A stretch of 64,000 bases of DNA, taken from NCBI GenBank assembly GCA_033762255.1, contig JANRLT010000053.1, positions 4,803 through 68,802 of the forward strand, given 5' to 3'. The position numbers were made by a program, and so were the translations under genes. Of the stretch, positions 1 through 64,000 are shown one piece after another. The notes under the pieces are model-generated. The model had not been told where the DNA came from. It saw only the letters and a program-made list of their open reading frames with translations, and searched no databases. How positions within the stretch are numbered: the first letter of the stretch is position 1; the number at the start of each line of letters is the position of its first letter. This DNA is from Pirellulales bacterium. Lineage in GTDB: Bacteria > Planctomycetota > Planctomycetia > Pirellulales > JALHPA01.

Positions 1-513
1 TGCCCCACCATGACGGACACGCATGGTTTAAAGTGTCCCGTGCCAATGACAATCAGTGCCAGCCCAAAGATGAAGATCGACATCCCCAGGTGGTTATGCG
101 CCCAATCCCCCAAGCCGGAAATGCCCAAGACCACATGCCCCAAAGCGATCAGCCCTCCTCCCAGGACCATCGAGCGATGCGTGCCGATCAGCTTATCCGC
201 AATCAACCCGCCAATGATGGGCACCAGATAGGCCAGTCCAGTGTACCAACCATACAGCGTACTCGCCTCAGCCTCGCTCCAACCCCTACCGGGATTAATC
301 AAGCCGGAGGCATCGGGAACCATCTCTGTGCTGCGCTTCAGATACAGGACTAGCAACCCCCGCATCCCATAGTACGAAAACCGCTCCCACATCTCGACGA
401 CAAACAGCACGAACAGGCCCATTGGATGACCCAGGAACGTACCCGATTGTGCGGGTGCCAGAGGAGTCGCTTGTGGGCTTTGATAAGGATTGCTGGGTGG
501 CATGCGGCGACAA
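1..513 (-). CDS. POT/PTR2-family peptide:proton symporter, N-terminal part only (gene runs off the left edge)
   Basis: Reverse translation from the ATG (complement of 511-513) gives MPPSNPYQSPQ...FLGHPMGLFVLFVVEMWERFSYYGMRGLLVLYL...YGWYTGLAYLVPIIGGLIADKLIGTHRSMVLGGGLIALGH...GTGHFKPCVSVMVG. EMWERFSYYGMR and GxGxFKP are POT signature motifs. It is absent from the ORF track because it has no stop in the window. Confidence 0.8.
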
Positions 514-665
514 TCTTTTAGAACGGGGGAACACAAAACTTACCAACGGGACACACGCCCCTAACCCTTCAGAATCTATCGCATTTTCTCGCTTCCGGCC
601 AGTTGCCTCTTGAAAAGAGAAGCATCATCCCCCCAAATATAGGCATTTTTAAGCCATCCGTCCTT

Positions 666-1973
666 TCAGCGAAGGGGAGCCAATGGCGAGCCGGTCCCAG
701 GAAGTTGCGTTCCAACGCCGGGCGAACGGCCCCCTTCATAGATGCTGTATTCCGCCCAGACCGGCCGATGGTCCGACACGGCCAGCGCCGCATCCTCCGC
801 CAGGCCAAATTCCGCCGCGTAATCCACCACCCCCCAGCGGCGGGTGTATTCCTCGGTCGCGATCACCGAATACACCAGATTATCGTACGTCCGGTTCCCC
901 CGGGTGTTGGTCGGCACGCCCACGACCACCGGCGCATAACCGGGGACGCGTCCCAGCTCGCCCAGTTGCTTTTCGCTGGCGTTCAGATCGCCCAGCAGGA
1001 TCACGTCGTCCTCGTTGCGGCCATCATTGCGCACCGCCTGCACCACCTGCGCGAGCGCGTTGACCTCTTGGGCCACTTCGTCCGGATCGGTGTGAATGTT
1101 AATCAGGGTAAAGGTAAACGCCAGTTGGGGGGGGGCGTTTCGCGCGCGAAAGCAACAGACCAGCGGTTCGCGGTGGAGTAAATCTTGCGGATCATTCACC
1201 GTGTAACTGGCGGCGCGGTCGATCTCCACCGTGGCCGTGTCAAAAATGAAGACATATTGTTCCTTGCTATTGGTCCGCCCCAACCGAGGGCCAATGACAT
1301 AATCATAGGCGCGTCCTGCGGCATTCACCTCTTGCAGCAAGCGCGGAATGATCTCATCCGAGACGGAGCGCACCTCCTGGACCGCTACCACATCGAACCG
1401 CCGCAAGATTTCCGCCAGCACTCGCGTGATCGCGGGATTAGAAACTTTTTTTTCGCCTAGGACCTGAATATTAAACGAAGCGATCTTTAGTTTATCGCTA
1501 AAGCCGGGACCATAAGCCGGTTGAACGGCAGTACCGCCTGGCTGGGGCCAACCTGGTTGCGCGGCGGTTGGTTGATAGGGCGGAGGATAGTTGGGAAGCG
1601 GTTGGTTCTGCGAGTAAGCGTTATTGGGTTGCCCCGCGCCGGTCCAGTTGGGGAACATGGCGGGATTGGCGGGCGCCGCCTGACCCGTGGGATACTGAGC
1701 TTGTGGCAAATTGACCGGTACGGCGGCGGGGTTGCCCGAAGGCGGATAAAGCCCCCCATCCGTTGGACCGCCAGAGCCATAAGTTTGCGGGGATCCCGGC
1801 GGACTTCCGGGAAGATGGACACCGGTTGTGTTTTCCGCGGGGAGCGGAATATTTAACTTCTTATAAATGTCGTGCTTATACTTTTGCACGGCTTGCCAGC
1901 CGACAATCGCCACCACCGCGACCAGCAAATACGCCAGGGTTTTTTGCATCCACCCCTCCTTGGGCGACGCCAT
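666..1973 (-). CDS. Endonuclease/exonuclease/phosphatase (DNase I-like, EEP) family protein with an N-terminal TM anchor and a Pro/Gly/Tyr-rich linker
   Basis: 435-aa ORF. It has an N-terminal hydrophobic helix (LAYLLVAVVAIVGW) and a long P/G/Q/Y-rich spacer, followed by KIASFNIQVLGEKK, FDVVAVQEVR, ILLGDLNA and SDHRPVWAEY, which are typical EEP catalytic blocks. Confidence 0.8.
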   Translation of the reverse strand: MASPKEGWMQKTLAYLLVAVVAIVGWQAVQKYKHDIYKKLNIPLPAENTTGVHLPGSPPGSPQTYGSGGPTDGGLYPPSGNPAAVPVNLPQAQYPTGQAAPANPAMFPNWTGAGQPNNAYSQNQPLPNYPPPYQPTAAQPGWPQPGGTAVQPAYGPGFSDKLKIASFNIQVLGEKKVSNPAITRVLAEILRRFDVVAVQEVRSVSDEIIPRLLQEVNAAGRAYDYVIGPRLGRTNSKEQYVFIFDTATVEIDRAASYTVNDPQDLLHREPLVCCFRARNAPPQLAFTFTLINIHTDPDEVAQEVNALAQVVQAVRNDGRNEDDVILLGDLNASEKQLGELGRVPGYAPVVVGVPTNTRGNRTYDNLVYSVIATEEYTRRWGVVDYAAEFGLAEDAALAVSDHRPVWAEYSIYEGGRSPGVGTQLPGTGSPLAPLR

Positions 1974-2269
1974 ACAGCCAAAAGATAGCGCGCAAGATCA
2001 ACCATGAATAAATATTGCCGCCGCGCGGGGGACCGCGCAAACCGCAAAAGCTGGTTAAGAATAGCGATCCCCAATTGCCAACACTAGAGCGACTGGCGGG
2101 TTAAAAATTGCAAATCAAGAACTGTATATTTTTGCAAGGTAAATATATGCTAGCTGCTAGCAAAAGTACTGTAAATTTATACCTTTAAGCTGTTTAAATA
2201 TATACATTAAAGCTACTGCTAGCATGATTATGCTTTTTCAATTCATAATTCTAAATTTCTAATTCTTAA

Positions 2270-2785
2270 TTAATCAACCCTCCCCGCTTCCCGTACTAAA
2301 TGGCCCAGTTCGGGGAGGATCACTTGTTCCAGGGCTAGTTTTACCGCATGGGGGGAACCGGGCATCGTCAAGACGACCGTGCGGTCCGCCAAACCTCCCA
2401 CCGCCCGGCTAAGCATGGCCGCCGCGCCAATCTGGGCGTAACTCAACTGGCGAAAGAGCTCCCCATAGCCAGGTAATTCCTTGGTCAATAAATCCCGCAC
2501 GGTTTCGTACGTCTGGTCGCGTGGCGAAATGCCCGTCCCGCCGGTAATTAGAATCGCGGCAATGGCTGGATTGGCAATCCATGCCTCTAGCAGTGGCCGC
2601 ATGGCGGTGGGTTCATCCTGCACAAGTTGCCGCTCCACCACCACATGTCCCGCGGCAGTCAAGAGTTCAACCAGTAGACCCCCGCCACGATCCGTCTCCA
2701 ACGTGCGGGTGTCGCTGACGGTCAAAACAGCGCAGGGAACGGACTGCGGTGCGGCGGCGCGGTGCTGGTCAACAGTGGCGGACAT
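2270..2785 (-). CDS. moaB: Molybdenum cofactor biosynthesis protein B (MoaB/MogA family)
   Basis: Motifs CAVLTVSDTRTLETDRGG, ILITGGTGISPRDQTYE and MPGSPHAV. The track ORF extends to 2854, but those extra 23 codons translate a heptamer repeat (GKWKVESGKK), so ATG 2785 (MSATVDQ) is preferred. Confidence 0.75.
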   Translation of the reverse strand: MSATVDQHRAAAPQSVPCAVLTVSDTRTLETDRGGGLLVELLTAAGHVVVERQLVQDEPTAMRPLLEAWIANPAIAAILITGGTGISPRDQTYETVRDLLTKELPGYGELFRQLSYAQIGAAAMLSRAVGGLADRTVVLTMPGSPHAVKLALEQVILPELGHLVREAGRVD

Positions 2786-2822
2786 AAAATTCCCAAATTG
2801 TAAACCCTGCACCCGCTTCTTT

Positions 2823-2906
2823 CCACTTTCCACTTTCCACTTTCCACCCTCCACTCTCTACCCTCCACTCTCTACCCTCCACTACCCACTACCCACTACC
2901 CACCAT
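2823..2906. repeat. Heptamer microsatellite block (CCACTTT x3, CCACTCTCTACCCT x2, CCACTAC x3)
   Basis: Read directly from the sequence. It spans the stop of the 2896-4167 gene and the moaB 5' region. Confidence 0.9.
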
Positions 2907-4167
2907 CCCCTCCTCCCCGCAGTTCCCCGCGCGGCTCGATCACCAGTAGCAAATCCACCCGTGCGGGACCCGTGGGGATTAACTGCTGCAGCGGCCCGGC
3001 CTCGACGGGCAGGGGGTTGGGGACCACGCCCAAGCCGACGATCAGGACTTGATCCGCGTTCCAGCGGAAGCGCTCATGCAGTTGTGCCTCGCACGTTTGG
3101 GGCACTTCCAGGCGGGCGGAGATCCCCCCGCCGTTTAGCGTGGGGATTTCCAGCGGTAGGGCGTGCATTTTTTCGATTTGTTGAATTTCGCAGCGGACGA
3201 CCGCGTCCACGGTTTTACCATCCAGCGACAAAAGCGGCGTTACTTCTAATAAAAATCCCTCTTCCAACTTTCCTTGCACGGGAAGCATTCCAAACTGCCC
3301 GTTTAAGCCCGCTTGATAGCCAGTAATAAAACTGCGCGGCCGCTGCACCCGCGTGGCCAAGGGACGCCCGCTGGTGGTGAGCAAATGCGGGGGCGTGTGC
3401 TCGCGATAATCGGTACGTTGGCGGGCCTGCGCAACCAAGAGCGCGGCGTCTTCCTTCGCCACCACCCAGGCCTGGATTCCCGGCGAATCCGTGGCCAGGG
3501 GCCGGAGCAGGGTCCCCCCCTTGGCCCTCCAGGCGGGGCTATCCACCGACACCAGCCGCATCCCAAACGATTCCTTTGGCTTTACCGGATGCACAAACCG
3601 GTCCACGATTTCGTTCACTTGGGTTTGAATCGCCGGTGTGTGATACACCCGCAGCGTGCCGGCATCCGCGTTCAAAATACTCAGCACATCGCCATGCCAG
3701 GCCTCGTACCCGGTCTCGCGGAGGATCCATTCCACAATCGCCCGCTCCGGGTGGGGGACCGTGGCTAGCCGTTCGGTATAGGGTTTGATATTGTATTCCC
3801 GCCAGACCTGCCCCTGGGCGTTGGGCAGGGAGCCATCGCCAGCGCTGACCTGCGTCAGGGATTGCCGGGGAGCCGAGGAAAGCGTCTGCAAAGGTGCGGG
3901 GGCAACAGAATTGGAACCAGCGGAATCACGCAAGGGAGCGGGCGCCAAAGCGGAAGACATGGGCGTGCCGACATTGGCCGCTAAGGGGGCGGGTTGCGGG
4001 CTGGACGCGGAATTGGATGGCAACGGCGCGGGCTGGCGCGGGGGAGCTGGCGCAAGGGGGGACTGCGCGAACCCTGGACCTGCCAAACCCAGTGAACAGA
4101 CCGTTGCCACGAGCCACGGATAAACAACGAACCCAGTCGGGCAAAGGGAAATTGTTCCTCGATCCAT
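2896..4167 (-). CDS. Secreted hypothetical protein with a Pro/Ala-rich N-terminal region; the C-terminal half is weakly secretin-domain-like
   Basis: A signal-like N-terminus follows MDRGTISL (VVYPWLVATVCSLGLAGPGFAQ). The C-terminal blocks LLEVTPLLSLDGKTVDAVVRCEIQQIE, DQVLIVGLGVVPNP and RVDLLLVIEPR resemble the end of T2SS/T3SS secretin domains. The track ORF starts at 4266, so the start is uncertain. Confidence 0.5.
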   Translation of the reverse strand: MDRGTISLCPTGFVVYPWLVATVCSLGLAGPGFAQSPLAPAPPRQPAPLPSNSASSPQPAPLAANVGTPMSSALAPAPLRDSAGSNSVAPAPLQTLSSAPRQSLTQVSAGDGSLPNAQGQVWREYNIKPYTERLATVPHPERAIVEWILRETGYEAWHGDVLSILNADAGTLRVYHTPAIQTQVNEIVDRFVHPVKPKESFGMRLVSVDSPAWRAKGGTLLRPLATDSPGIQAWVVAKEDAALLVAQARQRTDYREHTPPHLLTTSGRPLATRVQRPRSFITGYQAGLNGQFGMLPVQGKLEEGFLLEVTPLLSLDGKTVDAVVRCEIQQIEKMHALPLEIPTLNGGGISARLEVPQTCEAQLHERFRWNADQVLIVGLGVVPNPLPVEAGPLQQLIPTGPARVDLLLVIEPRGELRGGGDGG

Positions 4168-4335
4168 GCCCACACCTGAAACGAAAGGGGGAAATCGAAT
4201 TGCGACTCGCACTCCGCGTAAGGGAGAGCGGGGGGAGATCTTACACTTTCGCCAAGTGGCCAACAACGGCAGTGGGTGCTAGCATGATGAGAGAAGTGGA
4301 AGCAAGTCCAGTTTGGCGCAACCCGCATTCAATGA

Positions 4336-6363
4336 TTGCAGTTAATCATGCTCAGTCAAGTATTTAAATACAGCGCGATTTTCCTGTTGTCGCTCTGTTG
4401 TTCGTTGCCTGCCATGCGGGGAGAACTTTTTTGGGATGATGTCCCGTTAATCCGCGAAAATCCAGTCTTGCGCGATACGGCGGGACTGGCAAATATCTGG
4501 TTGGGGCGGGAAACGGTTGATTATTTTCCACTGACTTATACCGTGTGGTGGGTGTGCTATCAAATTTGGGGAGACTGGCCGATAGGTTACCACCTGTTTA
4601 ATGGCCTGCTCTATGCCTTCGCTTGCTGTCTGATTTATCGCGGCCTAGTGTGCTGGAAAGGTACCCAACCTTGGTTTTTTGCCGCTTATTTTGCGGCGCA
4701 TCCCCTGAATGTCGCCTCCGTGGCCTGGATCAGTGAAGGGAAAAATTGCGTCGCGTTGGTCTTATATATCTCGGCCTTAAACCAGTTGGCACGGGCCACC
4801 GGAACTTCCGGCCAAGCACGTTGGTGGTGGGCGGGTGTTTTGGCTGCTTTAGCGATGCTGGCCAAACCCTCCGCGGTAATGCTGCCCGTCGTGGGTTGGT
4901 TGCTCTGCGCCTGGAATGGCCTGGGACGCGACCGCCGCGTGCTGATTTGGACTGGTGGTTTAACGGCCTTTGCCTTGGTGGTCGCCTGGCTTACCATTCG
5001 CACCCAGGCGGATGAAAACTTTGCCCTCATCACCAGCGGCCCTGTCGAACGTGGGCAACGCGTCGGTTGGATCGCTTGGTGGTATCTGGGGAGGATGCTT
5101 GTTCCATTCTATCAACCACTGTTGGAAGAGCGCTGGGCCTTGGATTCCACCGACCCCGTAAATTGGCTTCCCTTGGCGGCGTGGCTTGGGTTGGTTATCG
5201 CATTATCGTTTTTTTGGCGATCGAATGCTTGGAGTCGCGCGCTGCTTTTATCCCTCACACTGATGCTAGTTAGCCTGTTTCCAGTATTGGGACTATTTGA
5301 TATGCGATTTCAGCAGTACGCTCATGTCGCCGACCATTTGGGGCAATTGGGTTTGGTGGGGCTGGTGATTGGCTTGTCAGTCGGGTCCAAGGCGATTCTG
5401 AATTCCGTTACCGCCAAACTCCCCCGACTACTCTGGGCAGAATTATTTTTTAAGGGATTGCAGGCGTTTGCACTGGTGATACTAGCGAGCACATCCTGGC
5501 ACCGAGCTGGCCTCTATGCCACGGAAGAACGCTTTTGGTCCGCCGCCGTTGCCCAGAATCCTTTGCAGGGACTGGCGCATTTTCATTTGGGCACGCTGTA
5601 TGAGCGGCAAAAGAATTACGCGCTGGCCGCTGACCATTTCGAACTCGCATTGCAGTTGGAGCCGCTGTATCCGCCAGCCGCGCTCCGCTGGGGAGTGATG
5701 CTGTATCGGACGGGGAAATTAACGGCGGCCCGGCGGGAATTGCAAAAATACACCGCCCATACACCCGAGGCGGAAGCGTATTATTTGCTGGGGGAAATTG
5801 CCGCCCAGGAGCGGGATTGGCCCACCGCGATCCAAAATTACCAGTCGAGCGCAAAACTAAAATCCGATAATGCGGGTGTGTACTTTTCCTGGGCGATTGC
5901 CGAGCGAGAACAACAGTCCTGGCAGCAAGCGCGGGATTTGCTGCAAAAATCGCTGGAAATGGAAAAAAACGGACTAACGTATTTTGAGTTGGCGGAAGTT
6001 TACAAACGGACGGGGCGGTACGCTGAAAGCCTAAAATATTATGAACAGGCGTTAATATTACTGCCGGAACACCAAGCGGCATTAAATAATTTCGCCTGGC
6101 TACTATGCACATTACGTGATCCGGCACTGCGTGACCCCGCGCGGGCCGTGCAACTGGCGCAGCGGGGTGTGGCGGCTAGCCAGGGTCGCGATCCCAATAT
6201 ATTAGATACGTTGGCCACGGCGCATGCGGCGGCGGGAGACTGGAATTCCGCGCTTGCCACATGGGCGAGAGCGATTGCATTGTGCGAAGGACCGGAGTTA
6301 GCGCCGCTACGGATGGAGCTAGAGGCGAAACAGCGGGAGTGGTCTCAGCAAAAGCGGGAATAA
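4336..6363 (+). CDS. Polytopic membrane protein with C-terminal TPR repeats (GT-C/PMT-ArnT-like N-terminal domain)
   Basis: 675 aa, with about 10 hydrophobic segments in the first 400 aa. Repeated TPR-like units follow (HFHLGTLYERQKNYALAADHFELALQLEP, AYYLLGEIAAQERDWPTAIQNYQSSAKL, YFELAEVYKRTGRYAESLKYYEQALILLP). Confidence 0.7.
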   Translation: MQLIMLSQVFKYSAIFLLSLCCSLPAMRGELFWDDVPLIRENPVLRDTAGLANIWLGRETVDYFPLTYTVWWVCYQIWGDWPIGYHLFNGLLYAFACCLIYRGLVCWKGTQPWFFAAYFAAHPLNVASVAWISEGKNCVALVLYISALNQLARATGTSGQARWWWAGVLAALAMLAKPSAVMLPVVGWLLCAWNGLGRDRRVLIWTGGLTAFALVVAWLTIRTQADENFALITSGPVERGQRVGWIAWWYLGRMLVPFYQPLLEERWALDSTDPVNWLPLAAWLGLVIALSFFWRSNAWSRALLLSLTLMLVSLFPVLGLFDMRFQQYAHVADHLGQLGLVGLVIGLSVGSKAILNSVTAKLPRLLWAELFFKGLQAFALVILASTSWHRAGLYATEERFWSAAVAQNPLQGLAHFHLGTLYERQKNYALAADHFELALQLEPLYPPAALRWGVMLYRTGKLTAARRELQKYTAHTPEAEAYYLLGEIAAQERDWPTAIQNYQSSAKLKSDNAGVYFSWAIAEREQQSWQQARDLLQKSLEMEKNGLTYFELAEVYKRTGRYAESLKYYEQALILLPEHQAALNNFAWLLCTLRDPALRDPARAVQLAQRGVAASQGRDPNILDTLATAHAAAGDWNSALATWARAIALCEGPELAPLRMELEAKQREWSQQKRE

Positions 6364-7865
6364 CGCCAGCGGCGAAAAGCGGCGACCGCCACGAGTCCGA
6401 TGACACCGACAATGGCGCTAGGCTCTGGTATGGCCAGAATGTCGGAGTAAAGGAGGCCGTCGGTGCCGTCGGTGAAGGCAGCATAAAAATACGTCCGATT
6501 ATTTTCGTCGATGCGCGCCAAGATATCGGGATTGATAAATGAGATTGTTCTCGATGTGCCATCCGGCAAATCCACCACATCCCCAGGTTTGGCTATCGTA
6601 TGAAAGCTGCCATCGTTCAATCTGGCGACGAGTAGACCAAGATTTAGGTTTGCGGGATCATAAGTATAGCGAAATAGCACGTCTTGATCGTTGCTGATCG
6701 TAACGCCCCTGTGACTGATATACTTTTGGGTATGTTGCTCAAAGCCGGGCAGCGTAAAAGTGTGATCAAAGAGCTTTATGGTTGAACCATTTGCGTCTAA
6801 CTTGTAGAAATAATATTCCCCTGAAATGTGATTGTTCGTAGGTTGATAGGCGGCAAAAAAGTTTTCGCCTCCAGCTTGATATGGATTGATTGTGTAATTT
6901 AATAGTTGTTTGGCGGGATCATCAGGCAATGTGGAAAAAGAGTAAATATCCCTATTTGTGTTGCTATTTAAATCATATTCTTCTCCGATGATCGTGCTTA
7001 TACTATCATCACGTCGAAAGATACTTTGGATTTTCGAATTAGCGATCGTACGTGGATACAGTATAGATTCAGACGTGCCGAAAGGGCGAGTTTTCAACAA
7101 ATGAATTGTATTGCTCAGGTCATTACGATACCACAAGCTAAATGTACTTGTGTTAAATGAAGTAGACACAGCAATATACTCGTGGTTCGATAGCATTTGA
7201 GAAAATGTCGCGGAATCAGTCTGAATCGCAGGATTATTTGTGTCAGTCAGTGGAAAAGAACTTGCAAATGTTTTTACCAAGGTGCCATCAGGATCTGCAA
7301 ATCGCATTCTTTGTGATCCCGTGAGAAACTCGCGAAGAACTACCCAGTTTCTCTCAAATCGAGCATTTGAAATCCCGTTTACTATAGCATTATTTGGGGT
7401 CCCAGGGGCTGGATCGCCAATCTCTTGAAAAGTACGGAAATTCCCCGGTGTGCCAATGGTTAATTTGTTCTCCGCAAAGAAAATACTGGTTTCTTGAGTC
7501 GGATGCAAATGATACGAATTGGTGTTAGTAAAATATTGCGTGGTCACTAAGTCGATTTTGGAACCATCAGTAATATAGTAAAGGTCTAGAGGTTCTTGTG
7601 CTATAGATTGATTATTTTTATAGCCCAGTAAGAGAATTCCTTTCGACGAAAATACTATTCCTTGTGAACCAAATGAAGGGTGAGTGAACACCACCCCCGG
7701 AGTCCGGCCCGGTACCTGCATGCCGGTGTAGATTATGGGTTTGATCTCGCCGGCGGGACAGACTGTGGTACCTAAAATAATTAGAATTAACCAACTTGGA
7801 GTCATTGCCAAGCAGGTTCCAAGAATGGAGCTGCAAAGTCTGAGGTATGTGTTATGATCAAGCAT
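6345..7865 (-). CDS. PEP-CTERM sorting-domain secreted protein (paralogue A)
   Basis: 506 aa with a signal peptide. The C-terminus is FTDGTDGLLYSDILAIPEPSAIVGVIGLVAVAAFRRWR, i.e. a PEP motif plus TM helix plus basic tail. It is visibly more AT-rich than its neighbours. Confidence 0.7.
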   Translation of the reverse strand: MLDHNTYLRLCSSILGTCLAMTPSWLILIILGTTVCPAGEIKPIIYTGMQVPGRTPGVVFTHPSFGSQGIVFSSKGILLLGYKNNQSIAQEPLDLYYITDGSKIDLVTTQYFTNTNSYHLHPTQETSIFFAENKLTIGTPGNFRTFQEIGDPAPGTPNNAIVNGISNARFERNWVVLREFLTGSQRMRFADPDGTLVKTFASSFPLTDTNNPAIQTDSATFSQMLSNHEYIAVSTSFNTSTFSLWYRNDLSNTIHLLKTRPFGTSESILYPRTIANSKIQSIFRRDDSISTIIGEEYDLNSNTNRDIYSFSTLPDDPAKQLLNYTINPYQAGGENFFAAYQPTNNHISGEYYFYKLDANGSTIKLFDHTFTLPGFEQHTQKYISHRGVTISNDQDVLFRYTYDPANLNLGLLVARLNDGSFHTIAKPGDVVDLPDGTSRTISFINPDILARIDENNRTYFYAAFTDGTDGLLYSDILAIPEPSAIVGVIGLVAVAAFRRWRYSRFC

Positions 7866-7934
7866 TTGTAGTATCCTTGTTGAATGGTAGTTTGCTTCAG
7901 GAGCTTTTACGTGGAGAATAGACTGGTTGTGTTA

Positions 7935-9488
7935 CTACCTTGCTTTTGGTTCGTCGATTTTTTTACGACGACAGCGAAAGAACACCCAACCGAGAGCCAA
8001 GCTGCCTCCGATCAAGCCCAGGTGAGCAGGTTCGGGCACGGCCAAAATATCGGAGTAGAGCAGGCCGTCGGTGCCGTCGGTGAATGTGACTTGAAAGTAA
8101 GCCCGATTCCACTGATCGATGCCAATCACTTTCACATGGTTCTTAACTGTGCGACTGGTCCCATCGGGAAGATCGACGACTTCGCCGGGGTTGGAAATGG
8201 TGACGAATGTCCCGTCACGTTTTCGGGCAACGACATAGGAATTGTTGGTAGCGGGATCATTATCCGTATCGTAACTGAATAGGATATCATTTTGATCCGA
8301 TAAATGAAGATTAAAGGTATAGATATACTTAGTCGTATTTTGCTCGTGATTGGGATGCACAAAGTCATCACCAAAAATGCGGGTGAATGTTGCGTCCGAA
8401 TTAAACGTATACACAGTGGCTTTGTCACGTTGACTAAACTTGGAAAAGCTAATCCATGTTGTATCATCATAAACGCTTTTATACATACCATATTGAGTCT
8501 GGCCAATCGGGATGCTCGAATCACCGGGCCAAGTACTGGTTAGGAATACATCCGTGGGGATTCGCGTGGATGTGTCATATGTCACCGTTTGTAAATTATT
8601 AGGTGTTGTGTAGAAATAATTGATCGTCTGGTTGGTTCGCAAGGCAGTGAACGCGGCTCGACTCGTGTCACTTCCGCTAGGTAGGCTACCAATTCGATAG
8701 TTTACGCCATCCAAATGATACCAAACCGAATTTTCTACCGAATCATAGGCGGTGTATTCCGTAGCCGAGAGCAGTCGAGTTCTAGAAGCACGATTCGTGT
8801 TAAACGCCGGGTTAAATGTATCGGTTATTGAGAAGGGGAATTGCGGTAACACAGATAATGTAGTTCCGCTTATGTCAGTCACTCGTGTACGGCCACCTGG
8901 GCTAAGTGTGGTTTTTTCAAAAAGTTCTAATTGGTTTTGCGTAATAAAATTTACCGCGGAAAACTCTGTCACCAAGTCATTACTTGGCGTGCCGTTGGCC
9001 GCCACACCCACTTGCTGGATATTGTTGAATGCTCCTGGTTTGCCAACGAATAAGTTGCCTTCTTTTGCATATACGATGTTTTCACCCTGAGGCTGCGCGG
9101 CATTATAAAACTGCTTAAAGCTAAATGCCGGCACATTCAGTCCAGTAGCCCGATTGTAATAAATCATTGCGTAATTATTAACCGGATCATTTGTGTAATA
9201 ATTGCCTTGCAGCACGCCCAGACTGGAAAAATTAAAAAAGTTGGAAGTAAAATAGTATGGTGCAAACACCACCCCCGGTGCCAGACCCGGCACCTGCATG
9301 CCGGTGTAGATGATGGGCTTGATCTCGCCGGCAGTTGAATTGGTCGGCGTAAACAGGCCCAGGCAAATCAGGACCATCCCCCAGGCCAACATCCCACTTG
9401 CCAACTTGGGCCAGTGTGGCATGCGCCGAGGCAACATGCCAGAATGATGCAAGCCCAAACCGTTAATCGTAGTCAAAATCCGCCCCAT
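7935..9488 (-). CDS. PEP-CTERM sorting-domain secreted protein (paralogue B)
   Basis: 517 aa. The C-terminus is FTDGTDGLLYSDILAVPEPAHLGLIGGSLALGWVFFRCRRKK. It shares GEIKPIIYTGMQVPG..PGVVF and VVDLPDGTSRT with paralogue A. Confidence 0.7.
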   Translation of the reverse strand: MGRILTTINGLGLHHSGMLPRRMPHWPKLASGMLAWGMVLICLGLFTPTNSTAGEIKPIIYTGMQVPGLAPGVVFAPYYFTSNFFNFSSLGVLQGNYYTNDPVNNYAMIYYNRATGLNVPAFSFKQFYNAAQPQGENIVYAKEGNLFVGKPGAFNNIQQVGVAANGTPSNDLVTEFSAVNFITQNQLELFEKTTLSPGGRTRVTDISGTTLSVLPQFPFSITDTFNPAFNTNRASRTRLLSATEYTAYDSVENSVWYHLDGVNYRIGSLPSGSDTSRAAFTALRTNQTINYFYTTPNNLQTVTYDTSTRIPTDVFLTSTWPGDSSIPIGQTQYGMYKSVYDDTTWISFSKFSQRDKATVYTFNSDATFTRIFGDDFVHPNHEQNTTKYIYTFNLHLSDQNDILFSYDTDNDPATNNSYVVARKRDGTFVTISNPGEVVDLPDGTSRTVKNHVKVIGIDQWNRAYFQVTFTDGTDGLLYSDILAVPEPAHLGLIGGSLALGWVFFRCRRKKIDEPKAR

Positions 9489-10436
9489 AAATAATCCTTT
9501 GCTAAAAAAGTGCCCATGGCCATAGCAAGTCCGTACCGATTCACACCGTAGCGGGAAAACACTAACTCATCACGCCGCCAAGGAGATGTCGCTTTTACTA
9601 TAGTAAAAAGCGACGGTAGGGAACCGCAGTAGCTTGCTCGCAAAGTGAATGAGAATTGCCCCGGGAGACCGAGGTAAACGACACCCGGGTCACATGAAAT
9701 GCCGACACATAACTCTACTTAAACTAGACGGGCTTCCGACCAAATGCAATCAATATGACGGAAAATATGTGTTAGAAAATTGTTTGGCTTGTCCGGAGAG
9801 CACTTAAAAGGGGCGGTTTTCATGGTTTGGGGCAAGCCGCCGGGGTGGCACTAGCGAATTTTCCCCACATTATTCTAGCATTGCCCCATTCTTGCTGACA
9901 GCCATTTCGTTGCACCCCCACGAACAACCATAAACTTGGCCATTTTGTGAAACAGTCGTGTGCCACTGGTGGAACACCAGTGCCGAGACGGGAGTTTGAT
10001 AAATTGAAACGGACAGGAATTCAGAACAAGTCGTGAGTAAGAATTCCTAAGCTATTGGGCATCGCACACCCTGTGGCAAACACTGGCAGAATGCCAGTGG
10101 CACACTCCGTCTTTTTCATAATGGCTAAGTCTGGTGCAAGGAAATGGAACAGGTAAGCAAAGGTCAGCACTGGTTGAAAATGGAAACTTCAACGGTGCCA
10201 CCCGGCCGGTTGACTTCCAAAACACCGTCAGCGAACTGGATGAAACGAACAACTTGGCCATCGTCGAGCGCTCGGCTCTTGATGCGGTCGCCCAGTGAGC
10301 TTCGTCGAGCCCCTGATATCCACGCTTCGCCGCGACGCTCGTCGGGCCGATTGGCCAGCGGGCGTCGTGGTGTTTTTACTTTAGGCCGAATGCTTCCTGT
10401 TTTTAAGAAAGGGTCGTTTTCCAAGGAGGACAATAG

Positions 10437-10566
10437 CGGGTAGCCCAGGCAAAAAATCGGGTACCCAAGGAACTTGTTCCTTGGCCGCGCAGCGGTGGGA
10501 AGCATTTCTTCAAATATCTCCGCTGCGTCCATTCGGTTTCTTGTGCTGCGCACACCGGAACAAGTT
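10437..10566. repeat. 130-bp dispersed repeat, copy 1
   Basis: CGGGTAGCCCAGGCAAAAAATCGGGTACCCAAGGAACTTGTTCCTTGGCCGCGCAGCGGTGGGAAGCATTTCT...CGCACACCGGAACAAGTT. It contains the perfect hairpin CCAAGGAAC-TT-GTTCCTTGG. Confidence 0.9.
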
Positions 10567-10762
10567 TTAGAGCAACCCTCGATTGGCGGTAATTCCGCAA
10601 AAAATAAGAAAAGCTCCCCGTGCCAAACCCTTTACGAACCGATTCTCTGTTTTGGATTACTGTAACTGCTGTAGTGGCGTGTCCTTGGGGAGTTCGAGTC
10701 TGATTTGGTGGCAAAAACCGAAACAGACGGGTTACAAAACCTGCCCAGGCTAGTTAACAACG

Positions 10763-10954
10763 ATGAATTACCACGAGGAGCGGCCGCACCAGGGAATCGG
10801 GATCGAGAATGAGCTTTTGATTCGCGCCAAGCAACCCGGACGGCCGAAGACCAAGTGTGGCAACCTGCGGGACGAGGCTGTTCCGCTGAACGATATCCGC
10901 TGCAAACAGCGGTTGGGAGGGTTGCTCAAAAGTTACAGCCGACACGCGGCGTGA
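10763..10954 (+). pseudogene. 3' remnant of an integrase-core (rve, IS481/IS3-like) transposase gene
   Basis: The translation NYHEERPHQGIGIENELL...IRCKQRLGGLLKSYSRHAA matches the conserved C-terminal tail of rve-domain transposases (Y..ERPHQGLGN ... RLGGLL.YY.R.A). An in-frame TAG lies directly upstream, and no catalytic DDE region is present. Confidence 0.6.
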
Positions 10955-11056
10955 TGGACGCTGGTGGCAACCTGCAAGACGATCATCTTGGCGAAGAACA
11001 ACTGCGTATCCCGCACGCGCCGAACGGGAAAATCCGTGCTTCACTGTGCGTGTGTA

Positions 11057-11386
11057 GCGGAATGTTTGCAAATTCTTCATGGGTTGGAAGTGAGTAACGG
11101 CGTTCACGCCTCGTCGGTCTTGCGATTTGTCAGATTCGATTGCGTCATTTTTGGGGTTACACTAATTTTGGCACAGGGCAGCGGCTCTTGTGCGCGGGAA
11201 TGTTTGCAAATTCTTCATGGGTCGGCAGCGAGTAACGGCGTTCCCACCTCTTCAGGTTTACGATTTTTTAGATTCGATTGCGTCATTTTTGGGGTTGTAC
11301 TAATTTTGGCACAGGGCGCGGCGATGTTTGCAAATATTTCTGCTCCATCCAGTGGGCTTCTTGTGCTATGCACACTGGAACAAGTT
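11057..11386. repeat. Tandem repeat of about 136 bp (2 full units plus a diverged third unit related to the 130-bp repeat)
   Basis: Units start at 11057 and about 11194 (GCGG(G)AATGTTTGCAAATTCTTCATGGGT...GATTCGATTGCGTCATTTTTGGGGTT..ACTAATTTTGGCACAGGGC). A third unit (11323-11386) aligns to the distal half of the 130-bp repeat. Confidence 0.8.
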
Positions 11387-11478
11387 CCAGTGCTACCCAA
11401 TTGGTGATTAGCTGGGCTACCCGCTAGCCAATGGGCGATAAGCTGGGCTACCCGCTCAGGACGCCACCCCTACTTGAC

Positions 11479-11769
11479 TCATTTTGGCACAGGACGCCTA
11501 GCAAACGAAACTAAAAAAGTATCCTGAAGTTCCTCGCACGTGCAATTGATCAACTCAAAATGCATTAAATGATACCAATTTTCCGGATTGGGATCGCCAT
11601 GTGCTAGACTTGACCCTTTAACCCTAACCGACTTTGTAGGATTGTGAACGATAGTGAGTATCTCGCCATCCATGATGCGATCCAATCCTTCTAAATACTC
11701 TACCCGGGCTGTAGCAGTTAACCATCGTCCAGGCTTTGCCCATACGCATTTTAAAGCGGCAGTTGGCAT
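11479..11769 (-). CDS. Putative immunity protein of the adjacent toxin (family not recognised)
   Basis: A small ORF lies immediately downstream of the toxin stop (a 4-nt gap if it starts at MPTAALKCVW). The track ORF (to 11835) would overlap the toxin by 62 nt. The call rests on position only. Confidence 0.4.
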   Translation of the reverse strand: MPTAALKCVWAKPGRWLTATARVEYLEGLDRIMDGEILTIVHNPTKSVRVKGSSLAHGDPNPENWYHLMHFELINCTCEELQDTFLVSFARRPVPK

Positions 11770-11773
11770 TTGG

Positions 11774-12760
11774 TCACAATGAATCCAAAGATTGTTGAAA
11801 ACCTGTAAGTCTTCCAGTGATAATCTCGACTTCATTTTTGGAAATCCCCCAGCTGTTAGCGTTTTTGATTAGCTTCTGTGCCGCCTCGATTTCAGCAAGC
11901 AAATCAGCTTTTGGTTTACCGAACTCTTCAATCCACTTCTGATATCTGCCAGTACGACGTTGCGTATTATGAATAAACTCCTCAAAAACAGAAAATGTCG
12001 GAGCATTAGGACAAAGAATGATTTTGCCAAGTCCCTCACTACTACCTAGTGTACCAGGTCCGTTGGTTGAGAAAAGGTGCATGGCAGCATCTTCATCGTC
12101 CCAAATCTCTCCTCCACCTCCTCGCTTCTTTCCGGCATTAGATTCAAATGCCTTTTTCATCTGCTCATAGCGCCGCCTATCCATAGCTGGCAACTCGCCT
12201 TGGCCTTGACTAAGTAATCCCCTGTTTGGGACCACATCATCCGCTTTGGTCAACAATTTCTTTCCGCTTCTAACCACCCTCCCACTGACAAACGGTACAA
12301 AGCTGGCACCCGCGGTCAGCACCCGATCAAAAGTCGAGAGCTTTTCTCCGGTGCAAATGTCCACGCCGGTGATGACTTCCTGCCAATCCTTGGCGTCGCC
12401 CAGGCCCGGCACAAACCCGGCCGCGAAACTGGTCCAACCGGCCACCTCCTGCGTTTCTTGCCAGAATGCGCGGTCGCGCGCGGTCGCCCGGTTGGCGGAC
12501 TCTTGCAAGCCTTGCATGTACTCGGCGTTCTCACCATCCATGTAGGAATAGAGTAAGCCGTCGGCGGCGATCCCCTGGCCATTGTATTGCTGCCGCAGGT
12601 CGCTCCAATTGTACTCGTCCAGCAGGGCATCTTGTTGCGACTTTAGTTCCTTGTAGCGATTGAGATTTTCGATGATGTGAATTTTATTGGCGTTGTACTC
12701 CTCCATCAGGCGATTGCGGTCCGCCGCGCTCAGGCAGCAAGCGGTTTGCAATTGCAGCAT
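11774..12760 (-). CDS. Polymorphic-toxin-type protein with a pre-toxin TG (PT-TG) domain and an unassigned C-terminal module
   Basis: GFVPGLGDAKDWQEVITGVDICTGEKLSTFDRVLTAGASFVPFVSG (nt 12281-12418) fits the PT-TG domain, which precedes toxin modules. About 165 aa follow as the C-terminal module. The 264 codons upstream in the track ORF cross a repeat and the 3' end of the HemN-like gene and are treated as non-coding. Confidence 0.6.
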   Translation of the reverse strand: MLQLQTACCLSAADRNRLMEEYNANKIHIIENLNRYKELKSQQDALLDEYNWSDLRQQYNGQGIAADGLLYSYMDGENAEYMQGLQESANRATARDRAFWQETQEVAGWTSFAAGFVPGLGDAKDWQEVITGVDICTGEKLSTFDRVLTAGASFVPFVSGRVVRSGKKLLTKADDVVPNRGLLSQGQGELPAMDRRRYEQMKKAFESNAGKKRGGGGEIWDDEDAAMHLFSTNGPGTLGSSEGLGKIILCPNAPTFSVFEEFIHNTQRRTGRYQKWIEEFGKPKADLLAEIEAAQKLIKNANSWGISKNEVEIITGRLTGFQQSLDSL

Positions 12761-12837
12761 GATTTGGAGATTGCGTTCATGCCGTTCGGTGGTATACGTC
12801 ACCAAGCCCGTAATATTTCTGTCGTGCGCGATAAAAT

Positions 12838-12967
12838 CGGGTAGCCCAGGCAAAAAATCGGGTACCCAAGGAACTTGTTCCTTGGCCGCGCAGCGGTGGG
12901 AAGCATTTCTACAAATATTTCCGCTACATCCAGTGGGCTTCTTATGCTGCGCACACCGGAACAAGTT
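12838..12967. repeat. 130-bp dispersed repeat, copy 2
   Basis: Same orientation as copy 1. The first 75 nt or so are identical and the remainder is roughly 85% similar by eye. Confidence 0.9.
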
Positions 12968-13084
12968 TAGTGCCATCCGCAATTGTAGCAGGCACCGTCC
13001 CTGGTGCCGTGATATCCCTTCGCCGGTGTGCGGCTTTGTAATCCAACATGACCAGCGTTCAGGGGGTTTGCACCCCAGGCTAGA

Positions 13085-13190
13085 ATTCTTGCGCCGCTGC
13101 GCGGCTAAAGGAGAGAGGGGGGGGGTTGTGTACCCCGGGTAGTCGCTGCGCTCCAACCCGGGGCTAAGTGCTGTAACCGCTTCGCGGTAG
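13085..13190. repeat. 105-bp dispersed repeat, copy 1
   Basis: ...GCCGCTGCGCGGCTA...GTGTACCCCGGGTAGTCGCTGCGCTCCAACCCGGGGCTAAGTGCTGTAACCGCTTCGCGGT, with the hairpin CCCCGGGT...ACCCGGGG. Confidence 0.85.
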
Positions 13191-13361
13191 AAAGGCAATT
13201 GATGCAAAAACCAAATACCAGTAACCAAAAACCAATCCGGCGAGTAAAACTCGCCGCTACGGGCTGATCGGCGATTGGAACTCGCCGCTACGGGCTGATG
13301 GGCGACGGCGTCGCCACCTCCAGTTTTCTCACATCCACGCCTCCGCCCGCTTTTCGCTCCT

Positions 13362-14753
13362 CTACGTGTACCGTACTCCTTGGTGTTGGGCCTCAAAGAA
13401 CGCTGGCAGCAGACCGTCAACGCGTAGCAGGCCCGCGCGGGTGAGCCGTAAGATCGCGGTGTTTCGCGGATCAGGCCCCTCCCATTCCAAATACCCCTGC
13501 GCCGCGTAGTCCGCCCAGACGTCGGCCCATTCCTGGCGGATATCGACGCCAAATTTGGACTGAAAATAATTGGTATCCAGTTTACCCGTTTTCAGTTGCA
13601 AGATCATTTCCCGCACCAGCAACTGGTGTGGCGTGGGGGCCAAGCCACGGGCCAGTGGCAGACGTCCCTCGTTTAGGGCGCCTAGGTAGGGTCCCCATTC
13701 GGCTAGATTTTGATAATGGACATCGCTGACATGGCCAAAGCTGGCCACCCCCGTGGCTAACAAGTCGCTTCCCCGCCACAGATTATCCCGATAGCTAAAT
13801 TTGACCCCGCGGCCGCGCTTGACCAGCGTATAAGCACTGCTGATGTCGTATCCCCCGGCGGTCAACTGTTCATAGGCGTACTCCATCCATGTCCGCTTGG
13901 TTGGCCAGTCCGCCACTGGTAATTCCACCTGGTTGCCCAAAATATCCTTGGAATAAACCGTGTTAAAGGGTAACTCCAGTTGGTAAATCGTGACGCTATC
14001 CGGACTAAGCGCCAGGGTGCGGGCAATGTTATCTTGCCAGTTTTCCCAGGTCTCTCCCACCATGCCGGCAATCAGATCAATATTCACGCTGGCAAATCCG
14101 GCGTTAACGATCCAGTCCCACGATTTGTAGACCTCGGCTGATAAATGCGCTCGCCCGTTTTCCTCGAGTACCGCATCGGAAAAATTCTCCACGCCCAGGC
14201 TCAGGCGGGTAACGCCCAACTCGCGCAGGGTTTTGATTTTTGGCTCGGACAGGGTTCCCGGTTCGCATTCAAAGGTGACTTCCTCGGCCTGGTCCCAATT
14301 GATATTAGCCCGCAACCGATCAACCAGCGACGTCAGTTGCTTGCCGGATAAAAACGATGGCGTCCCCCCGCCAAAGTAGACAAACCGGAAGGGCCGTTCC
14401 CCCATGACCGGCAGACGGCTAACTAATTCGATCTCGTGGGCCAGGCCCGCCACGTAATCCTCGACCTCGTGGGAGTTTTTATCGGTGTAAACGCGAAAAT
14501 AGCAAAATTTGCACCGCTTGCGGCAAAAGGGAATATGCAAATACAGGCCCAGGGGGCGGAGCGAGTTGGCCGGCTGTGGTGCGGTGGTGACACCGTCCGG
14601 GGCGCTGGCGGTCGCCGGATTGCGGTTAGGGAGGGGCGGCGAATGGAGCGCGGCGGTGACGGCTGGCAGTTCTTCCGCCGTCCATTGGGAATACGGGGGA
14701 TAATTGCTGATAAAATAACTGCCAACTTCGGTCTTTAGTGTGGCGGTGGACAT
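13362..14753 (-). CDS. HemN-family radical SAM enzyme (oxygen-independent coproporphyrinogen III oxidase-like)
   Basis: LYLHIPFCRKRCKFCYF contains the CxxxCxxC radical SAM motif, YFGGGTPSFL is present, and the 463-aa length is typical of HemN. Confidence 0.85.
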   Translation of the reverse strand: MSTATLKTEVGSYFISNYPPYSQWTAEELPAVTAALHSPPLPNRNPATASAPDGVTTAPQPANSLRPLGLYLHIPFCRKRCKFCYFRVYTDKNSHEVEDYVAGLAHEIELVSRLPVMGERPFRFVYFGGGTPSFLSGKQLTSLVDRLRANINWDQAEEVTFECEPGTLSEPKIKTLRELGVTRLSLGVENFSDAVLEENGRAHLSAEVYKSWDWIVNAGFASVNIDLIAGMVGETWENWQDNIARTLALSPDSVTIYQLELPFNTVYSKDILGNQVELPVADWPTKRTWMEYAYEQLTAGGYDISSAYTLVKRGRGVKFSYRDNLWRGSDLLATGVASFGHVSDVHYQNLAEWGPYLGALNEGRLPLARGLAPTPHQLLVREMILQLKTGKLDTNYFQSKFGVDIRQEWADVWADYAAQGYLEWEGPDPRNTAILRLTRAGLLRVDGLLPAFFEAQHQGVRYT

Positions 14754-15046
14754 AAGTTTGTAATTAGTAAAGTTCCCGCGGGGAAACAGGAGGGCGGAGG
14801 GAGGGCGCGCGGCAGTGATAGGTTATTTTAAACAGTTTGCCCGCTGAAACCAAATGTTGTTCCACTTGACGTTTGATAGATTCATTTTTAATAAGGGAGA
14901 TTCCCGGCAAAGTTGGGGAGAATTTTTCAAATTTTGATATTACACCTGCGAAATCTTTAGCTAGGCTAAGGTAGAGGGTAGGGGCCAGCCGGGGGAAATT
15001 TTCCTCCATATTCCGGGTGTAAAAGTTCCTTGAACCCCTCCTTTGC

Positions 15047-16093
15047 TTGTCGGACACTTGCCGAGGTTTGTCCCCCGCCATCCTGCCGTTTCCCATTCCC
15101 TGTTCCCTACTATCGTACCAGTCCCGTCCGGCGGACGGGACCTACTCCCCATCCCTTACCGAGTATTCCGACGTGGCAGAAACACTTGATTGGCAAAATT
15201 TATTTACCCGCGAACCCCTAGCCGTGCAGCGGGGCGTTCCAGAATATGTGGCGGTGGATGATGACTATGCCGAAAACTTTGGCCGCCAATGGAATCTCTT
15301 TCGCGAGATACAGCTTGATTCGCTTTCCGGACAAAACGAATCCAGCACCCGCTTTTTTAATGAAACCGGCTGGCAATCCGAGTGGCTGGCCGGAAAGCTT
15401 TTGTTAGACATTGGTTGTGGCGCGGGACGCTTTGCCGAGATCGCCTGCCAGCATGGAGCGCGGGTGGTGGCGGTCGATTTATCCACCGCTGTTTACTCTT
15501 GCCAGGAAACGCTCTCGCGGTTTCCCGCCGATCAATACCGCGTCATCCGCGCCAGCCTGTTTGATCTTCCCCTGCGCCCCCAAGCGTTTGACGGCGTTTA
15601 TAGTCTGGGTGTGTTACAACACACGCCCGATCCGCTGGGGGCGGTGCGGGCGATTGCCGAATTTGTCAAACCCGGGGGAGAACTGGCAACCTGGATCTAC
15701 GAAAGCAAAGGGCGGGGTAACGCCCTGGGAAATCTCACGCCCAAGATGCTGCTTAGGCGATTTTTGATCCGGGGGTGGACTCCGGACGCGGTGCTCCGAT
15801 TTTCGCGGTGGATGGTGGCGTTGGGCTTTCCGGTGGGCTGGGGGCTGAGTTGGTTGGGACGGCCGGGGGAGTTATTATCGCATGGGCTTCCCTACGCCGC
15901 GCGGCACCACCGGGGGAGGGGTGATTTGCGGCGACAATGGCTGTACTGTTTGATGGACACCATGGACTGGTACGGACCGACGTATGATTTGCCCCAAAGC
16001 GAAGCGGACGTTAGGCAGGCGATGAGCGCGGCGGGCCTGGGGGATATCCGGCGATTGCCGGCCAAGGGAATGGCGATCGTGGGGCGGCGATAG
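15047..16093 (+). CDS. Class I SAM-dependent methyltransferase
   Basis: LLDIGCGAGRFAEIACQHGARVVAVDLS is SAM-binding motif I, and VYSLGVLQHTPDP is also present. The first 42 codons contain a palindromic repeat copy (15121-15141), so GTG 15173 (VAETLDW) is a plausible true start. Confidence 0.75.
   Translation: MSDTCRGLSPAILPFPIPCSLLSYQSRPADGTYSPSLTEYSDVAETLDWQNLFTREPLAVQRGVPEYVAVDDDYAENFGRQWNLFREIQLDSLSGQNESSTRFFNETGWQSEWLAGKLLLDIGCGAGRFAEIACQHGARVVAVDLSTAVYSCQETLSRFPADQYRVIRASLFDLPLRPQAFDGVYSLGVLQHTPDPLGAVRAIAEFVKPGGELATWIYESKGRGNALGNLTPKMLLRRFLIRGWTPDAVLRFSRWMVALGFPVGWGLSWLGRPGELLSHGLPYAARHHRGRGDLRRQWLYCLMDTMDWYGPTYDLPQSEADVRQAMSAAGLGDIRRLPAKGMAIVGRR
15121..15141. repeat. PAL-1 palindromic unit GTCCCGTCCGGCGGACGGGAC, copy 1
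   Basis: 9-bp stem GTCCCGTCC/GGACGGGAC with a 3-nt loop. It is flanked by TACCA...CTACTCC, as in copies 4 and 5. Confidence 0.9.
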
Positions 16094-16160
16094 AGGGAGG
16101 CTAAGGGAAAAATGGGGGATCGACGGTTCGTTGCCAGCGAAATACAAAGGATAAAAACGC

Positions 16161-16517
16161 ATGCTGGGCGATCTGAAAAATCCGCGTTGGATGTACTTGA
16201 AAGCAGTGCTCTTCGTCCTCATAGGCTTGATTGCGGCCACTTTATTATTACTGGAACATCCCAGTTGGTACACGGCGGGATTATTGCTAATAACGATTTG
16301 GGCATTTTGTCGGGCTTACTATTTTGCCTTCTATGTAATCGAAAAGTATATTGATCCGCGATTTCGCTTTGCGGGGTTGTGGTCGGTGCTGCGGTATTTA
16401 TTAACTGAAAGGAAAGCGGATAGTCAAGCAAAAGAGATTATTGCAAAGAATCCGGGAGTCGAGACTTCCAATAATCGGGATGTCGACGGCTATGGGCAAC
16501 CGCCAAAATTTCAATAA
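16161..16517 (+). CDS. Small integral membrane protein (2-3 TM), function unknown
   Basis: 118 aa with hydrophobic segments AVLFVLIGLIAATLLLL and AGLLLITIWAFCRAYYFAFYV. It lies just downstream of the methyltransferase on the same strand. Confidence 0.5.
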   Translation: MLGDLKNPRWMYLKAVLFVLIGLIAATLLLLEHPSWYTAGLLLITIWAFCRAYYFAFYVIEKYIDPRFRFAGLWSVLRYLLTERKADSQAKEIIAKNPGVETSNNRDVDGYGQPPKFQ

Positions 16518-16734
16518 CCTGTTGTGTATCGAAATGATAGTAGATCACATAAGGAAATTTTTGCATTCGCAACCAACGTACTCCTGCGATATCCGTAGCG
16601 GCAAGTTTTGTTAACATCAAAATTCTTTATATACATTCGCGAAATTCACTGTAAAATCGTTTACCAGTGGCATCACTAATATCTAGATAACACCGCAGGG
16701 CGGTAAGATATTCCTCCTCCGCCGCCTGATGCAA
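16438..16734 (-). pseudogene. ParE/RelE-family toxin interrupted by a single in-frame TAA (16627-16629)
   Basis: One reading frame gives (TTG)HQAAEEEYLTALRCYLDISDATGKRFYSEFRECI-TAA-RILMLTKLAATDIAGVRWLRMQKFPYVIYYHFDTQQVIEILAVAHSRRHPDYW. The FPY.I.Y....I.IL.V.H..R.P..W motif is the ParE C-terminus. The track only shows the 60-aa distal piece. Confidence 0.6.
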
Positions 16735-16735
16735 T

Positions 16736-17008
16736 CTAACCTAATTTGTGCCCATAAATCATTTGCTCGGTTTTGGTTTGCACATCTTCCCAGCTCACCG
16801 TCGCCGCTTGGCCTGATTGTAATTCTTGCAATCGCACGACGGCAGTTTGCCGCCAAGCTGATTCAATCTCAAGAGTTTCCTCCGTCGAGCGCGGCTCGTC
16901 AGACAATTCAGTGGCCAACAGGGCATCGATTAACTGCGCTCGCTGATCGGCGGGCCACGTCGCCACACAATCCAATATTTCTTGATAAGTGGGCATGTTT
17001 GCGTGCAT
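16736..17008 (-). CDS. Putative addiction-module antitoxin (CHP02574-like component)
   Basis: 90 aa: QEILDCVATWPADQRAQLIDALLATEL...ESAWRQTAVVRLQELQSGQAATVSWEDV. The L....R..L...L..S ... W..E..RR..E...G pattern is typical of this antitoxin family. It lies directly upstream of the ParE-like frame. Confidence 0.65.
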   Translation of the reverse strand: MHANMPTYQEILDCVATWPADQRAQLIDALLATELSDEPRSTEETLEIESAWRQTAVVRLQELQSGQAATVSWEDVQTKTEQMIYGHKLG

Positions 17009-17546
17009 GGGACAAATCTTTGGCTAAGTTCCTGTTCGATGCTACTTATCTTGTGGTGCAAGATATACCAGTATCATTTCAATTTTAACAGCATTCTATG
17101 AAAGCGTACGATATCTTAGCCCATCAAACTAATTAACTTGACTAGAAACTCCGCTCCCCCCCGCAAATTTTACCCATTTTCACACCAGCGCGGCTTGACG
17201 GTTTCCCCACTCCCTTGCTAAATTCCAAGTCCATAGCTGGTAACGAGTTTGGTATGCACGAGGAGCATGTGGCCCACTTCGGTGATTTTTTTGCACCGGG
17301 GTCTCATCCACTTTCCCGGCCCCCCTTATTAGATTCTCCGGAGATCTTTTTAACTGCATAATACACAATGACTTACGGTTTTTCAAAAACTCGTCCAGTT
17401 GCTGGCTACTCGATATCCGTGGGTGTCTTAGCTAGGGAACTTCGTTAGGCTTTTAAGCTCAAAAGTTTGCCACGGACGCCACGTCACACCTTTTCCTCGA
17501 CATTTTTTCACAGAAACTGATTTTCCCCCTCACAGGTAGCGCACAC

Positions 17547-20255
17547 ATGGCCAAAGTTGCCCTCAAGCCCGAAAAGTCCGCCAAATCCTCGAAATCCGAT
17601 ACCCCGGCCAAAGGGGACAAGCCCGCCAAAATGACCTACTACTTTGGCAAGACGCGGTGCGATGGCAAAGGGGACCAAAAATCGCTATTAGGGGGCAAGG
17701 GGGCCAATCTGGCGGATATGACCAGCATCGGCCTGCCGGTTCCACCGGGATTCACCATCACCACCGCCGTGTGCGACGCCTACTATAAAAGCGGCAAAAA
17801 GCTTCCCGCTGGACTCATGGATGACGTGAAAAAAGCGGTCTCCATGCTGGAAAAAGAACTGGGCAAGAAATTTGGCGATCCCAACCATCCCCTGCTGGTC
17901 TCGGTCCGTTCCGGCGCGGCGGCCAGCATGCCCGGCATGATGAACACCATTCTCAACCTGGGCCTCAATGACAAATCCGTCATTGGCCTCGCCCATGCGA
18001 CCAATAACGACCGGTTTGCCTATGACAGCTACCGCCGCGTGATCAACATGTTTGGCGATGTGGTGGTCAATGTCGACCACGAGCATTTTGAACATGCCTT
18101 TGACAAGATCAAAAAGAAATACAACGCCAAGGCCGATACCGATGTGCCGACACAAGGGTTGGTGGAGCTGTGCAACGAGTACAAAAAAGTGTACGAGCAG
18201 CACCATGGCAAACCCTTTCCCCAGGATCCGCTGGTCCAACTGGAAATGGCGATCGAGGCGGTCTTTCGCAGTTGGATGCAACCCCGCGCGGTAAAGTACC
18301 GCCAGGTCGAGGGGATCACTGGCCTTTTGGGAACAGCGGTCAATATCCAATCGATGGTCTTTGGCAACATGGGGGACGACTGCGGCACGGGCGTGGCCTT
18401 TACCCGCAATCCCAGCACGGGCGAGAATAAATTTTACGGCGAGTTTTTGGTCAACGCCCAGGGGGAGGATGTGGTGGCGGGGATTCGCACGCCGCTGCCG
18501 GTCGATGACATGCCCAAGTGGAACAAAAAAATCCACGGGCAGCTCCTCGACATCAAAAAGATTTTGGAGACGCATTATAAGGACGTGCAGGATATCGAGT
18601 TCACCATTGAAAAGGGAACTTTGTATATGCTGCAAACGCGGAATGGCAAGCGGACCGGCCCCGCGGCGGTGCGGATCGCCTGCGAAATGGTTAAGGAAAA
18701 GCTGATCGACGAACCAACAGCCGTCAAACGCATTCCCGCGGCGGACCTGATTCAATTGTTGCTCCCCAGTTTTGACCCCGCCGCCAAAAAGAAAGCCACC
18801 GTTCTGACGACCGGCCTGCCAGCCTCTCCCGGCGCGGCTGTGGGTAAGCTGGCCTTTACCGCGGCCGAGGCGGTCGACCGGACCCATGCCGGTGAAAAAG
18901 TGATTTTGGTCCGCAAGGAAACCAATCCCGAGGACATCGATGGCATGCATTCCGCGGCGGGCATCTTGACCAGCACCGGCGGCATGACCAGCCATGCGGC
19001 GGTCGTCGCCCGCGGCTGGGGCCGCTGCTGCGTCGCCGGCGCGGGAGAAATCACCATCGACGAAAAAGCCCGGGTCATCGTGGTCAAAGGGAAAAAGCTG
19101 ACCTTTAAGGACACGATTAGCATCGACGGCTCGACCGGCGAAGTCATGCTGGACGAGGTAGCCACCCAGGCGCCGAAGCTGTCGGGTGACTTTGGCACGG
19201 TGATGAAATGGGCGGACAAATACCGCACGCTGAAGATTCGGACCAATGCCGACACCCCCGCCGATGCCGAAAAGGCCCGGGAATTTGGAGCGGAAGGGAT
19301 CGGCCTGTGCCGGACCGAGCATATGTTCTTTGAAGGGGACCGGATCAAGGCGATGCGCGAAATGATCCTGGCCGAACATCCCGAAGAACGCGAAGCCGCC
19401 CTGGCCAAGCTGCTACCGTTCCAACGGACCGACTTTGAGGGAATCTTTAAGGCGATGAAAGGCCTGCCGGTCACCATCCGCCTGCTGGATCCCCCGTTGC
19501 ACGAATTTTTGCCCCAAGAGGAAAAAAGCCAAAAGGAAATGGCCGCGCTCTTGGGCGTCAGCCCCGCCAAGGTCAAACACCGCGTTCACCAACTGCACGA
19601 AATGAACCCCATGCTGGGCCATCGTGGCTGCCGCCTGGCGGTGACTTATCCGGAGATTTTGGTGATGCAGGTTACGGCCATTGTCGAGGCGACCATCAAT
19701 TGCCGCAATAAAAACATCGACGCCCAGCCGGAGATCATGATTCCCCTGGTCGGGACCGAGAAAGAATTGGCGATGCTGCGACAATTGACAGAAGAAACCA
19801 TCGAAAAGGTCGCCAAGGAGAAGAAGTACACGAAGAAACTGGATATCCCCGTGGGGACGATGATCGAAATCCCCCGCGCGGCCCTGACCGCCAACGAGAT
19901 CGCCAATCAAGCGGACTTTTTCAGCTTTGGCACCAACGACCTGACGCAAATGACGTTCGGCTTTAGCCGAGACGACGTCAACACGTTTTTGCCGGATTAC
20001 CTGCGCAACGAACTGCTGCTGGTCGATCCGTTCCAATCGCTCGATACCTCGGGCGTGGGCCAGTTGGTTGAAATGGCCGTGACCAAGGGTCGGGCCACCC
20101 GCGACGGGCTAAAATGCGGCATTTGCGGCGAGCACGGCGGGGACCCGGCGTCGATCCGCTTTTGCCACAAAGTAGGGCTGGATTATGTCAGTTGCTCGCC
20201 TTATCGCGTACCGATCGCCCGCCTGGCCGCCGCGCAGGCGGCACTGGGTAAGTAG
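17547..20255 (+). CDS. ppdK: Pyruvate, phosphate dikinase
   Basis: 902 aa. Motifs: GGKGANLADMTSIGLPVPPGFTITT, TSTGGMTSHAAVVARGWG (catalytic His loop), CRTEHMFF and FFSFGTNDLTQ. Confidence 0.95.
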   Translation: MAKVALKPEKSAKSSKSDTPAKGDKPAKMTYYFGKTRCDGKGDQKSLLGGKGANLADMTSIGLPVPPGFTITTAVCDAYYKSGKKLPAGLMDDVKKAVSMLEKELGKKFGDPNHPLLVSVRSGAAASMPGMMNTILNLGLNDKSVIGLAHATNNDRFAYDSYRRVINMFGDVVVNVDHEHFEHAFDKIKKKYNAKADTDVPTQGLVELCNEYKKVYEQHHGKPFPQDPLVQLEMAIEAVFRSWMQPRAVKYRQVEGITGLLGTAVNIQSMVFGNMGDDCGTGVAFTRNPSTGENKFYGEFLVNAQGEDVVAGIRTPLPVDDMPKWNKKIHGQLLDIKKILETHYKDVQDIEFTIEKGTLYMLQTRNGKRTGPAAVRIACEMVKEKLIDEPTAVKRIPAADLIQLLLPSFDPAAKKKATVLTTGLPASPGAAVGKLAFTAAEAVDRTHAGEKVILVRKETNPEDIDGMHSAAGILTSTGGMTSHAAVVARGWGRCCVAGAGEITIDEKARVIVVKGKKLTFKDTISIDGSTGEVMLDEVATQAPKLSGDFGTVMKWADKYRTLKIRTNADTPADAEKAREFGAEGIGLCRTEHMFFEGDRIKAMREMILAEHPEEREAALAKLLPFQRTDFEGIFKAMKGLPVTIRLLDPPLHEFLPQEEKSQKEMAALLGVSPAKVKHRVHQLHEMNPMLGHRGCRLAVTYPEILVMQVTAIVEATINCRNKNIDAQPEIMIPLVGTEKELAMLRQLTEETIEKVAKEKKYTKKLDIPVGTMIEIPRAALTANEIANQADFFSFGTNDLTQMTFGFSRDDVNTFLPDYLRNELLLVDPFQSLDTSGVGQLVEMAVTKGRATRDGLKCGICGEHGGDPASIRFCHKVGLDYVSCSPYRVPIARLAAAQAALGK

Positions 20256-20840
20256 TGTCAACAAAGCCGCCGCTGGCAGCGGCGGTGTGTGGCTGTAGGT
20301 CCCGTCCGCCGGACGGGACTGCGGTGCTTGGTATTTGGTTGCTGGTTTTTGGTTGCCGCGACGCGTAGCGGAGCGCGTGCCTCTACCGAAGAATTCATTC
20401 ATCACGGAGGAGTGAGAGGAAAGACCGAGTTTTACGGAGAAAGCATTCTGTAGGAGGCGACTCTGTCGCCGAATATCCCGTAGCGGCGAGTTTTACTCGC
20501 CGTTTTGCCACGTCACGTCGGGTGGCGGGGGACTAGCTTGTGCAGCAATGTGGATCCAGGGGAGCGATATCTTTATAGCAAGCGTTTCAACCAAATTGCC
20601 TTTCAACCGCGCAGCGGTTGCGGCATTTAGCCCAAGGCTATTCAGCGCGTCCTGCAAGGTAATATCCCAAAGCCGCCGCTGGCAGCGGCGGTGTGCGGGA
20701 CACGGGAAAAAACGTAGGAGGCGACTCCGTCGCCGAATGTACCGTACCGGCGAGTTTTACTCGCTGTTTTGGCTCTGTACCGGCGAGTTCCACTCGCCGT
20801 TCTGGACATTGGTTAGCCGCAACGCGTAGCGGAGCGCGGC
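20256..20840. repeat. Mosaic array of at least five different short palindromic units (duplicated composite)
   Basis: AAAGCCGCCGCTGGCAGCGGCGGTGTG occurs at 20263 and 20669. GGCGACTCYGTCGCC occurs at 20456 and 20720. GGCGAGTTTTACTCGCC occurs at 20485 and 20749, with a variant at 20782. CGCGTAGCGGAGCGCG occurs at about 20361 and 20822. PAL-1 is at 20299. Confidence 0.85.
20299..20319. repeat. PAL-1 copy 2 (inverted orientation, loop GCC)
   Basis: GTCCCGTCCGCCGGACGGGAC, 44 nt downstream of the ppdK stop. Confidence 0.9.
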
Positions 20841-21065
20841 ATTTGGTTGAATGGATTAAAGCGTAGCGGTGTACTCTTACATTGGTCCCTCTTGCTTACA
20901 AAATTGCTCTCGATTCCCTCACGCAGGATTGACCTAAATCTAATTTTGTTGATTACTGTTTTTTACGACGGTAAGATACAAAATGTCGCTTTGTGGCTAT
21001 CCTGGTTATTGCGAATATTCCGGCACAAAACGTGTGGAATGTAATCTTTTGCGGCGGAGGGTGCT

Positions 21066-21512
21066 TTGCGTGGTTACCTGTGCGAACGCTGCTCGCTTGC
21101 TTTTGAGATCGGTGGGTATCACTTTTGGTCGCTTGACGGGAAATGCGATCAAGTGGTATGCCGCGCATGCGGCACTATGCACCGCCTCACTGAGCAGCAC
21201 GGACTCTGTCAAATCACGGCTTTATCCGGCCCGGTGTGGTCGCTGCCACTTGTCACTCGGATGACCGAGTTCGGGCACGAGTATACAGACTACGAATGGC
21301 CATTTACCGAGACTGATTGGCACCATGTAGGCCAGCACATCGGCGGCATCAAGGCGCTCGGGCAGTACAAGTGTAGCCACTGCGGGGCGGCAGGGCAAAA
21401 GCAGTCGCTAGAGTGGCCGCCGCACTCGGACGGGTTTTGGATTTCGTTCCGGGAAGTGTGCCCGCTGTGCGGCGGACCGATGCCGTTTTTGTTCGACTCA
21501 ACAATTAACTAA
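21066..21512 (+). CDS. Hypothetical protein with two CxxC...CxxC zinc-ribbon-like pairs
   Basis: 148 aa with a TTG start. Cys pairs: CERC...CRAC near the N-terminus and CSHC...CPLC near the C-terminus. No family recognised. Confidence 0.45.
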   Translation: MRGYLCERCSLAFEIGGYHFWSLDGKCDQVVCRACGTMHRLTEQHGLCQITALSGPVWSLPLVTRMTEFGHEYTDYEWPFTETDWHHVGQHIGGIKALGQYKCSHCGAAGQKQSLEWPPHSDGFWISFREVCPLCGGPMPFLFDSTIN

Positions 21513-21529
21513 TCGCGTACGTCTTAACC

Positions 21530-21895
21530 ATGCCACGAGATGCCGTTTCCTACGATGATGAGCAACAGCTTACAACATATATCTTTCACAATTACCCTAA
21601 CCTTCTCACACCACTGGAAGCACAAATCTACAAAGCCCTGCTCGCGGAATCAAAGGCAACACACTCAAGCAATATGATTGCATCAATACTTCGACAGCGT
21701 TGGAGCGTGACTGCTTCTCCAGATGTAGTCAACGCGCTTGCTAATGGTCCGGATGAGTTTCGTAACCGTGTTCGCAAACGAATTATTGAGGAGTGCGCGG
21801 AACAAATAATCATCAGACGCTGTCCAAAATGTTCGCGTTTGGTCGCAACCCCCAAGGCACAACAGTGTTTGTGGTGTGGGCATGATTGGCATTGA
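21530..21895 (+). CDS. Hypothetical protein with a C-terminal zinc ribbon
   Basis: 121 aa ending in RRCPKCSRLVATPKAQQCLWCGHDWH. It starts 18 nt after the previous ORF, so co-transcription is likely. Confidence 0.45.
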   Translation: MPRDAVSYDDEQQLTTYIFHNYPNLLTPLEAQIYKALLAESKATHSSNMIASILRQRWSVTASPDVVNALANGPDEFRNRVRKRIIEECAEQIIIRRCPKCSRLVATPKAQQCLWCGHDWH

Positions 21896-22171
21896 CTTCA
21901 CTACTGGCCATTGATTTTCACAATTCCCATATAGCTTATACCCTTTACTCCTGCCTCGCCAGAAAGTTGTGTTCCCATTCTCTATACACTCAATGGGGAG
22001 AGGCCGGTGTTTTGACCCCCTCGGGGACGGAAGTCCTGGGCGGCGATCCTGTACAAATAAGCCACACTCGCGCCAAGGATTCCCGACCCCCATGAGCGCG
22101 TCAATTATACACCGCTCCGTCGGGGCTTAACGAGAGAGAAGGTCGCCAACCGTGGCCTTGGGTCCACGGCC

Positions 22172-22280
22172 ACAATTCCCGCTCCGCTGCGCGGCTAGAT
22201 GGGACAGGGGGGTGTTTTGTGTACCCCGGGTAGTTGCTGCGCTCCGACCCGGGGCTAAGTTCTGTAACCGTTTCGCAGTG
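22172..22280. repeat. 105-bp dispersed repeat, copy 2
   Basis: ...CGCTCCGCTGCGCGGCTA...GTGTACCCCGGGTAGTTGCTGCGCTCCGACCCGGGGCTAAGTTCTGTAACCGTTTCGCAGTG. Confidence 0.85.
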
Positions 22281-22494
22281 GATACTATTGAACCAAAAAC
22301 CAATATCTAAAAAGCAGAAACCTTAATGCCCACCCCCGTACCGCCGATGCCATCGGCGGCTTTGTGGGTCGTTGCCAAACACCAGCAACCAAATACCAAC
22401 CGCCAAATAACGCGCTCCGCTGCGCGTCGCGGCTAACCAAATACCAGAAATGCACCCGGCGGAACACGACTATCCCCTGGCCCCTCACCCCTGA

Positions 22495-22515
22495 GTCCCG
22501 TCCGGCGGACAGGAC
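22495..22515. repeat. PAL-1 copy 3 (one mismatch)
   Basis: GTCCCGTCCGGCGGACAGGAC followed by CTACCC, 17 nt downstream of the dinG-like stop. Confidence 0.85.
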
Positions 22516-22531
22516 CTACCCGCCAGCGAAA

Positions 22532-24598
22532 CTACTGGATCCCGTACTCTTCCACTACCTTGTGGCAATCGGGGAGCGACTCGCTAAAGATTTTGCCGTA
22601 ATGTTTCGTGTGCATCCGGGGATCCAGCACCACCACAATCCCCCGGTCGCTGCGCGTGCGAATCAGGCGGCCAAAGCCCTGCTTAAATTTCAGCACCGCC
22701 TCGGGCAGGCTATATTCGCTAAAGGGGTTCCCCCCCCGGGCCTTGATCGCCTCGGTGCGGGCCTCTAATAAAGGTTGGTCGGGGACGGCAAAGGGGAGTT
22801 TGGTGATGATCACGTTTTGCAGGGCTTCCCCCGGCACGTCGACCCCCTGCCAAAAACTGTCCGTCCCAAACAGCACCCCCCGCTCGGCGGACTTAAACTG
22901 ATCCAACATTTGCCCCCGCGGGGTTCCCTCGGCCTGCGAAAACAGTCGATACTTCCCGCTCACCAGCCATGCATTTAGCCGGTTTGCCAGGTTTCGCAGC
23001 ATGTCATAACTGGTAAACAGCACAAACGCCCGCCCCGCCGTCCGCGCAATATACCGCTGGATCATGGCGGCGCAGGCTTGTTCATACGCGGATTTGTCCG
23101 AAGGTTCGGGCATCCCCCGCAGCGTGATTAGCGTTGCTTGCTCGCGAAAGTTGAACGGACTGCCAAGTTGTTCCCCGCGACTGTCCGTCAGGCCGATCCG
23201 CCGCCGAAAATGGTCAAAACTGGCTTTCTTTCCCACGCCCAAGGTCGCGCTGGTGAGCACCACGGCGGGTCCATCGCTAAAGAGTTCTTCCCGCAGGATG
23301 GGTCCGACCTCGACCGGGGCGGCATGCAGCGCGATCCGGGGATAGCGGCGGCGGCTTTCTTGCTTTTCGATCCAATACGCCGCGTCCGGCAGCGACTGGT
23401 TCAGCCAGGTTTCCAATTGACCCGCCATCGCCAACAGCCGCTCGGCGGCGGAAACGTAATCCAGTTTTTCGCCGGGGGATTTTAGCGTTTCGGCGTGTTG
23501 CCGCACCATCCGCGATAAATTCAACAGCGCGGGGCTTAGCGGATTGGCCACAATCTCTTTTGTGCGGACGCGGCCATTAGCGCTTTTCCCGGATTGACTC
23601 CATTCCAGCAAATCGCCAAAAAACTCATCCGCCGCAAATCGGCATCGCTCGGTCGCCTGCTGCGCCGTCCCCAATTGCGCCGTGACCAACAATCCCTTAT
23701 TCGTATGGGCGTTGTACAGTTTATTCAGCAGGTACTCGATTTGGCCCGAACTGACCGATAGGCCCAGGTGGTCGCCGGCGACCTGTTCCAGGGTGTGGGC
23801 CTCGTCAAAAATGACCAGTTGGTGGTCGGGAAGCAGTTTCGCCCCTTGCCGCCGCAGGGCCAAATCGCTGCAGTAAAGCGCGTGGTTGACGATGAGGATT
23901 TGGGCGTTCTGCATGCGTCGCCGGGCGGCAAAGTAAAAGCAATCTTTGTGCGTGGGACAGTTGCGGCCCAGGCAATTGCCGCTATCGCTGGCGACTTCGT
24001 CCCACACACCGGCCAGGGGGGTCTCGCCCAGATCGGCCTTGGAGCCGTCAGTGGTGGTTTTTGCCCAATCGGCGATTCGCCGCAATTGACTGTATTCCTC
24101 ATCCGAGCTTAGCAAAGAGGTCGCGCGGGCCTGGGCGTTTTTCATCCGGCGCAGGCTCAGGTAATTGCCGCGCCCCTTGACCATGACGGCGGTAAACTCC
24201 AGGGGAATCACGGCCTTGAGCAGGGGCAAATCCTTGGACAGCAATTGTTCCTGCAGGGCGATGGTGTGCGTGCTGATGATCACGCGGCGGCGGGGGGCGG
24301 CATCCTCGCCGGGGTTGAGTGGCCCTGTGTCATCATCAGCGTCATACAGGTCGCGCGGATTGCGGCGGGGGGGAGGTTCGGGGGCGAGTTGATCCTGGCA
24401 CACGGCCAGGATGGCCGGAACCAGATAGGCAAAGCTTTTGCCGACGCCGGTGCCGGCCTCGACCACCAGATGCTGCCGGGCGGCGATGGCCTCGGCCACG
24501 GCCGCCGCCATGCGCAGCTGCTCGGGCCGCTGTTCATAATTGGCCAACCGCGCGGCAACGCGTCCAGCAGGGCCTAGAATGTCCGCGGGGGTCAGCAT
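22532..24598 (-). CDS. dinG: ATP-dependent DNA helicase, DinG/XPD (Rad3-related) family
   Basis: [18 protein letters not shown] (Walker A), [10 protein letters not shown] (DEAH box), a Cys-rich insert [15 protein letters not shown], and the C-terminal motif [12 protein letters not shown]...LPF. Confidence 0.85.
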
Positions 24599-24728
24599 GG
24601 AAAGGAGTGTTACTTTTGGGAAGGAAACGCCAGGGACCGAACAGAGTATAAGTGGGCATTTCTATTCTAAGCCATCCGCTTGCGGTTCTGTCAGCCCCCG
24701 CGAAGTTGACAAATGCCGTGAAATACGT

Positions 24729-24840
24729 TTTGGCCACGGATTTTCGCAGTTGAAACACGGATCATTCTGGATTCTGATCCGTGCAAATCCGTGTTTATCC
24801 GTGGCTACGTATTATATTAAATTCAATTTTGGCCACGGAT
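24729..24840. repeat. Cluster of six ATCCGTG/CACGGAT heptamers, bracketed by two TTTTGGCCACGGATT copies
   Basis: CACGGAT occurs at 24735, 24756 and 24834. ATCCGTG occurs at 24777, 24787 and 24797. Confidence 0.8.
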
Positions 24841-25048
24841 TGGCACTGATGAAAAACGGTGCGGGCGGGGGTCGGGAGTCTGACGCGGTAAGCGCGTATT
24901 TGGCAAACGGGCTTGTTCGCGGAAGACTCCCGTCCCCCTACGCCTTGCTTGAGGGGGACGGGAGTCCTGGGCGAATCAAGCTGTATAGCGAAATGAGCTT
25001 GCACCGCCCACGACTCCCGACCCCTGCGCTACATGCTATTCAAGATAT

Positions 25049-25225
25049 AAATCGGGCCTTTGGCCCTTCCAATAGTATCCACACTTGACCTAGGGCGACG
25101 CTGCGCTTGCCCTAGGCTGGGATAGGTTGGGCCTTTGGCCCGCAAAACATCAAACGCCTTTGGCCCGCAAGAAATTCACCAACGAAAATCTTTGCACACT
25201 GCGAAGATTTGAAAGGTTAGTAGTA
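25049..25225. repeat. Composite repeat of about 180 bp, copy 1
   Basis: AATCGGGCCTTTGGCCCTTCC...CCTAGGGCGACGCTGCGCTTGCCCTAGGCTGGGATAGGTTGGGCCTTTGGCCC...GATTTGAAAGGTTAGTAGT. Confidence 0.85.
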
Positions 25226-25236
25226 CGGATGATGCT

Positions 25237-25276
25237 AAATTCTGATCCGTGCACATCCGTGGCTAATACCATCCGT
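25237..25276. repeat. Second ATCCGTG cluster (three copies)
   Basis: ATTCTGATCCGTGCACATCCGTGGCTAATACCATCCGTGG shares the module ATTCTGATCCGTGCAMATCCGTG with the cluster starting at 24768. Confidence 0.8.
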
Positions 25277-25297
25277 GGTGAATTCACTGCGGTGGCC

Positions 25298-26605
25298 CTA
25301 AGCCGATTCACCCGCCAGCCAGCCGGTGCTCCAGGCGGCTTGAAAGTTATATCCGCCAATCGGCCCATCCAAGTCGAGGATCTCCCCCGCAAAGTATAGC
25401 CCCGGAACCAGCTTGCTTTGCATCGTGCGGGAATCGACCTCGTTGAGCGGCACCCCGCCAGCGGTAACTTCCGCCTTGCCATAGCCCAGTGTGCCGTTCA
25501 GGGGGATGGGAAGTTGCTTTACCAATTTCGTCAACGATTGCCGCTCTGAGCGGGAGATTTCCGCCCCTTTTTTGTCCGGGGGAATCGCCGCCAATTGCAA
25601 AATCACTTCCTGAATCCGGCGGGGAAGTTCCGCCGGTAACAATTGCATGATCTGCTTTTTTCCCGCTTGAGCCAAGCGTCGGGTAAACTCCTCTTCCCAC
25701 TCCGCCGGGGACGCGTCCGGCAACATATCCAGCTCCGCGCTCAGTTGACTGGGCCGCGCATGGGCGGAGACGACACGGCTAACGTCCAATGCCGCCGGAC
25801 CCGTCAGGCCAAAATGGGCGAACAACAGCGATCCGCGTGTCGCGGCCAGTTTTTTGCCATTTTCCACGATCGCCAGCCCAACGCGCGGCAGCGTGATGCC
25901 GCGGAGATTGCGCACCCAGGGAAGGGACGTGGTCAGCGGCACCAGCGCGGGGTGAGTGGGGACCAGGGTGTGGCCCAGGCTGGCCGCCCAACGATAGCCG
26001 TCGCCGGTGGTGCCACTGCCGGGAAAGGAGAGTCCGCCGGTGGTCAGGATCACGCTGTGCGCGGCGAGGGTCCGTTTAGGTGTGGTAATGGTAAAGCGGG
26101 GGGGGCGGGGCGTGCTGTCGATAAGGCGGGGGAGGCCGGGAGGTAGTGAAGTAGCATGAACTTGGGACGAATCCGTGAACTTTTGCAACTCCAGGACTGG
26201 TTCTTGATAGGCGATGCTGGCACCGGCGGCCGTCGCCCGTGCGACCAGGGCGTCGCGCACATCGCGAGCGGAGTCGCTGACGGGAAAAATTTTGTTGGTA
26301 TCCTCGACCTTGGTAGGGACGCCGCTGGCGTGAAAGAAATCCAGCGTGGCGCTGACATCCAGCGCGGCCAGCGGAGAGTGTAGGAATTTCCCTTGGGTGC
26401 CATAGGCCGCGATGATGCCGCGGTTGTCGGTGTTTTGGGTCAGGTTGCAACGCGTGCCGCCGGACATCAAGATTTTTACCCCGGCCTGGGGATTTTTTTC
26501 CAATAGCAGCACGGCCTTCCCCAAGCTGGCGGCGCGGCAGGCGGCAAACAGTCCGGCGGCCCCGGCCCCGATAATGATGATGTCCCAGCTTGGCGATGTT
26601 AACAC
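25298..26605 (-). CDS. NAD(P)/FAD-dependent oxidoreductase, HI0933/YhiN (BaiN-like) family
   Basis: WDIIIIGAGAAGLFAA (dinucleotide fold), ILMSGGTRCNLTQ, and the C-terminal GLYFAGEILDLDGPIGGYNFQAAWSTG. Confidence 0.85.
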   Translation of the reverse strand: MLTSPSWDIIIIGAGAAGLFAACRAASLGKAVLLLEKNPQAGVKILMSGGTRCNLTQNTDNRGIIAAYGTQGKFLHSPLAALDVSATLDFFHASGVPTKVEDTNKIFPVSDSARDVRDALVARATAAGASIAYQEPVLELQKFTDSSQVHATSLPPGLPRLIDSTPRPPRFTITTPKRTLAAHSVILTTGGLSFPGSGTTGDGYRWAASLGHTLVPTHPALVPLTTSLPWVRNLRGITLPRVGLAIVENGKKLAATRGSLLFAHFGLTGPAALDVSRVVSAHARPSQLSAELDMLPDASPAEWEEEFTRRLAQAGKKQIMQLLPAELPRRIQEVILQLAAIPPDKKGAEISRSERQSLTKLVKQLPIPLNGTLGYGKAEVTAGGVPLNEVDSRTMQSKLVPGLYFAGEILDLDGPIGGYNFQAAWSTGWLAGESA

Positions 26606-26705
26606 AGGTATAAAAATGGGGGGTTAGTGCATAAGCGGGGTTTTCCCGCCAATGTACAATCCCCACCCTATAAATTAAAGTTGCCAGAGAGATGTCGTCA
26701 GGGAG

Positions 26706-27158
26706 TCATGCACCACCGCCGATGGGGATTCGTCCAGCGTTGGTGAGACATAGGTCGAGGTTTGTATCAAAGACAAAGATGCCGTTTAAGGAGTTGTCCC
26801 CAGTCCTGAAATCCGCAGCGTAGGGTTTACCGGCCAAATTTTTGGCGATTGGGCCTCGTGCCGACCACCTTTATAACACCCTTTGCATCAGGTGTGACGT
26901 TAATCGTCAATCGCCGTGGGCTGGTTCCGGCCCTTTGCTTCCTCGGGCCCGGTTTGGATCAAATGATCCTAGGGGAATCTATTTTAATATTAATCCTATT
27001 TACCGGGATAGTTGATCCAGTTTTACCCTCAGGTTGTGGCGCCGCAGCGCGGCAATCAGGGGAGCAGGGAAATTAATAAATTGTAATGGCCGGGAAAAGC
27101 GATAACTGCTAGCTAGTAAAAAACAGTTTGTCCCGCAAATCAAAGCGGCAAGAACCAT
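26706..27158 (-). pseudogene. Decayed gene: signal-peptide-like start followed by three frame-shifted fragments
   Basis: Reverse-strand pieces in three frames: MVLAALICGTNCFLLASS...; ...EEAKGRNQPTAIDD*; TINVTPDAKGVIKVVGTRPNRQKFGR*; KPYAADFRTGDNSLNGIFVFDTNLDLCLTNAGRIPIGGGA*. They read as one collinear protein broken by frameshifts. Family unknown. Confidence 0.3.
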
Positions 27159-27320
27159 GGGTGAGCGCCCAGTGGCTGATCGGCCCAACTTGAATCGATC
27201 GCTATGACAAAATGGACAAAATAACTGGTTTCGTCAATCAGCAGTCAATTGAGCTAGAAATAAAGGCATAATGCCTAAGTAGCAGTTGGTTCAAGCGTGT
27301 TTTATAACCAACTACCGCAC

Positions 27321-27393
27321 TGGAGACGAAGGGGATCGAACCCTCAACCCCCGGCTTGCAAAGCCGGTGCTCTCCCAATTGAGCTACGTCCCC
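27321..27393 (-). tRNA. tRNA-Ala (anticodon UGC), CCA not encoded
   Basis: GGGGACGTAGCTCAATTGGGAGAGCACCGGCTTTGCAAGCCGGGGGTTGAGGGTTCGATCCCCTTCGTCTCCA folds as a cloverleaf: 7-bp acceptor stem with G3:U70 (the Ala identity pair), D-arm GCTC/GAGC, anticodon stem CCGGC/GCCGG with loop TTTGCAA, and T-loop TTCGATC. Confidence 0.92.
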
Positions 27394-27672
27394 GAATGAT
27401 TCCTGCGACCGGTTACTATCCAGACGCACTATTGTGAAAGAAGTTCGCCACTTCGTCAATTGGCAGGGAGGATTGCTGGGAATTACGAATTGAATGCAAA
27501 ATTCCGCAATCTCCAATCCTACTCCTGGCTTTCCCTCTTTCCGACGCTCCGCTGCGCGTCGAGACTAACCGGATTCCACCCGCCACATCCCGTCCACCGG
27601 CGGACTCAGGTCCGCCGCTCGCCCTCTCCCTAACCCCTGACCCCGAACCCCTGACCTCTAACCGTTGGCCAC

Positions 27673-27693
27673 GTCCCGTCCGGCGGACGGGAC
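27673..27693. repeat. PAL-1 copy 4
   Basis: GTCCCGTCCGGCGGACGGGAC followed by CTACTCC. A degenerate half-copy lies at about 27596-27615. Confidence 0.9.
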
Positions 27694-27780
27694 CTACTCC
27701 TTTTCCGCATCTCGCCACCTACGTGACACCTTTGTACAAAAAACAGCAAAAAAAATCTCCCCTAGGGCCTAAAATCGCCC

Positions 27781-27809
27781 TTGACCCCCCCGGCAGCTTC
27801 CCGTATCCT
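27781..27809 (+). promoter_or_regulatory. Sigma-70-like promoter candidate at the head of a non-coding stretch of about 380 nt
   Basis: TTGACC, a 17-nt spacer, then TATCCT. Confidence 0.25.
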
Positions 27810-28126
27810 CCCCGCACACTTGAGCGGAGGACCACTCGGTGCCCCCGCCCCACAAATTATCACGAAATTCGCCGGTGGATGGGCCTGCACGGGATTGATG
27901 GGGAGACCCAGGCAATCTGCGGGCCGGCAAGCGAACCTAACGGCAAGGACGCTGTTAGCCGCTTTGCTTACAAAAACCGCGGGTTGGCCCCGGCCCCCGC
28001 GTTGAATTTACCGCGTCCGGTCGGGAAAAACCTTGTTTTTCCGCCGGATGCCCCAAGACAAGTGATCGCGCAAGGATGGGCGAACAGGGGATGTTCCGCC
28101 AGGACTTGCGCCGTCGAGCGACACAC

Positions 28127-28190
28127 GCTCCCGGAAAACCACTGGAGTCCTCCGCCCCCCTGGGACCCTCGCTTTCCGGGAGCATTTTTT
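28127..28190 (+). terminator. Terminator-like long hairpin plus T-run, 180 nt upstream of the ECF sigma gene
   Basis: GCTCCCGGAAA (28127-37) and TTTCCGGGAGC (28173-83) are a perfect 11-bp complement, followed by ATTTTTTATT. The 35-nt loop is unusually large. Confidence 0.4.
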
Positions 28191-28369
28191 ATTAAATGCA
28201 GAAGTCTGAATAATGAATGCCGAATTGCGGCGGGTTTTTCAATAAATTTCAGTGCCTGACGGGAAATATCCGGGATTTAGATTTAATTCTCCCCCGTTTT
28301 CTAAACGATGTCCCTCGATTAAGCTAAATGAACGATTCATTTACTTTATAGACCCACGGCACTTAAAAA

Positions 28370-29020
28370 ATGTGGCCCGATAGCGACCAGACCCGCGAAC
28401 TGCTGGCTCAGGCCAAAGCGGGGCAAAGCGCGGCAATCAACGACCTTTTGGATCGGCACCGCGTGGCGTTGCGGCGGATGATTGACCTGCGGATGGACAA
28501 AGTGGTCCAGCGACGGGTGGACGCCAGCGATATCGTGCAGGATGTGTTGGTGGAGGCAAATCGCCGCCTGCGGGACTACCTGGATAATCCCTCCCTGCCG
28601 TTTCATTTGTGGCTGCGTAATATGGCGCGGGACCGGTTGATTGACGCCCATCGCCGCCATCGAGGGGCGGCCCGGCGCAGCATCGACCGCGAGCAGCCGC
28701 TGGTCGTGGCCCGTTTTTTGGATCAATCGACGATGGACCTGGGGGCGGAAATCGCCGACCGCGAATTGACCCCCGCCGCCGCCGCCACCTGGCACGAATT
28801 GCAGCGCCGCTTTCAAGATGCCATCGACACCCTGGACGATCAGGACCGCGAGGTCGTGTTGATGCGGCACTTTGAGCACCTTTCCAATAGCGAAGTCGCC
28901 ACCACGCTGGGGCTCAGCGAACCCGCCGCGGGGATGCGGTATTTACGCGCAATGCGCCGTCTGCGCGAAAAACTCGACGCCAAGCCGGAAGGCACTAACG
29001 CGCCGGGGGAAAGTGATTGA
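28370..29020 (+). CDS. ECF-type RNA polymerase sigma-70 family factor
   Basis: 216 aa. Region-2-like DASDIVQDVLVEANRRL..., and region-4 HTH DREVVLMRHFEHLSNSEVATTLGLSEPAAGMRYLRAMRRLR. Confidence 0.85.
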   Translation: MWPDSDQTRELLAQAKAGQSAAINDLLDRHRVALRRMIDLRMDKVVQRRVDASDIVQDVLVEANRRLRDYLDNPSLPFHLWLRNMARDRLIDAHRRHRGAARRSIDREQPLVVARFLDQSTMDLGAEIADRELTPAAAATWHELQRRFQDAIDTLDDQDREVVLMRHFEHLSNSEVATTLGLSEPAAGMRYLRAMRRLREKLDAKPEGTNAPGESD

Positions 29021-29125
29021 ACCAAGCTTGAATTTCCCGCGCGGCTCAATACGCAACGCAGGTTGCGTGGTACCGGCTTCAGCCCGTAAATCAAGAGTTA
29101 TACACTTTGTTGTAAGCAAGAATAT

Positions 29126-29275
29126 GAATCAGGCCGTTGGCCCTTCGATTCATTTCTTTCCTTTTACCTAGGGCGACGCTGCGCTTGCCCTAGGCTGGAA
29201 TAAGTTGGGCCGTTGGCCCACAAGTTTAAATGGCCGTTGGCCCACAAGGTGCAAACCCGTTTGCACGCAAGTATA
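29126..29275. repeat. Composite repeat, copy 2 (different distal end)
   Basis: GAATCAGGCCGTTGGCCCTTCG...CCTAGGGCGACGCTGCGCTTGCCCTAGGCTGGAATAAGTTGGGCCGTTGGCCCACAAG...GGCCGTTGGCCCACAAGG. Confidence 0.85.
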
Positions 29276-29327
29276 CACTACTCGACCTAAACCTCCCGCG
29301 TCCCACCTCCCGTCTCCCGCCTTACCA

Positions 29328-29348
29328 GTCCCGTCCGGCGGACGGGAC
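29328..29348. repeat. PAL-1 copy 5
   Basis: TACCAGTCCCGTCCGGCGGACGGGACCTACTCC, 42 nt upstream of the kinase ATG. Confidence 0.9.
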
Positions 29349-29389
29349 CTACTCCCACCTCCCGCCTCCTTCTCCCACTCTCTCCCGTC

Positions 29390-31090
29390 ATGCCTCCTTC
29401 TTCCGCCACTAGCGCCCCGCCAATCAACCCGGATCAGCGCGACGAGCTTTTGGCGGAACTCTTGGACCAAATGACCCAGCGGGCCAAGCTCGGCGAATCT
29501 CCCCAGATCGAACAACTTACCCAGCGGTATCCCGATCTGGCCCGCGACCTGCGCGAACTCTGGGCGGCGGTGATGATAGCCGACGCGGTGGGTGGCAGCA
29601 CGCAAATGTTTGCCGCGGAACAGCGGAGCCAAGGATTGCCGGGGCAGCCGCGACAATTCACCGATTCCGGTTTTTTCAGCCAACCCCTCCCCTGCAAAAT
29701 TGGCGATTTTGAACTGCTCTGCGAACTAGGGCGCGGGGGGATGGGCGTGGTTTATCAAGCCCGCCAAATCAGCCTGGACCGGATGGTCGCGTTAAAAATG
29801 GTGTTGCGCGGATCGAACGCGACTGCGGCGGATTTGGCCCGTTTTCGCGCGGAAGCCGAAGCCGTGGCCAAACTGGATCATCCGCATATTGTGCCGGTGT
29901 ACGAGGTGGGGGAATTGCAGGGACAGCCCTACTTTAGCATGAAGTTTGTGGCGGGTACCACCCTTGCCCGCCAGCTAAACGATGGGCCGCTTCCCCCGCG
30001 CGAGGCGGCGGAAATTTTGGCGCCGATTTGCCGCGCGATCCACTTTGCCCATCAACAAGGATTATTGCACCGCGACTTAAAACCCTCAAATATTTTACTG
30101 GACCTCGAGGGTCGTTCGCATGTGACGGACTTTGGCCTGGCCAAGCGGATTACCGACGACGCCGCGCTCACCCATACCGGCGCGATTCTGGGAACGCCCA
30201 GCTATATGGCTCCAGAGCAAGCGGCTGGAAACAGGGGAGAGATAGGCCCGGCGAGCGATGTCTATTCGCTGGGAACGATCCTTTATGCCATGTTGACGGG
30301 CAGGCCGCCTTTTCAGGCGGCGACACCGCTGGACACGATTTTGCTTGTCCTGGAACAAGAGCCGCTCCCCCCCCGTTTATTGAACGCCAAGGCGGACCGC
30401 GATCTGGAACTCATTGCGCTCAAGGCCCTGCAAAAACCCCCGGAGCTACGCTACCCCACGGCCCTGGCCCTGGCCCAGGACCTAGAGGCCTATCTGGCGG
30501 GAGAAACCATCAGCGCCCGGAGCGGCGGCTTTTCCGAAGTCTTTATGCGCGTCTTTCGCGAGACGCACCACGCCACGGTCCTGCGCAATTGGGGACTCTT
30601 GTGGATGTGGCATAGCGTGGTGCTGCTGGCTATTTGCCTGGTGACCAATTGGCTGGCCTGGGAGCATGTCTCCCAGCGTTGGCCGTATTTGTTGTTATGG
30701 AGCGGCGGATTCTCTATCTGGGCGCCCATCTTTTGGGCGTTGCGTTATCGGACCGGGCCGGTCACCGCCATCGAACGGCAAATCGCGCATGTCTGGGGAG
30801 GCAGCGTCGTCGCCAGTATTTTACTCTTTGGCGTGGAGTATGTGCTGAACGAACCCGTCCTGAAACTTTCGCCCGTGCTGGCGCTGATTAGCGGCATGGT
30901 CTTTACGATCAAAGCCGGCATGCTTAGCGGCAAATTTTATATCCAGGCGACCGTCCTTTTTGCCACGGCGCTGATCATGGCCCGCTGGCCCGAATGGGGG
31001 CATACCATCTTTGGCCTGGTGTCGGCGGGATGCTTTTTTATTCCCGGCTGGCTGTACTATCACGAACGCTTGCGGGCCCAACTGGAATAG
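29390..31090 (+). CDS. Ser/Thr protein kinase with a C-terminal multi-TM domain
   Basis: LGRGGMGVVYQA, VALKMV, HRDLKPSNILL, DFGLAK and SYMAPEQ (Hanks motifs), followed by about 5 hydrophobic helices (LLWMWHSVVLLAICLV...). Confidence 0.9.
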   Translation: MPPSSATSAPPINPDQRDELLAELLDQMTQRAKLGESPQIEQLTQRYPDLARDLRELWAAVMIADAVGGSTQMFAAEQRSQGLPGQPRQFTDSGFFSQPLPCKIGDFELLCELGRGGMGVVYQARQISLDRMVALKMVLRGSNATAADLARFRAEAEAVAKLDHPHIVPVYEVGELQGQPYFSMKFVAGTTLARQLNDGPLPPREAAEILAPICRAIHFAHQQGLLHRDLKPSNILLDLEGRSHVTDFGLAKRITDDAALTHTGAILGTPSYMAPEQAAGNRGEIGPASDVYSLGTILYAMLTGRPPFQAATPLDTILLVLEQEPLPPRLLNAKADRDLELIALKALQKPPELRYPTALALAQDLEAYLAGETISARSGGFSEVFMRVFRETHHATVLRNWGLLWMWHSVVLLAICLVTNWLAWEHVSQRWPYLLLWSGGFSIWAPIFWALRYRTGPVTAIERQIAHVWGGSVVASILLFGVEYVLNEPVLKLSPVLALISGMVFTIKAGMLSGKFYIQATVLFATALIMARWPEWGHTIFGLVSAGCFFIPGWLYYHERLRAQLE

Positions 31091-31155
31091 CCCAAGCGCG
31101 AGGCTTTGCCCGCTACCTAGGGGATTGGCGGATCAATTACTTTTGATTCATGTGG

Positions 31156-31330
31156 ATGAATCGGGCCGATGGCCCTTCCAGAAAATATTTCCCATGAACT
31201 GCGCTTGCCCTAGGCTGGGATAGGTTGGGCCTTTGGCCCACAAAGGCTTAAACTCTTTTGGCTTATAAATGCTTTGGCAACAAAAAAAAGCATTGCGCGG
31301 TGGGGAGATTTGAAAGGTTATTAGTGCACC
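31156..31330. repeat. Composite repeat, copy 3
   Basis: GAATCGGGCCGATGGCCCTTCC...CTGCGCTTGCCCTAGGCTGGGATAGGTTGGGCCTTTGGCCCACAAAGG...GATTTGAAAGGTTATTAGTGC. Confidence 0.85.
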
Positions 31331-31626
31331 AACACCAGAATACAATAAAAAACACCGACAACGGAAATCCGCAGCCGGTGTTATCCCCTAATTGCTGGCC
31401 GGAGCTTTCTTGCGAAAGGTTAAATAACCGGACAGTCCCCCCGAACGCTAACTCTCTAATGATATTTCAAGCGGGAGAATTCATACAAACCTAATACTTT
31501 ATTGACACAATTTTCATTTATGTCAAGCAATGGGTGAGTAATAAGCAGTTTTTATGGCGAATTCTGCGGAAATAGGCAAATAACAGCGATATACCATCAT
31601 ATTTGGGGTAATTACCGGCTCTGGAC

Positions 31627-31926
31627 CTATAGCTCCAGTTCCATCAATGCCGTTCCTAACAATTTTCCCTGCGTGTCAATGCGGGGGGATTGGCTGGCTC
31701 CTCCCGCTAGCACATTCTCTAGGACAAAGTTTAACCCCTGCACGAGGGGCAATTCGTAACGCGTGACACGTGTCGCCTGCAAGCCCACAAAATACAAAGC
31801 CACGCGGGCCTCGGTCAGCTTTTGCCGTAATAGCGCATAGTCGGCAGGTTGCCGGGCCACCACACCGATATTGGCATGGTTTCCCTTGTCTCCGCTGCGG
31901 GCAATGGCAATTTCTTTAAGTTTCAT
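31627..31926 (-). CDS. AtuA-like C-terminal (ferredoxin-fold) domain protein
   Basis: 99 aa: IAIARSGDKGNHANIGVVAR...RYELPLVQGLNFVLENVLAGGASQSPRIDTQGK. It matches the C-terminal domain normally fused to DUF1446/AtuA proteins and lies downstream of the DUF1446 gene. Confidence 0.6.
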   Translation of the reverse strand: MKLKEIAIARSGDKGNHANIGVVARQPADYALLRQKLTEARVALYFVGLQATRVTRYELPLVQGLNFVLENVLAGGASQSPRIDTQGKLLGTALMELEL

Positions 31927-32112
31927 GTGTGGCGCGGATTTTAGTTCCTAGTATTGACTCTTAAATCAGCTACGCTTAACGAATTTTCGCTGTTAGCAAA
32001 TCCCTTGCGGGCCAATGGCACTTTAACCCTTATGGGCCAACGGCCCGATTCATCATCATTGGCCACAACGTCATCTGACATTCAATGCTATTACCCTTGA
32101 CCTGCGGTGAAA

Positions 32113-33495
32113 CTATTCTATCGCCCATTGTGAGGCGGATTTTACCTCTATGGTTGGTGTGCACAGGTCCTTGGGCACAAGGGTCGGCCAATAGGCGTAA
32201 CAGGGGCGGACCTCGGGTTTGCCCGCGGCATAACCCGCCAGGCCCGCCGGTCCACTGGTAATCAGCGGGGCAAATTCCCGCGTAAATCGCTCTACAGCTT
32301 GGGGGGTATCGGCGGCGGCGGTAATGCGTAACACAACTTCCGGCGGGGTTGCCCCAGAAACGCCCCCCGGCACGCCCACCCCCGTCCCCAGGCATTCCAC
32401 GTGGAATTGGCGTAATTTAGCTCCCGCTTTTTCCACGCGATGGCGTAGGATGTCCGCACAGGCCCGGGCTTTTGTTACACAATCCGGTCCCCAAACCAGC
32501 AATTGTCCCGTGGCGGTATAGCCCGCGGCGTAAGCCAGCGACACCTTGTAAAAATCGGTGGGTGGCGTGCCGCCGCAGCCGATCACGCCCACGCGGTCCG
32601 CGCCGCGGCGTTGCAATTCAACGGTGGCAAAGTTGGCACAGATGTCGGGGGTGAGGTAATTCGCCGGATCACCAATCTCGTATAGCAGTTGCGCGGCCAC
32701 GGTGGTCGTGGTGACCGCGCCGCCGGTGCCGGGGGGTTTGGTGATGACGACATCGCCGTGGGCGTCCAGTTCGGCGACGGGGTAGCCGACATCGGCCAGG
32801 TTGATGTCTTGATATTCATCCAGATAACCGCCGGTGACCTGCGCGCCGCATTCAATCAGATGTCCAGCGACGGTGGCGGCGGCCAGGCGGGGCCAGTCGT
32901 CCCATTTCCAGCCAAATTCGTGCATCGCCGGGCCAACGCACAGAGAGGCATCCGCCACGCGGCCGGTGATGACAATTTGCGCCTCTTGGGCGAGCGCCGC
33001 GACGATAGGCTGCGCCCCTAGATACGCATTTGCCGCGACCAACGGGGCGGAAAGACTACTGAGTGGAGCGCCGGTGTCGAGATTGATAAAGGGGTTCCCT
33101 GCGGCCAGCAATTCTGGAATGCGCGGCAAGAGGTCGTCCCCGGCCATGAGTGCCAGCGTGGTGTTTCCCCGACCGGCGGCGTGCAGGACTTTTCCCGCCG
33201 CGCGCACGCAGGCCAGGGGATTGACCCCCCCGGCGTTCGTCACAATTTTTAGGTTTTCATGCTCAGGCCACGTGGGCAAGAGCGACGTCAGGACCGTGAT
33301 AAAATCCGTCGCGTAGCCCGCTTGGGGGTTTTTTTGCTTGAGTCTGGCCAGGACCGACATGGTTAATTCGGCCAAATATTCTAGCGTCAGGTAATGCAGC
33401 GGCGCATCTCCGGCCTGAGACTGGGCCACGGTCAATCGCGGCGCGTCCAGGTTATCCCCCCAAAATCCAGCGGCATTGGCAATGCGGAGTGGCAT
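32113..33495 (-). CDS. Acyclic terpene utilisation AtuA-family (DUF1446) protein
   Basis: 460 aa starting MPLRIANAAGFWGDNLDAP...YLTLEYLAELTMS, with ITGRVADASL and HLIECGAQVTGG. This layout is typical of DUF1446. Confidence 0.7.
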   Translation of the reverse strand: MPLRIANAAGFWGDNLDAPRLTVAQSQAGDAPLHYLTLEYLAELTMSVLARLKQKNPQAGYATDFITVLTSLLPTWPEHENLKIVTNAGGVNPLACVRAAGKVLHAAGRGNTTLALMAGDDLLPRIPELLAAGNPFINLDTGAPLSSLSAPLVAANAYLGAQPIVAALAQEAQIVITGRVADASLCVGPAMHEFGWKWDDWPRLAAATVAGHLIECGAQVTGGYLDEYQDINLADVGYPVAELDAHGDVVITKPPGTGGAVTTTTVAAQLLYEIGDPANYLTPDICANFATVELQRRGADRVGVIGCGGTPPTDFYKVSLAYAAGYTATGQLLVWGPDCVTKARACADILRHRVEKAGAKLRQFHVECLGTGVGVPGGVSGATPPEVVLRITAAADTPQAVERFTREFAPLITSGPAGLAGYAAGKPEVRPCYAYWPTLVPKDLCTPTIEVKSASQWAIE

Positions 33496-33646
33496 GGGGG
33501 TATTTTACCGTGCTGGCCGGTTAGCGGGCTAGCGGAGGTTGCAAGAGACGAGAGATGGGAGGCGGGGGCAGCTCGTTGCGCTCGGTCTTCCACCACCCCA
33601 TGCCGCAGAGGGACATTTGGTAGTCAACTCCATTCCTTCATTCCTC

Positions 33647-36097
33647 TCATTCTTCTTGCTCAAACACCGTGGTCCGGTCCAATCCCGCGGGGTGCGTGGC
33701 CGCCCCACCTTGGCCCGGTGAAGTCGGCGGCCGGGGATTTTGCTTGGTTGCGGCGCTAGCGCCCAGGGTTGTCGGTGCCGTGGCCGTCAAGGGCGTCCCG
33801 GGTGTTGATTTTGGCAGCGGATGTTGCTCGGTCATGACGGAGTTGGCCGATGAATCCCCCTCCGTCGATTGTCCCTGACCCCGATCATGGCGGCTCCACC
33901 ACGCTTCGGCGTCCTCGGTCGTCCAGATGGCGGGGACGCGGTCCAGTAAACCCGCCAGATCGCGCGCAGTTTGCGGTCGTTTGGACCGGCTTTTTTCCAG
34001 GCAAGCCAATATGGCATACTCCAGCTCGTGCGAAATGGCCCGCCCCGCCCGCGCACCCGGAGACACCGGCACTGCGGTTAAATGCTGCTGGCACAGTTCG
34101 CCCAGCGTTTTTGCCTGAAACACGGTTTGCCCCGTTAAGAGAAAATATCCCACAGCGCCGACGGCGTACAGGTCGCTGCAGGCATCGACCGCGGCGGGCG
34201 TTTGGATCGCCTCGGGGGACATGTACAGCGGTGTGCCGGACATTTCTCCCCGCCCCCCGCGCCCCGCGCCTGGTTCCTCAACCGTTTTGACCAGGCCAAA
34301 GTCCAGCACCTTGACCACGTCCGGCTCTCCTCCGCGACGATTTAGCATGATATTTGCCGGTTTAATGTCGCGGTGCACCAGCCCCTGGCTATGGGCTTCA
34401 AACAATGACGCGCAGACCTGCTTTAAGATTAGCGCCACCCGCCCTTCGGGTTGCGGTCCATATTGGTCCACCAGCGCCTGCAGGTTGATTCCATCCAGAA
34501 ACTCCATCGCGTAATAAAAAATTCCCTCCGGCGTCCGGCCAAAATCATAAATTGCGATCGTATGCGGATTGTTCAACTGGCATGTGATCTGCACCTCGCG
34601 CTCAAAACGGGCGATCGCCTCTTCGGTCACGCTGGCCACATCCAACATTTTTATCGCCGTGGGACGACGCAACATGGCGTGTTGGCCGCGGTATACCACG
34701 CCCATAGCTCCAGAGCCAAGCTTGTCCAGCAGGCGATACTGGCCTAATTGCTTGGCCTCCATTGCGGCGGATTGGGCTTGTTTACGCAACCGCGAGACAA
34801 TGACGGTAAAGACAAAAATCGCAACCGCGCCGATCGCCAAAAGCGCGTACAGCGCGTTAAATGTCCAATTTAGGATAGAAAGCGGGCGATACGCCTCGGC
34901 GGAATTGACCTCGGTAATCAGGCCCAGGTTATACTTTGGCAGCCAGGTCCAGGCCCCGACTGACGGCACACCGCGGTAATTGCGATACCCATCCAGGTTG
35001 ATTCCCTTTTCACCGCTGATCGCCTGCGCGGCGGGATAGGTTAGGGGCAGCTCGCGCCGGCGGAGCTCGGGACGAAAGCCCGTCGTCAAGTCGCCACCGG
35101 GATCGCGCACTTGCACGGTCAATAGCGAGCGGGCGTCGTCGATGTCGGGTAATAAGCCTAATTGTATGAGTTCTTCGTCAAAGCGGCCGTTAGAGACCAT
35201 ATATCCTTGCGCATTAATCGCATAGGATTCCCCCGTATCGCCCAAGCGACCTTGTTGCAAAATATCGGTAAATTCGTCTTCCGGGCGGATGCGCAACGCC
35301 AGCACGGCGATGGTTTGCAAATTTTCGTCGATGATTGGCGCGCTCACAAACATGGTGGGCGTCCCGGTGCGCAATCTTCCCTGCCTATCTTTTAATAACA
35401 CCACACTGCCAAACGGTGGCGAAACTGTTGTTTGGCCAGTTAGGGCGGGAGACAAAAATTTCTCGTAGTCGGGAATCCTTTGCCCAATCAGGCCTGGCGT
35501 ATGGGCCGCAATAATTTGCAAATTTTGATCCGCCACGACATAGCCCGCGTACCCATGCGGGGCCAGCATATGATCCAGGGCCTGTGCCAACTGGCGGCGG
35601 ATTTGCGCGGCGGAGGTCTCATCCGCGTCTCTGGGCGATGCGACTGTCGGCGCGGGGTCATCACCCGCTGCGGGGGGCTGGTCCCGCATTTCCACCAGCT
35701 TTGCCACCAGTTGCCGTACCGTCGCCTGATTTGCCAGCGTCTGTGCGTTGGCTTCTTGTGCCCGCAGCCATTTCTCCAGCATGGTCTGTTGCACATTTAA
35801 GACCGTGGTCAGCCCCGATTGCAAATTGTGCCGCATCGTGCCGCGGATCAAGCTGCTCACCGTATAGCCAATCACCCCCAATAACAGCACCGCCAGAATC
35901 GGCCATATCCACAATTGACGCTTGAGCAGCACCCCTGTGCGAGCCAGGCTGCGCCCCACCAGGGATTGGCCAAAGGTCATGTGGGCGTGAGCCGCTTCTT
36001 CCCCAGGGCGAGTACGTCCGAACCAGGAAGCCAGCCAATTCCACATATATGCAGCGTCAAGTAACGGTAAACGAACAAAAGGGGTCTCAAACACCAA
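33647..36097 (-). CDS. Sensor Ser/Thr protein kinase (TM, about 330-aa extracytoplasmic Cache-like region, TM, kinase, Pro-rich tail)
   Basis: LGSGAMGVVYRG, AIKML, HRDIKPANIML, DFGLVK and LYMSPEA. There are two TM helices (WPILAVLLLGVIGYTV; ALYALLAIGAVAIFVFTVIV). Confidence 0.85.
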   Translation of the reverse strand: MVFETPFVRLPLLDAAYMWNWLASWFGRTRPGEEAAHAHMTFGQSLVGRSLARTGVLLKRQLWIWPILAVLLLGVIGYTVSSLIRGTMRHNLQSGLTTVLNVQQTMLEKWLRAQEANAQTLANQATVRQLVAKLVEMRDQPPAAGDDPAPTVASPRDADETSAAQIRRQLAQALDHMLAPHGYAGYVVADQNLQIIAAHTPGLIGQRIPDYEKFLSPALTGQTTVSPPFGSVVLLKDRQGRLRTGTPTMFVSAPIIDENLQTIAVLALRIRPEDEFTDILQQGRLGDTGESYAINAQGYMVSNGRFDEELIQLGLLPDIDDARSLLTVQVRDPGGDLTTGFRPELRRRELPLTYPAAQAISGEKGINLDGYRNYRGVPSVGAWTWLPKYNLGLITEVNSAEAYRPLSILNWTFNALYALLAIGAVAIFVFTVIVSRLRKQAQSAAMEAKQLGQYRLLDKLGSGAMGVVYRGQHAMLRRPTAIKMLDVASVTEEAIARFEREVQITCQLNNPHTIAIYDFGRTPEGIFYYAMEFLDGINLQALVDQYGPQPEGRVALILKQVCASLFEAHSQGLVHRDIKPANIMLNRRGGEPDVVKVLDFGLVKTVEEPGAGRGGRGEMSGTPLYMSPEAIQTPAAVDACSDLYAVGAVGYFLLTGQTVFQAKTLGELCQQHLTAVPVSPGARAGRAISHELEYAILACLEKSRSKRPQTARDLAGLLDRVPAIWTTEDAEAWWSRHDRGQGQSTEGDSSANSVMTEQHPLPKSTPGTPLTATAPTTLGASAATKQNPRPPTSPGQGGAATHPAGLDRTTVFEQEE

Positions 36098-36885
36098 ACA
36101 TTGATAGTAATTGGGAAAAAACGGGGGAACAAGCGCGCGGGATGGGGCGAAGTCGATTGGTATAAAAATTTTTAGGCCCTATTTGGACAAAAGACTTGAC
36201 AGAAAATATACGTTAGTACACCATAGCGGTCGGACTGCCAAAAAATCAAACGCGGCAGCGCCCGAGGGATGACCGTCAAATGTGATTTGGTGGAGTAGAT
36301 GTTGGTTATTGTTCCACTGGAAACTTTGGAAAAGGCGGGCTTCCTCCGTTTTTTCCCGCGTATGAATCAGGCCGTTGGCCATTGTAGTGTGTTGCTTGCC
36401 GTTTTCTTACGGAGAGGAGGCATTTGCCCGGTGCCGCGTTATCCCGCCACCACGTTTTACCCAGGCAGAGACTGAGCGGGCCTATGGTTTGAGAAAAATC
36501 ACATGCTTGTAGCGCACAGAGGCATGAACATGCAGGAATTTTAACTCAAGGCGTGGAATTTTGGTATTTCTCGCGCCGCTGGCCAGCGGGGCGTGACGTT
36601 CGGCGTCGGGTTATCGACAACGCACGGCAAGCAGGATCCCTCAAAAAAATTCTCCCGGGAGGCCATGTTTTCAAAATTTTTTTAATAAACCACGAAAAAT
36701 GCGGAAAAAAATGATTATGAACATTTGTCACGTTGGACATAAGCTGGGCAACCACCTGTGTTATGATCTTTTCCCTCAGCCACGGAGAAGCCCCGGGGCA
36801 GGGCTTTTCCGGGGATGACACATTTTTGACAATCTGTTGGACCAATGCGTCTTTTCAACTTTTGTCTGAGTGGGAGTTTCGCCGT

Positions 36886-37926
36886 ATGACGACGAAGGGC
36901 AGCGTCGACCCGCCGCTTCTGCGCCAATGGAAGCTGTTGCGCCTGCTGGGTGCCAGCCGACTGGGACGTACCGTCCGAGAATTGGCCGCGGACGCCAGTG
37001 TAAGCGAGAAAACGGTTCGCCGCGACTTGCTTACACTGGCGCAGGCGGGATTTCCTTTGACTGAAAAAACCGCCGACCACGGCAAAAAACTGTGGCGCAT
37101 CGAGTCCCGCGCCGGCGTCCCGGAATTTCGCATCACCTTTGACGAAGCCCTGGGCCTGTATCTGGCCCAACGGATGTTGGCCCCGCTGGCCGGTAGCGGT
37201 TTTTGGGAATCGGCCGAAAGCGCCCTCCAAAAAATCCGCGTCATGCTGGGGGATACCGCACTGCGCTACCTCGAACAGATGTCCGACGCGGTGCATGTAA
37301 CCCGCCGCGGCGGCAACTACGCCCACAAGGCGGCCCTGATCGACGAGTTATTGCAAGGCCTGGAAGATCGCCAAGTGGTGTGGCTAACGTACCGTTCGCA
37401 ACAAGCGACCGAGCCGGTCACGTATGATGTGCATCCTTATGGTTTGACCTGCCACCGGGGGGCGTTATATCTGATTGGTTTTGCCCCGCAGCACAACTCC
37501 ATCCGCACCTGGAAGATCGACCGCATCGAAAAGGTGGAACGGGATGTCATGCCCTTTACCCGCCCCCGGGACTTTAACATGGAGGACCACCTAGCGGGGA
37601 GCTTTGGCGTGTACCAGGAACATGCCCCGGTGCGGGTCGAGATTCGCTTTTTTCGCGAAGTCGCCCGCTATGTCCAGGAAACCCGCTGGCACGAAAGCCA
37701 GTCGCTTACCCCCCAGGCGGACGGCACGCTCTTGGCCACGTTCGACCTGACCAGCACGGCCGAGATCAAGCAATGGGCACTCAGTTTTGGCTCCCAGGCG
37801 GAGATTCTTGCTCCGGAGGAACTCCGCGCCGCGGTCAAGAAAGAGATTGAGACGCTGGCACAGCGGTATAGCGGAGCGGTGCACAAGCCGAAACCCCGTA
37901 GTAGGCACCGTCCCGGCGCCGTGTAA
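36886..37926 (+). CDS. HTH plus WYL-domain transcriptional regulator (YafY-like)
   Basis: N-terminal HTH LLRLLGASRLGRTVRELAADASVSEKTVRRDLLTLAQAGFPL. WYL block VVWLTYRSQQATEPVTYDVHPYGLTCHRGALYLIGF...RTWKIDRIEKV. The track ORF starts at 36733, but ATG 36886 (MTTKGS) is preferred. Confidence 0.75.
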   Translation: MTTKGSVDPPLLRQWKLLRLLGASRLGRTVRELAADASVSEKTVRRDLLTLAQAGFPLTEKTADHGKKLWRIESRAGVPEFRITFDEALGLYLAQRMLAPLAGSGFWESAESALQKIRVMLGDTALRYLEQMSDAVHVTRRGGNYAHKAALIDELLQGLEDRQVVWLTYRSQQATEPVTYDVHPYGLTCHRGALYLIGFAPQHNSIRTWKIDRIEKVERDVMPFTRPRDFNMEDHLAGSFGVYQEHAPVRVEIRFFREVARYVQETRWHESQSLTPQADGTLLATFDLTSTAEIKQWALSFGSQAEILAPEELRAAVKKEIETLAQRYSGAVHKPKPRSRHRPGAV

Positions 37927-38107
37927 AAGTTAAGCCACGACGCACAACGTGTTTTTCCGTACCGGCGAGTAAAACTCGCCGCCGCGGGCAAAATGGTCGC
38001 GGCGTCCCGCAGAATCACCCCCGGCGGCAACAGGGTCCGCGGAGCCTGGTACACCCAGAGGTGGAATTGGCACCCCTGGGTCAGAAACGACCGCAGGGTC
38101 CGGTTGT

Positions 38108-38272
38108 TCATCACACGGACTGTGATGAGGACAATGTTGTCCTCTCACTCCGTGAGAGGATACTGCGAGGGACAATTAACGGACTGTAAATTTATGACAA
38201 AATAGGAACTCTATCGGTAGTTCATCACAGGGACTGTGATGATTACATTTTTCATCACACGGAGTGTGTTGA
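38108..38272. repeat. Double-hairpin element (CACGGAGTG core), full copy plus two extra half units
   Basis: TCATCACACGGACTGTGATGA (38108-28) and CCTCTCACTCCGTGAGAGG (38141-59), with extra units at 38222-42 and 38252-72. The last unit overlaps the aminotransferase stop. Confidence 0.85.
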
Positions 38273-39745
38273 GGACAATGCCGCTGACACTTCCGCTGCC
38301 GCAATGGCCAAAATCTCCACCATCTGTTCCATTTCCGCCCGGGTGGTCACATACGGCGGCGCTAATTGAAATGTGTCACCCCGGACGCGGCTGATTAAAC
38401 CTCGTTCACGCGCGGCCCGTAACAACCGCTTTCCAAACCGCAGCTCAGGCGCAAATGGCGTATGGTCGCTGGTTAGCTCCCCTTGTGCATTGACAATCCC
38501 CCGCCGAGCCACGAACTCTACTCCCGCCAACAAACCCGCCGTGCGAATCTGGCCCACGTGCGCGTGCCCGGCAAATTTGGAACAAAGTAGCGATTGCAGT
38601 TCCTCGGCCAATTGCGCCGCGCGGGGGATCAATTGCTCGCGTTCAAGAAGCTCTAGATTGGCCAGCGCCACCGCGCAGCCCACCGGATGGGCGGAGGCCG
38701 TGACCGCGTGCCACCAGGCTTGATCCGGCGGAGCGGAGTGAATCTGTTCGGCCAGCAGCGGGCTCATTCCCATCCCGCCCAAGGGAAAATAGCCGCTGGT
38801 GATCCCCTTGGCCAGACAGACCATGTCGGGCGTGGCGCGTGCGTGCTGGACGGCCAACCAATGGTGGGAATGTTCAACGGTTGCCGTGCGGCCAAAACCG
38901 GTAATGACTTCATCGGCAATCCACAAGAGCTGGTAACGGTCACAAAGCTCTCGCACGCCATTCCAGTAACTCGGGTAAGGGACGTGGGTTCCTCCGGCTG
39001 CCCAGATCGGTTCGGCTAGGATTGCCGCCAGTTGACCGGGGCCGATCCGCACAATGGCCTGTTCGAGTTGTTTCAAATCTTGTGCGACGCATGGCGCGAT
39101 ATGCGCGGATGAGCCATCTTCGCCAAAAGGATCGACTGGTGGGTCGGAATACGTCACGTGCCATTCGGGCCGCGCGGGAGCGAATAGAATGTGCATTCCC
39201 GGCAACGTGGGGGCAAACATCGTCTGATAGGCGGCGCTGGCCGTCGCGCTGGCCGTGGCCAGCGATGTCCCATGATAAGCCTTGTCAAAGCATAAAAATT
39301 GCGTTTTGTCCGGATGGCCCAGCCGTCGCCAATAGTACCGCGCAGTTTTCAGGGCCGTCTCGACCGCCTCGTTCCCCCCGGTGGTAAAGAAAAACCGCCA
39401 ATCAGGTAACTTGAGCAACTGTTGCAGGTGTTCCGCCAGTTCGATGGCCCGGGGATGCGTGGCCCCGCAAAAACTGCTGCAAAACGCCAATTCCCGCATT
39501 TGCAGCGCGGCCGCGGCGGCCAGTTCCTCCCGCCCATGACCGACCAGCACATTCCATAGGCCCGACAGTCCGTCCAGATACCCGCGACCGTCGCTGTCAT
39601 AAAGCGTGGTCCCCGCTCCGCGCAGCCAGACCATTCCCTTGGCGGCCAGCTCGGCTTGATGTTGGGAATGGATCAGCGCGGCTTGATCACGGGCGAGGTA
39701 TTCGAGTTTAGCGGCGGGCGGCGTTTCCCGGGGCATATCGAGCAA
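38255..39745 (-). CDS. Class III (omega) PLP-dependent aminotransferase
   Basis: 496 aa: YLDGLSGLWNVLVGHGREEL, FTTGGNEAVETALK, WIADEVITGFGRTA and VCLAKGITSGYFPLGG (PLP lysine region). Confidence 0.85.
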   Translation of the reverse strand: MLDMPRETPPAAKLEYLARDQAALIHSQHQAELAAKGMVWLRGAGTTLYDSDGRGYLDGLSGLWNVLVGHGREELAAAAALQMRELAFCSSFCGATHPRAIELAEHLQQLLKLPDWRFFFTTGGNEAVETALKTARYYWRRLGHPDKTQFLCFDKAYHGTSLATASATASAAYQTMFAPTLPGMHILFAPARPEWHVTYSDPPVDPFGEDGSSAHIAPCVAQDLKQLEQAIVRIGPGQLAAILAEPIWAAGGTHVPYPSYWNGVRELCDRYQLLWIADEVITGFGRTATVEHSHHWLAVQHARATPDMVCLAKGITSGYFPLGGMGMSPLLAEQIHSAPPDQAWWHAVTASAHPVGCAVALANLELLEREQLIPRAAQLAEELQSLLCSKFAGHAHVGQIRTAGLLAGVEFVARRGIVNAQGELTSDHTPFAPELRFGKRLLRAARERGLISRVRGDTFQLAPPYVTTRAEMEQMVEILAIAAAEVSAALSSTHSV

Positions 39746-39751
39746 GACCGG

Positions 39752-40558
39752 TTACCACCCTTCCAGATTAAGCATTTTGCAAATGGTCGGCGCGCCGTAC
39801 CGCGCCCCGCCGGTCATGATGTGCAAATTTGGCAGGGGGCGGCATTCGCCCGGACTATGGGTGTGGCCGCACAGCACGGTAAACAAATGTTGTGGATGTT
39901 CGGCGGCGACTTCCAGCAGCGCCTCGCCCATAGCCAGGCAGGTAAAGTGGGGCGCCCATTCATCATCCGAGAGCGTCCCCTCGTGCCAACAGGCTTCGCG
40001 CAGCGGAGGGTAATGCGTGGCTACCAGAATATGCCCCGCCATCCGGCAGGCTAGCGGAAGTTGTGTCCGCAAGTGCTCGGCGCCTTCGAGGCCTAATTGC
40101 CGCAAGATAGGCCAGCGCGATAGTTTTGTATGGCCGCTTAATTCGGCGATCAGCTTGTAGTCATTCATCATGACCATCGAACGTTCATAATCTCCGACCC
40201 GGCCATCGGCCCAACCATCATGGCCGACCAGGGCCACACGGGGAGTCAAGGCCACCGGTTGGGCCAGGCTGGTTAAGTATTGCAATCGTGGCAGCCGCGT
40301 GGATAGTTCTGTGGCCGCGGCCCGAATCTCGCGAATGGAACCGCCGTAGTAATCGTGATTTCCCAGGACATAGTAAATGGGCTGCTTCCAACTGCGGCCC
40401 AACCATTCTAGCAGGGGGATCACCTCGTGGGCTTCACTAAAGTCCCCGGTGATAACAAACGCATCGGGCCGCTGCCGCTCCACCTGATTGAAAAACCATT
40501 CAATCCGATCAGCGGGTAAAAAGTTCAGATGCAGATCAGTCAACCAGGCCAAGCGCAT
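39752..40558 (-). CDS. Metallophosphoesterase (calcineurin-like)
   Basis: MRLAWLTDLHLNF, FVITGDFSE, VLGNHDYY and CGHTHSPG are the canonical D-x-H / GD / GNH[DE] / GH-x-H blocks. Confidence 0.8.
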   Translation of the reverse strand: MRLAWLTDLHLNFLPADRIEWFFNQVERQRPDAFVITGDFSEAHEVIPLLEWLGRSWKQPIYYVLGNHDYYGGSIREIRAAATELSTRLPRLQYLTSLAQPVALTPRVALVGHDGWADGRVGDYERSMVMMNDYKLIAELSGHTKLSRWPILRQLGLEGAEHLRTQLPLACRMAGHILVATHYPPLREACWHEGTLSDDEWAPHFTCLAMGEALLEVAAEHPQHLFTVLCGHTHSPGECRPLPNLHIMTGGARYGAPTICKMLNLEGW

Positions 40559-40600
40559 GGAAATTTTATAGCTTTCTTGTTAGTTAAATACGTACGAGTA

Positions 40601-41794
40601 TCACGACCCAAAGTCGCGCACAAACTGGTACACAATCTCGCTAGCCAGGTCCAATTGATCCACGCTGACCCATTCGTCCGCGGTATGCGCCTGCGCGATG
40701 CTTCCGGGACCAAACACCACCGTGGGGACCAAATGCCCAAAGGCCGCGGCGTCGGTGCCGTAGCTAACACCCTGGATTTGGGGCTTGGCGCGTAACGTCC
40801 GTTGCACGGTCGCCGCCAGGCCGCGCGCCAAGGGGCCATTGATTTTATCCGACAACCCCGCGCTTTGCATAAATGGCGGCTCATGCAGCACATGCCCCGG
40901 ATCAAAGGCCTGTCGGGTGATCCATTCGACCACTTGTTGATACGCGGCCAAGGGGTCGTCGCCGGGCAGGATGCGCCGGTCAAGTTCCAACACGCATTCA
41001 TCCGGCACTGTATTGACGCTGACTCCACCGTGGATCGTCCCCGCGCTCAACGATGGCCGGCCGCATAATGGATGCTGACCTAGCGTGGGCACCACATCAT
41101 GCTGGTAACGCTTTAACGCCCAGAGGATCGGCCCCATGCGGTAGATGGCGTTATCTCCTAGCTCCGGCAGGGAGCTATGCGCCGCCCGGCCGGTGGTTTT
41201 TACCCGCCAGCGGACCACACCCCGGTGGGCCACGACAATATTCAGCTCGGTTGGCTCGGTGACAATAACCGCATCGGGACAACGGGGCAAAACGTCGGGG
41301 CGGGTTTTGGTCCAGAGTTCAACCAGGCCCTTGGCCCCGGTAAAGCCGTATTCCTCATTGACGGTGCAGGCCAGCACGACCGTGGGGCGGATGGCGGGCT
41401 GTTCCCGTATTAGGCGTTCCAGCACCGCCAGCAGAGTGGCCATCCCACCTTTGATGTCGCAGGCCCCGCGGCCATGCAGGCGGCCATTTTTTACCACGGG
41501 CCGCCAGGGGTCGATGGTCATGCCGCTGACGGGGACGGTGTCTTGATGCGCTTCTAAAAGGAGTAGCTTACCCCCTTGCGTGGGTTCCTGGCTCCCCGGG
41601 ATCACAGTAAGAAAGTTGTCCCGCAAAGGGGCGATTGGCTGTCGCAGCCACTGCAAACCGTGACTTTGGGCGAAATTTTGCAGATAATCGGTTAGTCGAT
41701 GCTCAAAATACTCCTCACCGGATGATTCGCCACCCATGGGATTTACACTGGGGATGGCGACCAAATCACGGGCATATTCCAAGACATGAGACAT
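40601..41794 (-). CDS. M20-family metallopeptidase (ArgE/DapE/acetylornithine deacetylase-like)
   Basis: LVAIPSVNP, LLLEAHQDTVP and GRGACDIKGG. The 397-aa length is typical for the family. Confidence 0.85.
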   Translation of the reverse strand: MSHVLEYARDLVAIPSVNPMGGESSGEEYFEHRLTDYLQNFAQSHGLQWLRQPIAPLRDNFLTVIPGSQEPTQGGKLLLLEAHQDTVPVSGMTIDPWRPVVKNGRLHGRGACDIKGGMATLLAVLERLIREQPAIRPTVVLACTVNEEYGFTGAKGLVELWTKTRPDVLPRCPDAVIVTEPTELNIVVAHRGVVRWRVKTTGRAAHSSLPELGDNAIYRMGPILWALKRYQHDVVPTLGQHPLCGRPSLSAGTIHGGVSVNTVPDECVLELDRRILPGDDPLAAYQQVVEWITRQAFDPGHVLHEPPFMQSAGLSDKINGPLARGLAATVQRTLRAKPQIQGVSYGTDAAAFGHLVPTVVFGPGSIAQAHTADEWVSVDQLDLASEIVYQFVRDFGS

Positions 41795-41955
41795 TTAATC
41801 ATGGTTTGCGGGTTGCCGCAGATGAGCGTTTTAACTTTTTCGTGTAATGCAAGTCTATCGTGTCCTGAATTAATGGGCAATTACTCGTGAAACTGCCAAT
41901 AATCGCATAACATTTGAGTTTTTTTGCGATTTACCGCAATCTGCAATGGGGACGC

Positions 41956-41983
41956 TTTACATTCTTTGTGGATCAACTAGTAT
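41956..41983 (+). promoter_or_regulatory. Sigma-70-like promoter candidate about 50 nt upstream of the orphan terminator
   Basis: TTTACA, a 16-nt spacer, then TAGTAT. Confidence 0.3.
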
Positions 41984-42010
41984 GAAAAGTGAGGCGGGTC
42001 AAACCGCATC

Positions 42011-42051
42011 GCCCTTTGCAAGTTCCTGCCCCACTTGCAAGGGGTTTTTTT
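42011..42051 (+). terminator. Orphan intrinsic terminator in the M20/nuoA divergent spacer
   Basis: GCCCTTTGCAAG-(11-nt loop)-CTTGCAAGGGG forms an 11-12 bp stem with G:U wobble pair(s), followed by TTTTTTT. No annotated plus-strand gene lies upstream. Confidence 0.55.
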
Positions 42052-42581
42052 ATGCACGGTTTTCATATAGCCCGTTGCCATTCGCCGATCGTCAGCATTT
42101 ATGCACGTGATGATAGGTCGAAAGCAAATTAATTTTACTTATTGCAATGAGCTGGCGAGAAGGATGATTCTTACTCAAATGACCTTTATGTAACATCTTT
42201 AGCCGCAAAGAGTGGACATATTTATCTAAATTACGGCTGTTTCGCGTTAGTCTCATTTTGTGGCAAGAATCAACTCTTACGCTAGAATTCTGCGGTCGCT
42301 TGACGCAACTCTTGGAAAAGCATTAGGATACAAGCGATTTACATTGGCCGTCCCCGACGACTGCTTTCCAGGTCCGGGAGCCTATTTTCCCTGTGTCGTC
42401 GCATTTTTTTGTTGCGGGAGACATTGTGACAAGATTCACAAAGTAACCCAAGGCTCAGTGGAAAGATGCGCGCGGATCCCTTTTGATCTGGAACGGCATT
42501 CGTGGCTCGTGCCGATTGTGACTTTGTGATTTTATCAATGACCTTCCCGGACCTTCCCGCCTATCGTGTGATGACCTGATC

Positions 42582-42977
42582 ATGGAGCAGATCCTCCCTA
42601 TTTTTTTGTTTATTGTGATTGCGGCGGGATTGGCCGTGTCCATGTTAACGGTCGGCAGTTTGGTCGGTCCCGCGCGTAACAGCCGAATGAAGGAGATGCC
42701 CTATGAAAGCGGCATGGATCCAATTCATGACACGCGGCGACGATTTGATATTCACTTTCATTTGGTGGCCATCGCGTTTTTAATTTTTGACGTGGAATTG
42801 CTCTTTTTGTATCCCTGGGCGGTAGCCAGCCGCAACCCGGCGGGAATTCCTTTGGCGGTGGAAAATGGCTGGGTCGAGAGCCGGGGGTTGGTCTTTGGCG
42901 AAGTCATGGTTTTTATTGCCTTATTAACGCTGGGATTTGTCTATGCCTGGCGCAAGGGGGTGTTCCGATGGCGCTAG
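42582..42977 (+). CDS. nuoA: NADH-quinone oxidoreductase subunit A
   Basis: 131 aa, 3 [10 protein letters not shown] and [15 protein letters not shown] motifs. Confidence 0.9.
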
Positions 42978-43534
42978 AGTTACCGGAAAATGTGGTCATT
43001 AGCAAACTAGATGCCCTGGCCAGTTGGTGTCGCAAGAACAGCCTGTGGCCGATGCCCTTTGCCACGGCCTGCTGCGGCATCGAACTGATGGCGACCGGCG
43101 CCAGCAAGCACGATTTGGCCCGGTTTGGAGCGGAGGTTTTTCGGTTTAGCCCACGCCAGTGCGATCTGATGATCGTGGCGGGAAGGGTCGTCATGAAAAT
43201 GCTGCCCGTCCTGCAGCGTATTTGGTCGCAAATGCACGAACCGAAATGGTGCATCAGCATGGGGGCCTGCGCCAGCACGGGAGGGGTGTTTGACACCTAC
43301 AGCGTAGTTCAAGGGATCGACCGTTTTTTGCCGGTCGACATGTACGTCCCCGGCTGTCCCCCCCGCCCGGAACAATTGATTCAGTCGATTATTGATTTAC
43401 AGGACAAAATCCAGCGCGAGGGGACGATTAGCGGACGGGAATTTACCACCGCCGCGCGTCAACAGCCCAAGCGGGCACTGGTTGAGGTGGCCGCCGCCTC
43501 GCAACTGGACAGTGCGCGGAATCCAGTTTTTTAA
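42968..43534 (+). CDS. nuoB: NADH-quinone oxidoreductase subunit B
   Basis: [38 protein letters not shown] and VPGCPPRPE (N2 cluster cysteines). Confidence 0.95.
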
Positions 43535-43647
43535 TGAGAGGCCGGTCGGGGGCAGGGCGGTTTGGGTAGAGGCGCTAGCCCGACAACGGGAAAAGTCCCG
43601 CTCCACGGAGAAGGCCGGGCTTTCCATTTAATTGTAGAACTTTTCTG

Positions 43648-44163
43648 ATGGTAAACACGATGCCTATGGCCAGTCCGGGGACGATAACCGCATTAACAGC
43701 CAAATTTCCCCTGGTGATTAAAAGCGAGTTTCGCGGCGAAACCCGGGTGGTTTTGCCCGTGGAGCAATTGCTAGAGATCATGGGTTTTTTGAAAGGGGAA
43801 TTGGGTTTTGACTATTTGGTCGACATTACTTGCGTGGATTATTTGAACTATCGCGACGCACGCGACCGCTTTGGCCTGGTGTATTTACTCAGTAATATTA
43901 GCGCCAACGAGCGATTAACGGCGCGGGTGTACCTGAACGAGCCAAATTTGACCGTCCCCAGCGTGGTGCCATTGTGGGAGGGGGCGAATTGGCTGGAACG
44001 AGAAGTTTATGACATGTTCGGGATTGTGTTTGACGGGCATCCGGACTTGCGGCGGATTCTTTGTCCCGAGGAGTTCACGGCCTACCCCCTGAGAAAAGAT
44101 TATCCCATGCAGGGTCGCGGAGAGCGGCACAACTTTATGCGCTTGGGACGGGATGAAACCTGA
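43648..44163 (+). CDS. nuoC: NADH-quinone oxidoreductase subunit C
   Basis: [24 protein letters not shown] and YPLRKDYP. Confidence 0.9.
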
Positions 44164-44200
44164 GGGGAATGCAGAAGTAAAAATGCAGAATGCAGAATTT
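44164..44200. repeat. Left inverted-repeat arm flanking the four-helix-bundle cassette (AATGCAGAA x3)
   Basis: GGGGAATGCAGAAGTAAAAATGCAGAATGCAGAATTT starts 1 nt after the nuoC stop. Confidence 0.8.
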
Positions 44201-44231
44201 TTGAAGCAGACTTATTTCCAGTTTTAGATTC

Positions 44232-44612
44232 ATGCGAGCAACAATCATGCAAAAATCGACTCAAAACCATGATTTGCAAGTCCGCACCAAGCACTTGGCT
44301 TTGCGGATTATGACGCTATATACCGCACTTCCTAAAACCACGATCGCTGATGTGTTAGGCAAGCAAGTTTTACGCAGCGGCACATCCGTGGGCGCGCAAT
44401 TTCGCGAGGCGTGCCGCGCTCGCAGTCGGGCGGAATTTGTAAGCAAGCTTAATAGCTCTCTGCAGGAATTGGATGAAACCGGATATTGGTTGGAATTGTT
44501 AGTGGAGGGCAAAATTGTCAAAGAAACGAAATTGTCCTTATTGATTCAAGAAGTGGAGGAATTGACCGCCATCTTTGTGAAATCGATAAAAACCGCGAAA
44601 TACACCAGTTAA
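44232..44612 (+). CDS. Four-helix-bundle protein (23S rRNA intervening-sequence protein / Avd-like family) inserted between nuoC and nuoD
   Basis: LQVRTKHLALRIMTLYTALPKTTIADVLGKQVLRSGTSVGAQFREACRARSRAEFVSKLNSSLQELDETGYWLELL matches the family pattern (Q..RsatSi.aN..EA..a.S..dF..Kl.i...E..Et.yWL.ll). The start may be ATG 44247. Confidence 0.75.
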   Translation: MRATIMQKSTQNHDLQVRTKHLALRIMTLYTALPKTTIADVLGKQVLRSGTSVGAQFREACRARSRAEFVSKLNSSLQELDETGYWLELLVEGKIVKETKLSLLIQEVEELTAIFVKSIKTAKYTS

Positions 44613-44635
44613 GTTACCTTTACTTGTATTTCTTC

Positions 44636-44674
44636 GCCATTCTGCATTCATCATTCATCATTCTGCATTTGCCC
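44636..44674. repeat. Right inverted-repeat arm (TTCTGCATT x2 ... GCCCC)
   Basis: GCCATTCTGCATTCATCATTCATCATTCTGCATTTGCCCC has the reverse complement GGGGCAAATGCAGAATGATGAATGATGAATGCAGAATGGC. It ends 2 nt before the nuoD ATG. Confidence 0.8.
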
Positions 44675-44675
44675 C

Positions 44676-45905
44676 ATGCCTTCCCTTGCCACGCCTCCCG
44701 CGACCCAAAACCTGGCCCATGACGAGCCGGTGGATTATTTGTGGACCTTGAATTTTGGGCCACAGCATCCGGCGACGCATACCACGTTGCGATTGGTCAT
44801 CAAGCTGGATGGCGAGCGCGTGGTGGACGCCATGCCGGATATCGGCTATTTGCATTCCGGGTTTGAAAAGATTGGCGAGCACCTGGACTACAATCAGTAT
44901 GTGACCATCACCGATCGGATGAATTACATTTCACCGGTGGCGAATGGAATCGCGTGGCATAGCGCGGTCGAAAAACTGCTGGGAATCGAGATCACCCCCC
45001 GCTGCCGCTACATTCGCACGATTCTGGCGGAATTGGCGCGGATCAGCGATCATTTGCTATGCAACGGCGCGGTGGGGTTGGACACGGGGGCGTTCACGTT
45101 TTTCTTGTACGCGTTTAACCAACGCGAAGTGATCTACGATATCCAGGAAACGCTCTCCGGCCAACGTTTTCATCCCAGTTACACCCGGGTGGGTGGTTTG
45201 ATGTACGATATGACCCCCCTGGTTGTGGAAAAAATTCGCAAGTTTTGCCGCGAGTTTCCCAAAACCCTGGAGGACATGGAAAAGCTGCTCAATCGCAACA
45301 AGATTTTTCATGATCGCACGCGCGGCGTGGGCGTGCTGACCAAGGAGCAGGCGATTAATCGCAGCGCCAGCGGACCAATCGCGCGGGCCAGCGGCGTGAC
45401 CCGGGACCTGCGCAAGGACGAACCGTATTTGGCGTATCCGGATTTTGATTTTAAAATATGCTGCGCGACGGCGGGGGACTGCTTTAGCCGCTACTTGGTT
45501 CGGATGGCCGAGATGCGGGAGAGCCTGCGGATTATCAAAGCCGCCATTGAAAATATTCCCCCCGGCCCCCACAGCGTGGCCCCGGGCGAACGCACGACTT
45601 TACCCGAGAAACGCATGGTGTACTCCACCATCGAGGGGACGATCTCGCATTTTGAGTTGGTCATGAGCAACCGCGGCTTTGAAGTTCCGCGGGAGGAAGT
45701 TTACGCGGCCAACGAGACGGCGAACGGCGAATTGGGCTTTTATATCTCAGGGGACGGTACCGATGTCGCCTACCGGGCGCGCACCCGACCCCCCAGCTAC
45801 ATCCACTTTGCCATGTTTCCCCATTTGATCCGGGGTCATACGTTGTCCGACATCGTGGCGGTGCTGGGCAGTTTGAACATCATCGCGGCGGAACTGGATC
45901 GGTAG
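44676..45905 (+). CDS. nuoD: NADH-quinone oxidoreductase subunit D
   Basis: LNFGPQHPATHTTLRL, IGYLHSGFEKIGE and a C-terminal IIAAELDR. Confidence 0.95.
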   Translation: MPSLATPPATQNLAHDEPVDYLWTLNFGPQHPATHTTLRLVIKLDGERVVDAMPDIGYLHSGFEKIGEHLDYNQYVTITDRMNYISPVANGIAWHSAVEKLLGIEITPRCRYIRTILAELARISDHLLCNGAVGLDTGAFTFFLYAFNQREVIYDIQETLSGQRFHPSYTRVGGLMYDMTPLVVEKIRKFCREFPKTLEDMEKLLNRNKIFHDRTRGVGVLTKEQAINRSASGPIARASGVTRDLRKDEPYLAYPDFDFKICCATAGDCFSRYLVRMAEMRESLRIIKAAIENIPPGPHSVAPGERTTLPEKRMVYSTIEGTISHFELVMSNRGFEVPREEVYAANETANGELGFYISGDGTDVAYRARTRPPSYIHFAMFPHLIRGHTLSDIVAVLGSLNIIAAELDR

Positions 45906-45911
45906 TATATC

Positions 45912-46094
45912 ATGGTCAAAATTGAAGGCAGTTCGCCGCTTGAAAAATTTGAAAAACGATTCTTCAAAAATGAATCGCATCATGTTGTGTTTAGTTTGTA
46001 CGCAAGAAGCATTCAATCAACGGACATATTAGAATTCTGTCAAGACTATGTGGAGTGTGTTGATTACTGGAGAGAAGGATTGTGTCAAGTTTAG
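45912..46094 (+). CDS. Small AT-rich ORF of unknown function (doubtful)
   Basis: 60-aa ORF beginning 7 nt after the nuoD stop. No motif recognised. It is listed only because it sits in the inserted nuoD-nuoE segment. Confidence 0.2.
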   Translation: MVKIEGSSPLEKFEKRFFKNESHHVVFSLYARSIQSTDILEFCQDYVECVDYWREGLCQV

Positions 46095-46146
46095 CCAAAA
46101 GTGAGTGCCAGTTCACAATAACAGATTGTTAGCCGAGTTCGCGCGT

Positions 46147-46668
46147 ATGAAGATTTGCACGCTTACATCGACACTACTGATTATGGGATTCCTCAGCTTG
46201 CTCGGTTGCTCGAAACTCAACGACGCGCCGCAGGAACAGCAGAAGGTGTCGGCATTGTCACAGGCAGACGTTGAGCGCCTCGACAAGCAGCGAGCCATCA
46301 TCACGCAATTTGTGGCGGACGAGGATTCGAGAGCCAAATATCAGAAGGTCGCAGGCAAGCTCGGCACTTTACAAGCGATTCTCAACCAGAAGGAGTTCCA
46401 GCCGTCACAAACCTACGAGCTTCAGTGTATGGGCGCAGTTCTCGGAGACGCATTTGTTCAGGAGATGGGGATGGAGTGGGTCATGGTCGAGGACGAGCAT
46501 GGCACTGACCCAGCAGTGCGATTGCCAGGCACGACCATTATCATTTTCCCGCTCACGATGATTTCCAAGCGAGTCGAGCGGGGCGAGACTTTTGACGTTT
46601 TCGACCTATTCAACGGAATTGCAGACAAGATTGATCAGCTCAAGAAGACAGCAGATAAAACAAAATGA
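46147..46668 (+). CDS. Putative lipoprotein of unknown function inserted between nuoD and nuoE
   Basis: MKICTLTSTLLIMGFLSLLGCSKL is a signal peptide with a lipobox (LLGC). About 150 aa of soluble domain follow (possibly DUF3806-like, from memory only). The track ORF starts at 46105. Confidence 0.55.
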   Translation: MKICTLTSTLLIMGFLSLLGCSKLNDAPQEQQKVSALSQADVERLDKQRAIITQFVADEDSRAKYQKVAGKLGTLQAILNQKEFQPSQTYELQCMGAVLGDAFVQEMGMEWVMVEDEHGTDPAVRLPGTTIIIFPLTMISKRVERGETFDVFDLFNGIADKIDQLKKTADKTK

Positions 46669-46910
46669 AGGAGTAGGCTAACAAGGGCGCTGCAGCGATC
46701 CGCCACCCCGCTGCGCAGGCGGGCGGTTAAGATAATTTGGCCGTGCGTGTTGCAGCCGACCGGGCGTTTCCAGCGGCGGTCACTGAGCTTGGGCGTTGAT
46801 TGTGAGTACCTACCTTATTGAGTGTGAAAACCTACATGAAAAAAATGAGATAAATTTTGCCGTCGCATTTTGCTTTCGATCTATTACTTGCTGAATTAGA
46901 GTTCCGATTT

Positions 46911-47429
46911 ATGTCGAACACAGACTTTCAACTCCTCACCCCCGACATGGTCGCCGCCATCACGGCCTTGTTTCCGCGCTATCCCAACAAACGCGCGGTC
47001 ACGCTGCCGGCCATCCATATCGTCAACGACCAGCTCCGCTACGTCCCCCCCCGCGCCGTGGTCGAGATCGCCCAGGTGCTGGAACTCGCCCCCGCCGAAG
47101 TCCAGGACACCCTCTCCTTTTACGGCATCTTCAAGCAGGACCAGCCCCACGGACTGACCCGCGCGTGGGTGTGTCGCTCGGTCAGTTGCATGCTGCGCGG
47201 CGGCTACGACATCCTCGACCATTTGTGCCACCGCGCGGGCGTTCACCCCGGAGAATGCACACCCGATGGCAAACTGACCGTCGAATTCTCCGAATGCCTG
47301 GGCGCTTGTGAATACGCTCCCTGCATGCTTGCTAACCAAGACTTGCACAAGGATGTCACCCCCGAAAAAATCGACAGCTTTTTGGACCAACTTGGTGTTG
47401 CCGCCCAGCCGCCAGCCGCACACGCCTAA
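46911..47429 (+). CDS. nuoE: NADH-quinone oxidoreductase subunit E
   Basis: LPAIHIVNDQLRYVP and the CRSVSC...C...ECLGACEYAPCM 2Fe-2S cysteines. ATG 46911 (MSNTDF) is preferred over the track TTG at 46857. Confidence 0.9.
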   Translation: MSNTDFQLLTPDMVAAITALFPRYPNKRAVTLPAIHIVNDQLRYVPPRAVVEIAQVLELAPAEVQDTLSFYGIFKQDQPHGLTRAWVCRSVSCMLRGGYDILDHLCHRAGVHPGECTPDGKLTVEFSECLGACEYAPCMLANQDLHKDVTPEKIDSFLDQLGVAAQPPAAHA

Positions 47430-47475
47430 GTTCACGTACAACTAATGCCATTCCATACCATTATTAATCCGTCTT

Positions 47476-48825
47476 ATGCCAAAATTTGAACCAGTTCTCA
47501 TGGCCAATATGGGCCTACCCGATAGCCACACGCTGGCGGTGTATGAGTCCCGCGGCGGGTACGGGGCCTTGCGCAAGGCCATCCAGGAATTATCTCCTGA
47601 ACAAGTGGTGGAAACCGTCAAAGCCAGCGGCCTGCGCGGGCGGGGCGGAGCGGGATTTCCCACCGGACTTAAATGGACCTTTTTGCCCAAGAATCACCCC
47701 GGGCCGATCTATTTATTGATCAATGCCGATGAAAGCGAGCCGGGGACGTTTAATAATCGGTATTTGATGGAACTTGACCCGCATCAGGTGATCGAGGGAA
47801 CAATCCTCAGTTGCTACGCGACAAAGGCCACAACCGCCTACATTTACTTGCGGTACGAGTATCCGCTTTGTTGGCAGCGGCTGCAAAGCGCGCTGGATGA
47901 ATGCTACGCCAAGGGGTATCTGGGCAAGAACATCCTGGGGAGCGAATTCTCGCTGGATATTTATTTGCACAAGGGGGCGGGTGCCTACATCTGTGGCGAG
48001 GAGACGGGGTTGATTGAATCGCTCGAGGGAAAACGGGCGTGGCCACGAATCAAGCCCCCATTTCCCGCGATCGAGGGGGTCTTTCGCAAACCGACGGTCG
48101 TTAATAATGTCGAAACCGTCGCTTGCGTTACACACATTATCAATCGCGGGGTGGACTGGTTTAAATCGATCGGTGTGCCCGCCAATCCTAATGTTAAAAA
48201 CGACGCCGGCAGCTATGGACCAAAGCTGTATTGCCTGAGCGGACATATTAATAAACCCGGCTGTTACGAAGCCCCGCTGGGAATCACCTGCCGCGAACTG
48301 ATTGACGAATATGGCGGCGGCATCTGGAAAGGACGCAAGGGCAAGGCCGCCATTCCCGGCGGAATCAGTATGGGCATCCTCAGCGAGCCGGAATTTGACA
48401 CCCCGCTCGACTTTGGCTCCTTGGGTAAGGTGGGCTGCCTGGGCCTGGGGACCGCCGCTGTGGTCGTCATGGATGAAACCACGTCGATGGTGGACTTTTT
48501 GCACAATAGCTGCCAGTTTTTTAAACACGAAAGTTGCGGCCAATGCACTCCCTGTCGCGAGGGGACCGCCTGGGGGATGGGCATGCTGTCGCGGATCAAA
48601 GCGGGCCAGGGACGACTGCGGGATTTGGATTTGCTACTGGAAATTGGCGACACCATTGGCATCACACACGGAACAACGATTTGCGGATTGTCGGACGGGG
48701 CGGCCTGGCCGATTAAAAACGCGATTCGCAAATTCAAAGGAGAGTTCGAGGATTACATCAAACGCACCAACCCCCGTGGTTACGCCGAGACCCAGCCCGT
48801 GCCAGCCCTCGCGCTGGCGCATTAG
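47476..48825 (+). CDS. nuoF: NADH-quinone oxidoreductase subunit F
   Basis: GLRGRGGAGFPTGLKW, YLLINADESEPGTF, GAGAYICGEETGLIESLEG and ESCGQCTPCREG. Confidence 0.95.
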   Translation: MPKFEPVLMANMGLPDSHTLAVYESRGGYGALRKAIQELSPEQVVETVKASGLRGRGGAGFPTGLKWTFLPKNHPGPIYLLINADESEPGTFNNRYLMELDPHQVIEGTILSCYATKATTAYIYLRYEYPLCWQRLQSALDECYAKGYLGKNILGSEFSLDIYLHKGAGAYICGEETGLIESLEGKRAWPRIKPPFPAIEGVFRKPTVVNNVETVACVTHIINRGVDWFKSIGVPANPNVKNDAGSYGPKLYCLSGHINKPGCYEAPLGITCRELIDEYGGGIWKGRKGKAAIPGGISMGILSEPEFDTPLDFGSLGKVGCLGLGTAAVVVMDETTSMVDFLHNSCQFFKHESCGQCTPCREGTAWGMGMLSRIKAGQGRLRDLDLLLEIGDTIGITHGTTICGLSDGAAWPIKNAIRKFKGEFEDYIKRTNPRGYAETQPVPALALAH

Positions 48826-48860
48826 TAAGTTAAAGATTAATTATTTGTTAGGGATGATTC

Positions 48861-49529
48861 ATGTCTGTCACATTGACAAATCGATTGAACTTGGCCACCA
48901 CCGACACAATATTACGTGAGTTAACCACCATGACACGTGATATTGTATCTGGCGGTGATCCTACCCTGACCGCATTTCGTGAGCAAGCGGAGGTGTTGGG
49001 CGCGAATCCGGTCATCGTGGGCGGAGTGGCCGTGATTCATCATGGCTACCGGCGCACAACAGAAGACAGGGATGTTTTGTTGCTTCATCGAGAGGCAGAG
49101 GCCTTGGCTAATCACCTGATGGATGCACCTAATTGGGAAAGAGTGGAAATACGGCAATACGCATTTCTTTATCATCCCACGGGAATTCATGTGGATTTTT
49201 TAGTTTCCGGACACTTGATGCAGCTAGGCCGTCCCTATTTTTTTCCTGGTACGCATCAAATCGATGTTTCCGGTGAGGTTGCGGGGATTCCGGTGATTGG
49301 ATTACAGGATTTGATTTGGCTCAAGCTGGTGGCGGGTAGAATGCAAGATTTGGCTGATATTATGGAACTTTGCAAACGTCATTTACCCAACATCGACATA
49401 GCACGTATCCTGCAGTACTTGCAAAAGGAAGACGATGATTTACGTGAGAAATTGCTTGATATTATCAATCGAGTGCCGATAGAACTGGCGGGGGAAAAAC
49501 GTCTGGGACAAGATCATCCCGAAAGCTGA
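48861..49529 (+). CDS. Minimal nucleotidyltransferase-fold protein (DUF2204/AbiEii-like) inserted between nuoF and nuoG
   Basis: VIVGGVAVIHHGYRRTTEDRDVLL contains G[GS]...DxD, the NTase core. LIWLKLVAGRMQDLADIMEL is the GR.xD..D motif seen in this group. The gene is AT-richer than the flanking nuo genes. Confidence 0.55.
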   Translation: MSVTLTNRLNLATTDTILRELTTMTRDIVSGGDPTLTAFREQAEVLGANPVIVGGVAVIHHGYRRTTEDRDVLLLHREAEALANHLMDAPNWERVEIRQYAFLYHPTGIHVDFLVSGHLMQLGRPYFFPGTHQIDVSGEVAGIPVIGLQDLIWLKLVAGRMQDLADIMELCKRHLPNIDIARILQYLQKEDDDLREKLLDIINRVPIELAGEKRLGQDHPES

Positions 49530-49593
49530 TGTATCTCCAGTTCTTACCATCGCCTAATTTGCTTCTTACTTCACCAATACTCAACAGCTATTT

Positions 49594-51249
49594 ATGGGTA
49601 CGATCCTCATCGACAATATCGAAGTTCCCGTCGCCGACCATGAGCGGCTGAATGGCATTCAGGCCGCCGCCCGCGCGGGGGTGGAGATACCGCATTATTG
49701 CTGGCATCCCGGCCTGTCCGTGGTGGCTAGTTGCCGCATGTGCCTGGTCGAGACCGGCGCAAAGGACCCCGCCACCGGCAAGATCACCATGCTGCCGCGC
49801 GTCGTCCCCGCCTGCCAAACACCGGCCAAGGATGGCACGGTCTTTATCACCAATAGCGACAAGGTGAAGCAGTACCGCGCTATGGTCGAAGAAGACCTGC
49901 TCATCGACCATCCCATCGACTGCCCCATTTGCGACAAGGCCGGCGAGTGCCTGCTGCAAGATTATTATTTTGCGCATGGCCAGCCCGAACGTCGTGCGGA
50001 CCTCCGCCCCTTTACCAGCCGCCGCAAGGAAATGGGGGACACGGTGACCCTGTTTATCGACCGTTGCGTCATGTGCACGCGGTGCGTGCGCTTTACCCGC
50101 GAAGTCAGCGGCACCAGCGAACTGATGGTTATCAACCGCGGCAGCCACGAGGAAATCGACGTCTTTGACGGTTTCCCCTTGGATAACAAATTGTCGGGAA
50201 ATGTGGTCGACCTGTGCCCCGTTGGGGCCTTGGGTGACCGGGACTTTTTGTACAAGCAGCGCGTCTGGTTCATGAAAAAGCACAACGGCGTCTGCGCTAC
50301 CTGCGCCACCGGCTGTTCCATTACTATCGAGGAAAACCAGGATTCCGTCTTTCGGCTAAAGCCGCGCGAAAATCTGGAAATCAATAAATGGTGGATGTGC
50401 GACGAGGGTCGTTACAATTATGGTTACATCCACCAACCGGACCGCTTGAATGGACCGAAACGCCGCAAGGAAAAAGGGTACAACGCCCAGGATCTATTAA
50501 ATATCGAATGGTCCGACGTGCCGCGCATGGTCACCGCCGACATCCGGGCGGAGTTAGCCGGCGGAGGACGCCTGGCAATGGTCATTTCCCCCTTTCAAAC
50601 AGTGGAAGAAGCCTACCTGCTGTGCCAACTGGCCCGGTCCTTCGATCCGCAGGCCATCTTGGCCCTGGGCCCGGTTCCGGTTGTCGGCCAGGATGAAACT
50701 TTCCCCGGCGGGTTCACCATCCGGGCCGAAAAATGCCCCAATCGCCGCGGGGTAGAGGCGGTCCTGGCCCATTACGGCCCCATTTTGCCCTGGAACGACT
50801 TTTTGACCAAAATTCGCGGCGCCGCCAACGGCGAATCCTTGCGGGTGCTCTGGGTGGCTGGCGGATACCAACACCCGTGGATTGATGCCACGACGGCAGG
50901 GGCCTTTGCCCAGACTCCTTTGGTGATCACGCAGGATTTATTTGAATCTCCGCTGTCGGCCTATACGACTTACCAGCTTCCCGGCGGCGGTTATGCCGAA
51001 CGGGCGGGTTCCTACGTCAATTACAACCAGCGCTTGCAGTCCTTTTCCTGGGCGGTGCGCCCGCCAGCGGGCTGCAAGGTCGAAGGGCACGTCGCCTGGA
51101 GCCTGTTGGGTCGACAGGGGCTGTACAATGCGGGGGCCATTTTGCAAGAATTAGCGGCGGAGATTCCCGCGTTTAGCGCGGTGACGGGCCTGAACCCCAT
51201 TCCGCCGCAGGGGGTTGATTTACGAGTCAACCAATTGGCCGCGGTATAA
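49594..51249 (+). CDS. nuoG: NADH-quinone oxidoreductase subunit G (short form)
   Basis: N-terminal 2Fe-2S/4Fe-4S cysteines (CWHPGLSVVASCRMCLVE; HPIDCPICDKAGECLLQD; CVMCTRCVRF; CPVGAL) and a molybdopterin-like domain (CATCATGCS). Confidence 0.9.
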   Translation: MGTILIDNIEVPVADHERLNGIQAAARAGVEIPHYCWHPGLSVVASCRMCLVETGAKDPATGKITMLPRVVPACQTPAKDGTVFITNSDKVKQYRAMVEEDLLIDHPIDCPICDKAGECLLQDYYFAHGQPERRADLRPFTSRRKEMGDTVTLFIDRCVMCTRCVRFTREVSGTSELMVINRGSHEEIDVFDGFPLDNKLSGNVVDLCPVGALGDRDFLYKQRVWFMKKHNGVCATCATGCSITIEENQDSVFRLKPRENLEINKWWMCDEGRYNYGYIHQPDRLNGPKRRKEKGYNAQDLLNIEWSDVPRMVTADIRAELAGGGRLAMVISPFQTVEEAYLLCQLARSFDPQAILALGPVPVVGQDETFPGGFTIRAEKCPNRRGVEAVLAHYGPILPWNDFLTKIRGAANGESLRVLWVAGGYQHPWIDATTAGAFAQTPLVITQDLFESPLSAYTTYQLPGGGYAERAGSYVNYNQRLQSFSWAVRPPAGCKVEGHVAWSLLGRQGLYNAGAILQELAAEIPAFSAVTGLNPIPPQGVDLRVNQLAAV

Positions 51250-51319
51250 AAATTTGACAAACTAACCGCTGTTGCCGTATACCCGCACAACTATTACAGA
51301 GTATTGACGCATTTTTACC

Positions 51320-51487
51320 ATGAGTACCGACCTACCCAACACCCCCCGGATCGATAAGGAGCACATTGTGATGACTCCCGGTGTGTGCGGGGGGAAACCG
51401 CGCATCGCGGGGACGCGGATCAAGGTGCAATATGTACGTCAAAAGAACATTGGCTTGTCGGCACCTAACATGGAAAAAAAGATATGA
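51320..51487 (+). pseudogene. Truncated DUF433-family (antitoxin-like) gene between nuoG and nuoH
   Basis: 55-aa ORF not in the track: MSTDLPNTPRIDKEHIVMTPGVCGGKPRIAGTRIKVQYVRQKNIGLSAPNMEKKI. GVCGGKPRIAGTRI is the DUF433 signature. Normal members run about 20-25 aa longer past this point. Confidence 0.6.
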
Positions 51488-51498
51488 ATGACGCGATA

Positions 51499-51550
51499 TC
51501 ATCACACGGAGTGTGATGACCACATTGTTTTCCTCTCACTCCGTGAGAGG
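51499..51550. repeat. Double-hairpin element, copy inside the nuo operon (nuoG-nuoH spacer)
   Basis: TCATCACACGGAGTGTGATGA (51499-519), a 12-nt gap, then CCTCTCACTCCGTGAGAGG (51532-50). Architecture and spacing match 38108-38159. Confidence 0.85.
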
Positions 51551-51596
51551 ATTATCAAGACTTTTCCCCGCCTCCTTTCCTCCGACACTGTTTCCC

Positions 51597-52835
51597 ATGT
51601 CACCCGACCTCATCGCCGCTCTCGTAAAAATCGCCCTGTTGATCGGGGGGTTGATGACGGCCGCCGCGTACCTGGTCCTCTTGGAACGTTGGATCGCCGC
51701 CTGGGTGCAAGACCGCAAAGGCCCCAACCGCGTGGGTATTCCCCTGACCGATATAAAACTCTTTGGTCTGGGACAGCCCTTGGCCGATGGCCTCAAATTC
51801 ATTTTCAAAGAGGAATACACCCCCGCCCATGTCGATAAGGCCCTCTTTGTCCTGGCTCCGCTGGTGATCCTAGCCGCAGCCTTGGCCATCTTTGCCGTGA
51901 TCCCTTTTGGCAGCGTCGTGCCCGACTTTGACATCTGGGGGTATAAATTTACCGGCGACGCGGTCAATCTGGTTGTCGCCCCCGGCGTCGATGTGGGCCT
52001 GATCTATGTCTTTGCCCTTTCCAGCATCGCCGTGTATGGCGTCATCCTGGGGGGTTGGTCCAGCAATAACAAATACAGCTTTATCGGCGGGTTGCGCAGC
52101 AGCGCCCAGTTGATCGCCTATGAAATTCCCATGGGCCTGGGGATCCTAGGGATTGTCCTCTCCACCGGGTCGCTGCGGTTGGACGCGATTATTGGCAGCC
52201 AGGCGCAAAGCGGCTGGTGGAACGCCATGACGCAGCCCCTGGGCCTCTTGGTATTTACGGTCGCCGCCTTTGCCGAGGCGGCGCGGCTGCCGTTTGACCT
52301 GCCGGAGGCTGAACAAGAACTCATCGGCGGCTACCACACCGAATACGCCGGCATGAAGTTGATTTTGTTCCTCATCGCCGAATTTTTGCACATGATCACG
52401 GCGGCGCTGCTGATTGTGATCTTGTTTTTTGGCGGATGGCATTTTTGGGGGCTGACCGGGGCGGACGACCAGGTGACCTGGTTGGGCGCGCTGTTGCGGA
52501 TCTTTGTCCTGGTGACAAAGTTTATGCTGGTGGTGCTGTTTTTTATGCTCGTCCGCTGGAGCTGGCCCCGCTTTCGCTTTGATCAACTAATGTCCCTGGC
52601 CTGGAAAGTCATGCTGCCGCTGGGCCTGTTAAATTTGGCCACAATGGCCATATTGGTCGAGCTAGAGGCCAATGGCACATTACCCGTTGGGAGTCAGGGA
52701 ACATTTGCCCTGGTCGGCTGGGGGGTCATGCTGGTCGGCTGGATTGGTTCGGCCCTGGTTGCTCCCTTGCAAACCGATAATCGTCCCCGCCCCGGAGCAG
52801 GCGGCTTGTTGGAACCAGAAAGACTCCTGGCCTAA
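51597..52835 (+). CDS. nuoH: NADH-quinone oxidoreductase subunit H
   Basis: LLERWIAAWVQDRKGPNRVG, GWSSNNKYSFIGGLRSSAQLIAYE and LPFDLPEAEQELIGGYHTEYAG. The track start at 51513 lies inside a repeat, so ATG 51597 is preferred. Confidence 0.93.
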   Translation: MSPDLIAALVKIALLIGGLMTAAAYLVLLERWIAAWVQDRKGPNRVGIPLTDIKLFGLGQPLADGLKFIFKEEYTPAHVDKALFVLAPLVILAAALAIFAVIPFGSVVPDFDIWGYKFTGDAVNLVVAPGVDVGLIYVFALSSIAVYGVILGGWSSNNKYSFIGGLRSSAQLIAYEIPMGLGILGIVLSTGSLRLDAIIGSQAQSGWWNAMTQPLGLLVFTVAAFAEAARLPFDLPEAEQELIGGYHTEYAGMKLILFLIAEFLHMITAALLIVILFFGGWHFWGLTGADDQVTWLGALLRIFVLVTKFMLVVLFFMLVRWSWPRFRFDQLMSLAWKVMLPLGLLNLATMAILVELEANGTLPVGSQGTFALVGWGVMLVGWIGSALVAPLQTDNRPRPGAGGLLEPERLLA

Positions 52836-52841
52836 TCCTCC

Positions 52842-52876
52842 CCACTATCCACTATCCACTACCCACTATCCACCCC
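52842..52876. repeat. Heptamer microsatellite CCACTAT/CCACTAC x4 plus CCACCCC in the nuoH-nuoI spacer
   Basis: CCACTATCCACTATCCACTACCCACTATCCACCCC ends 6 nt before the nuoI ATG. Confidence 0.9.
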
Positions 52877-52882
52877 ACTCCC

Positions 52883-53422
52883 ATGCAAGCCACCGATCCC
52901 GATATTTATTGGATAACCGAGCCACAGTTGGGCCTGGCTGGCAACATGTATCTGCCGCTGTTTATGCAGGGCCTGACAACCACGGTCAAGCATTTGTTCA
53001 GCCCCAAGGTGACCGTCAGCTTTCCGGAGGAACGCCCACAAATTGGCAATCCGCTGATTTATCGGGGGGTGCATCGTCTCAATAAGGACGAGGCGGGACG
53101 GGTCAAATGCGTGGCCTGCTTTTTGTGCGCGACCGCCTGTCCGGCGCACTGTATCGACATTGTCGCCGCTCCCAGCCCCTGGCCCGACCGCGAGAAATAC
53201 CCTGAATCATTCACCATCGACGAGCTTCGCTGCATTTTTTGCGGCATGTGCGAAGAAGCCTGCCCCGTGGACGCGGTCGAGCTGACCAGCTTGTTGGACC
53301 TGACGGGTCGCAGCCGCGAGGAAATGATTTTTGACAAGGAAAAACTGCTTAGCGTGTATGACATGACCCAGGCGGCCGAGCCGATGAAATCGCTGGAATT
53401 GGGGAACGCCCCCAGTAAGTAG
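52883..53422 (+). CDS. nuoI: NADH-quinone oxidoreductase subunit I
   Basis: Two 4Fe-4S ferredoxin motifs: CVACFLCATACP and CIFCGMCEEACP. Confidence 0.93.
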   Translation: MQATDPDIYWITEPQLGLAGNMYLPLFMQGLTTTVKHLFSPKVTVSFPEERPQIGNPLIYRGVHRLNKDEAGRVKCVACFLCATACPAHCIDIVAAPSPWPDREKYPESFTIDELRCIFCGMCEEACPVDAVELTSLLDLTGRSREEMIFDKEKLLSVYDMTQAAEPMKSLELGNAPSK

Positions 53423-53436
53423 CTCCCGGCGGTTGG

Positions 53437-54663
53437 ATGAACGCCGCCGCCAAATTACCGCATCGCAACTTTTTATCAAATACCCCCATGTCCCTGTCCC
53501 AATTTTATCTCGGTTTGGCCGCCATGATCTTTGCCGCGGGGGGCATGTGGCTGCTGTTGCCGCGCGGTCGCAAGGGAGGCCGCTGGTTGGGGGGGCTGCT
53601 GGCCGCAGTCGCGCTGGTTTGCTTTGGCTTGTTGGGTCAGTCCCTGGGGAGTGTTTCCACCGACGTGGTGTATTTTACCACCGCCGCGGTGGCGGTGGTG
53701 GCGGCGGTTCTGGCGGTCAGCTTTCGCAGTCCCATTTACTGCGCCATTTGGTTCGCGCTGTCGCTGCTGGCCACGGCGGGACTCTTTATGCTGCAGGGGG
53801 CGCAGTTTTTGGCCGTGGCCAGTGTCGTGGTCTACGCCGGGGCGATCCTGGTGACGTTTTTGTTTGTGTTGATGTTGGCCCAACCCGAGGGGCACGCTTA
53901 TTACGACCGTGTCAGTTGGGAGGGCTTTTTCGCGGCGCTTACCGGGGCCGTACTGGTTGGCACATTAACCGTGCTCATCGTGCGGGTCTGGCATCCCCCG
54001 CGCGATGAACGGATCATGGCCGCGCTGGCGGGGGCCAATTCCCCCTTGAAACCCGACCAAATCCAACGCGCGCGGGTAATTCCGGTGGACTCCGCGACCG
54101 CCAAGATAGAGCTAGAATTGACCCCCGATACAAAAATCACCGATCCCCTGCTGGTCGAGCTGCAAAATTTATTCACCCAGAACGCCCAGCTAAAGCTAGT
54201 CGCCACCAAATTTAGCGTGACCGCCCTAACGCACACGCCCCCTCCAACTCCTCGGCATGTCAGTCCCGAGACGCCCCGCGCGGCAGATATCTTGCATCCG
54301 CAACATGTGGCTCGGCTGGGAGGTGAAATGTTTTCCCGGCATTTGATCGCGGTGGAGGTGGCGGGAACGCTGCTGTTGGTGGCCTTGGTGGGGGCGATTG
54401 CCATTTTGGCCCGCGAGCGGCGGGATTACACCGTCGCCGCGCCCCAAGACATCGTCCCGTTGGGCCAGGGACCGCGCACGCCGCCGGACACCCCCACCCC
54501 CCAATATCCCGTGACGCTGGCATCGTCGCCGACGATGCTGCCAGTGACCCCCGGCAGCGTGTCTCCAAGCAGTGCGGCGCCCGGCGCTAAGCCCGCCGGT
54601 GGCACGGTGGCCAGCTCCACCAAAACTAGCGCACCCGGCCTGGGAGGAACCCGCCATGAATGA
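53437..54663 (+). CDS. nuoJ: NADH-quinone oxidoreductase subunit J with a long internal loop and a Pro/Thr/Ser-rich C-terminal tail
   Basis: The N-terminal 170 aa look like NuoJ (SPIYCAIWFALSLLATAGLFMLQGAQFLAVASVVVYAGAILVTFLFVLML). The last TM (LIAVEVAGTLLLVALVGAIAIL) comes about 110 aa later, then a tail of about 90 aa. The start may be 53488. Confidence 0.8.
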   Translation: MNAAAKLPHRNFLSNTPMSLSQFYLGLAAMIFAAGGMWLLLPRGRKGGRWLGGLLAAVALVCFGLLGQSLGSVSTDVVYFTTAAVAVVAAVLAVSFRSPIYCAIWFALSLLATAGLFMLQGAQFLAVASVVVYAGAILVTFLFVLMLAQPEGHAYYDRVSWEGFFAALTGAVLVGTLTVLIVRVWHPPRDERIMAALAGANSPLKPDQIQRARVIPVDSATAKIELELTPDTKITDPLLVELQNLFTQNAQLKLVATKFSVTALTHTPPPTPRHVSPETPRAADILHPQHVARLGGEMFSRHLIAVEVAGTLLLVALVGAIAILARERRDYTVAAPQDIVPLGQGPRTPPDTPTPQYPVTLASSPTMLPVTPGSVSPSSAAPGAKPAGGTVASSTKTSAPGLGGTRHE

Positions 54664-55099
54664 AATCGCCTTGCTCCAAAATTCCCTGATTGTCGGGGCG
54701 TTGCTATTTTGCATTGGACTGGTCGGGTTTTTAGCCCGCCGGAACATGATCATAATGTTCATCTGCGCCGAGATGATGTTGCAGGGGGTCGCGGTCAGTT
54801 TGATTGCCTGGGGGCGCTACCACAATGATTGGGGTGGGCAAATGCTGGTGATCTTTATCCTGACGGTCGCCGCGTGCGAGGCTGGCCTGGCCCTGGCGAT
54901 AATCCTGATGTTGTTCGCCCGGACCGGGCGGCTGGACATCGCCGGTTGGAGCGAATTGCGCGAGGATTCCATTCCGGCCTACATTGACCAGGAATTGGAC
55001 GAGGATGCCACGGCCGAGGCCCGCTGGCCCAAATTGACCGTGGCGGGCGTGTTGCCCGCGCAAAATCCAGAGCAAGAAGCGCATCGGGGGCAACTGTAG
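54656..55099 (+). CDS. nuoK: NADH-quinone oxidoreductase subunit K with an acidic extension of about 45 aa
   Basis: MNEIALLQNSLIVGALLFCIGLVGFLARRNMIIMFICAEMMLQGV...FILTVAACEAGLALAIIL. The ATG overlaps the nuoJ stop (ATGAATGA). Confidence 0.9.
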   Translation: MNEIALLQNSLIVGALLFCIGLVGFLARRNMIIMFICAEMMLQGVAVSLIAWGRYHNDWGGQMLVIFILTVAACEAGLALAIILMLFARTGRLDIAGWSELREDSIPAYIDQELDEDATAEARWPKLTVAGVLPAQNPEQEAHRGQL

Positions 55100-55174
55100 C
55101 CCCGGGACACGCAGGCTCGGCCCGGTGAAAAATTTTTTCATACCCCGAATAATTCATTCCCGCCAGATCACGAT

Positions 55175-57442
55175 ATGACCTTGGACCAATTATTGATCGC
55201 TGTTCCCGCCTTGCCCCTGTTGGGAGCGCTGATCGTCGTCTTGTTTGGTTGGCGGCTGGGGGAAAAAGCCCACCTGCCGATTGTGGCGGCGTTTGCCCTC
55301 TCCTTTGTTTGCAGTTTGCTGGTCCTGAACGAAGTTCGCCGCGCTTCGCTGGAAATAAAAGCGGGGCAAGTCGGTTATGAGCATGTCGTGACACTCTGGA
55401 CCTGGGCGGATATTCCCGGCGCCTATTGGCGGCCAAACATGCCTCCGGTCTCTTCCCAGCCCGCCCCTCCCGCCGATGTCCCCTTTAAAATTGACGTCAC
55501 GCTACGGGCCGATCCGTTGACGGCGATCATGCTGGCCATGGTGACGTTTATCAGCACGCTGGTGGCCGTTTATGCCAGCGGCTATATGCATGGCGATCCG
55601 GGATACTGGAGGTTTTTTGCCTATATTGGGTTATTTGTGTTCTCCATGACCATGTTGGTCAGCGTGAGTAATTTTGTGTTGTTGTTTGTGTTTTGGGAGG
55701 CGGTGGGCGCTTGTTCTTATTTGCTTATTTGTTTTTGTTACCAAAAACCCGAAGCGGCCGCCGCCGGCAAAAAAGCGTTTCTGGTCAACCGCGTCGGGGA
55801 CTTTGGCTTTGCCATCGCGCTGTTTCTGATTTGGCTGACATACGGCTCGCTGAATTATCACGACAGCGGAGAAATTGCCGGGGTCCTGGGCCAAACGCGC
55901 TTGGCCAACCCCGCCCTGTTTGCCACAGGGGGCGTCGCCGTGGCGATTTGCGCGCTCCTCATGCTGGGGGCTTGCGGCAAAAGCGCGCAGTTTCCGCTGC
56001 ATGTCTGGTTGCCGGACGCAATGGAAGGCCCCACGCCCGTGAGCGCGCTCATCCATGCCGCCACCATGGTCACCGCCGGAGTCTATATGGTGACGCGCTG
56101 TACCCCGCTATTTGTCGCGGCGGGACCGGCCCCTTTGTTCCACGTTGGCGAAGAAGCCTTTACCGCGCAAATGCTGGTCAGTGTGATTGGCGGCTGCACC
56201 GCGCTGTTGGCCGGACTCATTGCCCTGACCCAAACCGACCTCAAACGCGTCCTGGCTTATTCCACCGTCAGCCAGTTGGGCTATATGTTTCTCAGCCTGG
56301 GGACGGGGTCGCTGTTGGGCATCGTGGCGGGGATGTTTCACCTGTTTACCCACGCTTTTTTTAAGGCGCTGTTGTTCCTGGGGGCGGGAAGTGTCATGCA
56401 CGCCATGGGGGGGATCATTGACATGCGGCAGTTCTCTGGCCTGCGGCGACTCATGCCCGTCACCTGCGCCACTTTTGCCATTGGATGCCTGGCCCTGGCG
56501 GGCGTGGTTCCCCTGGCCGGTTTTTGGAGCAAGGATGAAGTCCTGGCGGCGCTGCACGAACGGGCCTACCCCCATGCCGCGCATGAAGCCGCCACACCGC
56601 ATGCCCAGGCGGCTCCCGCGACACATACTCTGGACACACCTCTCGCAACCGCATCCACCACAAAAACGTTTCACCTGGTCAAGCACCGCGCCGCCCAGGA
56701 GGGTACAACCGCCCCTGGCCATTCCTCCCTCACGGCGGGCGACTCAACCTCGCATGGCACACTTGCCCCGCGGTTGTATGGCACGCTCTATTGGGTGGCG
56801 CTTTTTTGTGCGGGACTTACCGCGTTTTACACGTTTCGGGCGTTTTTCATGACGTTTTATGGTCCCGAGGTCATCCCCCCCCAGGCGGGGCATCACGCCC
56901 ATGAATCCCCCCCCGTTATGACGACGCCGCTGTTGGTGTTGGCGCTTTGTTCGATGGTGGTGGGGCTGTTATTTGGCCCCAGCCACGCGTTTTTTGATTT
57001 ACTGCATCGGACCCCCTCGTTGTCGTTTGGGGCCTTTGCCGAGGTTGGCCCCCCCGGCTTTCACTGGGACATTGCCACCTGGAGCACGCTGGTGGCGCTG
57101 GCGGGCATCGGGCTGTCGGCCTATTTGTATCTGGGCGAGCGGTCGGAGGTGGCCGTGATCACCCGCGCGGTCCAGCCGCTGTATGAGCTATCTTATGGCA
57201 AGTTTTTTATCGACCAACTGTACATGGTGTTATTTGTGTTTCCCGCCACGGTGCTGGCGTTTGTCTGTTATGCCATTGACCGATGGATTATCGATGGACT
57301 GGTGAATTTTATCGGGGCGGTGCCGGCTTGGTGCGGTCAACAAATGCGCCTACTGCAAAACGGCATGGTGCAGTTTTATGCCCTGGCAATGGTGCTGGGA
57401 ACGATTGTCCTGATTTGGGGCATGGTGTTTTATGGGGTGTAA
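55175..57442 (+). CDS. nuoL: NADH-quinone oxidoreductase subunit L
   Basis: 755 aa. FFAYIGLFVFSMTMLV, GKSAQFPLHVWLPDAMEGPTPVSALIHAATMVTAGVY and QLGYMF. Confidence 0.93.
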   Translation: MTLDQLLIAVPALPLLGALIVVLFGWRLGEKAHLPIVAAFALSFVCSLLVLNEVRRASLEIKAGQVGYEHVVTLWTWADIPGAYWRPNMPPVSSQPAPPADVPFKIDVTLRADPLTAIMLAMVTFISTLVAVYASGYMHGDPGYWRFFAYIGLFVFSMTMLVSVSNFVLLFVFWEAVGACSYLLICFCYQKPEAAAAGKKAFLVNRVGDFGFAIALFLIWLTYGSLNYHDSGEIAGVLGQTRLANPALFATGGVAVAICALLMLGACGKSAQFPLHVWLPDAMEGPTPVSALIHAATMVTAGVYMVTRCTPLFVAAGPAPLFHVGEEAFTAQMLVSVIGGCTALLAGLIALTQTDLKRVLAYSTVSQLGYMFLSLGTGSLLGIVAGMFHLFTHAFFKALLFLGAGSVMHAMGGIIDMRQFSGLRRLMPVTCATFAIGCLALAGVVPLAGFWSKDEVLAALHERAYPHAAHEAATPHAQAAPATHTLDTPLATASTTKTFHLVKHRAAQEGTTAPGHSSLTAGDSTSHGTLAPRLYGTLYWVALFCAGLTAFYTFRAFFMTFYGPEVIPPQAGHHAHESPPVMTTPLLVLALCSMVVGLLFGPSHAFFDLLHRTPSLSFGAFAEVGPPGFHWDIATWSTLVALAGIGLSAYLYLGERSEVAVITRAVQPLYELSYGKFFIDQLYMVLFVFPATVLAFVCYAIDRWIIDGLVNFIGAVPAWCGQQMRLLQNGMVQFYALAMVLGTIVLIWGMVFYGV

Positions 57443-57529
57443 GGCGGTAACCAGTTCCCTCATTTGAATTTTCCGCATGCGGTGATTCGCGCCAGCATCC
57501 ATTTTCCATAACATTTTGAGTCGTATTTC

Positions 57530-59455
57530 ATGGATAGCACTTCCCTGTTACTGATTTCGCTGGGCTTGCCCATGCTGGGAGCCTTGGCGATTGCCATTTC
57601 CGGCGCCGCCGCGCCCGAATGGGCCAAATGGATCGCGCTCGCCACCGCCCTGGCCACCTTGGGCGTGGCGGGAACCGTTACCTATCACGGCGCTCAAGCC
57701 GCGACACCGGACTTTGCCGTGACGCAGGTGGACTGGTTGGGAACAAATTCCCCCGTAAAAGTGCAATTTCACGTTGGTTTGGATGGCCTGGGCCTGTGGA
57801 TGTACGGCCTCTCCGCGTTATTGACCGTAACCGCGATTCTGGTCAGTTGGACGGCCATCACCGAACGGGTGGCGGGCTTTTACGCCTTGCTCATGCTTTT
57901 GGCAGCGGGAATGTTGGGCGTCTTTGCCGCCCGGGACATTTTTCTGTTTTATGTCTTCTTTGAATTCACCCTGATCCCGCTCTTTTTTCTCATTGGCATC
58001 TGGGGGAGCGAGGAGCGCCGCTACGCCGCGGTAAAATTCTTTTTGTTTACCCTGGCGGGGAGCTTGCTGACGTTTTTGTCGCTCTTGGCCATCGTGTGGT
58101 ATGCGGGACAGTTTACGCCCAACCGCGTGTTGACGTTTTCCATTCCCGAACTGACGGCGATCTTGCGCGAGCATCCCCTGCCGAACAACGCCGAAAACGG
58201 CTACTGGCAAAGCTGGATTTTCCTGGGTTTATTCGCGGGCTTTGCGATCAAGGTGCCGTTGTTTCCGTTGCACACCTGGCTGCCGCTAGCGCATGTGCAG
58301 GCCCCCACGGCCGGCTCGGTGATTTTGGCGGGCGTACTGCTCAAGATCGGCACCTACGGCTTTGTCCGTTTTAGCCTGCCTATGCTACCCCTGGCCACCG
58401 TCCACAGCATGCCCTGGATCCTGGGTCTGTCCTGCGCGGGGATTATTTACGGCGCTTTGGTGGCCCTGGCGCAAAGCGACATCAAGCGCCTAATCGCTTA
58501 TTCCAGCGTGAGCCACCTGGGCTTTTGCATGCTGGGCATTTTTGCCATTAACAAACCCGGTCTGAGTGGCGGAATCTTGCAAATGGTCAACCACGGCCTA
58601 TCAACGGGGGGACTTTTTGCCGTGGTGGGGATGATCTATGAGCGGTATCACACGCGGCAAATCAGCCAACTAGGGGGACTGGCCCGGCGGCTGCCCTGGC
58701 TAACGGTCATGATGATCCTGTTTACCTTTAGCAGTATTGGTCTGCCTGGTCTGAATGGCTTTGTGGGCGAGTTTTTAGTCTTAACGGGGATGTTCCAGCG
58801 GGGCTGGCTGGCCCCGGTTAATTGGGACCCGCTGATGATGTGGATCGCGGTGTTATCCGTCTCCGGCGTGGTGTTGGGGGCCTGGTACATGCTGTATCTG
58901 GTCGAGCGGGTCTTTTTTGGCCCGCTGCATGAACCCCAGTCCCATTCTCCGGGACACGGCCATACCATCCACGACCACGCTGGACAAGAACACGCTGGGC
59001 ACGGCCCGGGTGGACATCAATCGACGGGCCAGCATCACGCCGACCAGCGCCAGGCTAGTCATGGGCACGGATCCCCTGATCACGGACATGCCGGCGCCCA
59101 CGCTGAACACGCGGATGGGCATACCGCGGGGCATGGGCATGATTTGCCGCCCCTTCCCCCTGGCCCGGCGGATTTGAACTGGCGGGAATTTTTTGCCCTT
59201 GCGCCGTTATTGGTGTTTATTGTTTGGATTGGACTATCGCCGCAACAATTTTTGCGGCCAATCGAGCCAATCTGGGACGTGGCTGGCCAGCCAGTCTTGC
59301 AAAGTTTGGAAACTTACAAGCAACAAGCCACCGCCGCCGCACAGCCTATGTCTAATACAACAACTACCCAAGCGGACACAACTACTCCCGGGGAAAAGTC
59401 GAATGTCGACCCGTCCCCACAGGCTTTAGCCCAAATTGCCCCGGTTTCCCCGTGA
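57530..59455 (+). CDS. nuoM: NADH-quinone oxidoreductase subunit M with a His-rich insertion
   Basis: FFEFTLIPLFFLIGIWG, KVPLFPLHTWLPLAHVQAPTAGSVILAGVLLK and RLIAYSSVSHLGF. The insertion is at aa 467-537. Confidence 0.93.
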   Translation: MDSTSLLLISLGLPMLGALAIAISGAAAPEWAKWIALATALATLGVAGTVTYHGAQAATPDFAVTQVDWLGTNSPVKVQFHVGLDGLGLWMYGLSALLTVTAILVSWTAITERVAGFYALLMLLAAGMLGVFAARDIFLFYVFFEFTLIPLFFLIGIWGSEERRYAAVKFFLFTLAGSLLTFLSLLAIVWYAGQFTPNRVLTFSIPELTAILREHPLPNNAENGYWQSWIFLGLFAGFAIKVPLFPLHTWLPLAHVQAPTAGSVILAGVLLKIGTYGFVRFSLPMLPLATVHSMPWILGLSCAGIIYGALVALAQSDIKRLIAYSSVSHLGFCMLGIFAINKPGLSGGILQMVNHGLSTGGLFAVVGMIYERYHTRQISQLGGLARRLPWLTVMMILFTFSSIGLPGLNGFVGEFLVLTGMFQRGWLAPVNWDPLMMWIAVLSVSGVVLGAWYMLYLVERVFFGPLHEPQSHSPGHGHTIHDHAGQEHAGHGPGGHQSTGQHHADQRQASHGHGSPDHGHAGAHAEHADGHTAGHGHDLPPLPPGPADLNWREFFALAPLLVFIVWIGLSPQQFLRPIEPIWDVAGQPVLQSLETYKQQATAAAQPMSNTTTTQADTTTPGEKSNVDPSPQALAQIAPVSP

Positions 59456-59516
59456 TGCCGCCTTTGCCAGTAGCTCTCTATAGCAAATTATCGCCTTTTT
59501 TGACCGCTAAATATCC

Positions 59517-61148
59517 ATGACTTCCGTCGATACTGTATTACTGCTTTTGCCCGAGATCACGCTCATGGCCGCGGCCACGCTGTTCTACCTCCTCGGGGCG
59601 TTTTTGCCGGGAAAAGCCCAACCCACGCTGCTGGCGCTGTTAACGCTGGGCGTGGTCTTTGTCATGCTGGGGATCCAGGATAGCACGCGCGGCCTGGGGC
59701 CGGACTTTACCCCAGCGGCCAATGGCCCCTTGGCGGTTGATTACCTGGGCCACGCCGCGCGGTGGTTGATACTGGTCAGTGGCGCGCTGTTGGTGCTGCT
59801 TACCCGGCGTCCCGATGGCGATGCCCTGCGCGAGGAATTCACCGGCACGCTACTGCTGCTTATCGCGGGGCTAATGTTATGCGCCACGGCGAATGAAATG
59901 GTGCTGATCTTTATCGCGCTGGAACTCATCTCCATTCCCACGTATGTGCTGCTGTACCTGGGCAAACGCGGACCCGCCAGCCAAGAGGCAACCACCAAGT
60001 ACTTTTTTCTCAGTATTTTGTCCTCGATTTTTTTCCTCTATGGGCTGAGCTTTTTGTATGGCGTGGGGGGTTCGACAAACCTGGCCGACCTGGCGGCGCG
60101 GATGGCCGCCACTCCAGGACTGGATTCCTTTGCCGGATTGGGCCTGCTCTTTGTCACCGCCGGGTTGGGATTTCGGCTGACGGCGGTGCCTTTTCATTTT
60201 TATGCCCCGGATGTTTACCAGGGAACCAGCCATGCCAACGCCGGGCTATTGTCCACCATGCCCAAGATCGCGGGAGTGTTGGTCTTGGCCCGGATCGTGG
60301 CGGTCAACCTGCCAAATGTTGAAGTGCTGGGACTGGCGTGGAAAGTGCTGTTGGCGGTCTCGCTGGTGACGATGACCTTGGGCAATATCCTGGCCCTATG
60401 GCAAAACAACTTGCGACGACTATTGGCGTATTCGTCGATCGCGCATGGGGGGTATCTGTTAATTGGCTTGGCGGTGGCTTTGTACCAGGGAGCCGCTTGG
60501 CAAAGCGGCTCAACCAGCGACGGTCCAATTAGCGGCATCGGCGGGGCTTTGTTTTATGTTTTGGTCTATACGTTTGGCACCCTGGGCACCTTTGCCGTGT
60601 TGGCCGCGCTGGGGACGGAGGATCACCCCGTCGAGACCGTGGACGATTTGGCGGGGCTGGGCCAGACCCACCCCCTGGCCGCGCTCGCGCTGGCGATCTT
60701 TATGTTTAGCCTCGCGGGGATTCCCCCTTTGGCCGGTTTTTGGGGGAAATTTACGCTCTTTGCCGGGGCCGTCCAGTCCAGTGGCGTGGCCAGCGCCGAG
60801 GCCGCCGGCACACCGGGTTGGAACACGTGGTTTCTTGTCCTGGCCATTGTGGGCGTGCTGAATGCCGCCATCGCCGCCGCATATTACCTGCGAATCATTG
60901 CCGTGGTCTATTTTCAACCCCACACCCAACGCTGGCCCGCCAACGCCAATCCCGGCCCCGCGCTGGCCGCTGCCATGTGCGCTGGCCTGGTGCTGGTCGG
61001 GGGAATTTTTGCCGGTCCCATGCTAGCCAATACCCAGGCCGCCGGTCAAAATGTCTATCGGGGAGAACGCCCCCAGGTGAATGCCGCCCAAGTACCAACA
61101 GAGGCGTCCCCCGCGGCGCGGATTCCACAGCTAGCAAGGCATGATTGA
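59517..61148 (+). CDS. nuoN: NADH-quinone oxidoreductase subunit N
   Basis: ALELISIPTYVLL, AVPFHFYAPDVYQG and RLLAYSSIAHGGY. Confidence 0.92.
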   Translation: MTSVDTVLLLLPEITLMAAATLFYLLGAFLPGKAQPTLLALLTLGVVFVMLGIQDSTRGLGPDFTPAANGPLAVDYLGHAARWLILVSGALLVLLTRRPDGDALREEFTGTLLLLIAGLMLCATANEMVLIFIALELISIPTYVLLYLGKRGPASQEATTKYFFLSILSSIFFLYGLSFLYGVGGSTNLADLAARMAATPGLDSFAGLGLLFVTAGLGFRLTAVPFHFYAPDVYQGTSHANAGLLSTMPKIAGVLVLARIVAVNLPNVEVLGLAWKVLLAVSLVTMTLGNILALWQNNLRRLLAYSSIAHGGYLLIGLAVALYQGAAWQSGSTSDGPISGIGGALFYVLVYTFGTLGTFAVLAALGTEDHPVETVDDLAGLGQTHPLAALALAIFMFSLAGIPPLAGFWGKFTLFAGAVQSSGVASAEAAGTPGWNTWFLVLAIVGVLNAAIAAAYYLRIIAVVYFQPHTQRWPANANPGPALAAAMCAGLVLVGGIFAGPMLANTQAAGQNVYRGERPQVNAAQVPTEASPAARIPQLARHD

Positions 61149-61209
61149 TCAGGTCCCGCGGACGGGTGGCCGCCAGAGGTGGACCATCATTAAAAAGAGA
61201 GCGTGACTT

Positions 61210-62901
61210 ATGGCCCGGCAGCGATTGCTCGGAGGCGCGCTGGGTAAACTCTTGCACGCTGCTCAGCTTCCCTTGTGCGCGGTGGATGGCCAGTCACGAC
61301 TGATCTATGCCAACCCCGCGCTTTTGACCTGGCTGGATATCCCCGAAGGGGAGCTCCTAGGAGAGACGCATTTCAGCAGTTCCGCGCAGAACCGCGCGGG
61401 ATTCTTGCGGCAGGCCTTGTGCCCCCCTCCCGGCGCGGAGCTTTCCCCCGGTCCGGTGACCGTGCCACTCGTGCTGGAAGTTGCCCTCGAGAGTGTGACC
61501 GCCTCCGTCACTTGGTGGCCGATCCGCCACGGCGCCGGTGAATTGGAATGTTTGCTCGGAATGATTCATCGAGTAAATCAACTAGCGGGGGAAAGCGCCG
61601 GAGTGGTTTCCTGGTCGGACTGGCACGCCCGGCTGGCCTGGCAACGGGGCGCGTTGCGCCTGCATTACCGCCTGCGCGACTTGGTGGGGGAGAGCCCCGC
61701 CATCCGCGTTGCGCGGCAACAGGCCCAGTTGGCCGCCAGTTGCCGCGCGCCCGCGACCATTGTTGGACCAGTGGGTAGTGGCCGGCGCTCCTTGGCCCTG
61801 GCGATCCACGCGGCGGGCCTACCGCCCGAAGACCCCCCCGGCCCGGATTTTCCCGGCGACGCGGGTAGACCGCTGATCACGCTGGATTGTCGGCTGCTCA
61901 ATGCGGAACTGCTGGCCGCGCGGTTAGGTCATTTGCCTCCATACCAGGGGATAAAATCCGGTCCGCCAACAACCACCTTCAAAGGCGATGCCTCTGGAGC
62001 CTGGGGCACGCTGGTATTACTCGGTTTGCAGGATTTGCCAATAGGCCTGGCCGAGGCATCCAGCTTAATGGCCACACTGGAACGCCTGACCCACACGGAT
62101 AGCCCCTGGCGGGTGATGGCGACTGCCACGGTTGGCCCGCTTGAACTCCTGGCCAATCAACGCCTTTCAGCCGAACTGGCCGCGCGGTTGAGTACCTTGG
62201 TGATTCATTTGCCTCCTTTGCGAACCCGACCAGAGGACATTCCTTGGTTGGCGCAACATCTGGTCGAGGTGGAAAATCGCAGCCGCTCGCGGTCTTTGCG
62301 GGGATTGCATGCCGCCGCGTTGGAACGCCTGGTGCTGCATGGTTGGCCGGGTGATATGGCGGAATTGGCCTCCGCGCTTCGCATTGCCGCAAAGTCCGCC
62401 GCCAGCGGTGAAATCACCGTTGCGGATTTACCCCCGTACCTGGTCCAAGCGACAGAACAACTGCGCCACCCGCGGGAACAACTCGCGCCATTTGATCTGC
62501 CGGATTGGCTGGCCCAGGCCGAACGCGACATCCTTCGGCGGGCACTAGCCCAAACCCGCGGCAATAAAACCGCCGCCGCGGAACTAGTGGGGATGAACCG
62601 TCCCCGGTTTTACCGACGACTGGTCGAATTGGGCCTGGTGGAGGAAAACAACGGTCCGACGGGCGATCCCACACCAGATATGCAAATGAGCGGGCAACCG
62701 GGATTTGCTCATCCGATCTCCGTCCCCGAAAGGGGCCTTGCCGATCCCGCGGGGAATGAGTCGGCAGCTTTAAAAGCGGCGGAGGCCACGGCCCGCCGCA
62801 TTGCCCGTCGATCAAAAAAACTGCCGCCACTCCCCCCCTCGACATCCAACGCCGAACCGGAATTCATGGAAGATATTCCATTCATTCCCGAAGATGAATG
62901 A
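61210..62901 (+). CDS. PAS, degenerate sigma-54-interaction (AAA+) and Fis-type HTH regulator
   Basis: PAS-like LCAVDGQSRLIYANPALLTWLDIPEGELLGE. LVGESPAIRVARQQAQLAA...IVGPVGSGRRSLALAIH has the Walker A Lys replaced by Arg. GTLVLLGLQDL stands in place of GGTLFLDEI, and no GAFTGA motif is present. LHGWPGDMAELASAL follows. C-terminal HTH: RGNKTAAAELVGMNRPRFYRRLVELGL. Confidence 0.75.
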   Translation: MARQRLLGGALGKLLHAAQLPLCAVDGQSRLIYANPALLTWLDIPEGELLGETHFSSSAQNRAGFLRQALCPPPGAELSPGPVTVPLVLEVALESVTASVTWWPIRHGAGELECLLGMIHRVNQLAGESAGVVSWSDWHARLAWQRGALRLHYRLRDLVGESPAIRVARQQAQLAASCRAPATIVGPVGSGRRSLALAIHAAGLPPEDPPGPDFPGDAGRPLITLDCRLLNAELLAARLGHLPPYQGIKSGPPTTTFKGDASGAWGTLVLLGLQDLPIGLAEASSLMATLERLTHTDSPWRVMATATVGPLELLANQRLSAELAARLSTLVIHLPPLRTRPEDIPWLAQHLVEVENRSRSRSLRGLHAAALERLVLHGWPGDMAELASALRIAAKSAASGEITVADLPPYLVQATEQLRHPREQLAPFDLPDWLAQAERDILRRALAQTRGNKTAAAELVGMNRPRFYRRLVELGLVEENNGPTGDPTPDMQMSGQPGFAHPISVPERGLADPAGNESAALKAAEATARRIARRSKKLPPLPPSTSNAEPEFMEDIPFIPEDE

Positions 62902-62946
62902 GGAAAAGAGTGTGCAATAGGCGAGGCACTCTGAGATTCGAAATAT

Positions 62947-63003
62947 GAAAAAAGCCCGCCACGCCAGCCGGGGAAGATTATTCCCTGGCTGACGCTGCGG
63001 GCT
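62947..63003 (-). terminator. Rho-independent terminator downstream of glnB
   Basis: On the minus strand, AGCCCGC...GCGGGCT forms an outer stem with inner pairs (CAGCC/GGCTG, GGGAA/TTCCC), immediately followed by TTTTTTC. It sits 18 nt after the glnB stop. Confidence 0.6.
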
Positions 63004-63020
63004 GAGGTGTATGCTGCAGG

Positions 63021-63371
<351 letters not shown>

Positions 63372-63470
63372 TTAAAGAAAAATTCCGGCCCAGGTGCCAG
63401 CGAGTGGGCCTCGCGAACACCGCGAGTGGGATACCTAACTGATTCCCTGCCGTTTTACAATTACTTAGAA

Positions 63471-63486
63471 TGCACAGATGGTGCCA
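63471..63486 (-). promoter_or_regulatory. Sigma-54-type promoter candidate upstream of glnB
   Basis: The minus strand reads TGGCACcatctGTGCA. GG/GC spacing is exactly as in the consensus TGGCAC-N5-TTGCW, with 4/5 match in the -12 element. It lies about 112 nt upstream of the glnB ATG. Confidence 0.45.
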
Positions 63487-64000
63487 AAGCGTAAAGCACG
63501 CCGAAAATGCGATTAAGCACTTATTGCAAGCCATTGACCTATATGGACTTAAGCCATTGAAAATATTTTTGCAATGCTTTTCTATTGCGCCTAGCCACCC
63601 CTCGTACCGCGAAGGAAACGCGCTATCGCTGTTAAATTTTTTAACAACCCAGCGATGCTAAGTACCGTCCCGCTAACAGTTTAGCAGCTTGTCCCACAGG
63701 CGAAACCTTTGTCACGCGGCTGTGACAAAAAGTTTGGAGGCGTAAGGGATTCCTTTACCGAGATTCGCCGCTTGGCTGTCGGTGGAATCTGGCAGAAAGG
63801 GGACTCGGCGAATGGCTGCGGTTCGAAATGTGTAAACCAGCAAAGCTGTAACGGCCAATTTATGGTAAGAGGAGCGAAATCGTGGCCACCCTCGCCTCCT
63901 GGGTCCGGGCTAAATCCCGCGCGACGACACGCTAAATTATGTTAATCTTCTAAAAAACTCAAACTGGCGATGATCATCATCGCCGGCCAGACGATCATTC

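Follow-up and report, generated by a model that had tools for sequence, protein, structure and literature searches.

Two adjacent genes of a Pirellulales MAG, here called A and B, are tandem paralogues with conserved ends and diverged cores. Our preferred reading, which we regard as probable, is that they go back to an old tandem duplication and encode PEP-CTERM-anchored β-propellers of about eight blades, a decayed, lineage-specific offshoot of the NxxGxxAF/DUF7453 family in which the ends were kept by purifying selection. The observation holds up, but most of it is unremarkable. Its lesson is that near-identical ends and diverged middles in paralogues can reflect the end motifs of a repeat family, with gene conversion not required; such end motifs are probably a ring-closing β-propeller blade and a sorting signal.

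The gene pair and its locus

The window, i.e., the whole stretch of DNA that was analysed, is 64 kb long and carries the pair as follows:

7935..9488, minus strand: gene B, ORF of 517 aa; signal peptide, predicted degenerate 8-blade β-propeller, PEP-CTERM anchor
6345..7865, minus strand: gene A, ORF of 506 aa; same architecture as gene B

The earlier note had described two tandem PEP-CTERM paralogues of 506 and 517 aa, and the ORFs are exactly of this kind, with 36% identity over 479 aa (BLASTP, E 5e-69). Gene B is the upstream member, and its product is named PEP-CTERM sorting domain-containing protein by NCBI. Gene A starts 69 nt downstream of it on the same strand, with AAGGA in the intergenic stretch about 8 nt ahead of its ATG, and the two are probably co-transcribed. 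Two plus-strand ORFs (6261-6542 and 7884-8282) were rejected as genes, being antisense shadows of the conserved C-termini.

The pair sits in a lower-GC, gene-poor stretch adjoining a PT-TG polymorphic-toxin gene, and is also neighboured by a GT39-TPR glycosyltransferase; an assignment of the TPR neighbour as PrsT was rejected (93.8 bits versus a cutoff of 312). The small ORFs at 10.1-11.8 kb are without Pfam matches. A promoter/terminator scan of 5800-10600 gave sites no more numerous than in shuffles, Rfam and tRNA scans of the window returned a tRNA-Ala at 27321-27393 alone, and tblastn and blastn found no silent copies or fragments of A or B within the window.

Conserved ends and diverged cores

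As had been proposed from the sequence, the two proteins share conserved termini around diverged cores, and the divergence is not uniform: the 30-codon windows have amino acid identities of 0.70-0.78 (N-motif), 0.50-0.77 (C-terminus) and 0.03-0.45 (core). The parts are defined as follows:

7686..7754, minus strand: N-motif of A (aa 38-60, AGEIKPIIYTGMQVPGRTPGVVF); begins at the predicted signal-peptide cleavage site; invariant columns
9264..9332, minus strand: N-motif of B (aa 53-75, AGEIKPIIYTGMQVPGLAPGVVF); strand E56-61 in the AF2 model
6618..7685, minus strand: core of A (aa 61-416); about seven predicted degenerate propeller blades; AT-rich, GC3 0.37
8232..9263, minus strand: core of B (aa 76-419); predicted degenerate blades; AT-rich, GC3 0.43
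6432..6617, minus strand: C-terminal conserved module of A (aa 417-478); predicted last strand of blade 7 (FHTIA), VVDLPDGTSRT hairpin and three closure-blade strands to FTDGTDGLLYSDILA
8040..8231, minus strand: C-terminal conserved module of B (aa 420-483); pLDDT 82-93

After a signal-peptide-like N-terminus both proteins have AGEIKPIIYTGMQVPG..PGVVF, and towards the C-terminus both have VVDLPDGTSRT and FTDGTDGLLYSDILA[IV]PEP, after which come a hydrophobic helix and a basic tail. The claim that the DNA of the termini is clearly alignable holds for two short tracts, one of 68 nt at 89.7% (7687-7754 versus 9265-9332) and one of 81 nt at 79% (6420-6500 versus 8028-8108), but fails for VVDLPDGTSRT, which is unalignable as DNA, with different codons at 10 of the 13 identical residues in a 17-column window around it.

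Family assignment

From sequence comparison, the end motifs of A and B are family-wide N- and C-terminal signatures of the Planctomycetota NxxGxxAF-repeat/DUF7453 "choice-of-anchor" proteins. Distant relatives in other genera carry RTVALTGxxAPG..GVxF after the signal peptide and GDxLEVaPGDfRTI...FNDxGQLAFxAxFTDGSsGIFVSnlvAVPEPS at the C-terminal end, and the N-motif of A aligns with the canonical RTVALTGxxAPGxxxGVxF. The canonical architecture comprises eight tandem repeats of ~60 aa each, forming a β-propeller, and its conservation follows the same gradient as in the pair (N-motif 0.35, internal repeats 0.22-0.30, C-terminus 0.43-0.56). A MAFFT alignment of A and B with the canonical family is collinear. 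With hhalign, the pair matches 29 canonical proteins at a probability of 99.4% (E 6.5e-22), significant for the last 128 columns only. Family members with PF24251 occur in Adhaeretor mobilis and in a Phycisphaeraceae isolate (D3-23).

The internal repeats of A and B are decayed beyond recognition, and the pair is an AT-rich offshoot of a known, uncharacterised family. On PF24251 (DUF7453; GA 26.2), A scores 29.0 bits, above the cutoff, at model positions 380-459 of 460 alone, and B scores 21.8 bits, below it; in the precomputed annotation A (P0001) has PF24251 and B (P0002) has none. Neither protein matches TIGR05002 (NxxGxxAF_repeat, total of at least 50 bits) at E<=1; a canonical member reaches 384 bits with seven repeats. 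A custom repeat HMM built from canonical proteins gives 32.9 bits for A and 14.5 bits for B, summed over four weak stretches, and the vestigial repeats, weakly matched as they are, fall at matching positions in the two proteins. Those in the core of A include GDPAPGTP (aa 150-171) and another, weak one (aa 384-401). That the homology of the cores to the canonical repeats depends on such weak HMM matches, and that hhalign reports the C-terminal part alone, counts against the preferred reading.

An exhaustive HMMER search of 1.84 billion protein representatives returned no full-length relatives other than A and B, a word-indexed protein search returned A, B and one weak match, and the GTDB representative genomes held no relatives of the pair. 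A literature search found no paper mentioning DUF7453. The analysis connects this Pfam family with the NCBIfam NxxGxxAF "choice-of-anchor" repeat, and A and B show the extent of repeat decay that is compatible with persisting fold and termini.

Synonymous sites and gene conversion

The proportion of synonymous differences (pS) reaches 0.75 for the core and 0.77 for the C-blade, giving an infinite dS, and synonymous sites are saturated overall, VVDLPDGTSRT included. Because of this saturation the duplication that gave rise to A and B is taken to be old, and the dN/dS of cores versus ends is uninterpretable. Reduced synonymous divergence is found only in two short tracts. At the N-motif, 5 of 20 informative codons differ, versus 11.7 expected from codon usage (nominal P 0.002), and at FTDGTDG..PEP 6 of 18 differ, versus 10.8 expected (nominal P 0.018). 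The two genes share identical runs of 23 and 20 nt, and codon choice matches position by position (e.g., CCC versus CCG for proline, GGC versus GGG for glycine).

These observations, together with the 68-nt tract of the N-motif, speak for the end homogenisation suggested in the earlier note, in which the ends would stay similar, and host-like in their codons, through short conversion tracts exchanged by the two genes or received from GC-rich canonical paralogues at other places in the genome, with the cores free to diverge. The low count of synonymous differences at the N-motif also counts against our preferred reading, since purifying selection alone does not explain it. However, VVDLPDGTSRT is fully saturated, the C-blade as a whole differs at 27 of 47 codons versus 27.5 expected, and an unbiased permutation scan does not single out the ends, as it places the longest shared-codon run in the core. 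Moreover, unrelated genera conserve these protein motifs as well, and conversion with A or B is impossible there. The evidence for gene conversion is weak, the nominal P of 0.002 at the N-motif standing against a P of 0.29 for that window in the unbiased scan. Since the alignable tracts still carry a dS of ~0.65-1.2, any conversion was neither recent nor frequent, and we consider it rather doubtful that conversion is the main cause of the likeness of the ends.

Composition, import and selection on the cores

Both genes are AT-rich and rich in Asn, Thr, Ser and Tyr, in agreement with the initial description. Their GC content is 0.437 (A) and 0.471 (B), versus 0.59 for the other 27 long ORFs and 0.56 for the whole window; GC3 is 0.434 and 0.508, versus 0.682±0.058 for the other genes (3-4 SD below), and the four residues make up 30-31% of A and B, versus 16.5±2.2% elsewhere. 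A host-like GC3 is confined to the ends (0.61-0.65, versus 0.37-0.43 in the cores), and the excess there is present for every amino acid. In A, the N-motif coincides exactly with a GC3 peak of 0.73-0.77, flanked by values of 0.40 and 0.20. Both patterns favour conversion, and purifying selection alone is no explanation for an excess that is confined to the ends and extends to every amino acid.

Horizontal import of the pair, or of its AT-rich cores, from a lower-GC donor without amelioration would account for this low GC3, and is further favoured by the lower-GC, gene-poor surroundings beside the toxin gene and by the lack of an orthologue in any other genome searched. Nevertheless, no matches were found among plasmids or phages, a search of 15 billion proteins revealed no lineage that could be the donor, and the pair has neither an integrase or transposase nor a tRNA beside it (the sole tRNA being at 27321); the ends are host-like in GC3, and the parent family is native to Planctomycetota. 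In addition, both genes are AT-rich despite the saturation of their synonymous sites, which gives the low GC3 the appearance of a long-term equilibrium of the locus and not of a recent arrival. Import is improbable, and the recent cassette import suggested in the earlier note finds no footing in these results.

A further possibility is that the cores diverge because exposed propeller surfaces are under diversifying selection, be it positive or frequency-dependent, as in evading phages or grazers or binding varied ligands, with the closing blade constrained. It would fit the strongly non-uniform divergence, the surface-anchoring signals on both proteins and the clustering of paralogues in Adhaeretor mobilis too. 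However, at the saturated pS of 0.75 dN/dS is not computable, and the cores are shifted towards AT-coded residues (FYMINK 0.32 versus 0.19; GARP 0.20 versus 0.32-0.35), a shift expected from relaxed constraint under AT-biased mutation with no need for positive selection. We consider such selection unlikely. It is very unlikely that the conserved termini with their host-like GC3 act as homology arms by which the AT-rich cores are swapped through recombination among strains or family members; if so, this would be a cassette-type surface-variation locus in a planctomycete, beside a polymorphic-toxin locus, and the neighbouring GT39-TPR glycosyltransferase might decorate the Ser/Thr/Asn-rich cores.

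Predicted fold and ring closure

The AF2 model of A is all-β (pLDDT 73.7, pTM 0.70), with ~32 strands in groups of four, as also seen in the DSSP string of the core, a first strand that stands alone and a last blade that is three-stranded. The model of B is likewise all-β (pLDDT 60) with the same end architecture and a poorly modelled core (pLDDT 27-49), the latter a point against the preferred reading. Among the PDB matches listed by Foldseek for the A model, all are β-propellers, the best 50 at E 3e-8 to 9e-7. At the level of the model, A is a toroid of four-stranded antiparallel blades, i.e., a β-propeller. The C-terminal module of A has the highest pLDDT of the model (89-93), with strands at 421-425, 438-444, 458-464 and 469-474, and its N-motif contains strand E41-46, overlaps a repeat-HMM match at aa 44-76 and has a GC3 of 0.77.

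The model suggests that a single "velcro" closure blade beside the PEP-CTERM anchor is made up of the N-terminal strand together with the final three, a pairing based on the DSSP string and the repeat phase. IKPIIY, the first β-strand of A, would be the outer (D) strand of this blade; its homologue in each internal blade is the final ("LxLVAR") strand, and the C-terminal blade has just three strands of its own, from which we infer that both ends build one "velcro 1-3" closure blade. In larger propellers, velcro closure is the usual closing device (PMC8458387). A shared closure blade next to the anchor would explain the joint conservation of both ends: ring closure and sorting signal would be under purifying selection and both ends retained together, whereas the other blades would have lost the repeat consensus and drifted to AT-rich codons and an Asn/Thr/Ser/Tyr-rich sequence.

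Sorting signal and export

Both proteins end in a PEP motif, a hydrophobic helix of ~20 residues and a basic cluster at the extreme C-terminus, located by motif scan:

6345..6431, minus strand: PEP-CTERM sorting signal of A (IPEPSAIVGVIGLVAVAAFRRWRYSRFC plus stop); predicted TM helix 482-505
7935..8039, minus strand: PEP-CTERM sorting signal of B (VPEPAHLGLIGGSLALGWVFFRCRRKKIDEPKAR plus stop); predicted helix 487-509

On TIGR02595 (PEP_CTERM, cutoff 16), B scores 22.7 bits, above the cutoff, and A 14.7 bits, below it, while on PF07589 (GA 20.7) A and B score 14.8 and 14.5 bits, both below. Near the N-terminus both proteins have a hydrophobic helix (A 4-33, B 26-46), with CPA/GE and STA/GE coming next, as in signal peptides. 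By analogy with PEP-CTERM proteins, A and B would be exported by Sec through the N-terminal signal peptide, transiently retained by the C-terminal PEP-CTERM helix, processed by an exosortase encoded elsewhere and displayed at the envelope or the exopolysaccharide matrix, as a binding scaffold. No exosortase was found among window ORFs of at least 200 aa, in line with the earlier expectation that it is not encoded nearby, and this negative also counts against the preferred reading. An exosortase was also sought among the unannotated genes adjoining a canonical family member, and these had no NCBIfam match. Dependence on an exosortase encoded elsewhere is plausible for such proteins.

Comparison with known systems

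The TIGR05002/PF24251 proteins of Adhaeretor mobilis and Phycisphaeraceae D3-23 are like A and B in length (~520-600 aa), in a signal peptide followed by a "..TG..aPG..GVxF" start, and in the last-blade signature, the "FTDGs.G..vS....PEP" ending and the PEP-CTERM anchor. They belong to the same phylum, align collinearly, and their paralogues also tend to cluster. Unlike in these proteins, the defining ~57-aa NxxGxxAF repeat is undetectable in A and B, DUF7453 is matched over no more than the final ~80 of its 460 model positions, the cores are Asn/Tyr/Ser/Thr/Phe-rich where the canonical family is Gly/Ala/Arg/Pro-rich, and the genes are AT-rich within a GC-rich genome.

PEP-CTERM proteins are known for being enriched in Thr/Ser/Asn and for lineage-specific expansion of their paralogues, as described in 2006 (PMC1569441). 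A and B share both, as well as the PEP motif, hydrophobic helix and basic cluster at the C-terminus, the N-terminal signal peptide and few or no Cys. They differ from those systems in that no exosortase or EPS genes are seen in the 64-kb window and in that the PEP-CTERM HMM score of A is below the cutoff.

Finally, the velcro-closed β-propellers, such as DPP-IV with eight blades, prolyl oligopeptidase and the sortilin VPS10 domain, have the toroid of four-strand blades predicted for A and B, and the 1+3 closure that we infer is a common arrangement among propellers (PMC8458387). With ~10% identity and TM scores of 0.3-0.47 the likeness is in fold only, and, unlike those proteins, A and B carry no peptidase or other catalytic domain.

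The gene pair and its identity profile

The two genes under study lie 69 nt apart on one strand of a 77,405-bp contig of a Pirellulales (Planctomycetota) MAG, and are named by NCBI as hypothetical (A) and as a PEP-CTERM sorting domain-containing protein (B).

6345-7865, minus strand: gene A, ORF of 506 aa
7935-9488, minus strand: gene B, ORF of 517 aa

The two are clear paralogues (BLASTP, 36% identity across 479 aa, E 5e-69). Amino-acid identity, profiled along the alignment in 30-codon windows as the earlier note had proposed, is strongly uneven (0.03-0.78). It reaches 0.70-0.78 at the N-motif AGEIKPIIYTGMQVPG..PGVVF, directly after the signal peptide, and 0.50-0.77 in the final ~90 residues (VVDLPDGTSRT ... 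FTDGTDGLLYSDILA[IV]PEP), versus 0.03-0.45 in the middle (the core), which bears out the description of tandem paralogues with near-identical termini and diverged middles. According to a motif scan, both proteins end in PEP followed by a hydrophobic helix and then a basic tail. The end DNA is alignable, as claimed, only in a short tract of 68 nt (89.7% identity) and another of 81 nt (79%); VVDLPDGTSRT is kept at the protein level only. The plus-strand ORFs 6261-6542 and 7884-8282 resemble each other in translation since they run antisense over the conserved C-terminal parts of the two genes; on this ground they were rejected as genes and taken as shadow ORFs.

Family membership and predicted fold

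Curated models match both proteins only marginally: DUF7453 (PF24251) gives 29.0 bits for A and 21.8 for B (GA 26.2), in both cases restricted to the final ~80 positions of the 460-position model, and PEP-CTERM (TIGR02595) gives 22.7 bits for B and 14.7 for A (cutoff 16). A profile built from A and B was run exhaustively with HMMER against 1.84 billion representatives. No full-length relatives beyond the pair emerged; about 140 proteins, most of them 520-590 aa in length, match over the C-terminal ~90 residues, and a single one of these matches the N-motif as well. Judging from their sequences, these relatives are canonical members of the Planctomycetota NxxGxxAF-repeat/DUF7453 proteins. Such members carry '..RTVALTGxxAPGxxxGVxF' right after the signal peptide, about 8 tandem ~60-aa units 'NxxGqvAF.A.L.G......GIW....gsL.LVARtGdqAPG...GvtF..F', and a distinctive last unit, 'GDxLEVaPGDfRTI ... 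FNDxGQLAFxAxFTDGSsGIFVSnlvAVPEPS'. PF24251 is present among them, including in proteins of Adhaeretor mobilis (Pirellulales) and of a Phycisphaeraceae isolate; a literature search found no mention of DUF7453. On NCBIfam TIGR05002 ('choice-of-anchor tandem repeat NxxGxxAF-containing protein') one canonical member scores 384 bits with 7 repeats, whereas A and B have no match at E<=1.

A repeat HMM trained on canonical proteins finds vestigial units at corresponding positions in A and B:

Vestigial repeat units (repeat HMM)
Unit 1: A and B
'GDPAPGTP': A150/B161
Weak unit: A384/B392
Last unit: aa 423-467, A only

The AlphaFold2 model of A (24-sequence alignment as input; pLDDT 73.7, pTM 0.70) is all-β from signal helix to anchor helix, with strands grouped by four, and all of its listed Foldseek PDB matches are β-propellers (among them sortilin/SorCS2, DPP-IV/8/9, prolyl oligopeptidase and the clathrin terminal domain; ~10% identity, TM 0.3-0.47). 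The model of B is weaker (pLDDT 60), with the same end architecture. Repeat units and models together suggest that the cores are decayed repeats of a β-propeller.

Why both ends are kept

By alignment, the conserved termini correspond to the canonical family's own end motifs: GEIKPIIYTGMQVPG-PGVVF aligns with the N-terminal motif and PGDVVDLPDGTSRTI...NRTYFYAAFTDGTDGLLYSDILAIPEPS with the last unit, and a profile-profile comparison of A and B with 29 canonical proteins gave a probability of 99.4% (E 6.5e-22), the match spanning the final 128 columns. When canonical members are compared with one another, identity per column averages 0.35 at the N-motif and 0.22-0.30 in the internal repeats, against 0.43-0.56 in the C-terminal blade and PEP; conserved ends with a variable middle are therefore a family trait, which A and B show in extreme form.

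Tight-turn grouping gives an internal blade strand order of [GvtF | GqvAF | GIW | LxLVAR], with 'tGdqAPG' loops between blades. In A the N-terminal strand, IKPIIY (41-46), is the homologue of 'LxLVAR' but is not preceded by three others, and the last blade itself supplies no more than three strands (438-444, 458-464 and 469-474). The simplest reading of this modelled layout would be a 'velcro 1-3' closure of N- and C-terminal strands, a common closing arrangement of larger propellers (PMC8458387). Both termini would then belong to a single blade that lies five residues ahead of the PEP motif. The conservation of the termini is best explained by their being the structural and sorting core of the family.

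Homogenisation of the ends by gene conversion, as the earlier note had suggested, was weighed by counting identical residues with different codons against the number expected from host codon usage. The N-motif has fewer synonymous differences (5/20 vs 11.7 expected, nominal P 0.002), as has FTDGTDG..PEP (6/18 vs 10.8, nominal P 0.018), and there are identical DNA runs of 23 and 20 nt, all of which favour conversion. Synonymous sites are nevertheless saturated across A and B (core, 51/93 vs 53 expected; C-blade, 27/47 vs 27.5; VVDLPDGTSRT, 8/11 vs 7.0), so the duplication is old and protein-level selection holds at least VVDLPDGTSRT. Moreover, in a permutation scan of shared codons without pre-selected regions, the N-motif window was not significant (w=20, P 0.29), and the longest shared run (10 codons, permutation P 0.04) fell in the core, at alignment columns ~340-410. 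This run, at roughly 6700-6900 and 8280-8500 of the window, may be chance. Some short, old patches may stem from conversion, which the data neither require nor robustly support and which is at most secondary.

Composition and the question of import

Both genes are AT-rich (GC 0.437 in A and 0.471 in B vs 0.590 in the other 27 long ORFs of the window; GC3 0.434 and 0.508 vs 0.682±0.058) and rich in Asn, Thr, Ser and Tyr (30-31% vs 16.5%), as had been noted from the sequence. GC3 differs by region (host mean 0.68; ends vs cores, Fisher P 2e-5 in A and 1e-4 in B):

GC3 by region
N-motif: A 0.77, B 0.77
C-blade: A 0.56, B 0.61
Both ends pooled: A 0.61, B 0.65
Core: A 0.37, B 0.43

GC-ending codons at the ends number 125/199 vs 81 expected from core usage, with an excess for every amino acid; at conserved columns within the cores GC3 is only slightly and not significantly higher. 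The cores are shifted to AT-coded residues (FYMINK 0.32 vs 0.19; GARP 0.20 vs 0.32-0.35) and contain more Ser/Thr (0.20 vs 0.11-0.145); PEP-CTERM proteins are known to be enriched in Thr/Ser/Asn (PMC1569441). Relaxed constraint with AT-biased mutation explains the cores, but not the host-like synonymous usage limited to the ends. Whole-gene import, the recent arrival of a surface-protein cassette in the earlier note, leaves the same feature unexplained. Searches of plasmids and phages gave no relatives, neither mobility genes nor a tRNA flank the pair, and no donor was found among the 1.84 billion representatives (HMMER); recent import is at most secondary. The regional GC3 mosaic, partly unexplained, is the one curiosity of the pair.

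Neighbouring genes and canonical loci

No exosortase was found among the genes of the 64-kb window. Three genes adjoin the pair or lie nearby:

4336-6363, plus strand: polytopic membrane + TPR gene, convergent with A and overlapping its 3' end by 19 nt
11774-13552, minus strand: PT-TG pre-toxin domain gene (domain aa 373-434; annotated N-terminus doubtful)
11479-11835, minus strand: small ORF following the PT-TG gene, which may be an immunity gene

The first encodes a protein in which TPR repeats are joined to a polytopic membrane domain of ~400 aa; 'GELFWDDVPLIRENP' stands close to the N-terminus. Neither Pfam nor a PDB sequence search matched this copy. Its homologues, which are 30-36% identical across ~95% of the membrane domain and often carry PF13231 (PMT_2), are named GT39 or protein O-mannosyltransferase at source. 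PrsT was rejected as the identity of the product, the match being far below cutoff. As a hypothesis, the product may glycosylate the adjacent Ser/Thr/Asn-rich propellers.

The gene-poor stretch 10500-11500, which adjoins the PT-TG gene and the small ORF, carries direct repeats (121 nt x2 at 88%, 75 nt x2 at 77%, 21 nt x3). One 21-nt copy lies at the 3' end of the small ORF, and the repeats look like tandem remnants of that end. Elsewhere in the window, a DUF6036 nucleotidyltransferase-like gene of low GC3 (48861-49529, plus strand, 0.47) lies within the complex I (nuo) operon, flanked by NuoF-like (47476-48825) and NuoG-like (49594-51249) genes, and looks like an insertion.

Gene contexts differ among canonical members. 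In Adhaeretor mobilis (CP036263.1) two DUF7453 genes (10001-11794 and 20681-21794 of the locus) lie within 10 kb of each other, hence the canonical family likewise has clustered paralogues. In Phycisphaeraceae bacterium D3-23 (CP114179.1, locus positions 10001-21848) a canonical gene stands immediately upstream of an exopolysaccharide cluster (GT4, Bac_transf, WecG, Wzy_C, polysaccharide deacetylase, Wzz/AAA_31), whose Pfam families are those linked to PEP-CTERM loci by Haft et al. (PMC1569441); two cluster genes without Pfam match gave no NCBIfam exosortase match.

Overall, the best explanation for A and B is that they arose by an old tandem duplication and are strongly diverged additions to a PEP-CTERM β-propeller repeat family that is known but uncharacterised, with gene conversion and recent import at most secondary. 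The canonical family has the same conservation gradient as the pair, in less extreme form.

Follow-up and report, generated by a model that had tools for sequence, protein, structure and literature searches.

We have found that, in an uncultured planctomycete, four intergenic spacers of the complex I operon each hold a piece of DNA unrelated to the other three. The operon, nuoA to nuoN, comes from a Pirellulales metagenome-assembled genome (MAG) and lies in a stretch of 64,000 nucleotides, referred to here as the window. The operon itself is ordinary and intact, and it is likely that its spacers were invaded on separate occasions by the four pieces, which now lie within the transcription unit in the same orientation as the nuo genes. 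The inserts differ in nature and age. Their co-transcription with nuo is predicted and plausible, because no convincing terminator was found after any of them.

All coordinates are those of the window, and the features of the operon region lie on its forward strand. As the initial annotation had read it, the operon is complete: Pfam identified 14 of 14 nuo genes, on one strand, in the order A to N and without internal stops. These are nuoA (42582–42977; PF00507, 1.7e-31), nuoB (42968–43534; PF01058, 9e-27), nuoC (43648–44163; PF00329, 6e-44), nuoD (44676–45905; PF00346, 1e-101), nuoE (46911–47429; PF01257, 1e-38), nuoF (47476–48825; PF01512 and PF10589), nuoG (49594–51249; PF22117, PF10588 and PF13510), nuoH (51597–52835; PF00146, 9e-105), nuoI (52883–53422; Fer4 families), nuoJ (53437–54663; PF00499, 2e-29, the match split over residues 90–323), nuoK (54656–55099; PF00420, 1e-23), nuoL (55175–57442; PF00361 and PF00662), nuoM (57530–59455; PF00361) and nuoN (59517–61148; PF00361). 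The nuoJ product, at 408 aa, is longer than usual. Three starts most likely need correction, to the ATG codons at 46911 for nuoE (the ORF opens with TTG at 46857), 51597 for nuoH (GTG at 51513) and 54656 for nuoK. The N-terminal extensions of nuoE from 46857 and of nuoH from 51513 are not common to relatives, and relatives show negative nuoG/H gaps. The complex I part of the operon is otherwise unremarkable.

The expanded spacers are nuoC/D (512 bp), nuoD/E (1005 bp), nuoF/G (768 bp) and nuoG/H (266–347 bp). In 80 related Pirellulales/Planctomycetota operons, 500 spacers between nuoA and nuoI were scored; their median is 7.5 bp and 23 of them are at least 200 bp long. Among the 47 relatives with at least seven of eight spacers scored, 34 have no spacer of at least 200 bp, 12 have one and one has two. 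Four expanded spacers in one operon are a clear outlier against these relatives, none of which has more than two, and the earlier view that such repeated colonisation is unusual is borne out. The four spacers also hold, as first described, cassettes that are unrelated to one another, co-oriented with nuo and of families best known from selfish, toxin-antitoxin (TA) or mobile contexts. PADLOC models matched none of the five insert ORFs of the window, and Rfam returned nothing at gathering threshold in the nuo region and nothing at E ≤ 1 in 43500–53000.

Three of the inserts are sporadic. The nuoC/D cassette with its IVS-protein (IVP) gene, the DUF3806 gene in nuoD/E and the DUF433 stub in nuoG/H have a positional counterpart in 0 of 84 related operons, and the first two are known from a single MAG assembly. 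In the proposed comparison of nuo operons from relatives, the nuoF/G nucleotidyltransferase was found fixed in a sub-clade and not a recent insertion. The inserts had also been described as AT-richer than nuo. With GC3 values of 0.63–0.77 in the nuo genes, this held for the S23p ORF of the nuoC/D cassette (0.54), a 60-aa ORF in nuoD/E (0.36) and the nucleotidyltransferase (0.47), whereas the DUF3806 gene (0.64) and the DUF433 stub (0.66) are nuo-like. Other cargo lies in the nuo spacers of relatives, namely HEC-01, a defence candidate (nuoD/E of L062, matching HEC-01A/B in PADLOC), an intact DUF433-DUF5615 pair (nuoE/F of L017), a NosD-like gene and an IVP gene (nuoF/G). A search for insertion traces found no transposase, no target duplication and no pair of filled and empty sites.

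The nuoF/G insert encodes a nucleotidyltransferase of the MenT/AbiEii/DUF6036 family (48861–49529). The nucleotidyltransferase fold recognized at the outset was corroborated by Pfam (DUF6036, 6e-6; AbiEii, 4e-5), by profile comparison with the PDB, in which MenT1 of M. tuberculosis was the best match (8AN4, 9e-7), and by an AF2 model (pLDDT 94) whose top Foldseek match was again MenT1, at about 17% identity and a TM-score of about 0.5, the fold matches as a whole having TM-scores of 0.45–0.58. The enzyme shares with MenT1 the GG...DxD motif, in which G54, G62, Y63, T67 and D69 are invariant and D71 is kept in at least 90%. There are 49 orthologues, and in seven of seven contexts examined (the window, L161, L162, L163, L165, L001 and L003) nuoF and nuoG flank the gene. 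In a NuoF+G tree, a crude neighbour-joining tree, its occurrence is restricted to a single clade, where 7 of 15 operons carry it and L002, which does not, is the sister of L161, which does. Its dN/dS of 0.12–0.13, with dS saturated for most pairs, indicates purifying selection. Because its low GC3 is repeated in all seven genomes, its AT-richness is no evidence of recent arrival. We propose a single gain of the gene in the ancestor of a Pirellulales sub-clade, followed by vertical transmission along with the operon under purifying selection and by about six losses; alternatively, it could have been inserted several times at one preferred site. Most probably the gene encodes a dispensable enzyme that has been domesticated and would be made from the nuo transcript, rather than a structural subunit.

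The presence of an intact enzyme of a toxin family with no antitoxin beside it was counted as a point against the overall reading of separate invasions. It is unlikely that the enzyme works as an active toxin of the MenT/AbiEii type, serving addiction or abortive infection, with its antitoxin encoded elsewhere or with control through translational coupling to nuo. Although the profile and fold matches to MenT1, the retained catalytic motif and its NCBI name (AbiEii/AbiGii toxin family protein) favour a toxin, the TM-scores are modest, the small-molecule nucleotidyltransferases ANT(2'') and LnuA match about equally, and PADLOC gives no match. Unlike MenT/AbiEii toxins of type IV/VII TA systems, moreover, the gene has no antitoxin alongside in any of the seven contexts, the 35-nt spacer to nuoF being without an ORF here and likewise in L161, L162, L163, L165, L001 and L003, and its long vertical inheritance at a single site, fixed in the nuo operon, is atypical of TA loci.

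In nuoD/E, the gene proper encodes a DUF3806 lipoprotein (46147–46668; PF12713, 2e-28), with a likely ATG start at 46147 in an ORF that opens with GTG at 46105. The lipobox, LLGC, is kept in homologues, and the lipoprotein call stands. The AF2 model (pLDDT 88) has BT_1490/3HLZ as its sole fold match. The protein has 539 homologues across phyla, 55–83% identical and in unrelated contexts, and the gene is in none of the related nuo operons. Its surroundings fared less well than first described. The upstream 60-aa ORF (45912–46094), noted initially, has no Pfam or NCBIfam match and no homologue among 1.84 billion representative proteins; because of this and its GC3 of 0.36, it is probably non-coding. 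The downstream tail (46669–46910), said to be GC-rich and structured, is not unusually structured and folds no better than shuffled sequence (z = +0.99; palindrome z = +0.29), with no Rfam match and no similarity among the sequences compared. The insert is best pictured as a stray DUF3806 gene, preceded by an AT-rich leader and followed by a non-coding tail, which would have been horizontally gained in this lineage only and would have no link to complex I.

The nuoG/H insert begins with an N-terminal stub of a DUF433 gene (51320–51487). Its truncation, noted before, is evident from the PF04255 match, which covers positions 1–24 of 56 only (2.5e-8); the first ~37 residues match DUF433, and no continuation exists in any frame. 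P0178, its closest relative of full length, has a DUF5615/PIN_10 gene as its partner, and the intact nuoE/F pair of L017 is of the same kind, whereas the stub has neither a complete DUF433 nor a DUF5615/PIN-like partner. The stub is probably a decayed remnant of a DUF433-DUF5615 (PIN_10/Mut7-C-like) two-gene module. Between it and nuoH lies the double hairpin reported earlier (51499–51552; fold z = −2.3), which has a 91% identical copy at 38108–38161 and variants at 38222–38305. Like REP/MITE-like repeats, it is short (~54 nt), intergenic and present in several copies in the genome. No match was found among 177 loci compared and no transposase tied to it was seen in the window; it is a species-specific, dispersed repeat beside the DUF433 remnant.

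A cassette fills the whole of the nuoC/D spacer. A 5' arm of tandem heptamers of the GAATGCA type (44164–44210) begins straight after the nuoC stop, followed by an S23p, or 23S rRNA-IVS/four-helix-bundle, gene (44232–44612) and by a 3' arm of ATTCTGC/ATTCATC heptamers (44633–44675), complementary to the 5' arm and ending at the nuoD ATG. The original assignment to the four-helix-bundle (rRNA IVS-protein) family is upheld by PF05635 (1e-18), TIGR02436 (5e-24; 84.6 bits against a cutoff of 24) and PDB 2RLD (2.6e-21). TRF detected period-7 arrays of 4.6 copies at 44167–44198 and 44638–44669. The arms are inverted repeats of 38 nt that pair in the MFE fold, and taken by themselves they form a stem of ~40 bp (−38.9 kcal/mol, z = −5.0). 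The stem is imperfect, with 76% complementarity, which was likewise set against the overall reading. The only other IVP gene among 80 related loci, in nuoF/G of L011, belongs to a cassette of like design built on another heptamer (stem −52 kcal/mol, z = −16), whose arms also abut the flanking genes exactly.

The same architecture accompanies S23p genes outside nuo. In a comparison set of 80 metagenomic relatives, 75 of which had sufficient flanks, a period-7 array lay within 120 nt upstream in 52 of 75 and within 120 nt downstream also in 52, with 43 having arrays on either side. Of 44 array pairs, which comprise 13 unit types, 35 have a downstream unit that matches the reverse complement of the upstream one exactly, an agreement reached in none of 2000 partner shuffles, and the arms have a median of 4.3 heptamer copies each. 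Relatives were found between operon partners such as nrdA|nrdB, metY|metA, MoxR|DUF58, ABC ATPase|permease, argC|argB and hemE|hemH, with neighbour orientation taken from a crude ORF caller.

S23p-encoding intervening sequences (IVSs) of 23S rRNA are described from Coxiella burnetii, Leptospira and Salmonella (PMC4990558; Ralph & McClelland 1993 as cited there). In the Coxiella IVS, tandem heptamers lie upstream of S23p and RNase III cuts at the first repeat (PMC4990558). The nuoC/D cassette shares with these IVSs a PF05635/TIGR02436 ORF in sense orientation inside a long stem of complementary ends, heptamers directly upstream of the ORF (GACAGAT, 3–4 copies, in Coxiella; GAATGCA, ~4.6 copies, here), a higher AT content than the host and a sporadic occurrence. 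It differs in location, since 23S rRNA IVSs occupy helix 25 or 45 and this cassette the nuoC/nuoD spacer of an operon that codes for proteins; Rfam found no rRNA in the window. Because the heptamer stems of 23S rRNA IVSs are cut by RNase III, we infer that the nuoC/D cassette would be transcribed with nuo and its stem then cleaved in the same way. Cleavage would set the S23p RNA free and break the nuo message in two after nuoC, ahead of nuoD, so that the cut would hit an mRNA where that of a 23S IVS fragments rRNA.

The initial annotation had left open whether the inserts are selfish hitchhikers or accessory factors of complex I. Three of them are sporadic, and the nucleotidyltransferase is fixed in a sub-clade. 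Extra non-nuo genes, co-oriented with the operon, are embedded in the nqo clusters of Rhodothermus marinus; the cargo there is different, whereas here there are four unrelated inserts, mostly of selfish or TA-type families. It is distinctly unlikely that the inserts are lineage-specific factors that assemble with, mature or regulate complex I. Such a role would suit their common orientation, without a convincing terminator after any, the positional conservation and purifying selection of the nucleotidyltransferase, and a DUF3806 lipoprotein that could reach the membrane. Conserved co-occurrence with nuo across the lineage, however, was not found: three inserts are in 0 of 84 related operons, and the nucleotidyltransferase is restricted to a single clade, in which 7 of 15 operons have it and about six losses occurred, one of them in L002. 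The DUF433 gene is only a stub, the DUF3806 homologues and IVP relatives occur in contexts or operons unrelated to nuo, and the nuo spacers of relatives hold defence or TA genes.

Assembly artefacts, that is, chimeric joins in the MAG contig, are very improbable: the window does belong to a MAG contig 77,405 bp long and the IVP and DUF3806 inserts are in this assembly only, but every insert lies exactly within an intergenic spacer with all nuo frames intact, the nucleotidyltransferase insert recurs in six independent assemblies, and the arms of the IVP cassette meet the nuoC stop and nuoD start as precisely as those in L011 meet their neighbours. It is scarcely credible that the nuoC/D gene encodes an Avd-type accessory protein belonging to a diversity-generating retroelement (DGR), one of the frames in which it was first placed. 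Although PF05635 is the family closest to Avd (PMC10053308), the immediate neighbours are nuoC and nuoD, not a reverse transcriptase, differences between the window's long repeats involve every type of base and lack the adenine-specific TR/VR pattern, and the gene bears the heptamer-hairpin signature of an IVS. By its sequence features, the insert is an rRNA-IVS-type hairpin cassette, not an Avd/DGR component.

A related arrangement has been described in Geobacter metallireducens, where "Class 3" sites are paired heptanucleotide repeats on opposite strands, ~5 tandem copies of MTYCTGA (e.g. ATTCTGA), between genes of the same operon such as proB/proA and moaA/mosC (PMC2700814). They were read as sites of an IHF/HU-type regulator, and no link to S23p was drawn (PMC2700814). 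The Geobacter unit is very close to the nuoC/D ATTCTGC/ATTCATC and both lie between genes of one operon, whereas the Geobacter pairs are ~100 bp apart and presumably ORF-less and the nuoC/D arms enclose the S23p ORF. We tentatively suggest, as an idea with somewhat less than even chances, that S23p genes with inverted heptamer arrays form a widespread IVS-like class that, besides 23S rRNA, prefers spacers between partner genes of housekeeping operons, is clipped from the host transcript by RNase III and has ORF-less derivatives. The host operons would include nuo, nrd, met, arg, hem and MoxR. ORF-less heptamer hairpins and solo arrays would be decayed or MITE-like derivatives, among them the (CCACTAT)x4.6 array found by TRF (52842–52873), a single arm without an ORF that fills the nuoH/I spacer, as well as the spacers of L162 and L163 and the "regulator sites" of Geobacter. 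On this view the nuoC/D insert would exemplify, in textbook form, an as yet undescribed class able to split essential operons post-transcriptionally.

For complex I the inserts are mostly passengers, and so neither annotation pipelines nor comparative work should take them for new subunits. The nucleotidyltransferase, held in nuoF/G across a planctomycete clade without an antitoxin, makes a clean candidate for a TA enzyme that has been domesticated. The nuoC/D insert ties together rRNA IVSs, the large "four helix bundle protein" family, which is spread over many genomes, and the unexplained paired intra-operon heptamers, which have so far been treated apart and which fit one picture of a hairpin-bracketed element living inside transcripts. 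The nature and spread of S23p/IVS elements, an old question, thereby becomes directly testable, and if RNase III cuts these stems, the processing and stoichiometry of essential polycistronic mRNAs would be reshaped. In Pirellulales, defence and TA genes appear to find safe harbours in the spacers of an operon that is essential and highly transcribed, as exemplified by HEC-01 and the DUF433-DUF5615 pair.

The nuoA-N set is complete, in canonical order and on the plus strand at 42582-61148, with all frames undisrupted in the ORF listing and Pfam scans, as the initial annotation had described it. The further statement that four spacers are occupied, with one insert in each, was also borne out by ORF listing, Pfam and spacer measurement. 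The starts of three genes were moved to their likely positions (nuoE, ATG 46911; nuoH, ATG 51597; nuoK, ATG 54656), as relatives do not share the N-terminal stretches by which the longest ORFs are extended. The nuoC/D spacer (512 bp) holds a 126-aa PF05635/TIGR02436 gene for a 23S rRNA intervening-sequence (IVS) protein of the S23p family (IVP), the nuoD/E spacer (1005 bp) a 60-aa ORF and a DUF3806 gene, the nuoF/G spacer (768 bp) a 222-aa DUF6036/AbiEii-like gene, and the nuoG/H spacer (about 347 bp) a 55-aa DUF433-stub ORF followed by two hairpins. For comparison, a NuoG-seeded scan restricted to one genome per species yielded 80 loci, all from Pirellulales or other Planctomycetota (NuoG identity of the best, 73-75%), onto which the window's 19 proteins were mapped and in which spacers were measured. 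The A-I spacers of these related operons have a median length of 7.5 bp (n = 500) and reach at least 200 bp in 23 of 500 cases. Where nearly all spacers could be scored (47 relatives), 34 operons lack an expanded spacer, 12 have one and a single operon has two. Because the spacers of relatives are tight, with at most two expanded per operon, four in the window are exceptional, and the window operon is an outlier in its number of occupied spacers. Inserts in planctomycete nuo operons were not found described in the open-access literature searched.

Expanded spacers in the relatives carry other cargo. This includes an IVP gene in nuoF/G of locus L011, an intact DUF433 and DUF5615/PIN_10 pair in nuoE/F of L017 (7648-8246; the intact form of the module that survives as a stub in the window), NosD/beta-helix genes in nuoD/E of L162 (1206-2075) and L163 (989-2143), gene pairs of no assigned family in L002 and L022, and GC-rich repeats in several loci. 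In nuoD/E of L062 (6086-7884), PADLOC identified HEC-01A (2e-117) and HEC-01B (2e-72), together a complete candidate system of anti-phage defense, co-oriented with nuo, and in nuoF/G of L026 (5549-10000) a 4.4-kb multi-ORF block, with some ORFs on the opposite strand, splits the operon. The cargo differs between relatives, and nuo spacers are thus recurrent landing places in Pirellulales.

The inserts had been thought AT-richer than the nuo genes, whose GC3 is 0.63-0.77. This holds for the IVP gene (0.54), the 60-aa orphan ORF (0.36) and the nucleotidyltransferase gene of nuoF/G (0.47), but the DUF3806 gene (0.64) and the DUF433 stub (0.66) fall within the nuo range. Consensus scans for internal promoters performed no better than on shuffles, and are uninformative on their presence, and revealed no convincing terminator after any insert. 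Rfam returned nothing in the nuo spacers at the gathering threshold or at E<=1, and PADLOC no match for five window ORFs. Putative co-transcription of the inserts with nuo is plausible.

The IVP gene, the sole NCBIfam match among the window inserts, is enclosed by the two arms of an imperfect inverted repeat (44161-44210 and 44633-44676), which reaches from the stop codon of nuoC to the ATG of nuoD and is built of tandem heptamers, GAATGCA-type upstream and ATTCTGC/ATTCATC downstream. In the minimum-energy fold, calculated for the full spacer, the two arms pair (z=-3.0), and the arms alone fold at -38.9 kcal/mol (z=-5.0). Of the 80 loci, L011 alone has an IVP gene as well, and it shows the same layout with the heptamer GTGATAA/TTATCAC (stem -52.3 kcal/mol, z=-16). 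Within the window, no further IVP copies were detected by tblastn or by Pfam on four candidate ORFs of ~120 aa.

A metagenome scan queried with the two IVP proteins of the window and L011 recovered 80 additional relatives at 57-69% identity. RNA duplex energy between the flanks was dropped as a hairpin test, since its null was inflated because heptamer types are common to different loci, and TRF periods and a partner shuffle were used instead; local alignment of the arms suffered from a similarly inflated null, yet it brought out the heptamer pattern. TRF reported 115 period-7 arrays near the metagenome IVP ORFs; of the 75 loci with adequate flanks, 52 have such an array within 120 nt upstream, 52 have one within that distance downstream and 43 have both. 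In 35/44 two-sided loci, spanning 13 unit types, the downstream heptamer exactly matches the reverse complement of the upstream one, and none of 2000 partner shuffles (0/2000) matched this figure. Arms contain a median of 4.3 copies. The metagenome IVP genes share the orientation of the upstream gene in 51/59 loci and are more AT-rich than their neighbors in 58/67, and those relatives that were checked are flanked by operon partners (nrdA and nrdB, metY and metA, MoxR and DUF58, ABC ATPase and permease, argC and argB, hemE and hemH).

The Coxiella 23S rRNA IVS carries tandem GACAGAT heptamers directly upstream of its S23p ORF and is excised by RNase III, with cutting at the first repeat (PMC4990558). 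The window cassette likewise has tandem heptamers upstream of an S23p-family ORF, but it lies in an mRNA context whereas the Coxiella element lies in 23S rRNA. The heptamer-hairpin architecture and the Coxiella precedent therefore identify the nuoC/D insert as an element of IVS type, with an mRNA instead of an rRNA context. By analogy with Coxiella, RNase III may excise the cassette from the nuo transcript. In the open-access literature searched, we saw neither S23p cassettes in operon spacers nor their family-wide heptamer-hairpin pattern described.

Heptamer arrays also occur without an ORF. In the window, a (CCACTAT)x4.6 array at 52842-52873 fills the nuoH/I spacer, and intergenic period-7 tandem arrays lie at 2819-2917, 13205-13235, 27628-27663 and 29292-29322, the ~100-nt array at 2.8 kb separating two co-oriented minus-strand genes. 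All of these are single arms with no inverted partner, and may represent what is left of heptamer-hairpin cassettes or sites that such cassettes target. Among related genomes, ORF-less hairpins or arrays of the same heptamer types (GAATGAT/ATTCATC, GAATGAC) occupy nuoH/I and G/H of L162 and L163, D/E of L009 and H/I of L003. They resemble the paired arrays of five MTYCTGA heptamers that lie on opposite strands between operon genes of Geobacter metallireducens, which the 2009 genome paper interpreted as "class 3 regulator sites" (PMC2700814). Those paired arrays look like ORF-less versions of the S23p cassettes.

The nuoF/G nucleotidyltransferase has 49 orthologs at >=43% identity, and the gene occupies the nuoF/G spacer in every ortholog context that could be read (the window, L001, L003, L161, L162, L163 and L165); distant relatives (29-35% identity) are located elsewhere. 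This shared position in all seven contexts contradicts a reading of recent colonization. The MAGs of L162 and L163, which bear a NosD-like gene in nuoD/E, are among the carriers. In a NuoF+NuoG neighbor-joining tree all carriers fall within one 15-operon clade, of which 8/15 members are missing the gene, and L002, which lacks it, is sister to L161, which has it; the simplest history would be a single gain followed by about six losses. For pairs with unsaturated dS, dN/dS is 0.12-0.13, similar to that of nuoG. GC3 is below that of nuoF/G by 0.13-0.25 in 7/7 genomes, and this low GC3 reflects weak codon bias rather than a recent acquisition. Conservation extends to the nucleotidyltransferase motif GG...DxD, the family profile matches M. 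tuberculosis MenT1 (9e-7), and a pLDDT-94 model retrieved MenT1 first, then ANT(2''), LnuA and TM1012, with modest TM-scores. No adjacent antitoxin gene was present in any of the seven contexts. We read this gene as a domesticated, dispensable MenT/AbiEii-family enzyme, putatively expressed with nuo.

In nuoD/E, the 60-aa ORF had been implied to be a cassette gene; it has no family match (Pfam, NCBIfam) and no homolog among 1.84 billion representative proteins, and was rejected as unsupported. We treat it as part of a putative AT-rich leader. The 242-bp tail of this insert, previously described as GC-rich and structured, folds no better than shuffles (z=+0.99 and +0.29), and the idea that it is a terminator or structured RNA was rejected. 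The lipobox of the DUF3806 protein, LLGC, is kept in its homologs (539, 55-83% identity, several phyla), whose contexts, where examined, bear no relation to nuo. The gene is absent from every related nuo operon, and DNA similarity to homologous loci ends at the ORF core, with no mobile unit detected around it. The only fold match of its confident model (pLDDT 88) is BT_1490, itself uncharacterized. Fold searches gave no closer indication of function for this protein or for the nucleotidyltransferase, which matched MenT1 and antibiotic nucleotidyltransferases. The DUF3806 gene is a lineage-specific stray gene of unassigned function.

The reported truncation of the nuoG/H DUF433 gene stands: the ORF aligns only to the N-terminal third of DUF433 (positions 1-24 of 56), and none of the other frames holds a continuation. 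P0178 (94 aa), the full-length relative nearest to it, has a DUF5615/PIN_10 gene downstream; what the window keeps is therefore the stub of a module of two genes. The double hairpin next to it (51499-51552), also noted initially, was upheld by its fold (z=-2.3) and by a 91% identical copy, plus variants, near 38.1-38.3 kb of the window. It is absent from all 177 comparison loci and is a species-specific dispersed repeat.

At least three more dispersed GC-rich hairpin/REP-like repeat families occur in the window, e.g. CCCGTCCGGCGGACGGGAC and GGCGAGTTTTACTCGCC, with one set at 15116-15154, 22490-22528, 27668-27706 and 29323-29361, a second at 13238-13299, 20480-20805 and 37959-37993, and a third at 25101-25164, 29179, 31199 and 36450. 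Another family, of ~60-140 nt, lies at 10400-13000 among small ORFs of low GC3 that lack Pfam matches (10429-10567 versus 12830-12968, 92%; 11059-11322, tandem; 11324-11386). A DGR reading of these long repeats was rejected, as mismatches occur at all bases. The source genome is rich in small intergenic repeats. Elsewhere, a paralogous pair of ~510 aa each at 6345-7865 (-) and 7935-9488 (-), GC3 0.43-0.51, one with a weak DUF7453 match, shares internal repeats (6420-6514/8028-8122 and 7687-7754/9265-9332) and is probably of foreign origin. Also outside nuo, a 90-aa ORF at 16736-17008 (-), a TA-type small gene, matches PF09720 "putative addiction module component" (5e-7). Within the operon, NuoJ (53437-54663; 408 aa) carries a large insertion that splits its Pfam match (a 146-position model spread over residues 90-323), and NuoL (55175-57442; 755 aa) and NuoM (57530-59455; 641 aa) are likewise long. 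Directly downstream of nuoN, 61210-62901 (+) encodes an AAA-lid and HTH_8 (Fis-type) protein with a weak sigma-54-interaction match, which may be a degenerate enhancer-binding protein.

None of the four inserts passed the tests for a complex I component. They are best explained as a mosaic that arose in independent events at different times: a hairpin cassette of IVS type, a stray gene for a lipoprotein, a toxin-family nucleotidyltransferase fixed long ago, and the decayed remains of a TA-like module accompanied by a repeat element. Of greatest interest are the heptamer-hairpin signature that S23p genes carry across the family and their position between operon partners.

Follow-up and report, generated by a model that had tools for sequence, protein, structure and literature searches.

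The nuoC–nuoD gap of the window (the whole 64-kb stretch of DNA that was analysed) is occupied by a small gene for a four-helix-bundle (4HB) protein lying between two inverted arrays of tandem heptamers, and comparison shows this segment to be an insertion relative to related nuoC–nuoD junctions. Far from being a curiosity of the nuo operon, it exemplifies a type of element that is very widespread, with the same build of gene and inverted heptamers present inside ordinary operons in at least nine phyla, plasmid-borne relatives counted. The segment is probably a horizontally acquired cassette of the type found as intervening sequences (IVS) in 23S rRNA, residing here in an mRNA operon, and for it we infer RNase III processing, mobility and a function of the encoded protein. 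Full-text searches of the literature turned up no report of cassettes of this kind within mRNA operons and the architecture is apparently undescribed, in line with the initial annotation, but what that annotation treated as a lone oddity is widespread.

The gap is 512 nt long (44164–44675), with nuoC ending at 44163 and nuoD starting at 44676 (Table 1). It is filled by the 4HB gene with its arms, as had been claimed, but the end given previously (44674, for 511 bp) is off by one. The C-terminus of NuoC has the same length as in relatives (alignment with 13 relatives) and is unaltered by the cassette, and the nuoD start codon, which abuts the right arm, lacks a Shine–Dalgarno sequence. The leader (44202–44246) has no sigma-70-like promoter and no obvious Shine–Dalgarno sequence, and a promoter, a terminator and an Rfam family were all looked for in the cassette and none was found; the sole match in an Rfam scan of the whole window is one tRNA, with no rRNA at the cassette. 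The GC content is 44% in the cassette as against 52–57% in the flanks, and there is no second cassette copy within the 64 kb.

Table 1. Features at the nuoC–nuoD junction, in window coordinates
Feature	Position	Strand	Evidence
nuoC, upstream flank, host gene	43648..44163	+	PF00329, E 5.6e-44
GGGG outer clamp, straight after the nuoC stop codon	44164..44167	+	Sequence; pair probabilities 0.5–0.6
Left arm, five in-register GAAnGMW-type heptamers	44167..44201	+	Sense strand purine-rich; P 0.78–0.98 with right arm
Spacer and 5′ leader of the 4HB gene	44202..44246	+	
4HB gene, 121 aa	44247..44612	+	PF05635, TIGR02436, PDB 2RLD
Right arm, six heptamers, reverse complement of the GAAnGMW type	44629..44670	+	Sense strand pyrimidine-rich
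CCCC outer clamp, straight before the nuoD ATG	44672..44675	+	Pairs with GGGG 44164–44167
nuoD, downstream flank, host gene	44676..45905	+	PF00346, E 1.1e-101

Both arms are tandem heptamer arrays in register, a point absent from the initial annotation. The left arm (44167–44201) reads GAATGCA GAAGTAA AAATGCA GAATGCA GAATTTT, and the right arm (44629–44670) reads TTTCTTC GCCATTC TGCATTC ATCATTC ATCATTC TGCATTT on the sense strand, or AAATGCA GAATGAT GAATGAT GAATGCA GAATGGC GAAGAAA as its reverse complement. The sequence AATGCAGAA is present three times on the + strand (44168, 44182 and 44189) and twice on the − strand (44640 and 44661), in agreement with the numbers first reported for the left and right arms, and its window total of 6 compares with 0.69 expected. 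None of 100 shuffles reached 6; on the basis of the shuffles and of an 18-fold enrichment of arrays beside the ORF (see below), chance low complexity, which had been named as the case to exclude, is rejected. The pairings originally proposed, of GGGGAATGCAGAA with TTCTGCATT(TG)CCCC and of GAATGCAGAAT with ATTCTGCATTC, are both present in the sequence. The arms are 38 nt long and 76% complementary, and the minimum free energy (MFE) structure of 44150–44690 pairs them (−166.7 kcal/mol, z = −3.0), with partition-function probabilities of 0.78–0.98 for the arm pairs and −37.7 kcal/mol for the arm-only duplex. The long stem looping out the ORF is thus predicted by both MFE and partition function, as the initial annotation had envisaged, and the base of the predicted stem contains the nuoC stop and adjoins the nuoD start. 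Solo heptamer arrays without a gene are found elsewhere in the window, between nuoH and nuoI (52836–52882) and at 2816–2910. In a comparison of occupied sites, neither the window junctions nor those of a second nuoC–nuoD locus with a cassette (L043, see below) show a direct repeat that could represent a target-site duplication.

The ORF at 44232–44612 (126 aa) matches PF05635 (23S_rRNA_IVP; E 1e-18, 67.9 bits against a cut-off of 33.8) and TIGR02436 (E 4.4e-24, 84.8 bits against a cut-off of 24), which bears out its assignment to the family carried by 23S rRNA IVS. A start at 44247 (121 aa), as in the NCBI annotation (P0001), agrees better with homologues than 44232, and the protein is 100% identical to P0001 from a Pirellulales metagenome-assembled genome (MAG). 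It also matches PDB 2RLD (E 2.5e-21), an entry with five chains; from this sequence homology it is predicted to be a four-helix bundle that may assemble into a pentamer. The protein is basic (pI 9.5). The family motif is GxxRxxxSxxxNxxE (PMC3936711), and the corresponding residues here are G38, R43, S47, Q51 and E54; GKQVLRSGTSVGAQFRE retains the motif's R, S and E, has Q in the place of N and contains one additional residue after G. The motif columns are invariant or nearly so across 20 homologues. The ORF has no match to a transposase or recombinase family, and PADLOC gave no match. A transposase-encoding IS is rejected, as the only ORF of the cassette lacks such a domain. A phage collection yielded just two weak matches to the protein, and phages are not an obvious vehicle.

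At 46 of 50 related metagenomic nuoC–nuoD junctions the two genes lie −29 to 137 nt apart, and the other four contain unrelated inserts of 695–958 nt. The 4HB gene is in none of the 50, and the possibility that it encodes a regular nuo subunit is rejected on these grounds. Inverted heptamer hairpins that lack an ORF, some of the type seen here and some of others, are scattered in the genomes that carry cassettes and also lie in nuoC–nuoD gaps of relatives. The patchy distribution across operons and lineages, the low GC content and the absence from all 50 related junctions look like acquisition and not like an ancestral regulator.

The same architecture recurs widely. Among 79 close homologues (60–70% identity) from Acidobacteriota, Chloroflexota, Planctomycetota, Verrucomicrobiota, Cyanobacteria and one betaproteobacterium, 68 have inverted heptamer arms, with a median arm of 32 nt and a median cassette of 461 nt; ~15% have no detectable inverted arms. 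Period-7 arrays are found at 5.0 per kb beside the ORF and at 0.28 per kb elsewhere in the same loci (18-fold), heptamer polarity is fixed (31:3 upstream and 32:3 downstream), and the neighbouring genes are co-directional with the cassette (51:3 upstream and 44:6 downstream). [quoted passage not shown] The two arms of one locus match each other, while the loci differ among themselves. Host junctions include carA–carB, nrdA–nrdB, argB–argD, hsdS–hsdR and those between ABC subunits, and there is no rRNA in 20 homologous loci scanned with Rfam. One example is a Pyrinomonadaceae MAG (L043), an acidobacterium in which nuoC–nuoD is also occupied; its NuoC and NuoD are 41% identical to those of the window and its 4HB protein 64% identical. 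Other copies are in Nostoc punctiforme PCC 73102, Planktothrix agardhii NIES-204, Gloeocapsa PCC 7428 and Treponema saccharophilum; the N. punctiforme copy (L171) adjoins xisH on plasmid pNPUN01, and that of Gloeocapsa is on pGLO7428.03. Defence operons, cas and restriction-modification operons among them, also house cassettes (csx2–4HB–cas1, hsdS–4HB–hsdR and helicase–4HB–methylase), and guilt-by-association calls for PF05635 should therefore be made with caution.

Plasmid-borne relatives (33–62% identity) have flanking heptamer-type arrays in 14 of 14 instances, inverted in 12–13 of them, and some of the plasmid carriers are conjugative or mobilizable; in one plasmid copy (L164) the flanking repeats are direct, not inverted. 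The repeat class mostly tracks protein subfamily across phyla (GAAnGAT, CAGTnAn and GATTnnn) and differs between cassettes within the genus Nostoc. In one cyanobacterial group with 69–75% identity the repeat type differs (CGTAATT in place of GGAGGTC), so that the match of protein to repeat is not a strict one. Inside carB, the repeat type of the cassette arms is also present in inverted pairs on either side of native coding sequence, which is a poor fit to a simple view of the arms as the ends of inserted DNA.

Ten orthologous carA–carB loci show strong purifying selection on the 4HB gene (dN/dS ~0.05, dS at least 1), and 4HB identity tracks flank identity (r = 0.86). The arms persist in carA–carB loci where synonymous sites are saturated, and the cassette is inherited vertically in the comparable orthologous copies. 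Vertical inheritance with purifying selection means that 'mobile', a term suggested at the outset, describes the origin of the cassette but not necessarily its present behaviour. Strand-specific G:U tolerance in the arms gives no RNA-level signal (58 sense-wobble and 79 antisense-wobble). Whole-flank duplex energies, which mainly reflect non-specific pairing across the 130-nt flanks, weakly favour the sense strand among the strong cases (31:12, p = 0.03); the advantage is not reproduced by the transition-mismatch count in aligned arms and we therefore do not claim RNA-level selection. Instead of selection on RNA, a process acting on DNA, such as template-switch correction of quasipalindromes, could uphold arm pairing.

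The lack of a strand-specific wobble signal would also suit an element that acts entirely as DNA, akin to REP/RAYT elements or MITEs, in which the arms are terminal repeats or cruciform sites for a recombinase or for a replication or repair pathway, the factor is supplied in trans or is the 4HB protein acting on DNA, and the RNA stem is incidental. Mobility of this kind would accord with the cross-phylum spread and low GC content, the occurrence on conjugative and mobilizable plasmids, and the scattered ORF-less hairpins in the same genomes and in the nuoC–nuoD gaps of relatives. However, the ORF is unrelated to transposases or recombinases, target-site duplications are not seen in the window or in L043, and orthologous copies are vertically stable, while the 51:3 sense bias and the precise fit of the arms to stop and start codons suggest that the element relies on being transcribed and translated with its host genes, neither of which something acting on DNA alone would require. 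We regard a DNA-level element as unlikely.

A second alternative is a domesticated regulator, in which the 4HB protein would benefit the host by binding, much as TRAP does, to heptamer arrays of operon mRNAs and tuning the stability or coupling of the flanking genes; in one variant it would instead make the downstream essential gene dependent on itself. In either form the cassette would be kept for its function and would not be a parasite. We give this a low probability, as the patchy distribution, low GC content and 0 of 50 related junctions look like acquisition, and in Coxiella the ORF is decaying and untranslated, yet the IVS persists (PMC4990558). What speaks for a regulator is the dN/dS of 0.05 with co-divergence from the flanks across saturated synonymous distances, the position between subunit genes of essential enzymes, the further same-type arrays inside carB mRNA, and the basic protein. 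Arrays of about five units also match the five chains of 2RLD and the pentamers reported for the family (Lin 2006, as cited in PMC4990558), and for the cyanobacterial STRR hairpins at hupS–hupL a role in transcript stability or translational coupling has been suggested (PMC2670836).

Two further explanations fare much worse. Coincidence, in which slippage-born heptamer SSRs arise in operon spacers and an unrelated small gene happens to lie between two of them, could draw on the solo arrays that fill other spacers of the window and on the over-representation of heptamer SSRs in several phyla (PMC4692102, PMC4679880), but it is strongly disfavoured, and to us very improbable, given the 18-fold enrichment beside the ORF, the fixed polarity, arms that match within loci and differ between them, a repeat class that mostly follows protein subfamily across phyla and differs within Nostoc, and the presence of the pattern in 14 of 14 plasmid copies. 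Descent from a diversity-generating retroelement (DGR), as a remnant or as its accessory gene Avd, has scarcely any credibility: PF05635 proteins are homologous to Avd (PMC10053308), but the neighbours here are nuoC and nuoD, and neither here nor in the contexts typed does a reverse transcriptase gene or a pair of template and variable repeats adjoin the 4HB gene.

We therefore return to the horizontally acquired IVS-type cassette as the preferred reading. The unit would consist of a 5′ array of about five GAAnGMW heptamers, the gene for the basic 4HB protein and a complementary 3′ array. Without a promoter or terminator of its own it would be transcribed as part of the nuo mRNA, in which the arms would pair as an interrupted stem of ~25–30 bp, with the 4HB message looped out and the nuoC stop brought beside the nuoD start. 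By analogy with the rRNA IVS of Coxiella, Leptospira and Salmonella, RNase III may cut this stem; a cut stem would separate nuoABC, 4HB and nuoD–N RNAs, and an uncut one would preserve nuoC–nuoD coupling. More speculatively, a pentameric 4HB protein might recognise its own heptamer arrays, with about five repeats for five subunits, which would explain the conserved repeat period, the polarity and the subfamily-specific repeat type. The ~15% of homologues without arms, the direct repeats of L164 and the solo arrays of the window count against the IVS-type cassette, as do the lack of a sense-strand G:U excess, the differing repeat types within one cyanobacterial group, the inverted pairs inside carB, and the fact that neither a target-site duplication nor a second copy in the 64 kb was seen.

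A broader proposal, which we advance tentatively and with rather less than even confidence, is that 4HB proteins and heptamer arrays belong together as the two components of a single element system, ancient and very widespread. Cassettes with the gene would be its autonomous form, and ORF-less hairpins and solo arrays its non-autonomous or decayed forms; the gene-less class would take in the STRR of cyanobacteria, the GGGAATC pairs of Xanthomonas, the array at nuoH–nuoI and possibly short rRNA IVS. Recognition would be specific, in that every subfamily of the protein would have a heptamer class of its own and one pentamer would read some five repeats. If true, this would give a common account of the origin of rRNA IVS, of heptanucleotide repeats and of the function of the 4HB family, and the CRISPR, DGR and defence 'associations' of PF05635 would in part be insertion artefacts.

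To our knowledge, rRNA IVS have been recognised since about 1990 and there is no agreed origin, mobility mechanism or ORF role for them, and we likewise know of no explanation for the heptanucleotide repeats of cyanobacteria, Xanthomonas and Beggiatoaceae. The common architecture of a gene plus inverted heptamers ties the one puzzle to the other. A cell must also cope with a 0.5-kb hairpin-forming insert at nuoC–nuoD or carA–carB, which implies either RNA processing or a coupling mechanism, and cultured carriers make hypotheses about the cassette testable.

Several known systems resemble the cassette in part. The bAvd protein of the Bordetella phage BPP-1 DGR has a homologous basic four-helix-bundle fold, and is pentameric and nucleic-acid-binding, but the cassette stands alone, without reverse transcriptase, template or variable repeats. 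REP/BIME elements with RAYT, and MITEs, are likewise short palindromic or inverted-repeat elements in operon spacers with an apparent two-tier population of gene-bearing copies and gene-less hairpins; in contrast, the cassette protein is no transposase, its arms are tandem heptamers and not unique terminal repeats, and no target-site duplication is seen. Free-standing homing endonuclease genes are found between conserved genes, for example phage T4 mobE between nrdA and nrdB. Like the cassette, these place a small selfish-looking gene precisely between conserved, co-transcribed essential genes and occupy the same junction in distant lineages, whereas the cassette has inverted repeat arms and no recognisable nuclease domain. 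Heptanucleotide repeats include the cyanobacterial STRR (with hupS–hupL hairpins), the Xanthomonas GGGAATC pairs and Beggiatoaceae TAACTGA. STRR-type repeats similarly consist of 7-nt units in tandem within the spacers of operons; they often lie directly beside a stop or start codon and often form convergent inverted pairs capable of folding into hairpins, but they are described without an enclosed gene, whereas the cassette arrays enclose a conserved gene with fixed polarity and are of a type that mostly tracks the protein subfamily; no link between such repeats and the 4HB family was found in the literature searched.

The 23S rRNA IVS with an ORF (Leptospira, Coxiella burnetii and the Xanthomonas-type 'S23p') have in common with the cassette the PF05635 protein family, a like size (428 nt in Coxiella, 512 nt here and a median of 461 nt in homologues), terminal inverted repeats forming a stem of ~28–30 bp that encloses the ORF, 5′ tandem heptamers (GACAGAT in Coxiella, GAATGCA here) and sense orientation within a highly expressed host transcript. 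They differ in that the rRNA elements lie in helix 25 or 45, whereas the nuo cassette is in the intergenic spacer of a protein-coding operon, with arms that abut stop and start codons, and RNase III excision has been demonstrated for the rRNA elements only. The Coxiella IVS has two to three GACAGAT heptamers 5′ of its PF05635 ORF within its 428 nt, and a 28-bp terminal stem that is cut by RNase III; its ORF is decaying and apparently untranslated while the IVS itself persists (PMC4990558), whereas the ORF of the cassette homologues is under strong purifying selection. The likeness to ribosomal IVS drawn in the initial annotation thus extends to the whole anatomy of the Coxiella element, including the 5′ tandem heptamers and the terminal stem.

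The segment between nuoC and nuoD contains a single conserved ORF, flanked by two heptamer arrays in inverted orientation. The initial annotation placed the left boundary of this gap correctly and the right boundary one base short of 44675; its description of the window is otherwise borne out by the sequence, and the arms are more regular than it reported, being in-register heptamer arrays. The ORF encodes 126 aa if started at 44232 or 121 aa if started at 44247, the second being the start of an identical protein from a Pirellulales MAG (NCBI record P0001) and the better fit to homologues. It matches the four-helix-bundle (4HB) families PF05635 (E 1e-18) and TIGR02436 (E 4.4e-24), among solved structures it is closest to 2RLD, a five-chain entry (E 2.5e-21), and the protein is basic (pI 9.5). 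There are six copies of AATGCAGAA in the 64 kb (0.69 expected), five of them within the two arms. Outer clamps are provided by GGGG immediately 3' of the nuoC stop and CCCC immediately 5' of the nuoD ATG. The arm-to-arm stem proposed earlier is present in the MFE fold (z = -3.0), with arm pair probabilities of 0.78-0.98 in the predicted ensemble and -37.7 kcal/mol for the isolated arm duplex. Scans of the cassette yielded no Rfam family and nothing resembling a promoter or a terminator.

Coordinates of the nuoC-nuoD cassette and of other repeats and features in the window
Feature	Position	Description
Composite heptamer array	2816-2910	~95 nt, gene-less; CTTTCCA, CTCTCCA/CTCTACC, CCACTAC; between two minus-strand genes
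Tandem repeat	11059-11322	138-nt unit, 1.9 copies, 89% matches
Palindromic gtcccgtccggcggacgggacctactcc, two copies	about 27660-27700; about 29320-29360	REP-like appearance; each preceded by a C-rich near-period-7 array (CCCTAAC/CCCTGAC; CCTCCCG)
Degenerate GAAnnnn-class solo array	28195-28230	AATGCAG AAGTCTG AATAATG AATGCCG AATTGCG; no gene
nuoC	43648-44163	PF00329
nuoC-nuoD gap	44164-44675	512 nt
Left arm	44167-44201	GAATGCA GAAGTAA AAATGCA GAATGCA GAATTTT
Right arm	44629-44670	As reverse complement: AAATGCA GAATGAT GAATGAT GAATGCA GAATGGC GAAGAAA
nuoD	44676-45905	PF00346
Region between nuoD and nuoE	45906-46856	187-aa ORF (46105-46668) between AT-rich spacers
Solo array	52836-52882	CCACTAT x about 5; entire 47-nt gap from nuoH stop to nuoI ATG; no inverted partner, no gene

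Several other features of the window are listed in the table. On its sense strand the composite array reads GTGGAAA and GTAGTGG, the arm unit type of a 4HB gene on a Treponema saccharophilum plasmid (L165), and the degenerate array, whose units are of the cassette's own class, carries the sixth copy of AATGCAGAA with no complementary arm nearby. The operon is also interrupted between nuoD and nuoE by an ORF with a hydrophobic N-terminal segment, a putative lipoprotein signal as judged by eye, and this region may be a second insertion.

The nuoC-nuoD segment is an insertion. We compared 80 metagenomic loci with NuoC relatives (40-72% identity), 50 of which cover the junction; in 46 of these the two genes are -29 to 137 nt apart, four have unrelated inserts of 695-958 nt, and a 4HB gene is present in none of the 50. 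The window NuoC ends at the same residue position as its relatives and is therefore not truncated, and the GC content is 44% in the cassette, 52-57% in nuoC and nuoD, and 56% in the whole window. As to the four unrelated inserts, an ORF in one (L111) resembles a Uma2-family endonuclease, another (L117) has an ORF of ~250 aa, and two (L107 and L112) are seemingly non-coding. We note that in four metagenomic loci with NuoC relatives (L082, L087, L096 and L113) this gap is occupied by heptamer arrays or hairpins that enclose no ORF and have other unit types, e.g. CCAATGT x4 opposing TTGGACn x4 in L087.

The same architecture is found around homologous 4HB genes. Databases contain over 8000 relatives of the window protein, those with 60-70% identity being in Acidobacteriota, Chloroflexota, Planctomycetota, Verrucomicrobiota, Cyanobacteria and one betaproteobacterium, and we surveyed 80 genome loci fetched around genes of this identity range. 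In 68 of 79 loci the two flanks carry an inverted repeat with an SW score of 30 or more, with a median arm length of 32 nt (about 4.6 heptamers) and a median arm-to-arm cassette length of 461 nt; cassette GC is lower than flank GC in 68 of 68 loci. Period-7 arrays have a density of 5.0 per kb within 150 nt of the ORF and 0.28 per kb in the rest of the same loci. In all close-homologue cases examined the arms are heptamer arrays with the unit GAA(T/G/C)G(A/C)(T/A), observed as GAAGGAT, GAATGAT, GAACGAT, GAATGCA and GAAGGCA, and GAAnGMW is on the sense strand in 31 of 34 upstream arrays and present as its reverse complement in 32 of 35 downstream arrays. The unit varies among loci and agrees between the two arms of any one locus, and the gene and its arms are therefore one oriented unit. 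At five loci (L019, L007, L032, L067 and L162) each flank is by itself a full hairpin in which an array precedes its own complement, which allows several alternative pairings, inside either flank alone or across the ORF.

The host sites are pairs of functionally linked genes. Among cases called with confidence, 51 of 54 have a co-directional upstream neighbour and 44 of 50 a co-directional downstream neighbour, and the arms contact the former's stop codon and the latter's start codon. Contexts include carA-carB (10-11 Chloroflexota loci), nrdA-nrdB (seven Acidobacteriota loci), argB-argD, a Cys/Met PLP enzyme gene and metA, an ABC ATPase and permease, alaS and an ftsX-like gene, and DUF58-batA. 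A cassette with perfect 31-nt arms is again between nuoC and nuoD in a Pyrinomonadaceae MAG (L043), where identity to the window is only 41% for NuoC and NuoD whereas it is 64% for the 4HB protein, and these identities indicate that the junction was colonised independently in two phyla. We conclude that this is an oriented, recurrent and conserved cassette, inserted sense-wise within operons.

Related cassettes are also plasmid-borne. A tblastn search of plasmids gave 30 records, mostly cyanobacterial, and 14 copies on complete plasmids (33-62% identity) were examined. Arrays with a 7-nt period flank the gene in all 14 (with a compound 35-nt unit in L161); they are inverted in 12-13 and are direct repeats in L164. 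In 12 copies the 4HB gene runs in the same direction as its two annotated neighbours (the exceptions are L172 and L173). Contexts include RND adaptor and permease genes and a 4HB gene followed by xisH. Four cassettes (L161 from a Pseudanabaena plasmid, L167, L168 and L174) are within defence operons, the flanking pairs being csx2 and cas1, helicase and DNA methylase, DUF1156 and Swt1-HEPN, and hsdS and hsdR. PF05635 genes have been reported to be 'associated' with cas loci (PMC3936711; PMC10910872), and with cassettes sitting inside such operons this CRISPR or defence association may reflect insertion rather than function.

The class of heptamer unit mostly tracks the protein subfamily and not the host, in a correspondence that is not strict. 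GAAnGAT units accompany the clade of the window protein in six phyla, CAGTnAn units accompany two 55%-identical proteins from a Bacteroidota and a cyanobacterial plasmid, and GATTnnn units accompany three cyanobacterial proteins with 57-68% mutual identity; Nostoc plasmids alone have four different unit classes. One exception is a group of 69-75%-identical proteins that is divided between CGTAATT and GGAGGTC units.

Selection was analyzed in ten orthologous carA-carB loci, where median identity is 87% for the 4HB protein, 82% for CarA and 90% for CarB. Across pairs of loci, identity of the 4HB protein correlates with that of the flanks (r = 0.86), and median dN/dS is 0.05 with dS typically 1 or more, from which we conclude that inheritance has long been vertical and the protein strongly constrained. 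Arm type, position and, mostly, complementarity are retained despite saturated neutral sites. At these loci the left array contains the carA stop codon (GAATGA), the right array runs up to the carB ATG, and a good Shine-Dalgarno sequence lies upstream of the 4HB start. Cross-phylum spread at 60-70% identity, low GC and scattered host sites argue for horizontal acquisition of the cassettes at some stage.

A plausible scheme is that the cassette is co-transcribed with its host operon and that the arms form a stem in the mRNA, which, by analogy with rRNA IVSs, may be processed by RNase III. Alternatively, the stem could keep the nuoC stop beside the nuoD start, with coupling thus surviving the 0.5-kb insertion. 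More speculatively, the basic 4HB protein, whose family is reported to assemble as pentamers (Lin 2006, cited in PMC4990558), could bind the cognate arrays, each of some five heptamers; such binding would account for the period, the polarity and the subfamily-specific units. A comparison of sense and antisense G:U-type mismatches in aligned arms gave no evidence of RNA-level selection on pairing, and a role of the arms at the DNA level and their maintenance by template-switch correction of quasipalindromes are both live alternatives to the mRNA stem. A further constraint comes from Chloroflexota carA-carB loci (L024 4798-4948, and equivalent positions in L016, L039 and L047), where a pair of inverted GAATGCA-type arrays is inside carB, in frame and therefore translated as part of CarB, and encloses a conserved stretch of CarB (AKQMGFADSxIARLL) at linker positions that vary. 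Since arrays of the same type surround a native segment, the arms cannot simply be the termini of inserted DNA, and none of the models explains these carB-internal arrays well.

The 23S rRNA IVS of Coxiella burnetii is 428 nt long and has a PF05635 ORF, preceded by two or three copies of the heptamer GACAGAT and by GACAGAA, and termini that form a 28-bp stem with an RNase III cut at the first repeat; its origin and function are stated to be unknown (PMC4990558). The window cassette has the same anatomy, although the host site differs; it lacks the defining location of an rRNA IVS but agrees with one in the other features that could be tested. The initial annotation is confirmed in its observation and supported in its interpretation as regards architecture and the rRNA IVS analogy. 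Gene-less heptamer repeats have been described as cyanobacterial STRR hairpins between hupS and hupL and elsewhere, with suggested roles in transcript stabilisation or translation coupling (PMC2670836), as convergent GGGAATC array pairs in Xanthomonas (PMC4692102), and as TAACTGA arrays immediately 5' of start codons in Beggiatoaceae, Cyanobacteria and Bacteroidetes (PMC4679880), and none of the three reports mentions the 4HB family. PF05635 genes are also reported with DGRs, as Avd homologues (PMC10053308). Searches of full text, in a collection that excludes most subscription papers, gave no account of inverted heptamer arrays enclosing a 4HB gene at sites other than rRNA. The interest is less in the single nuoC-nuoD locus than in the wider class of elements it exposes, which is widespread, regular and apparently undescribed, and which links rRNA IVSs with the heptamer repeats of bacteria and with an abundant, functionally uncharacterised protein family.
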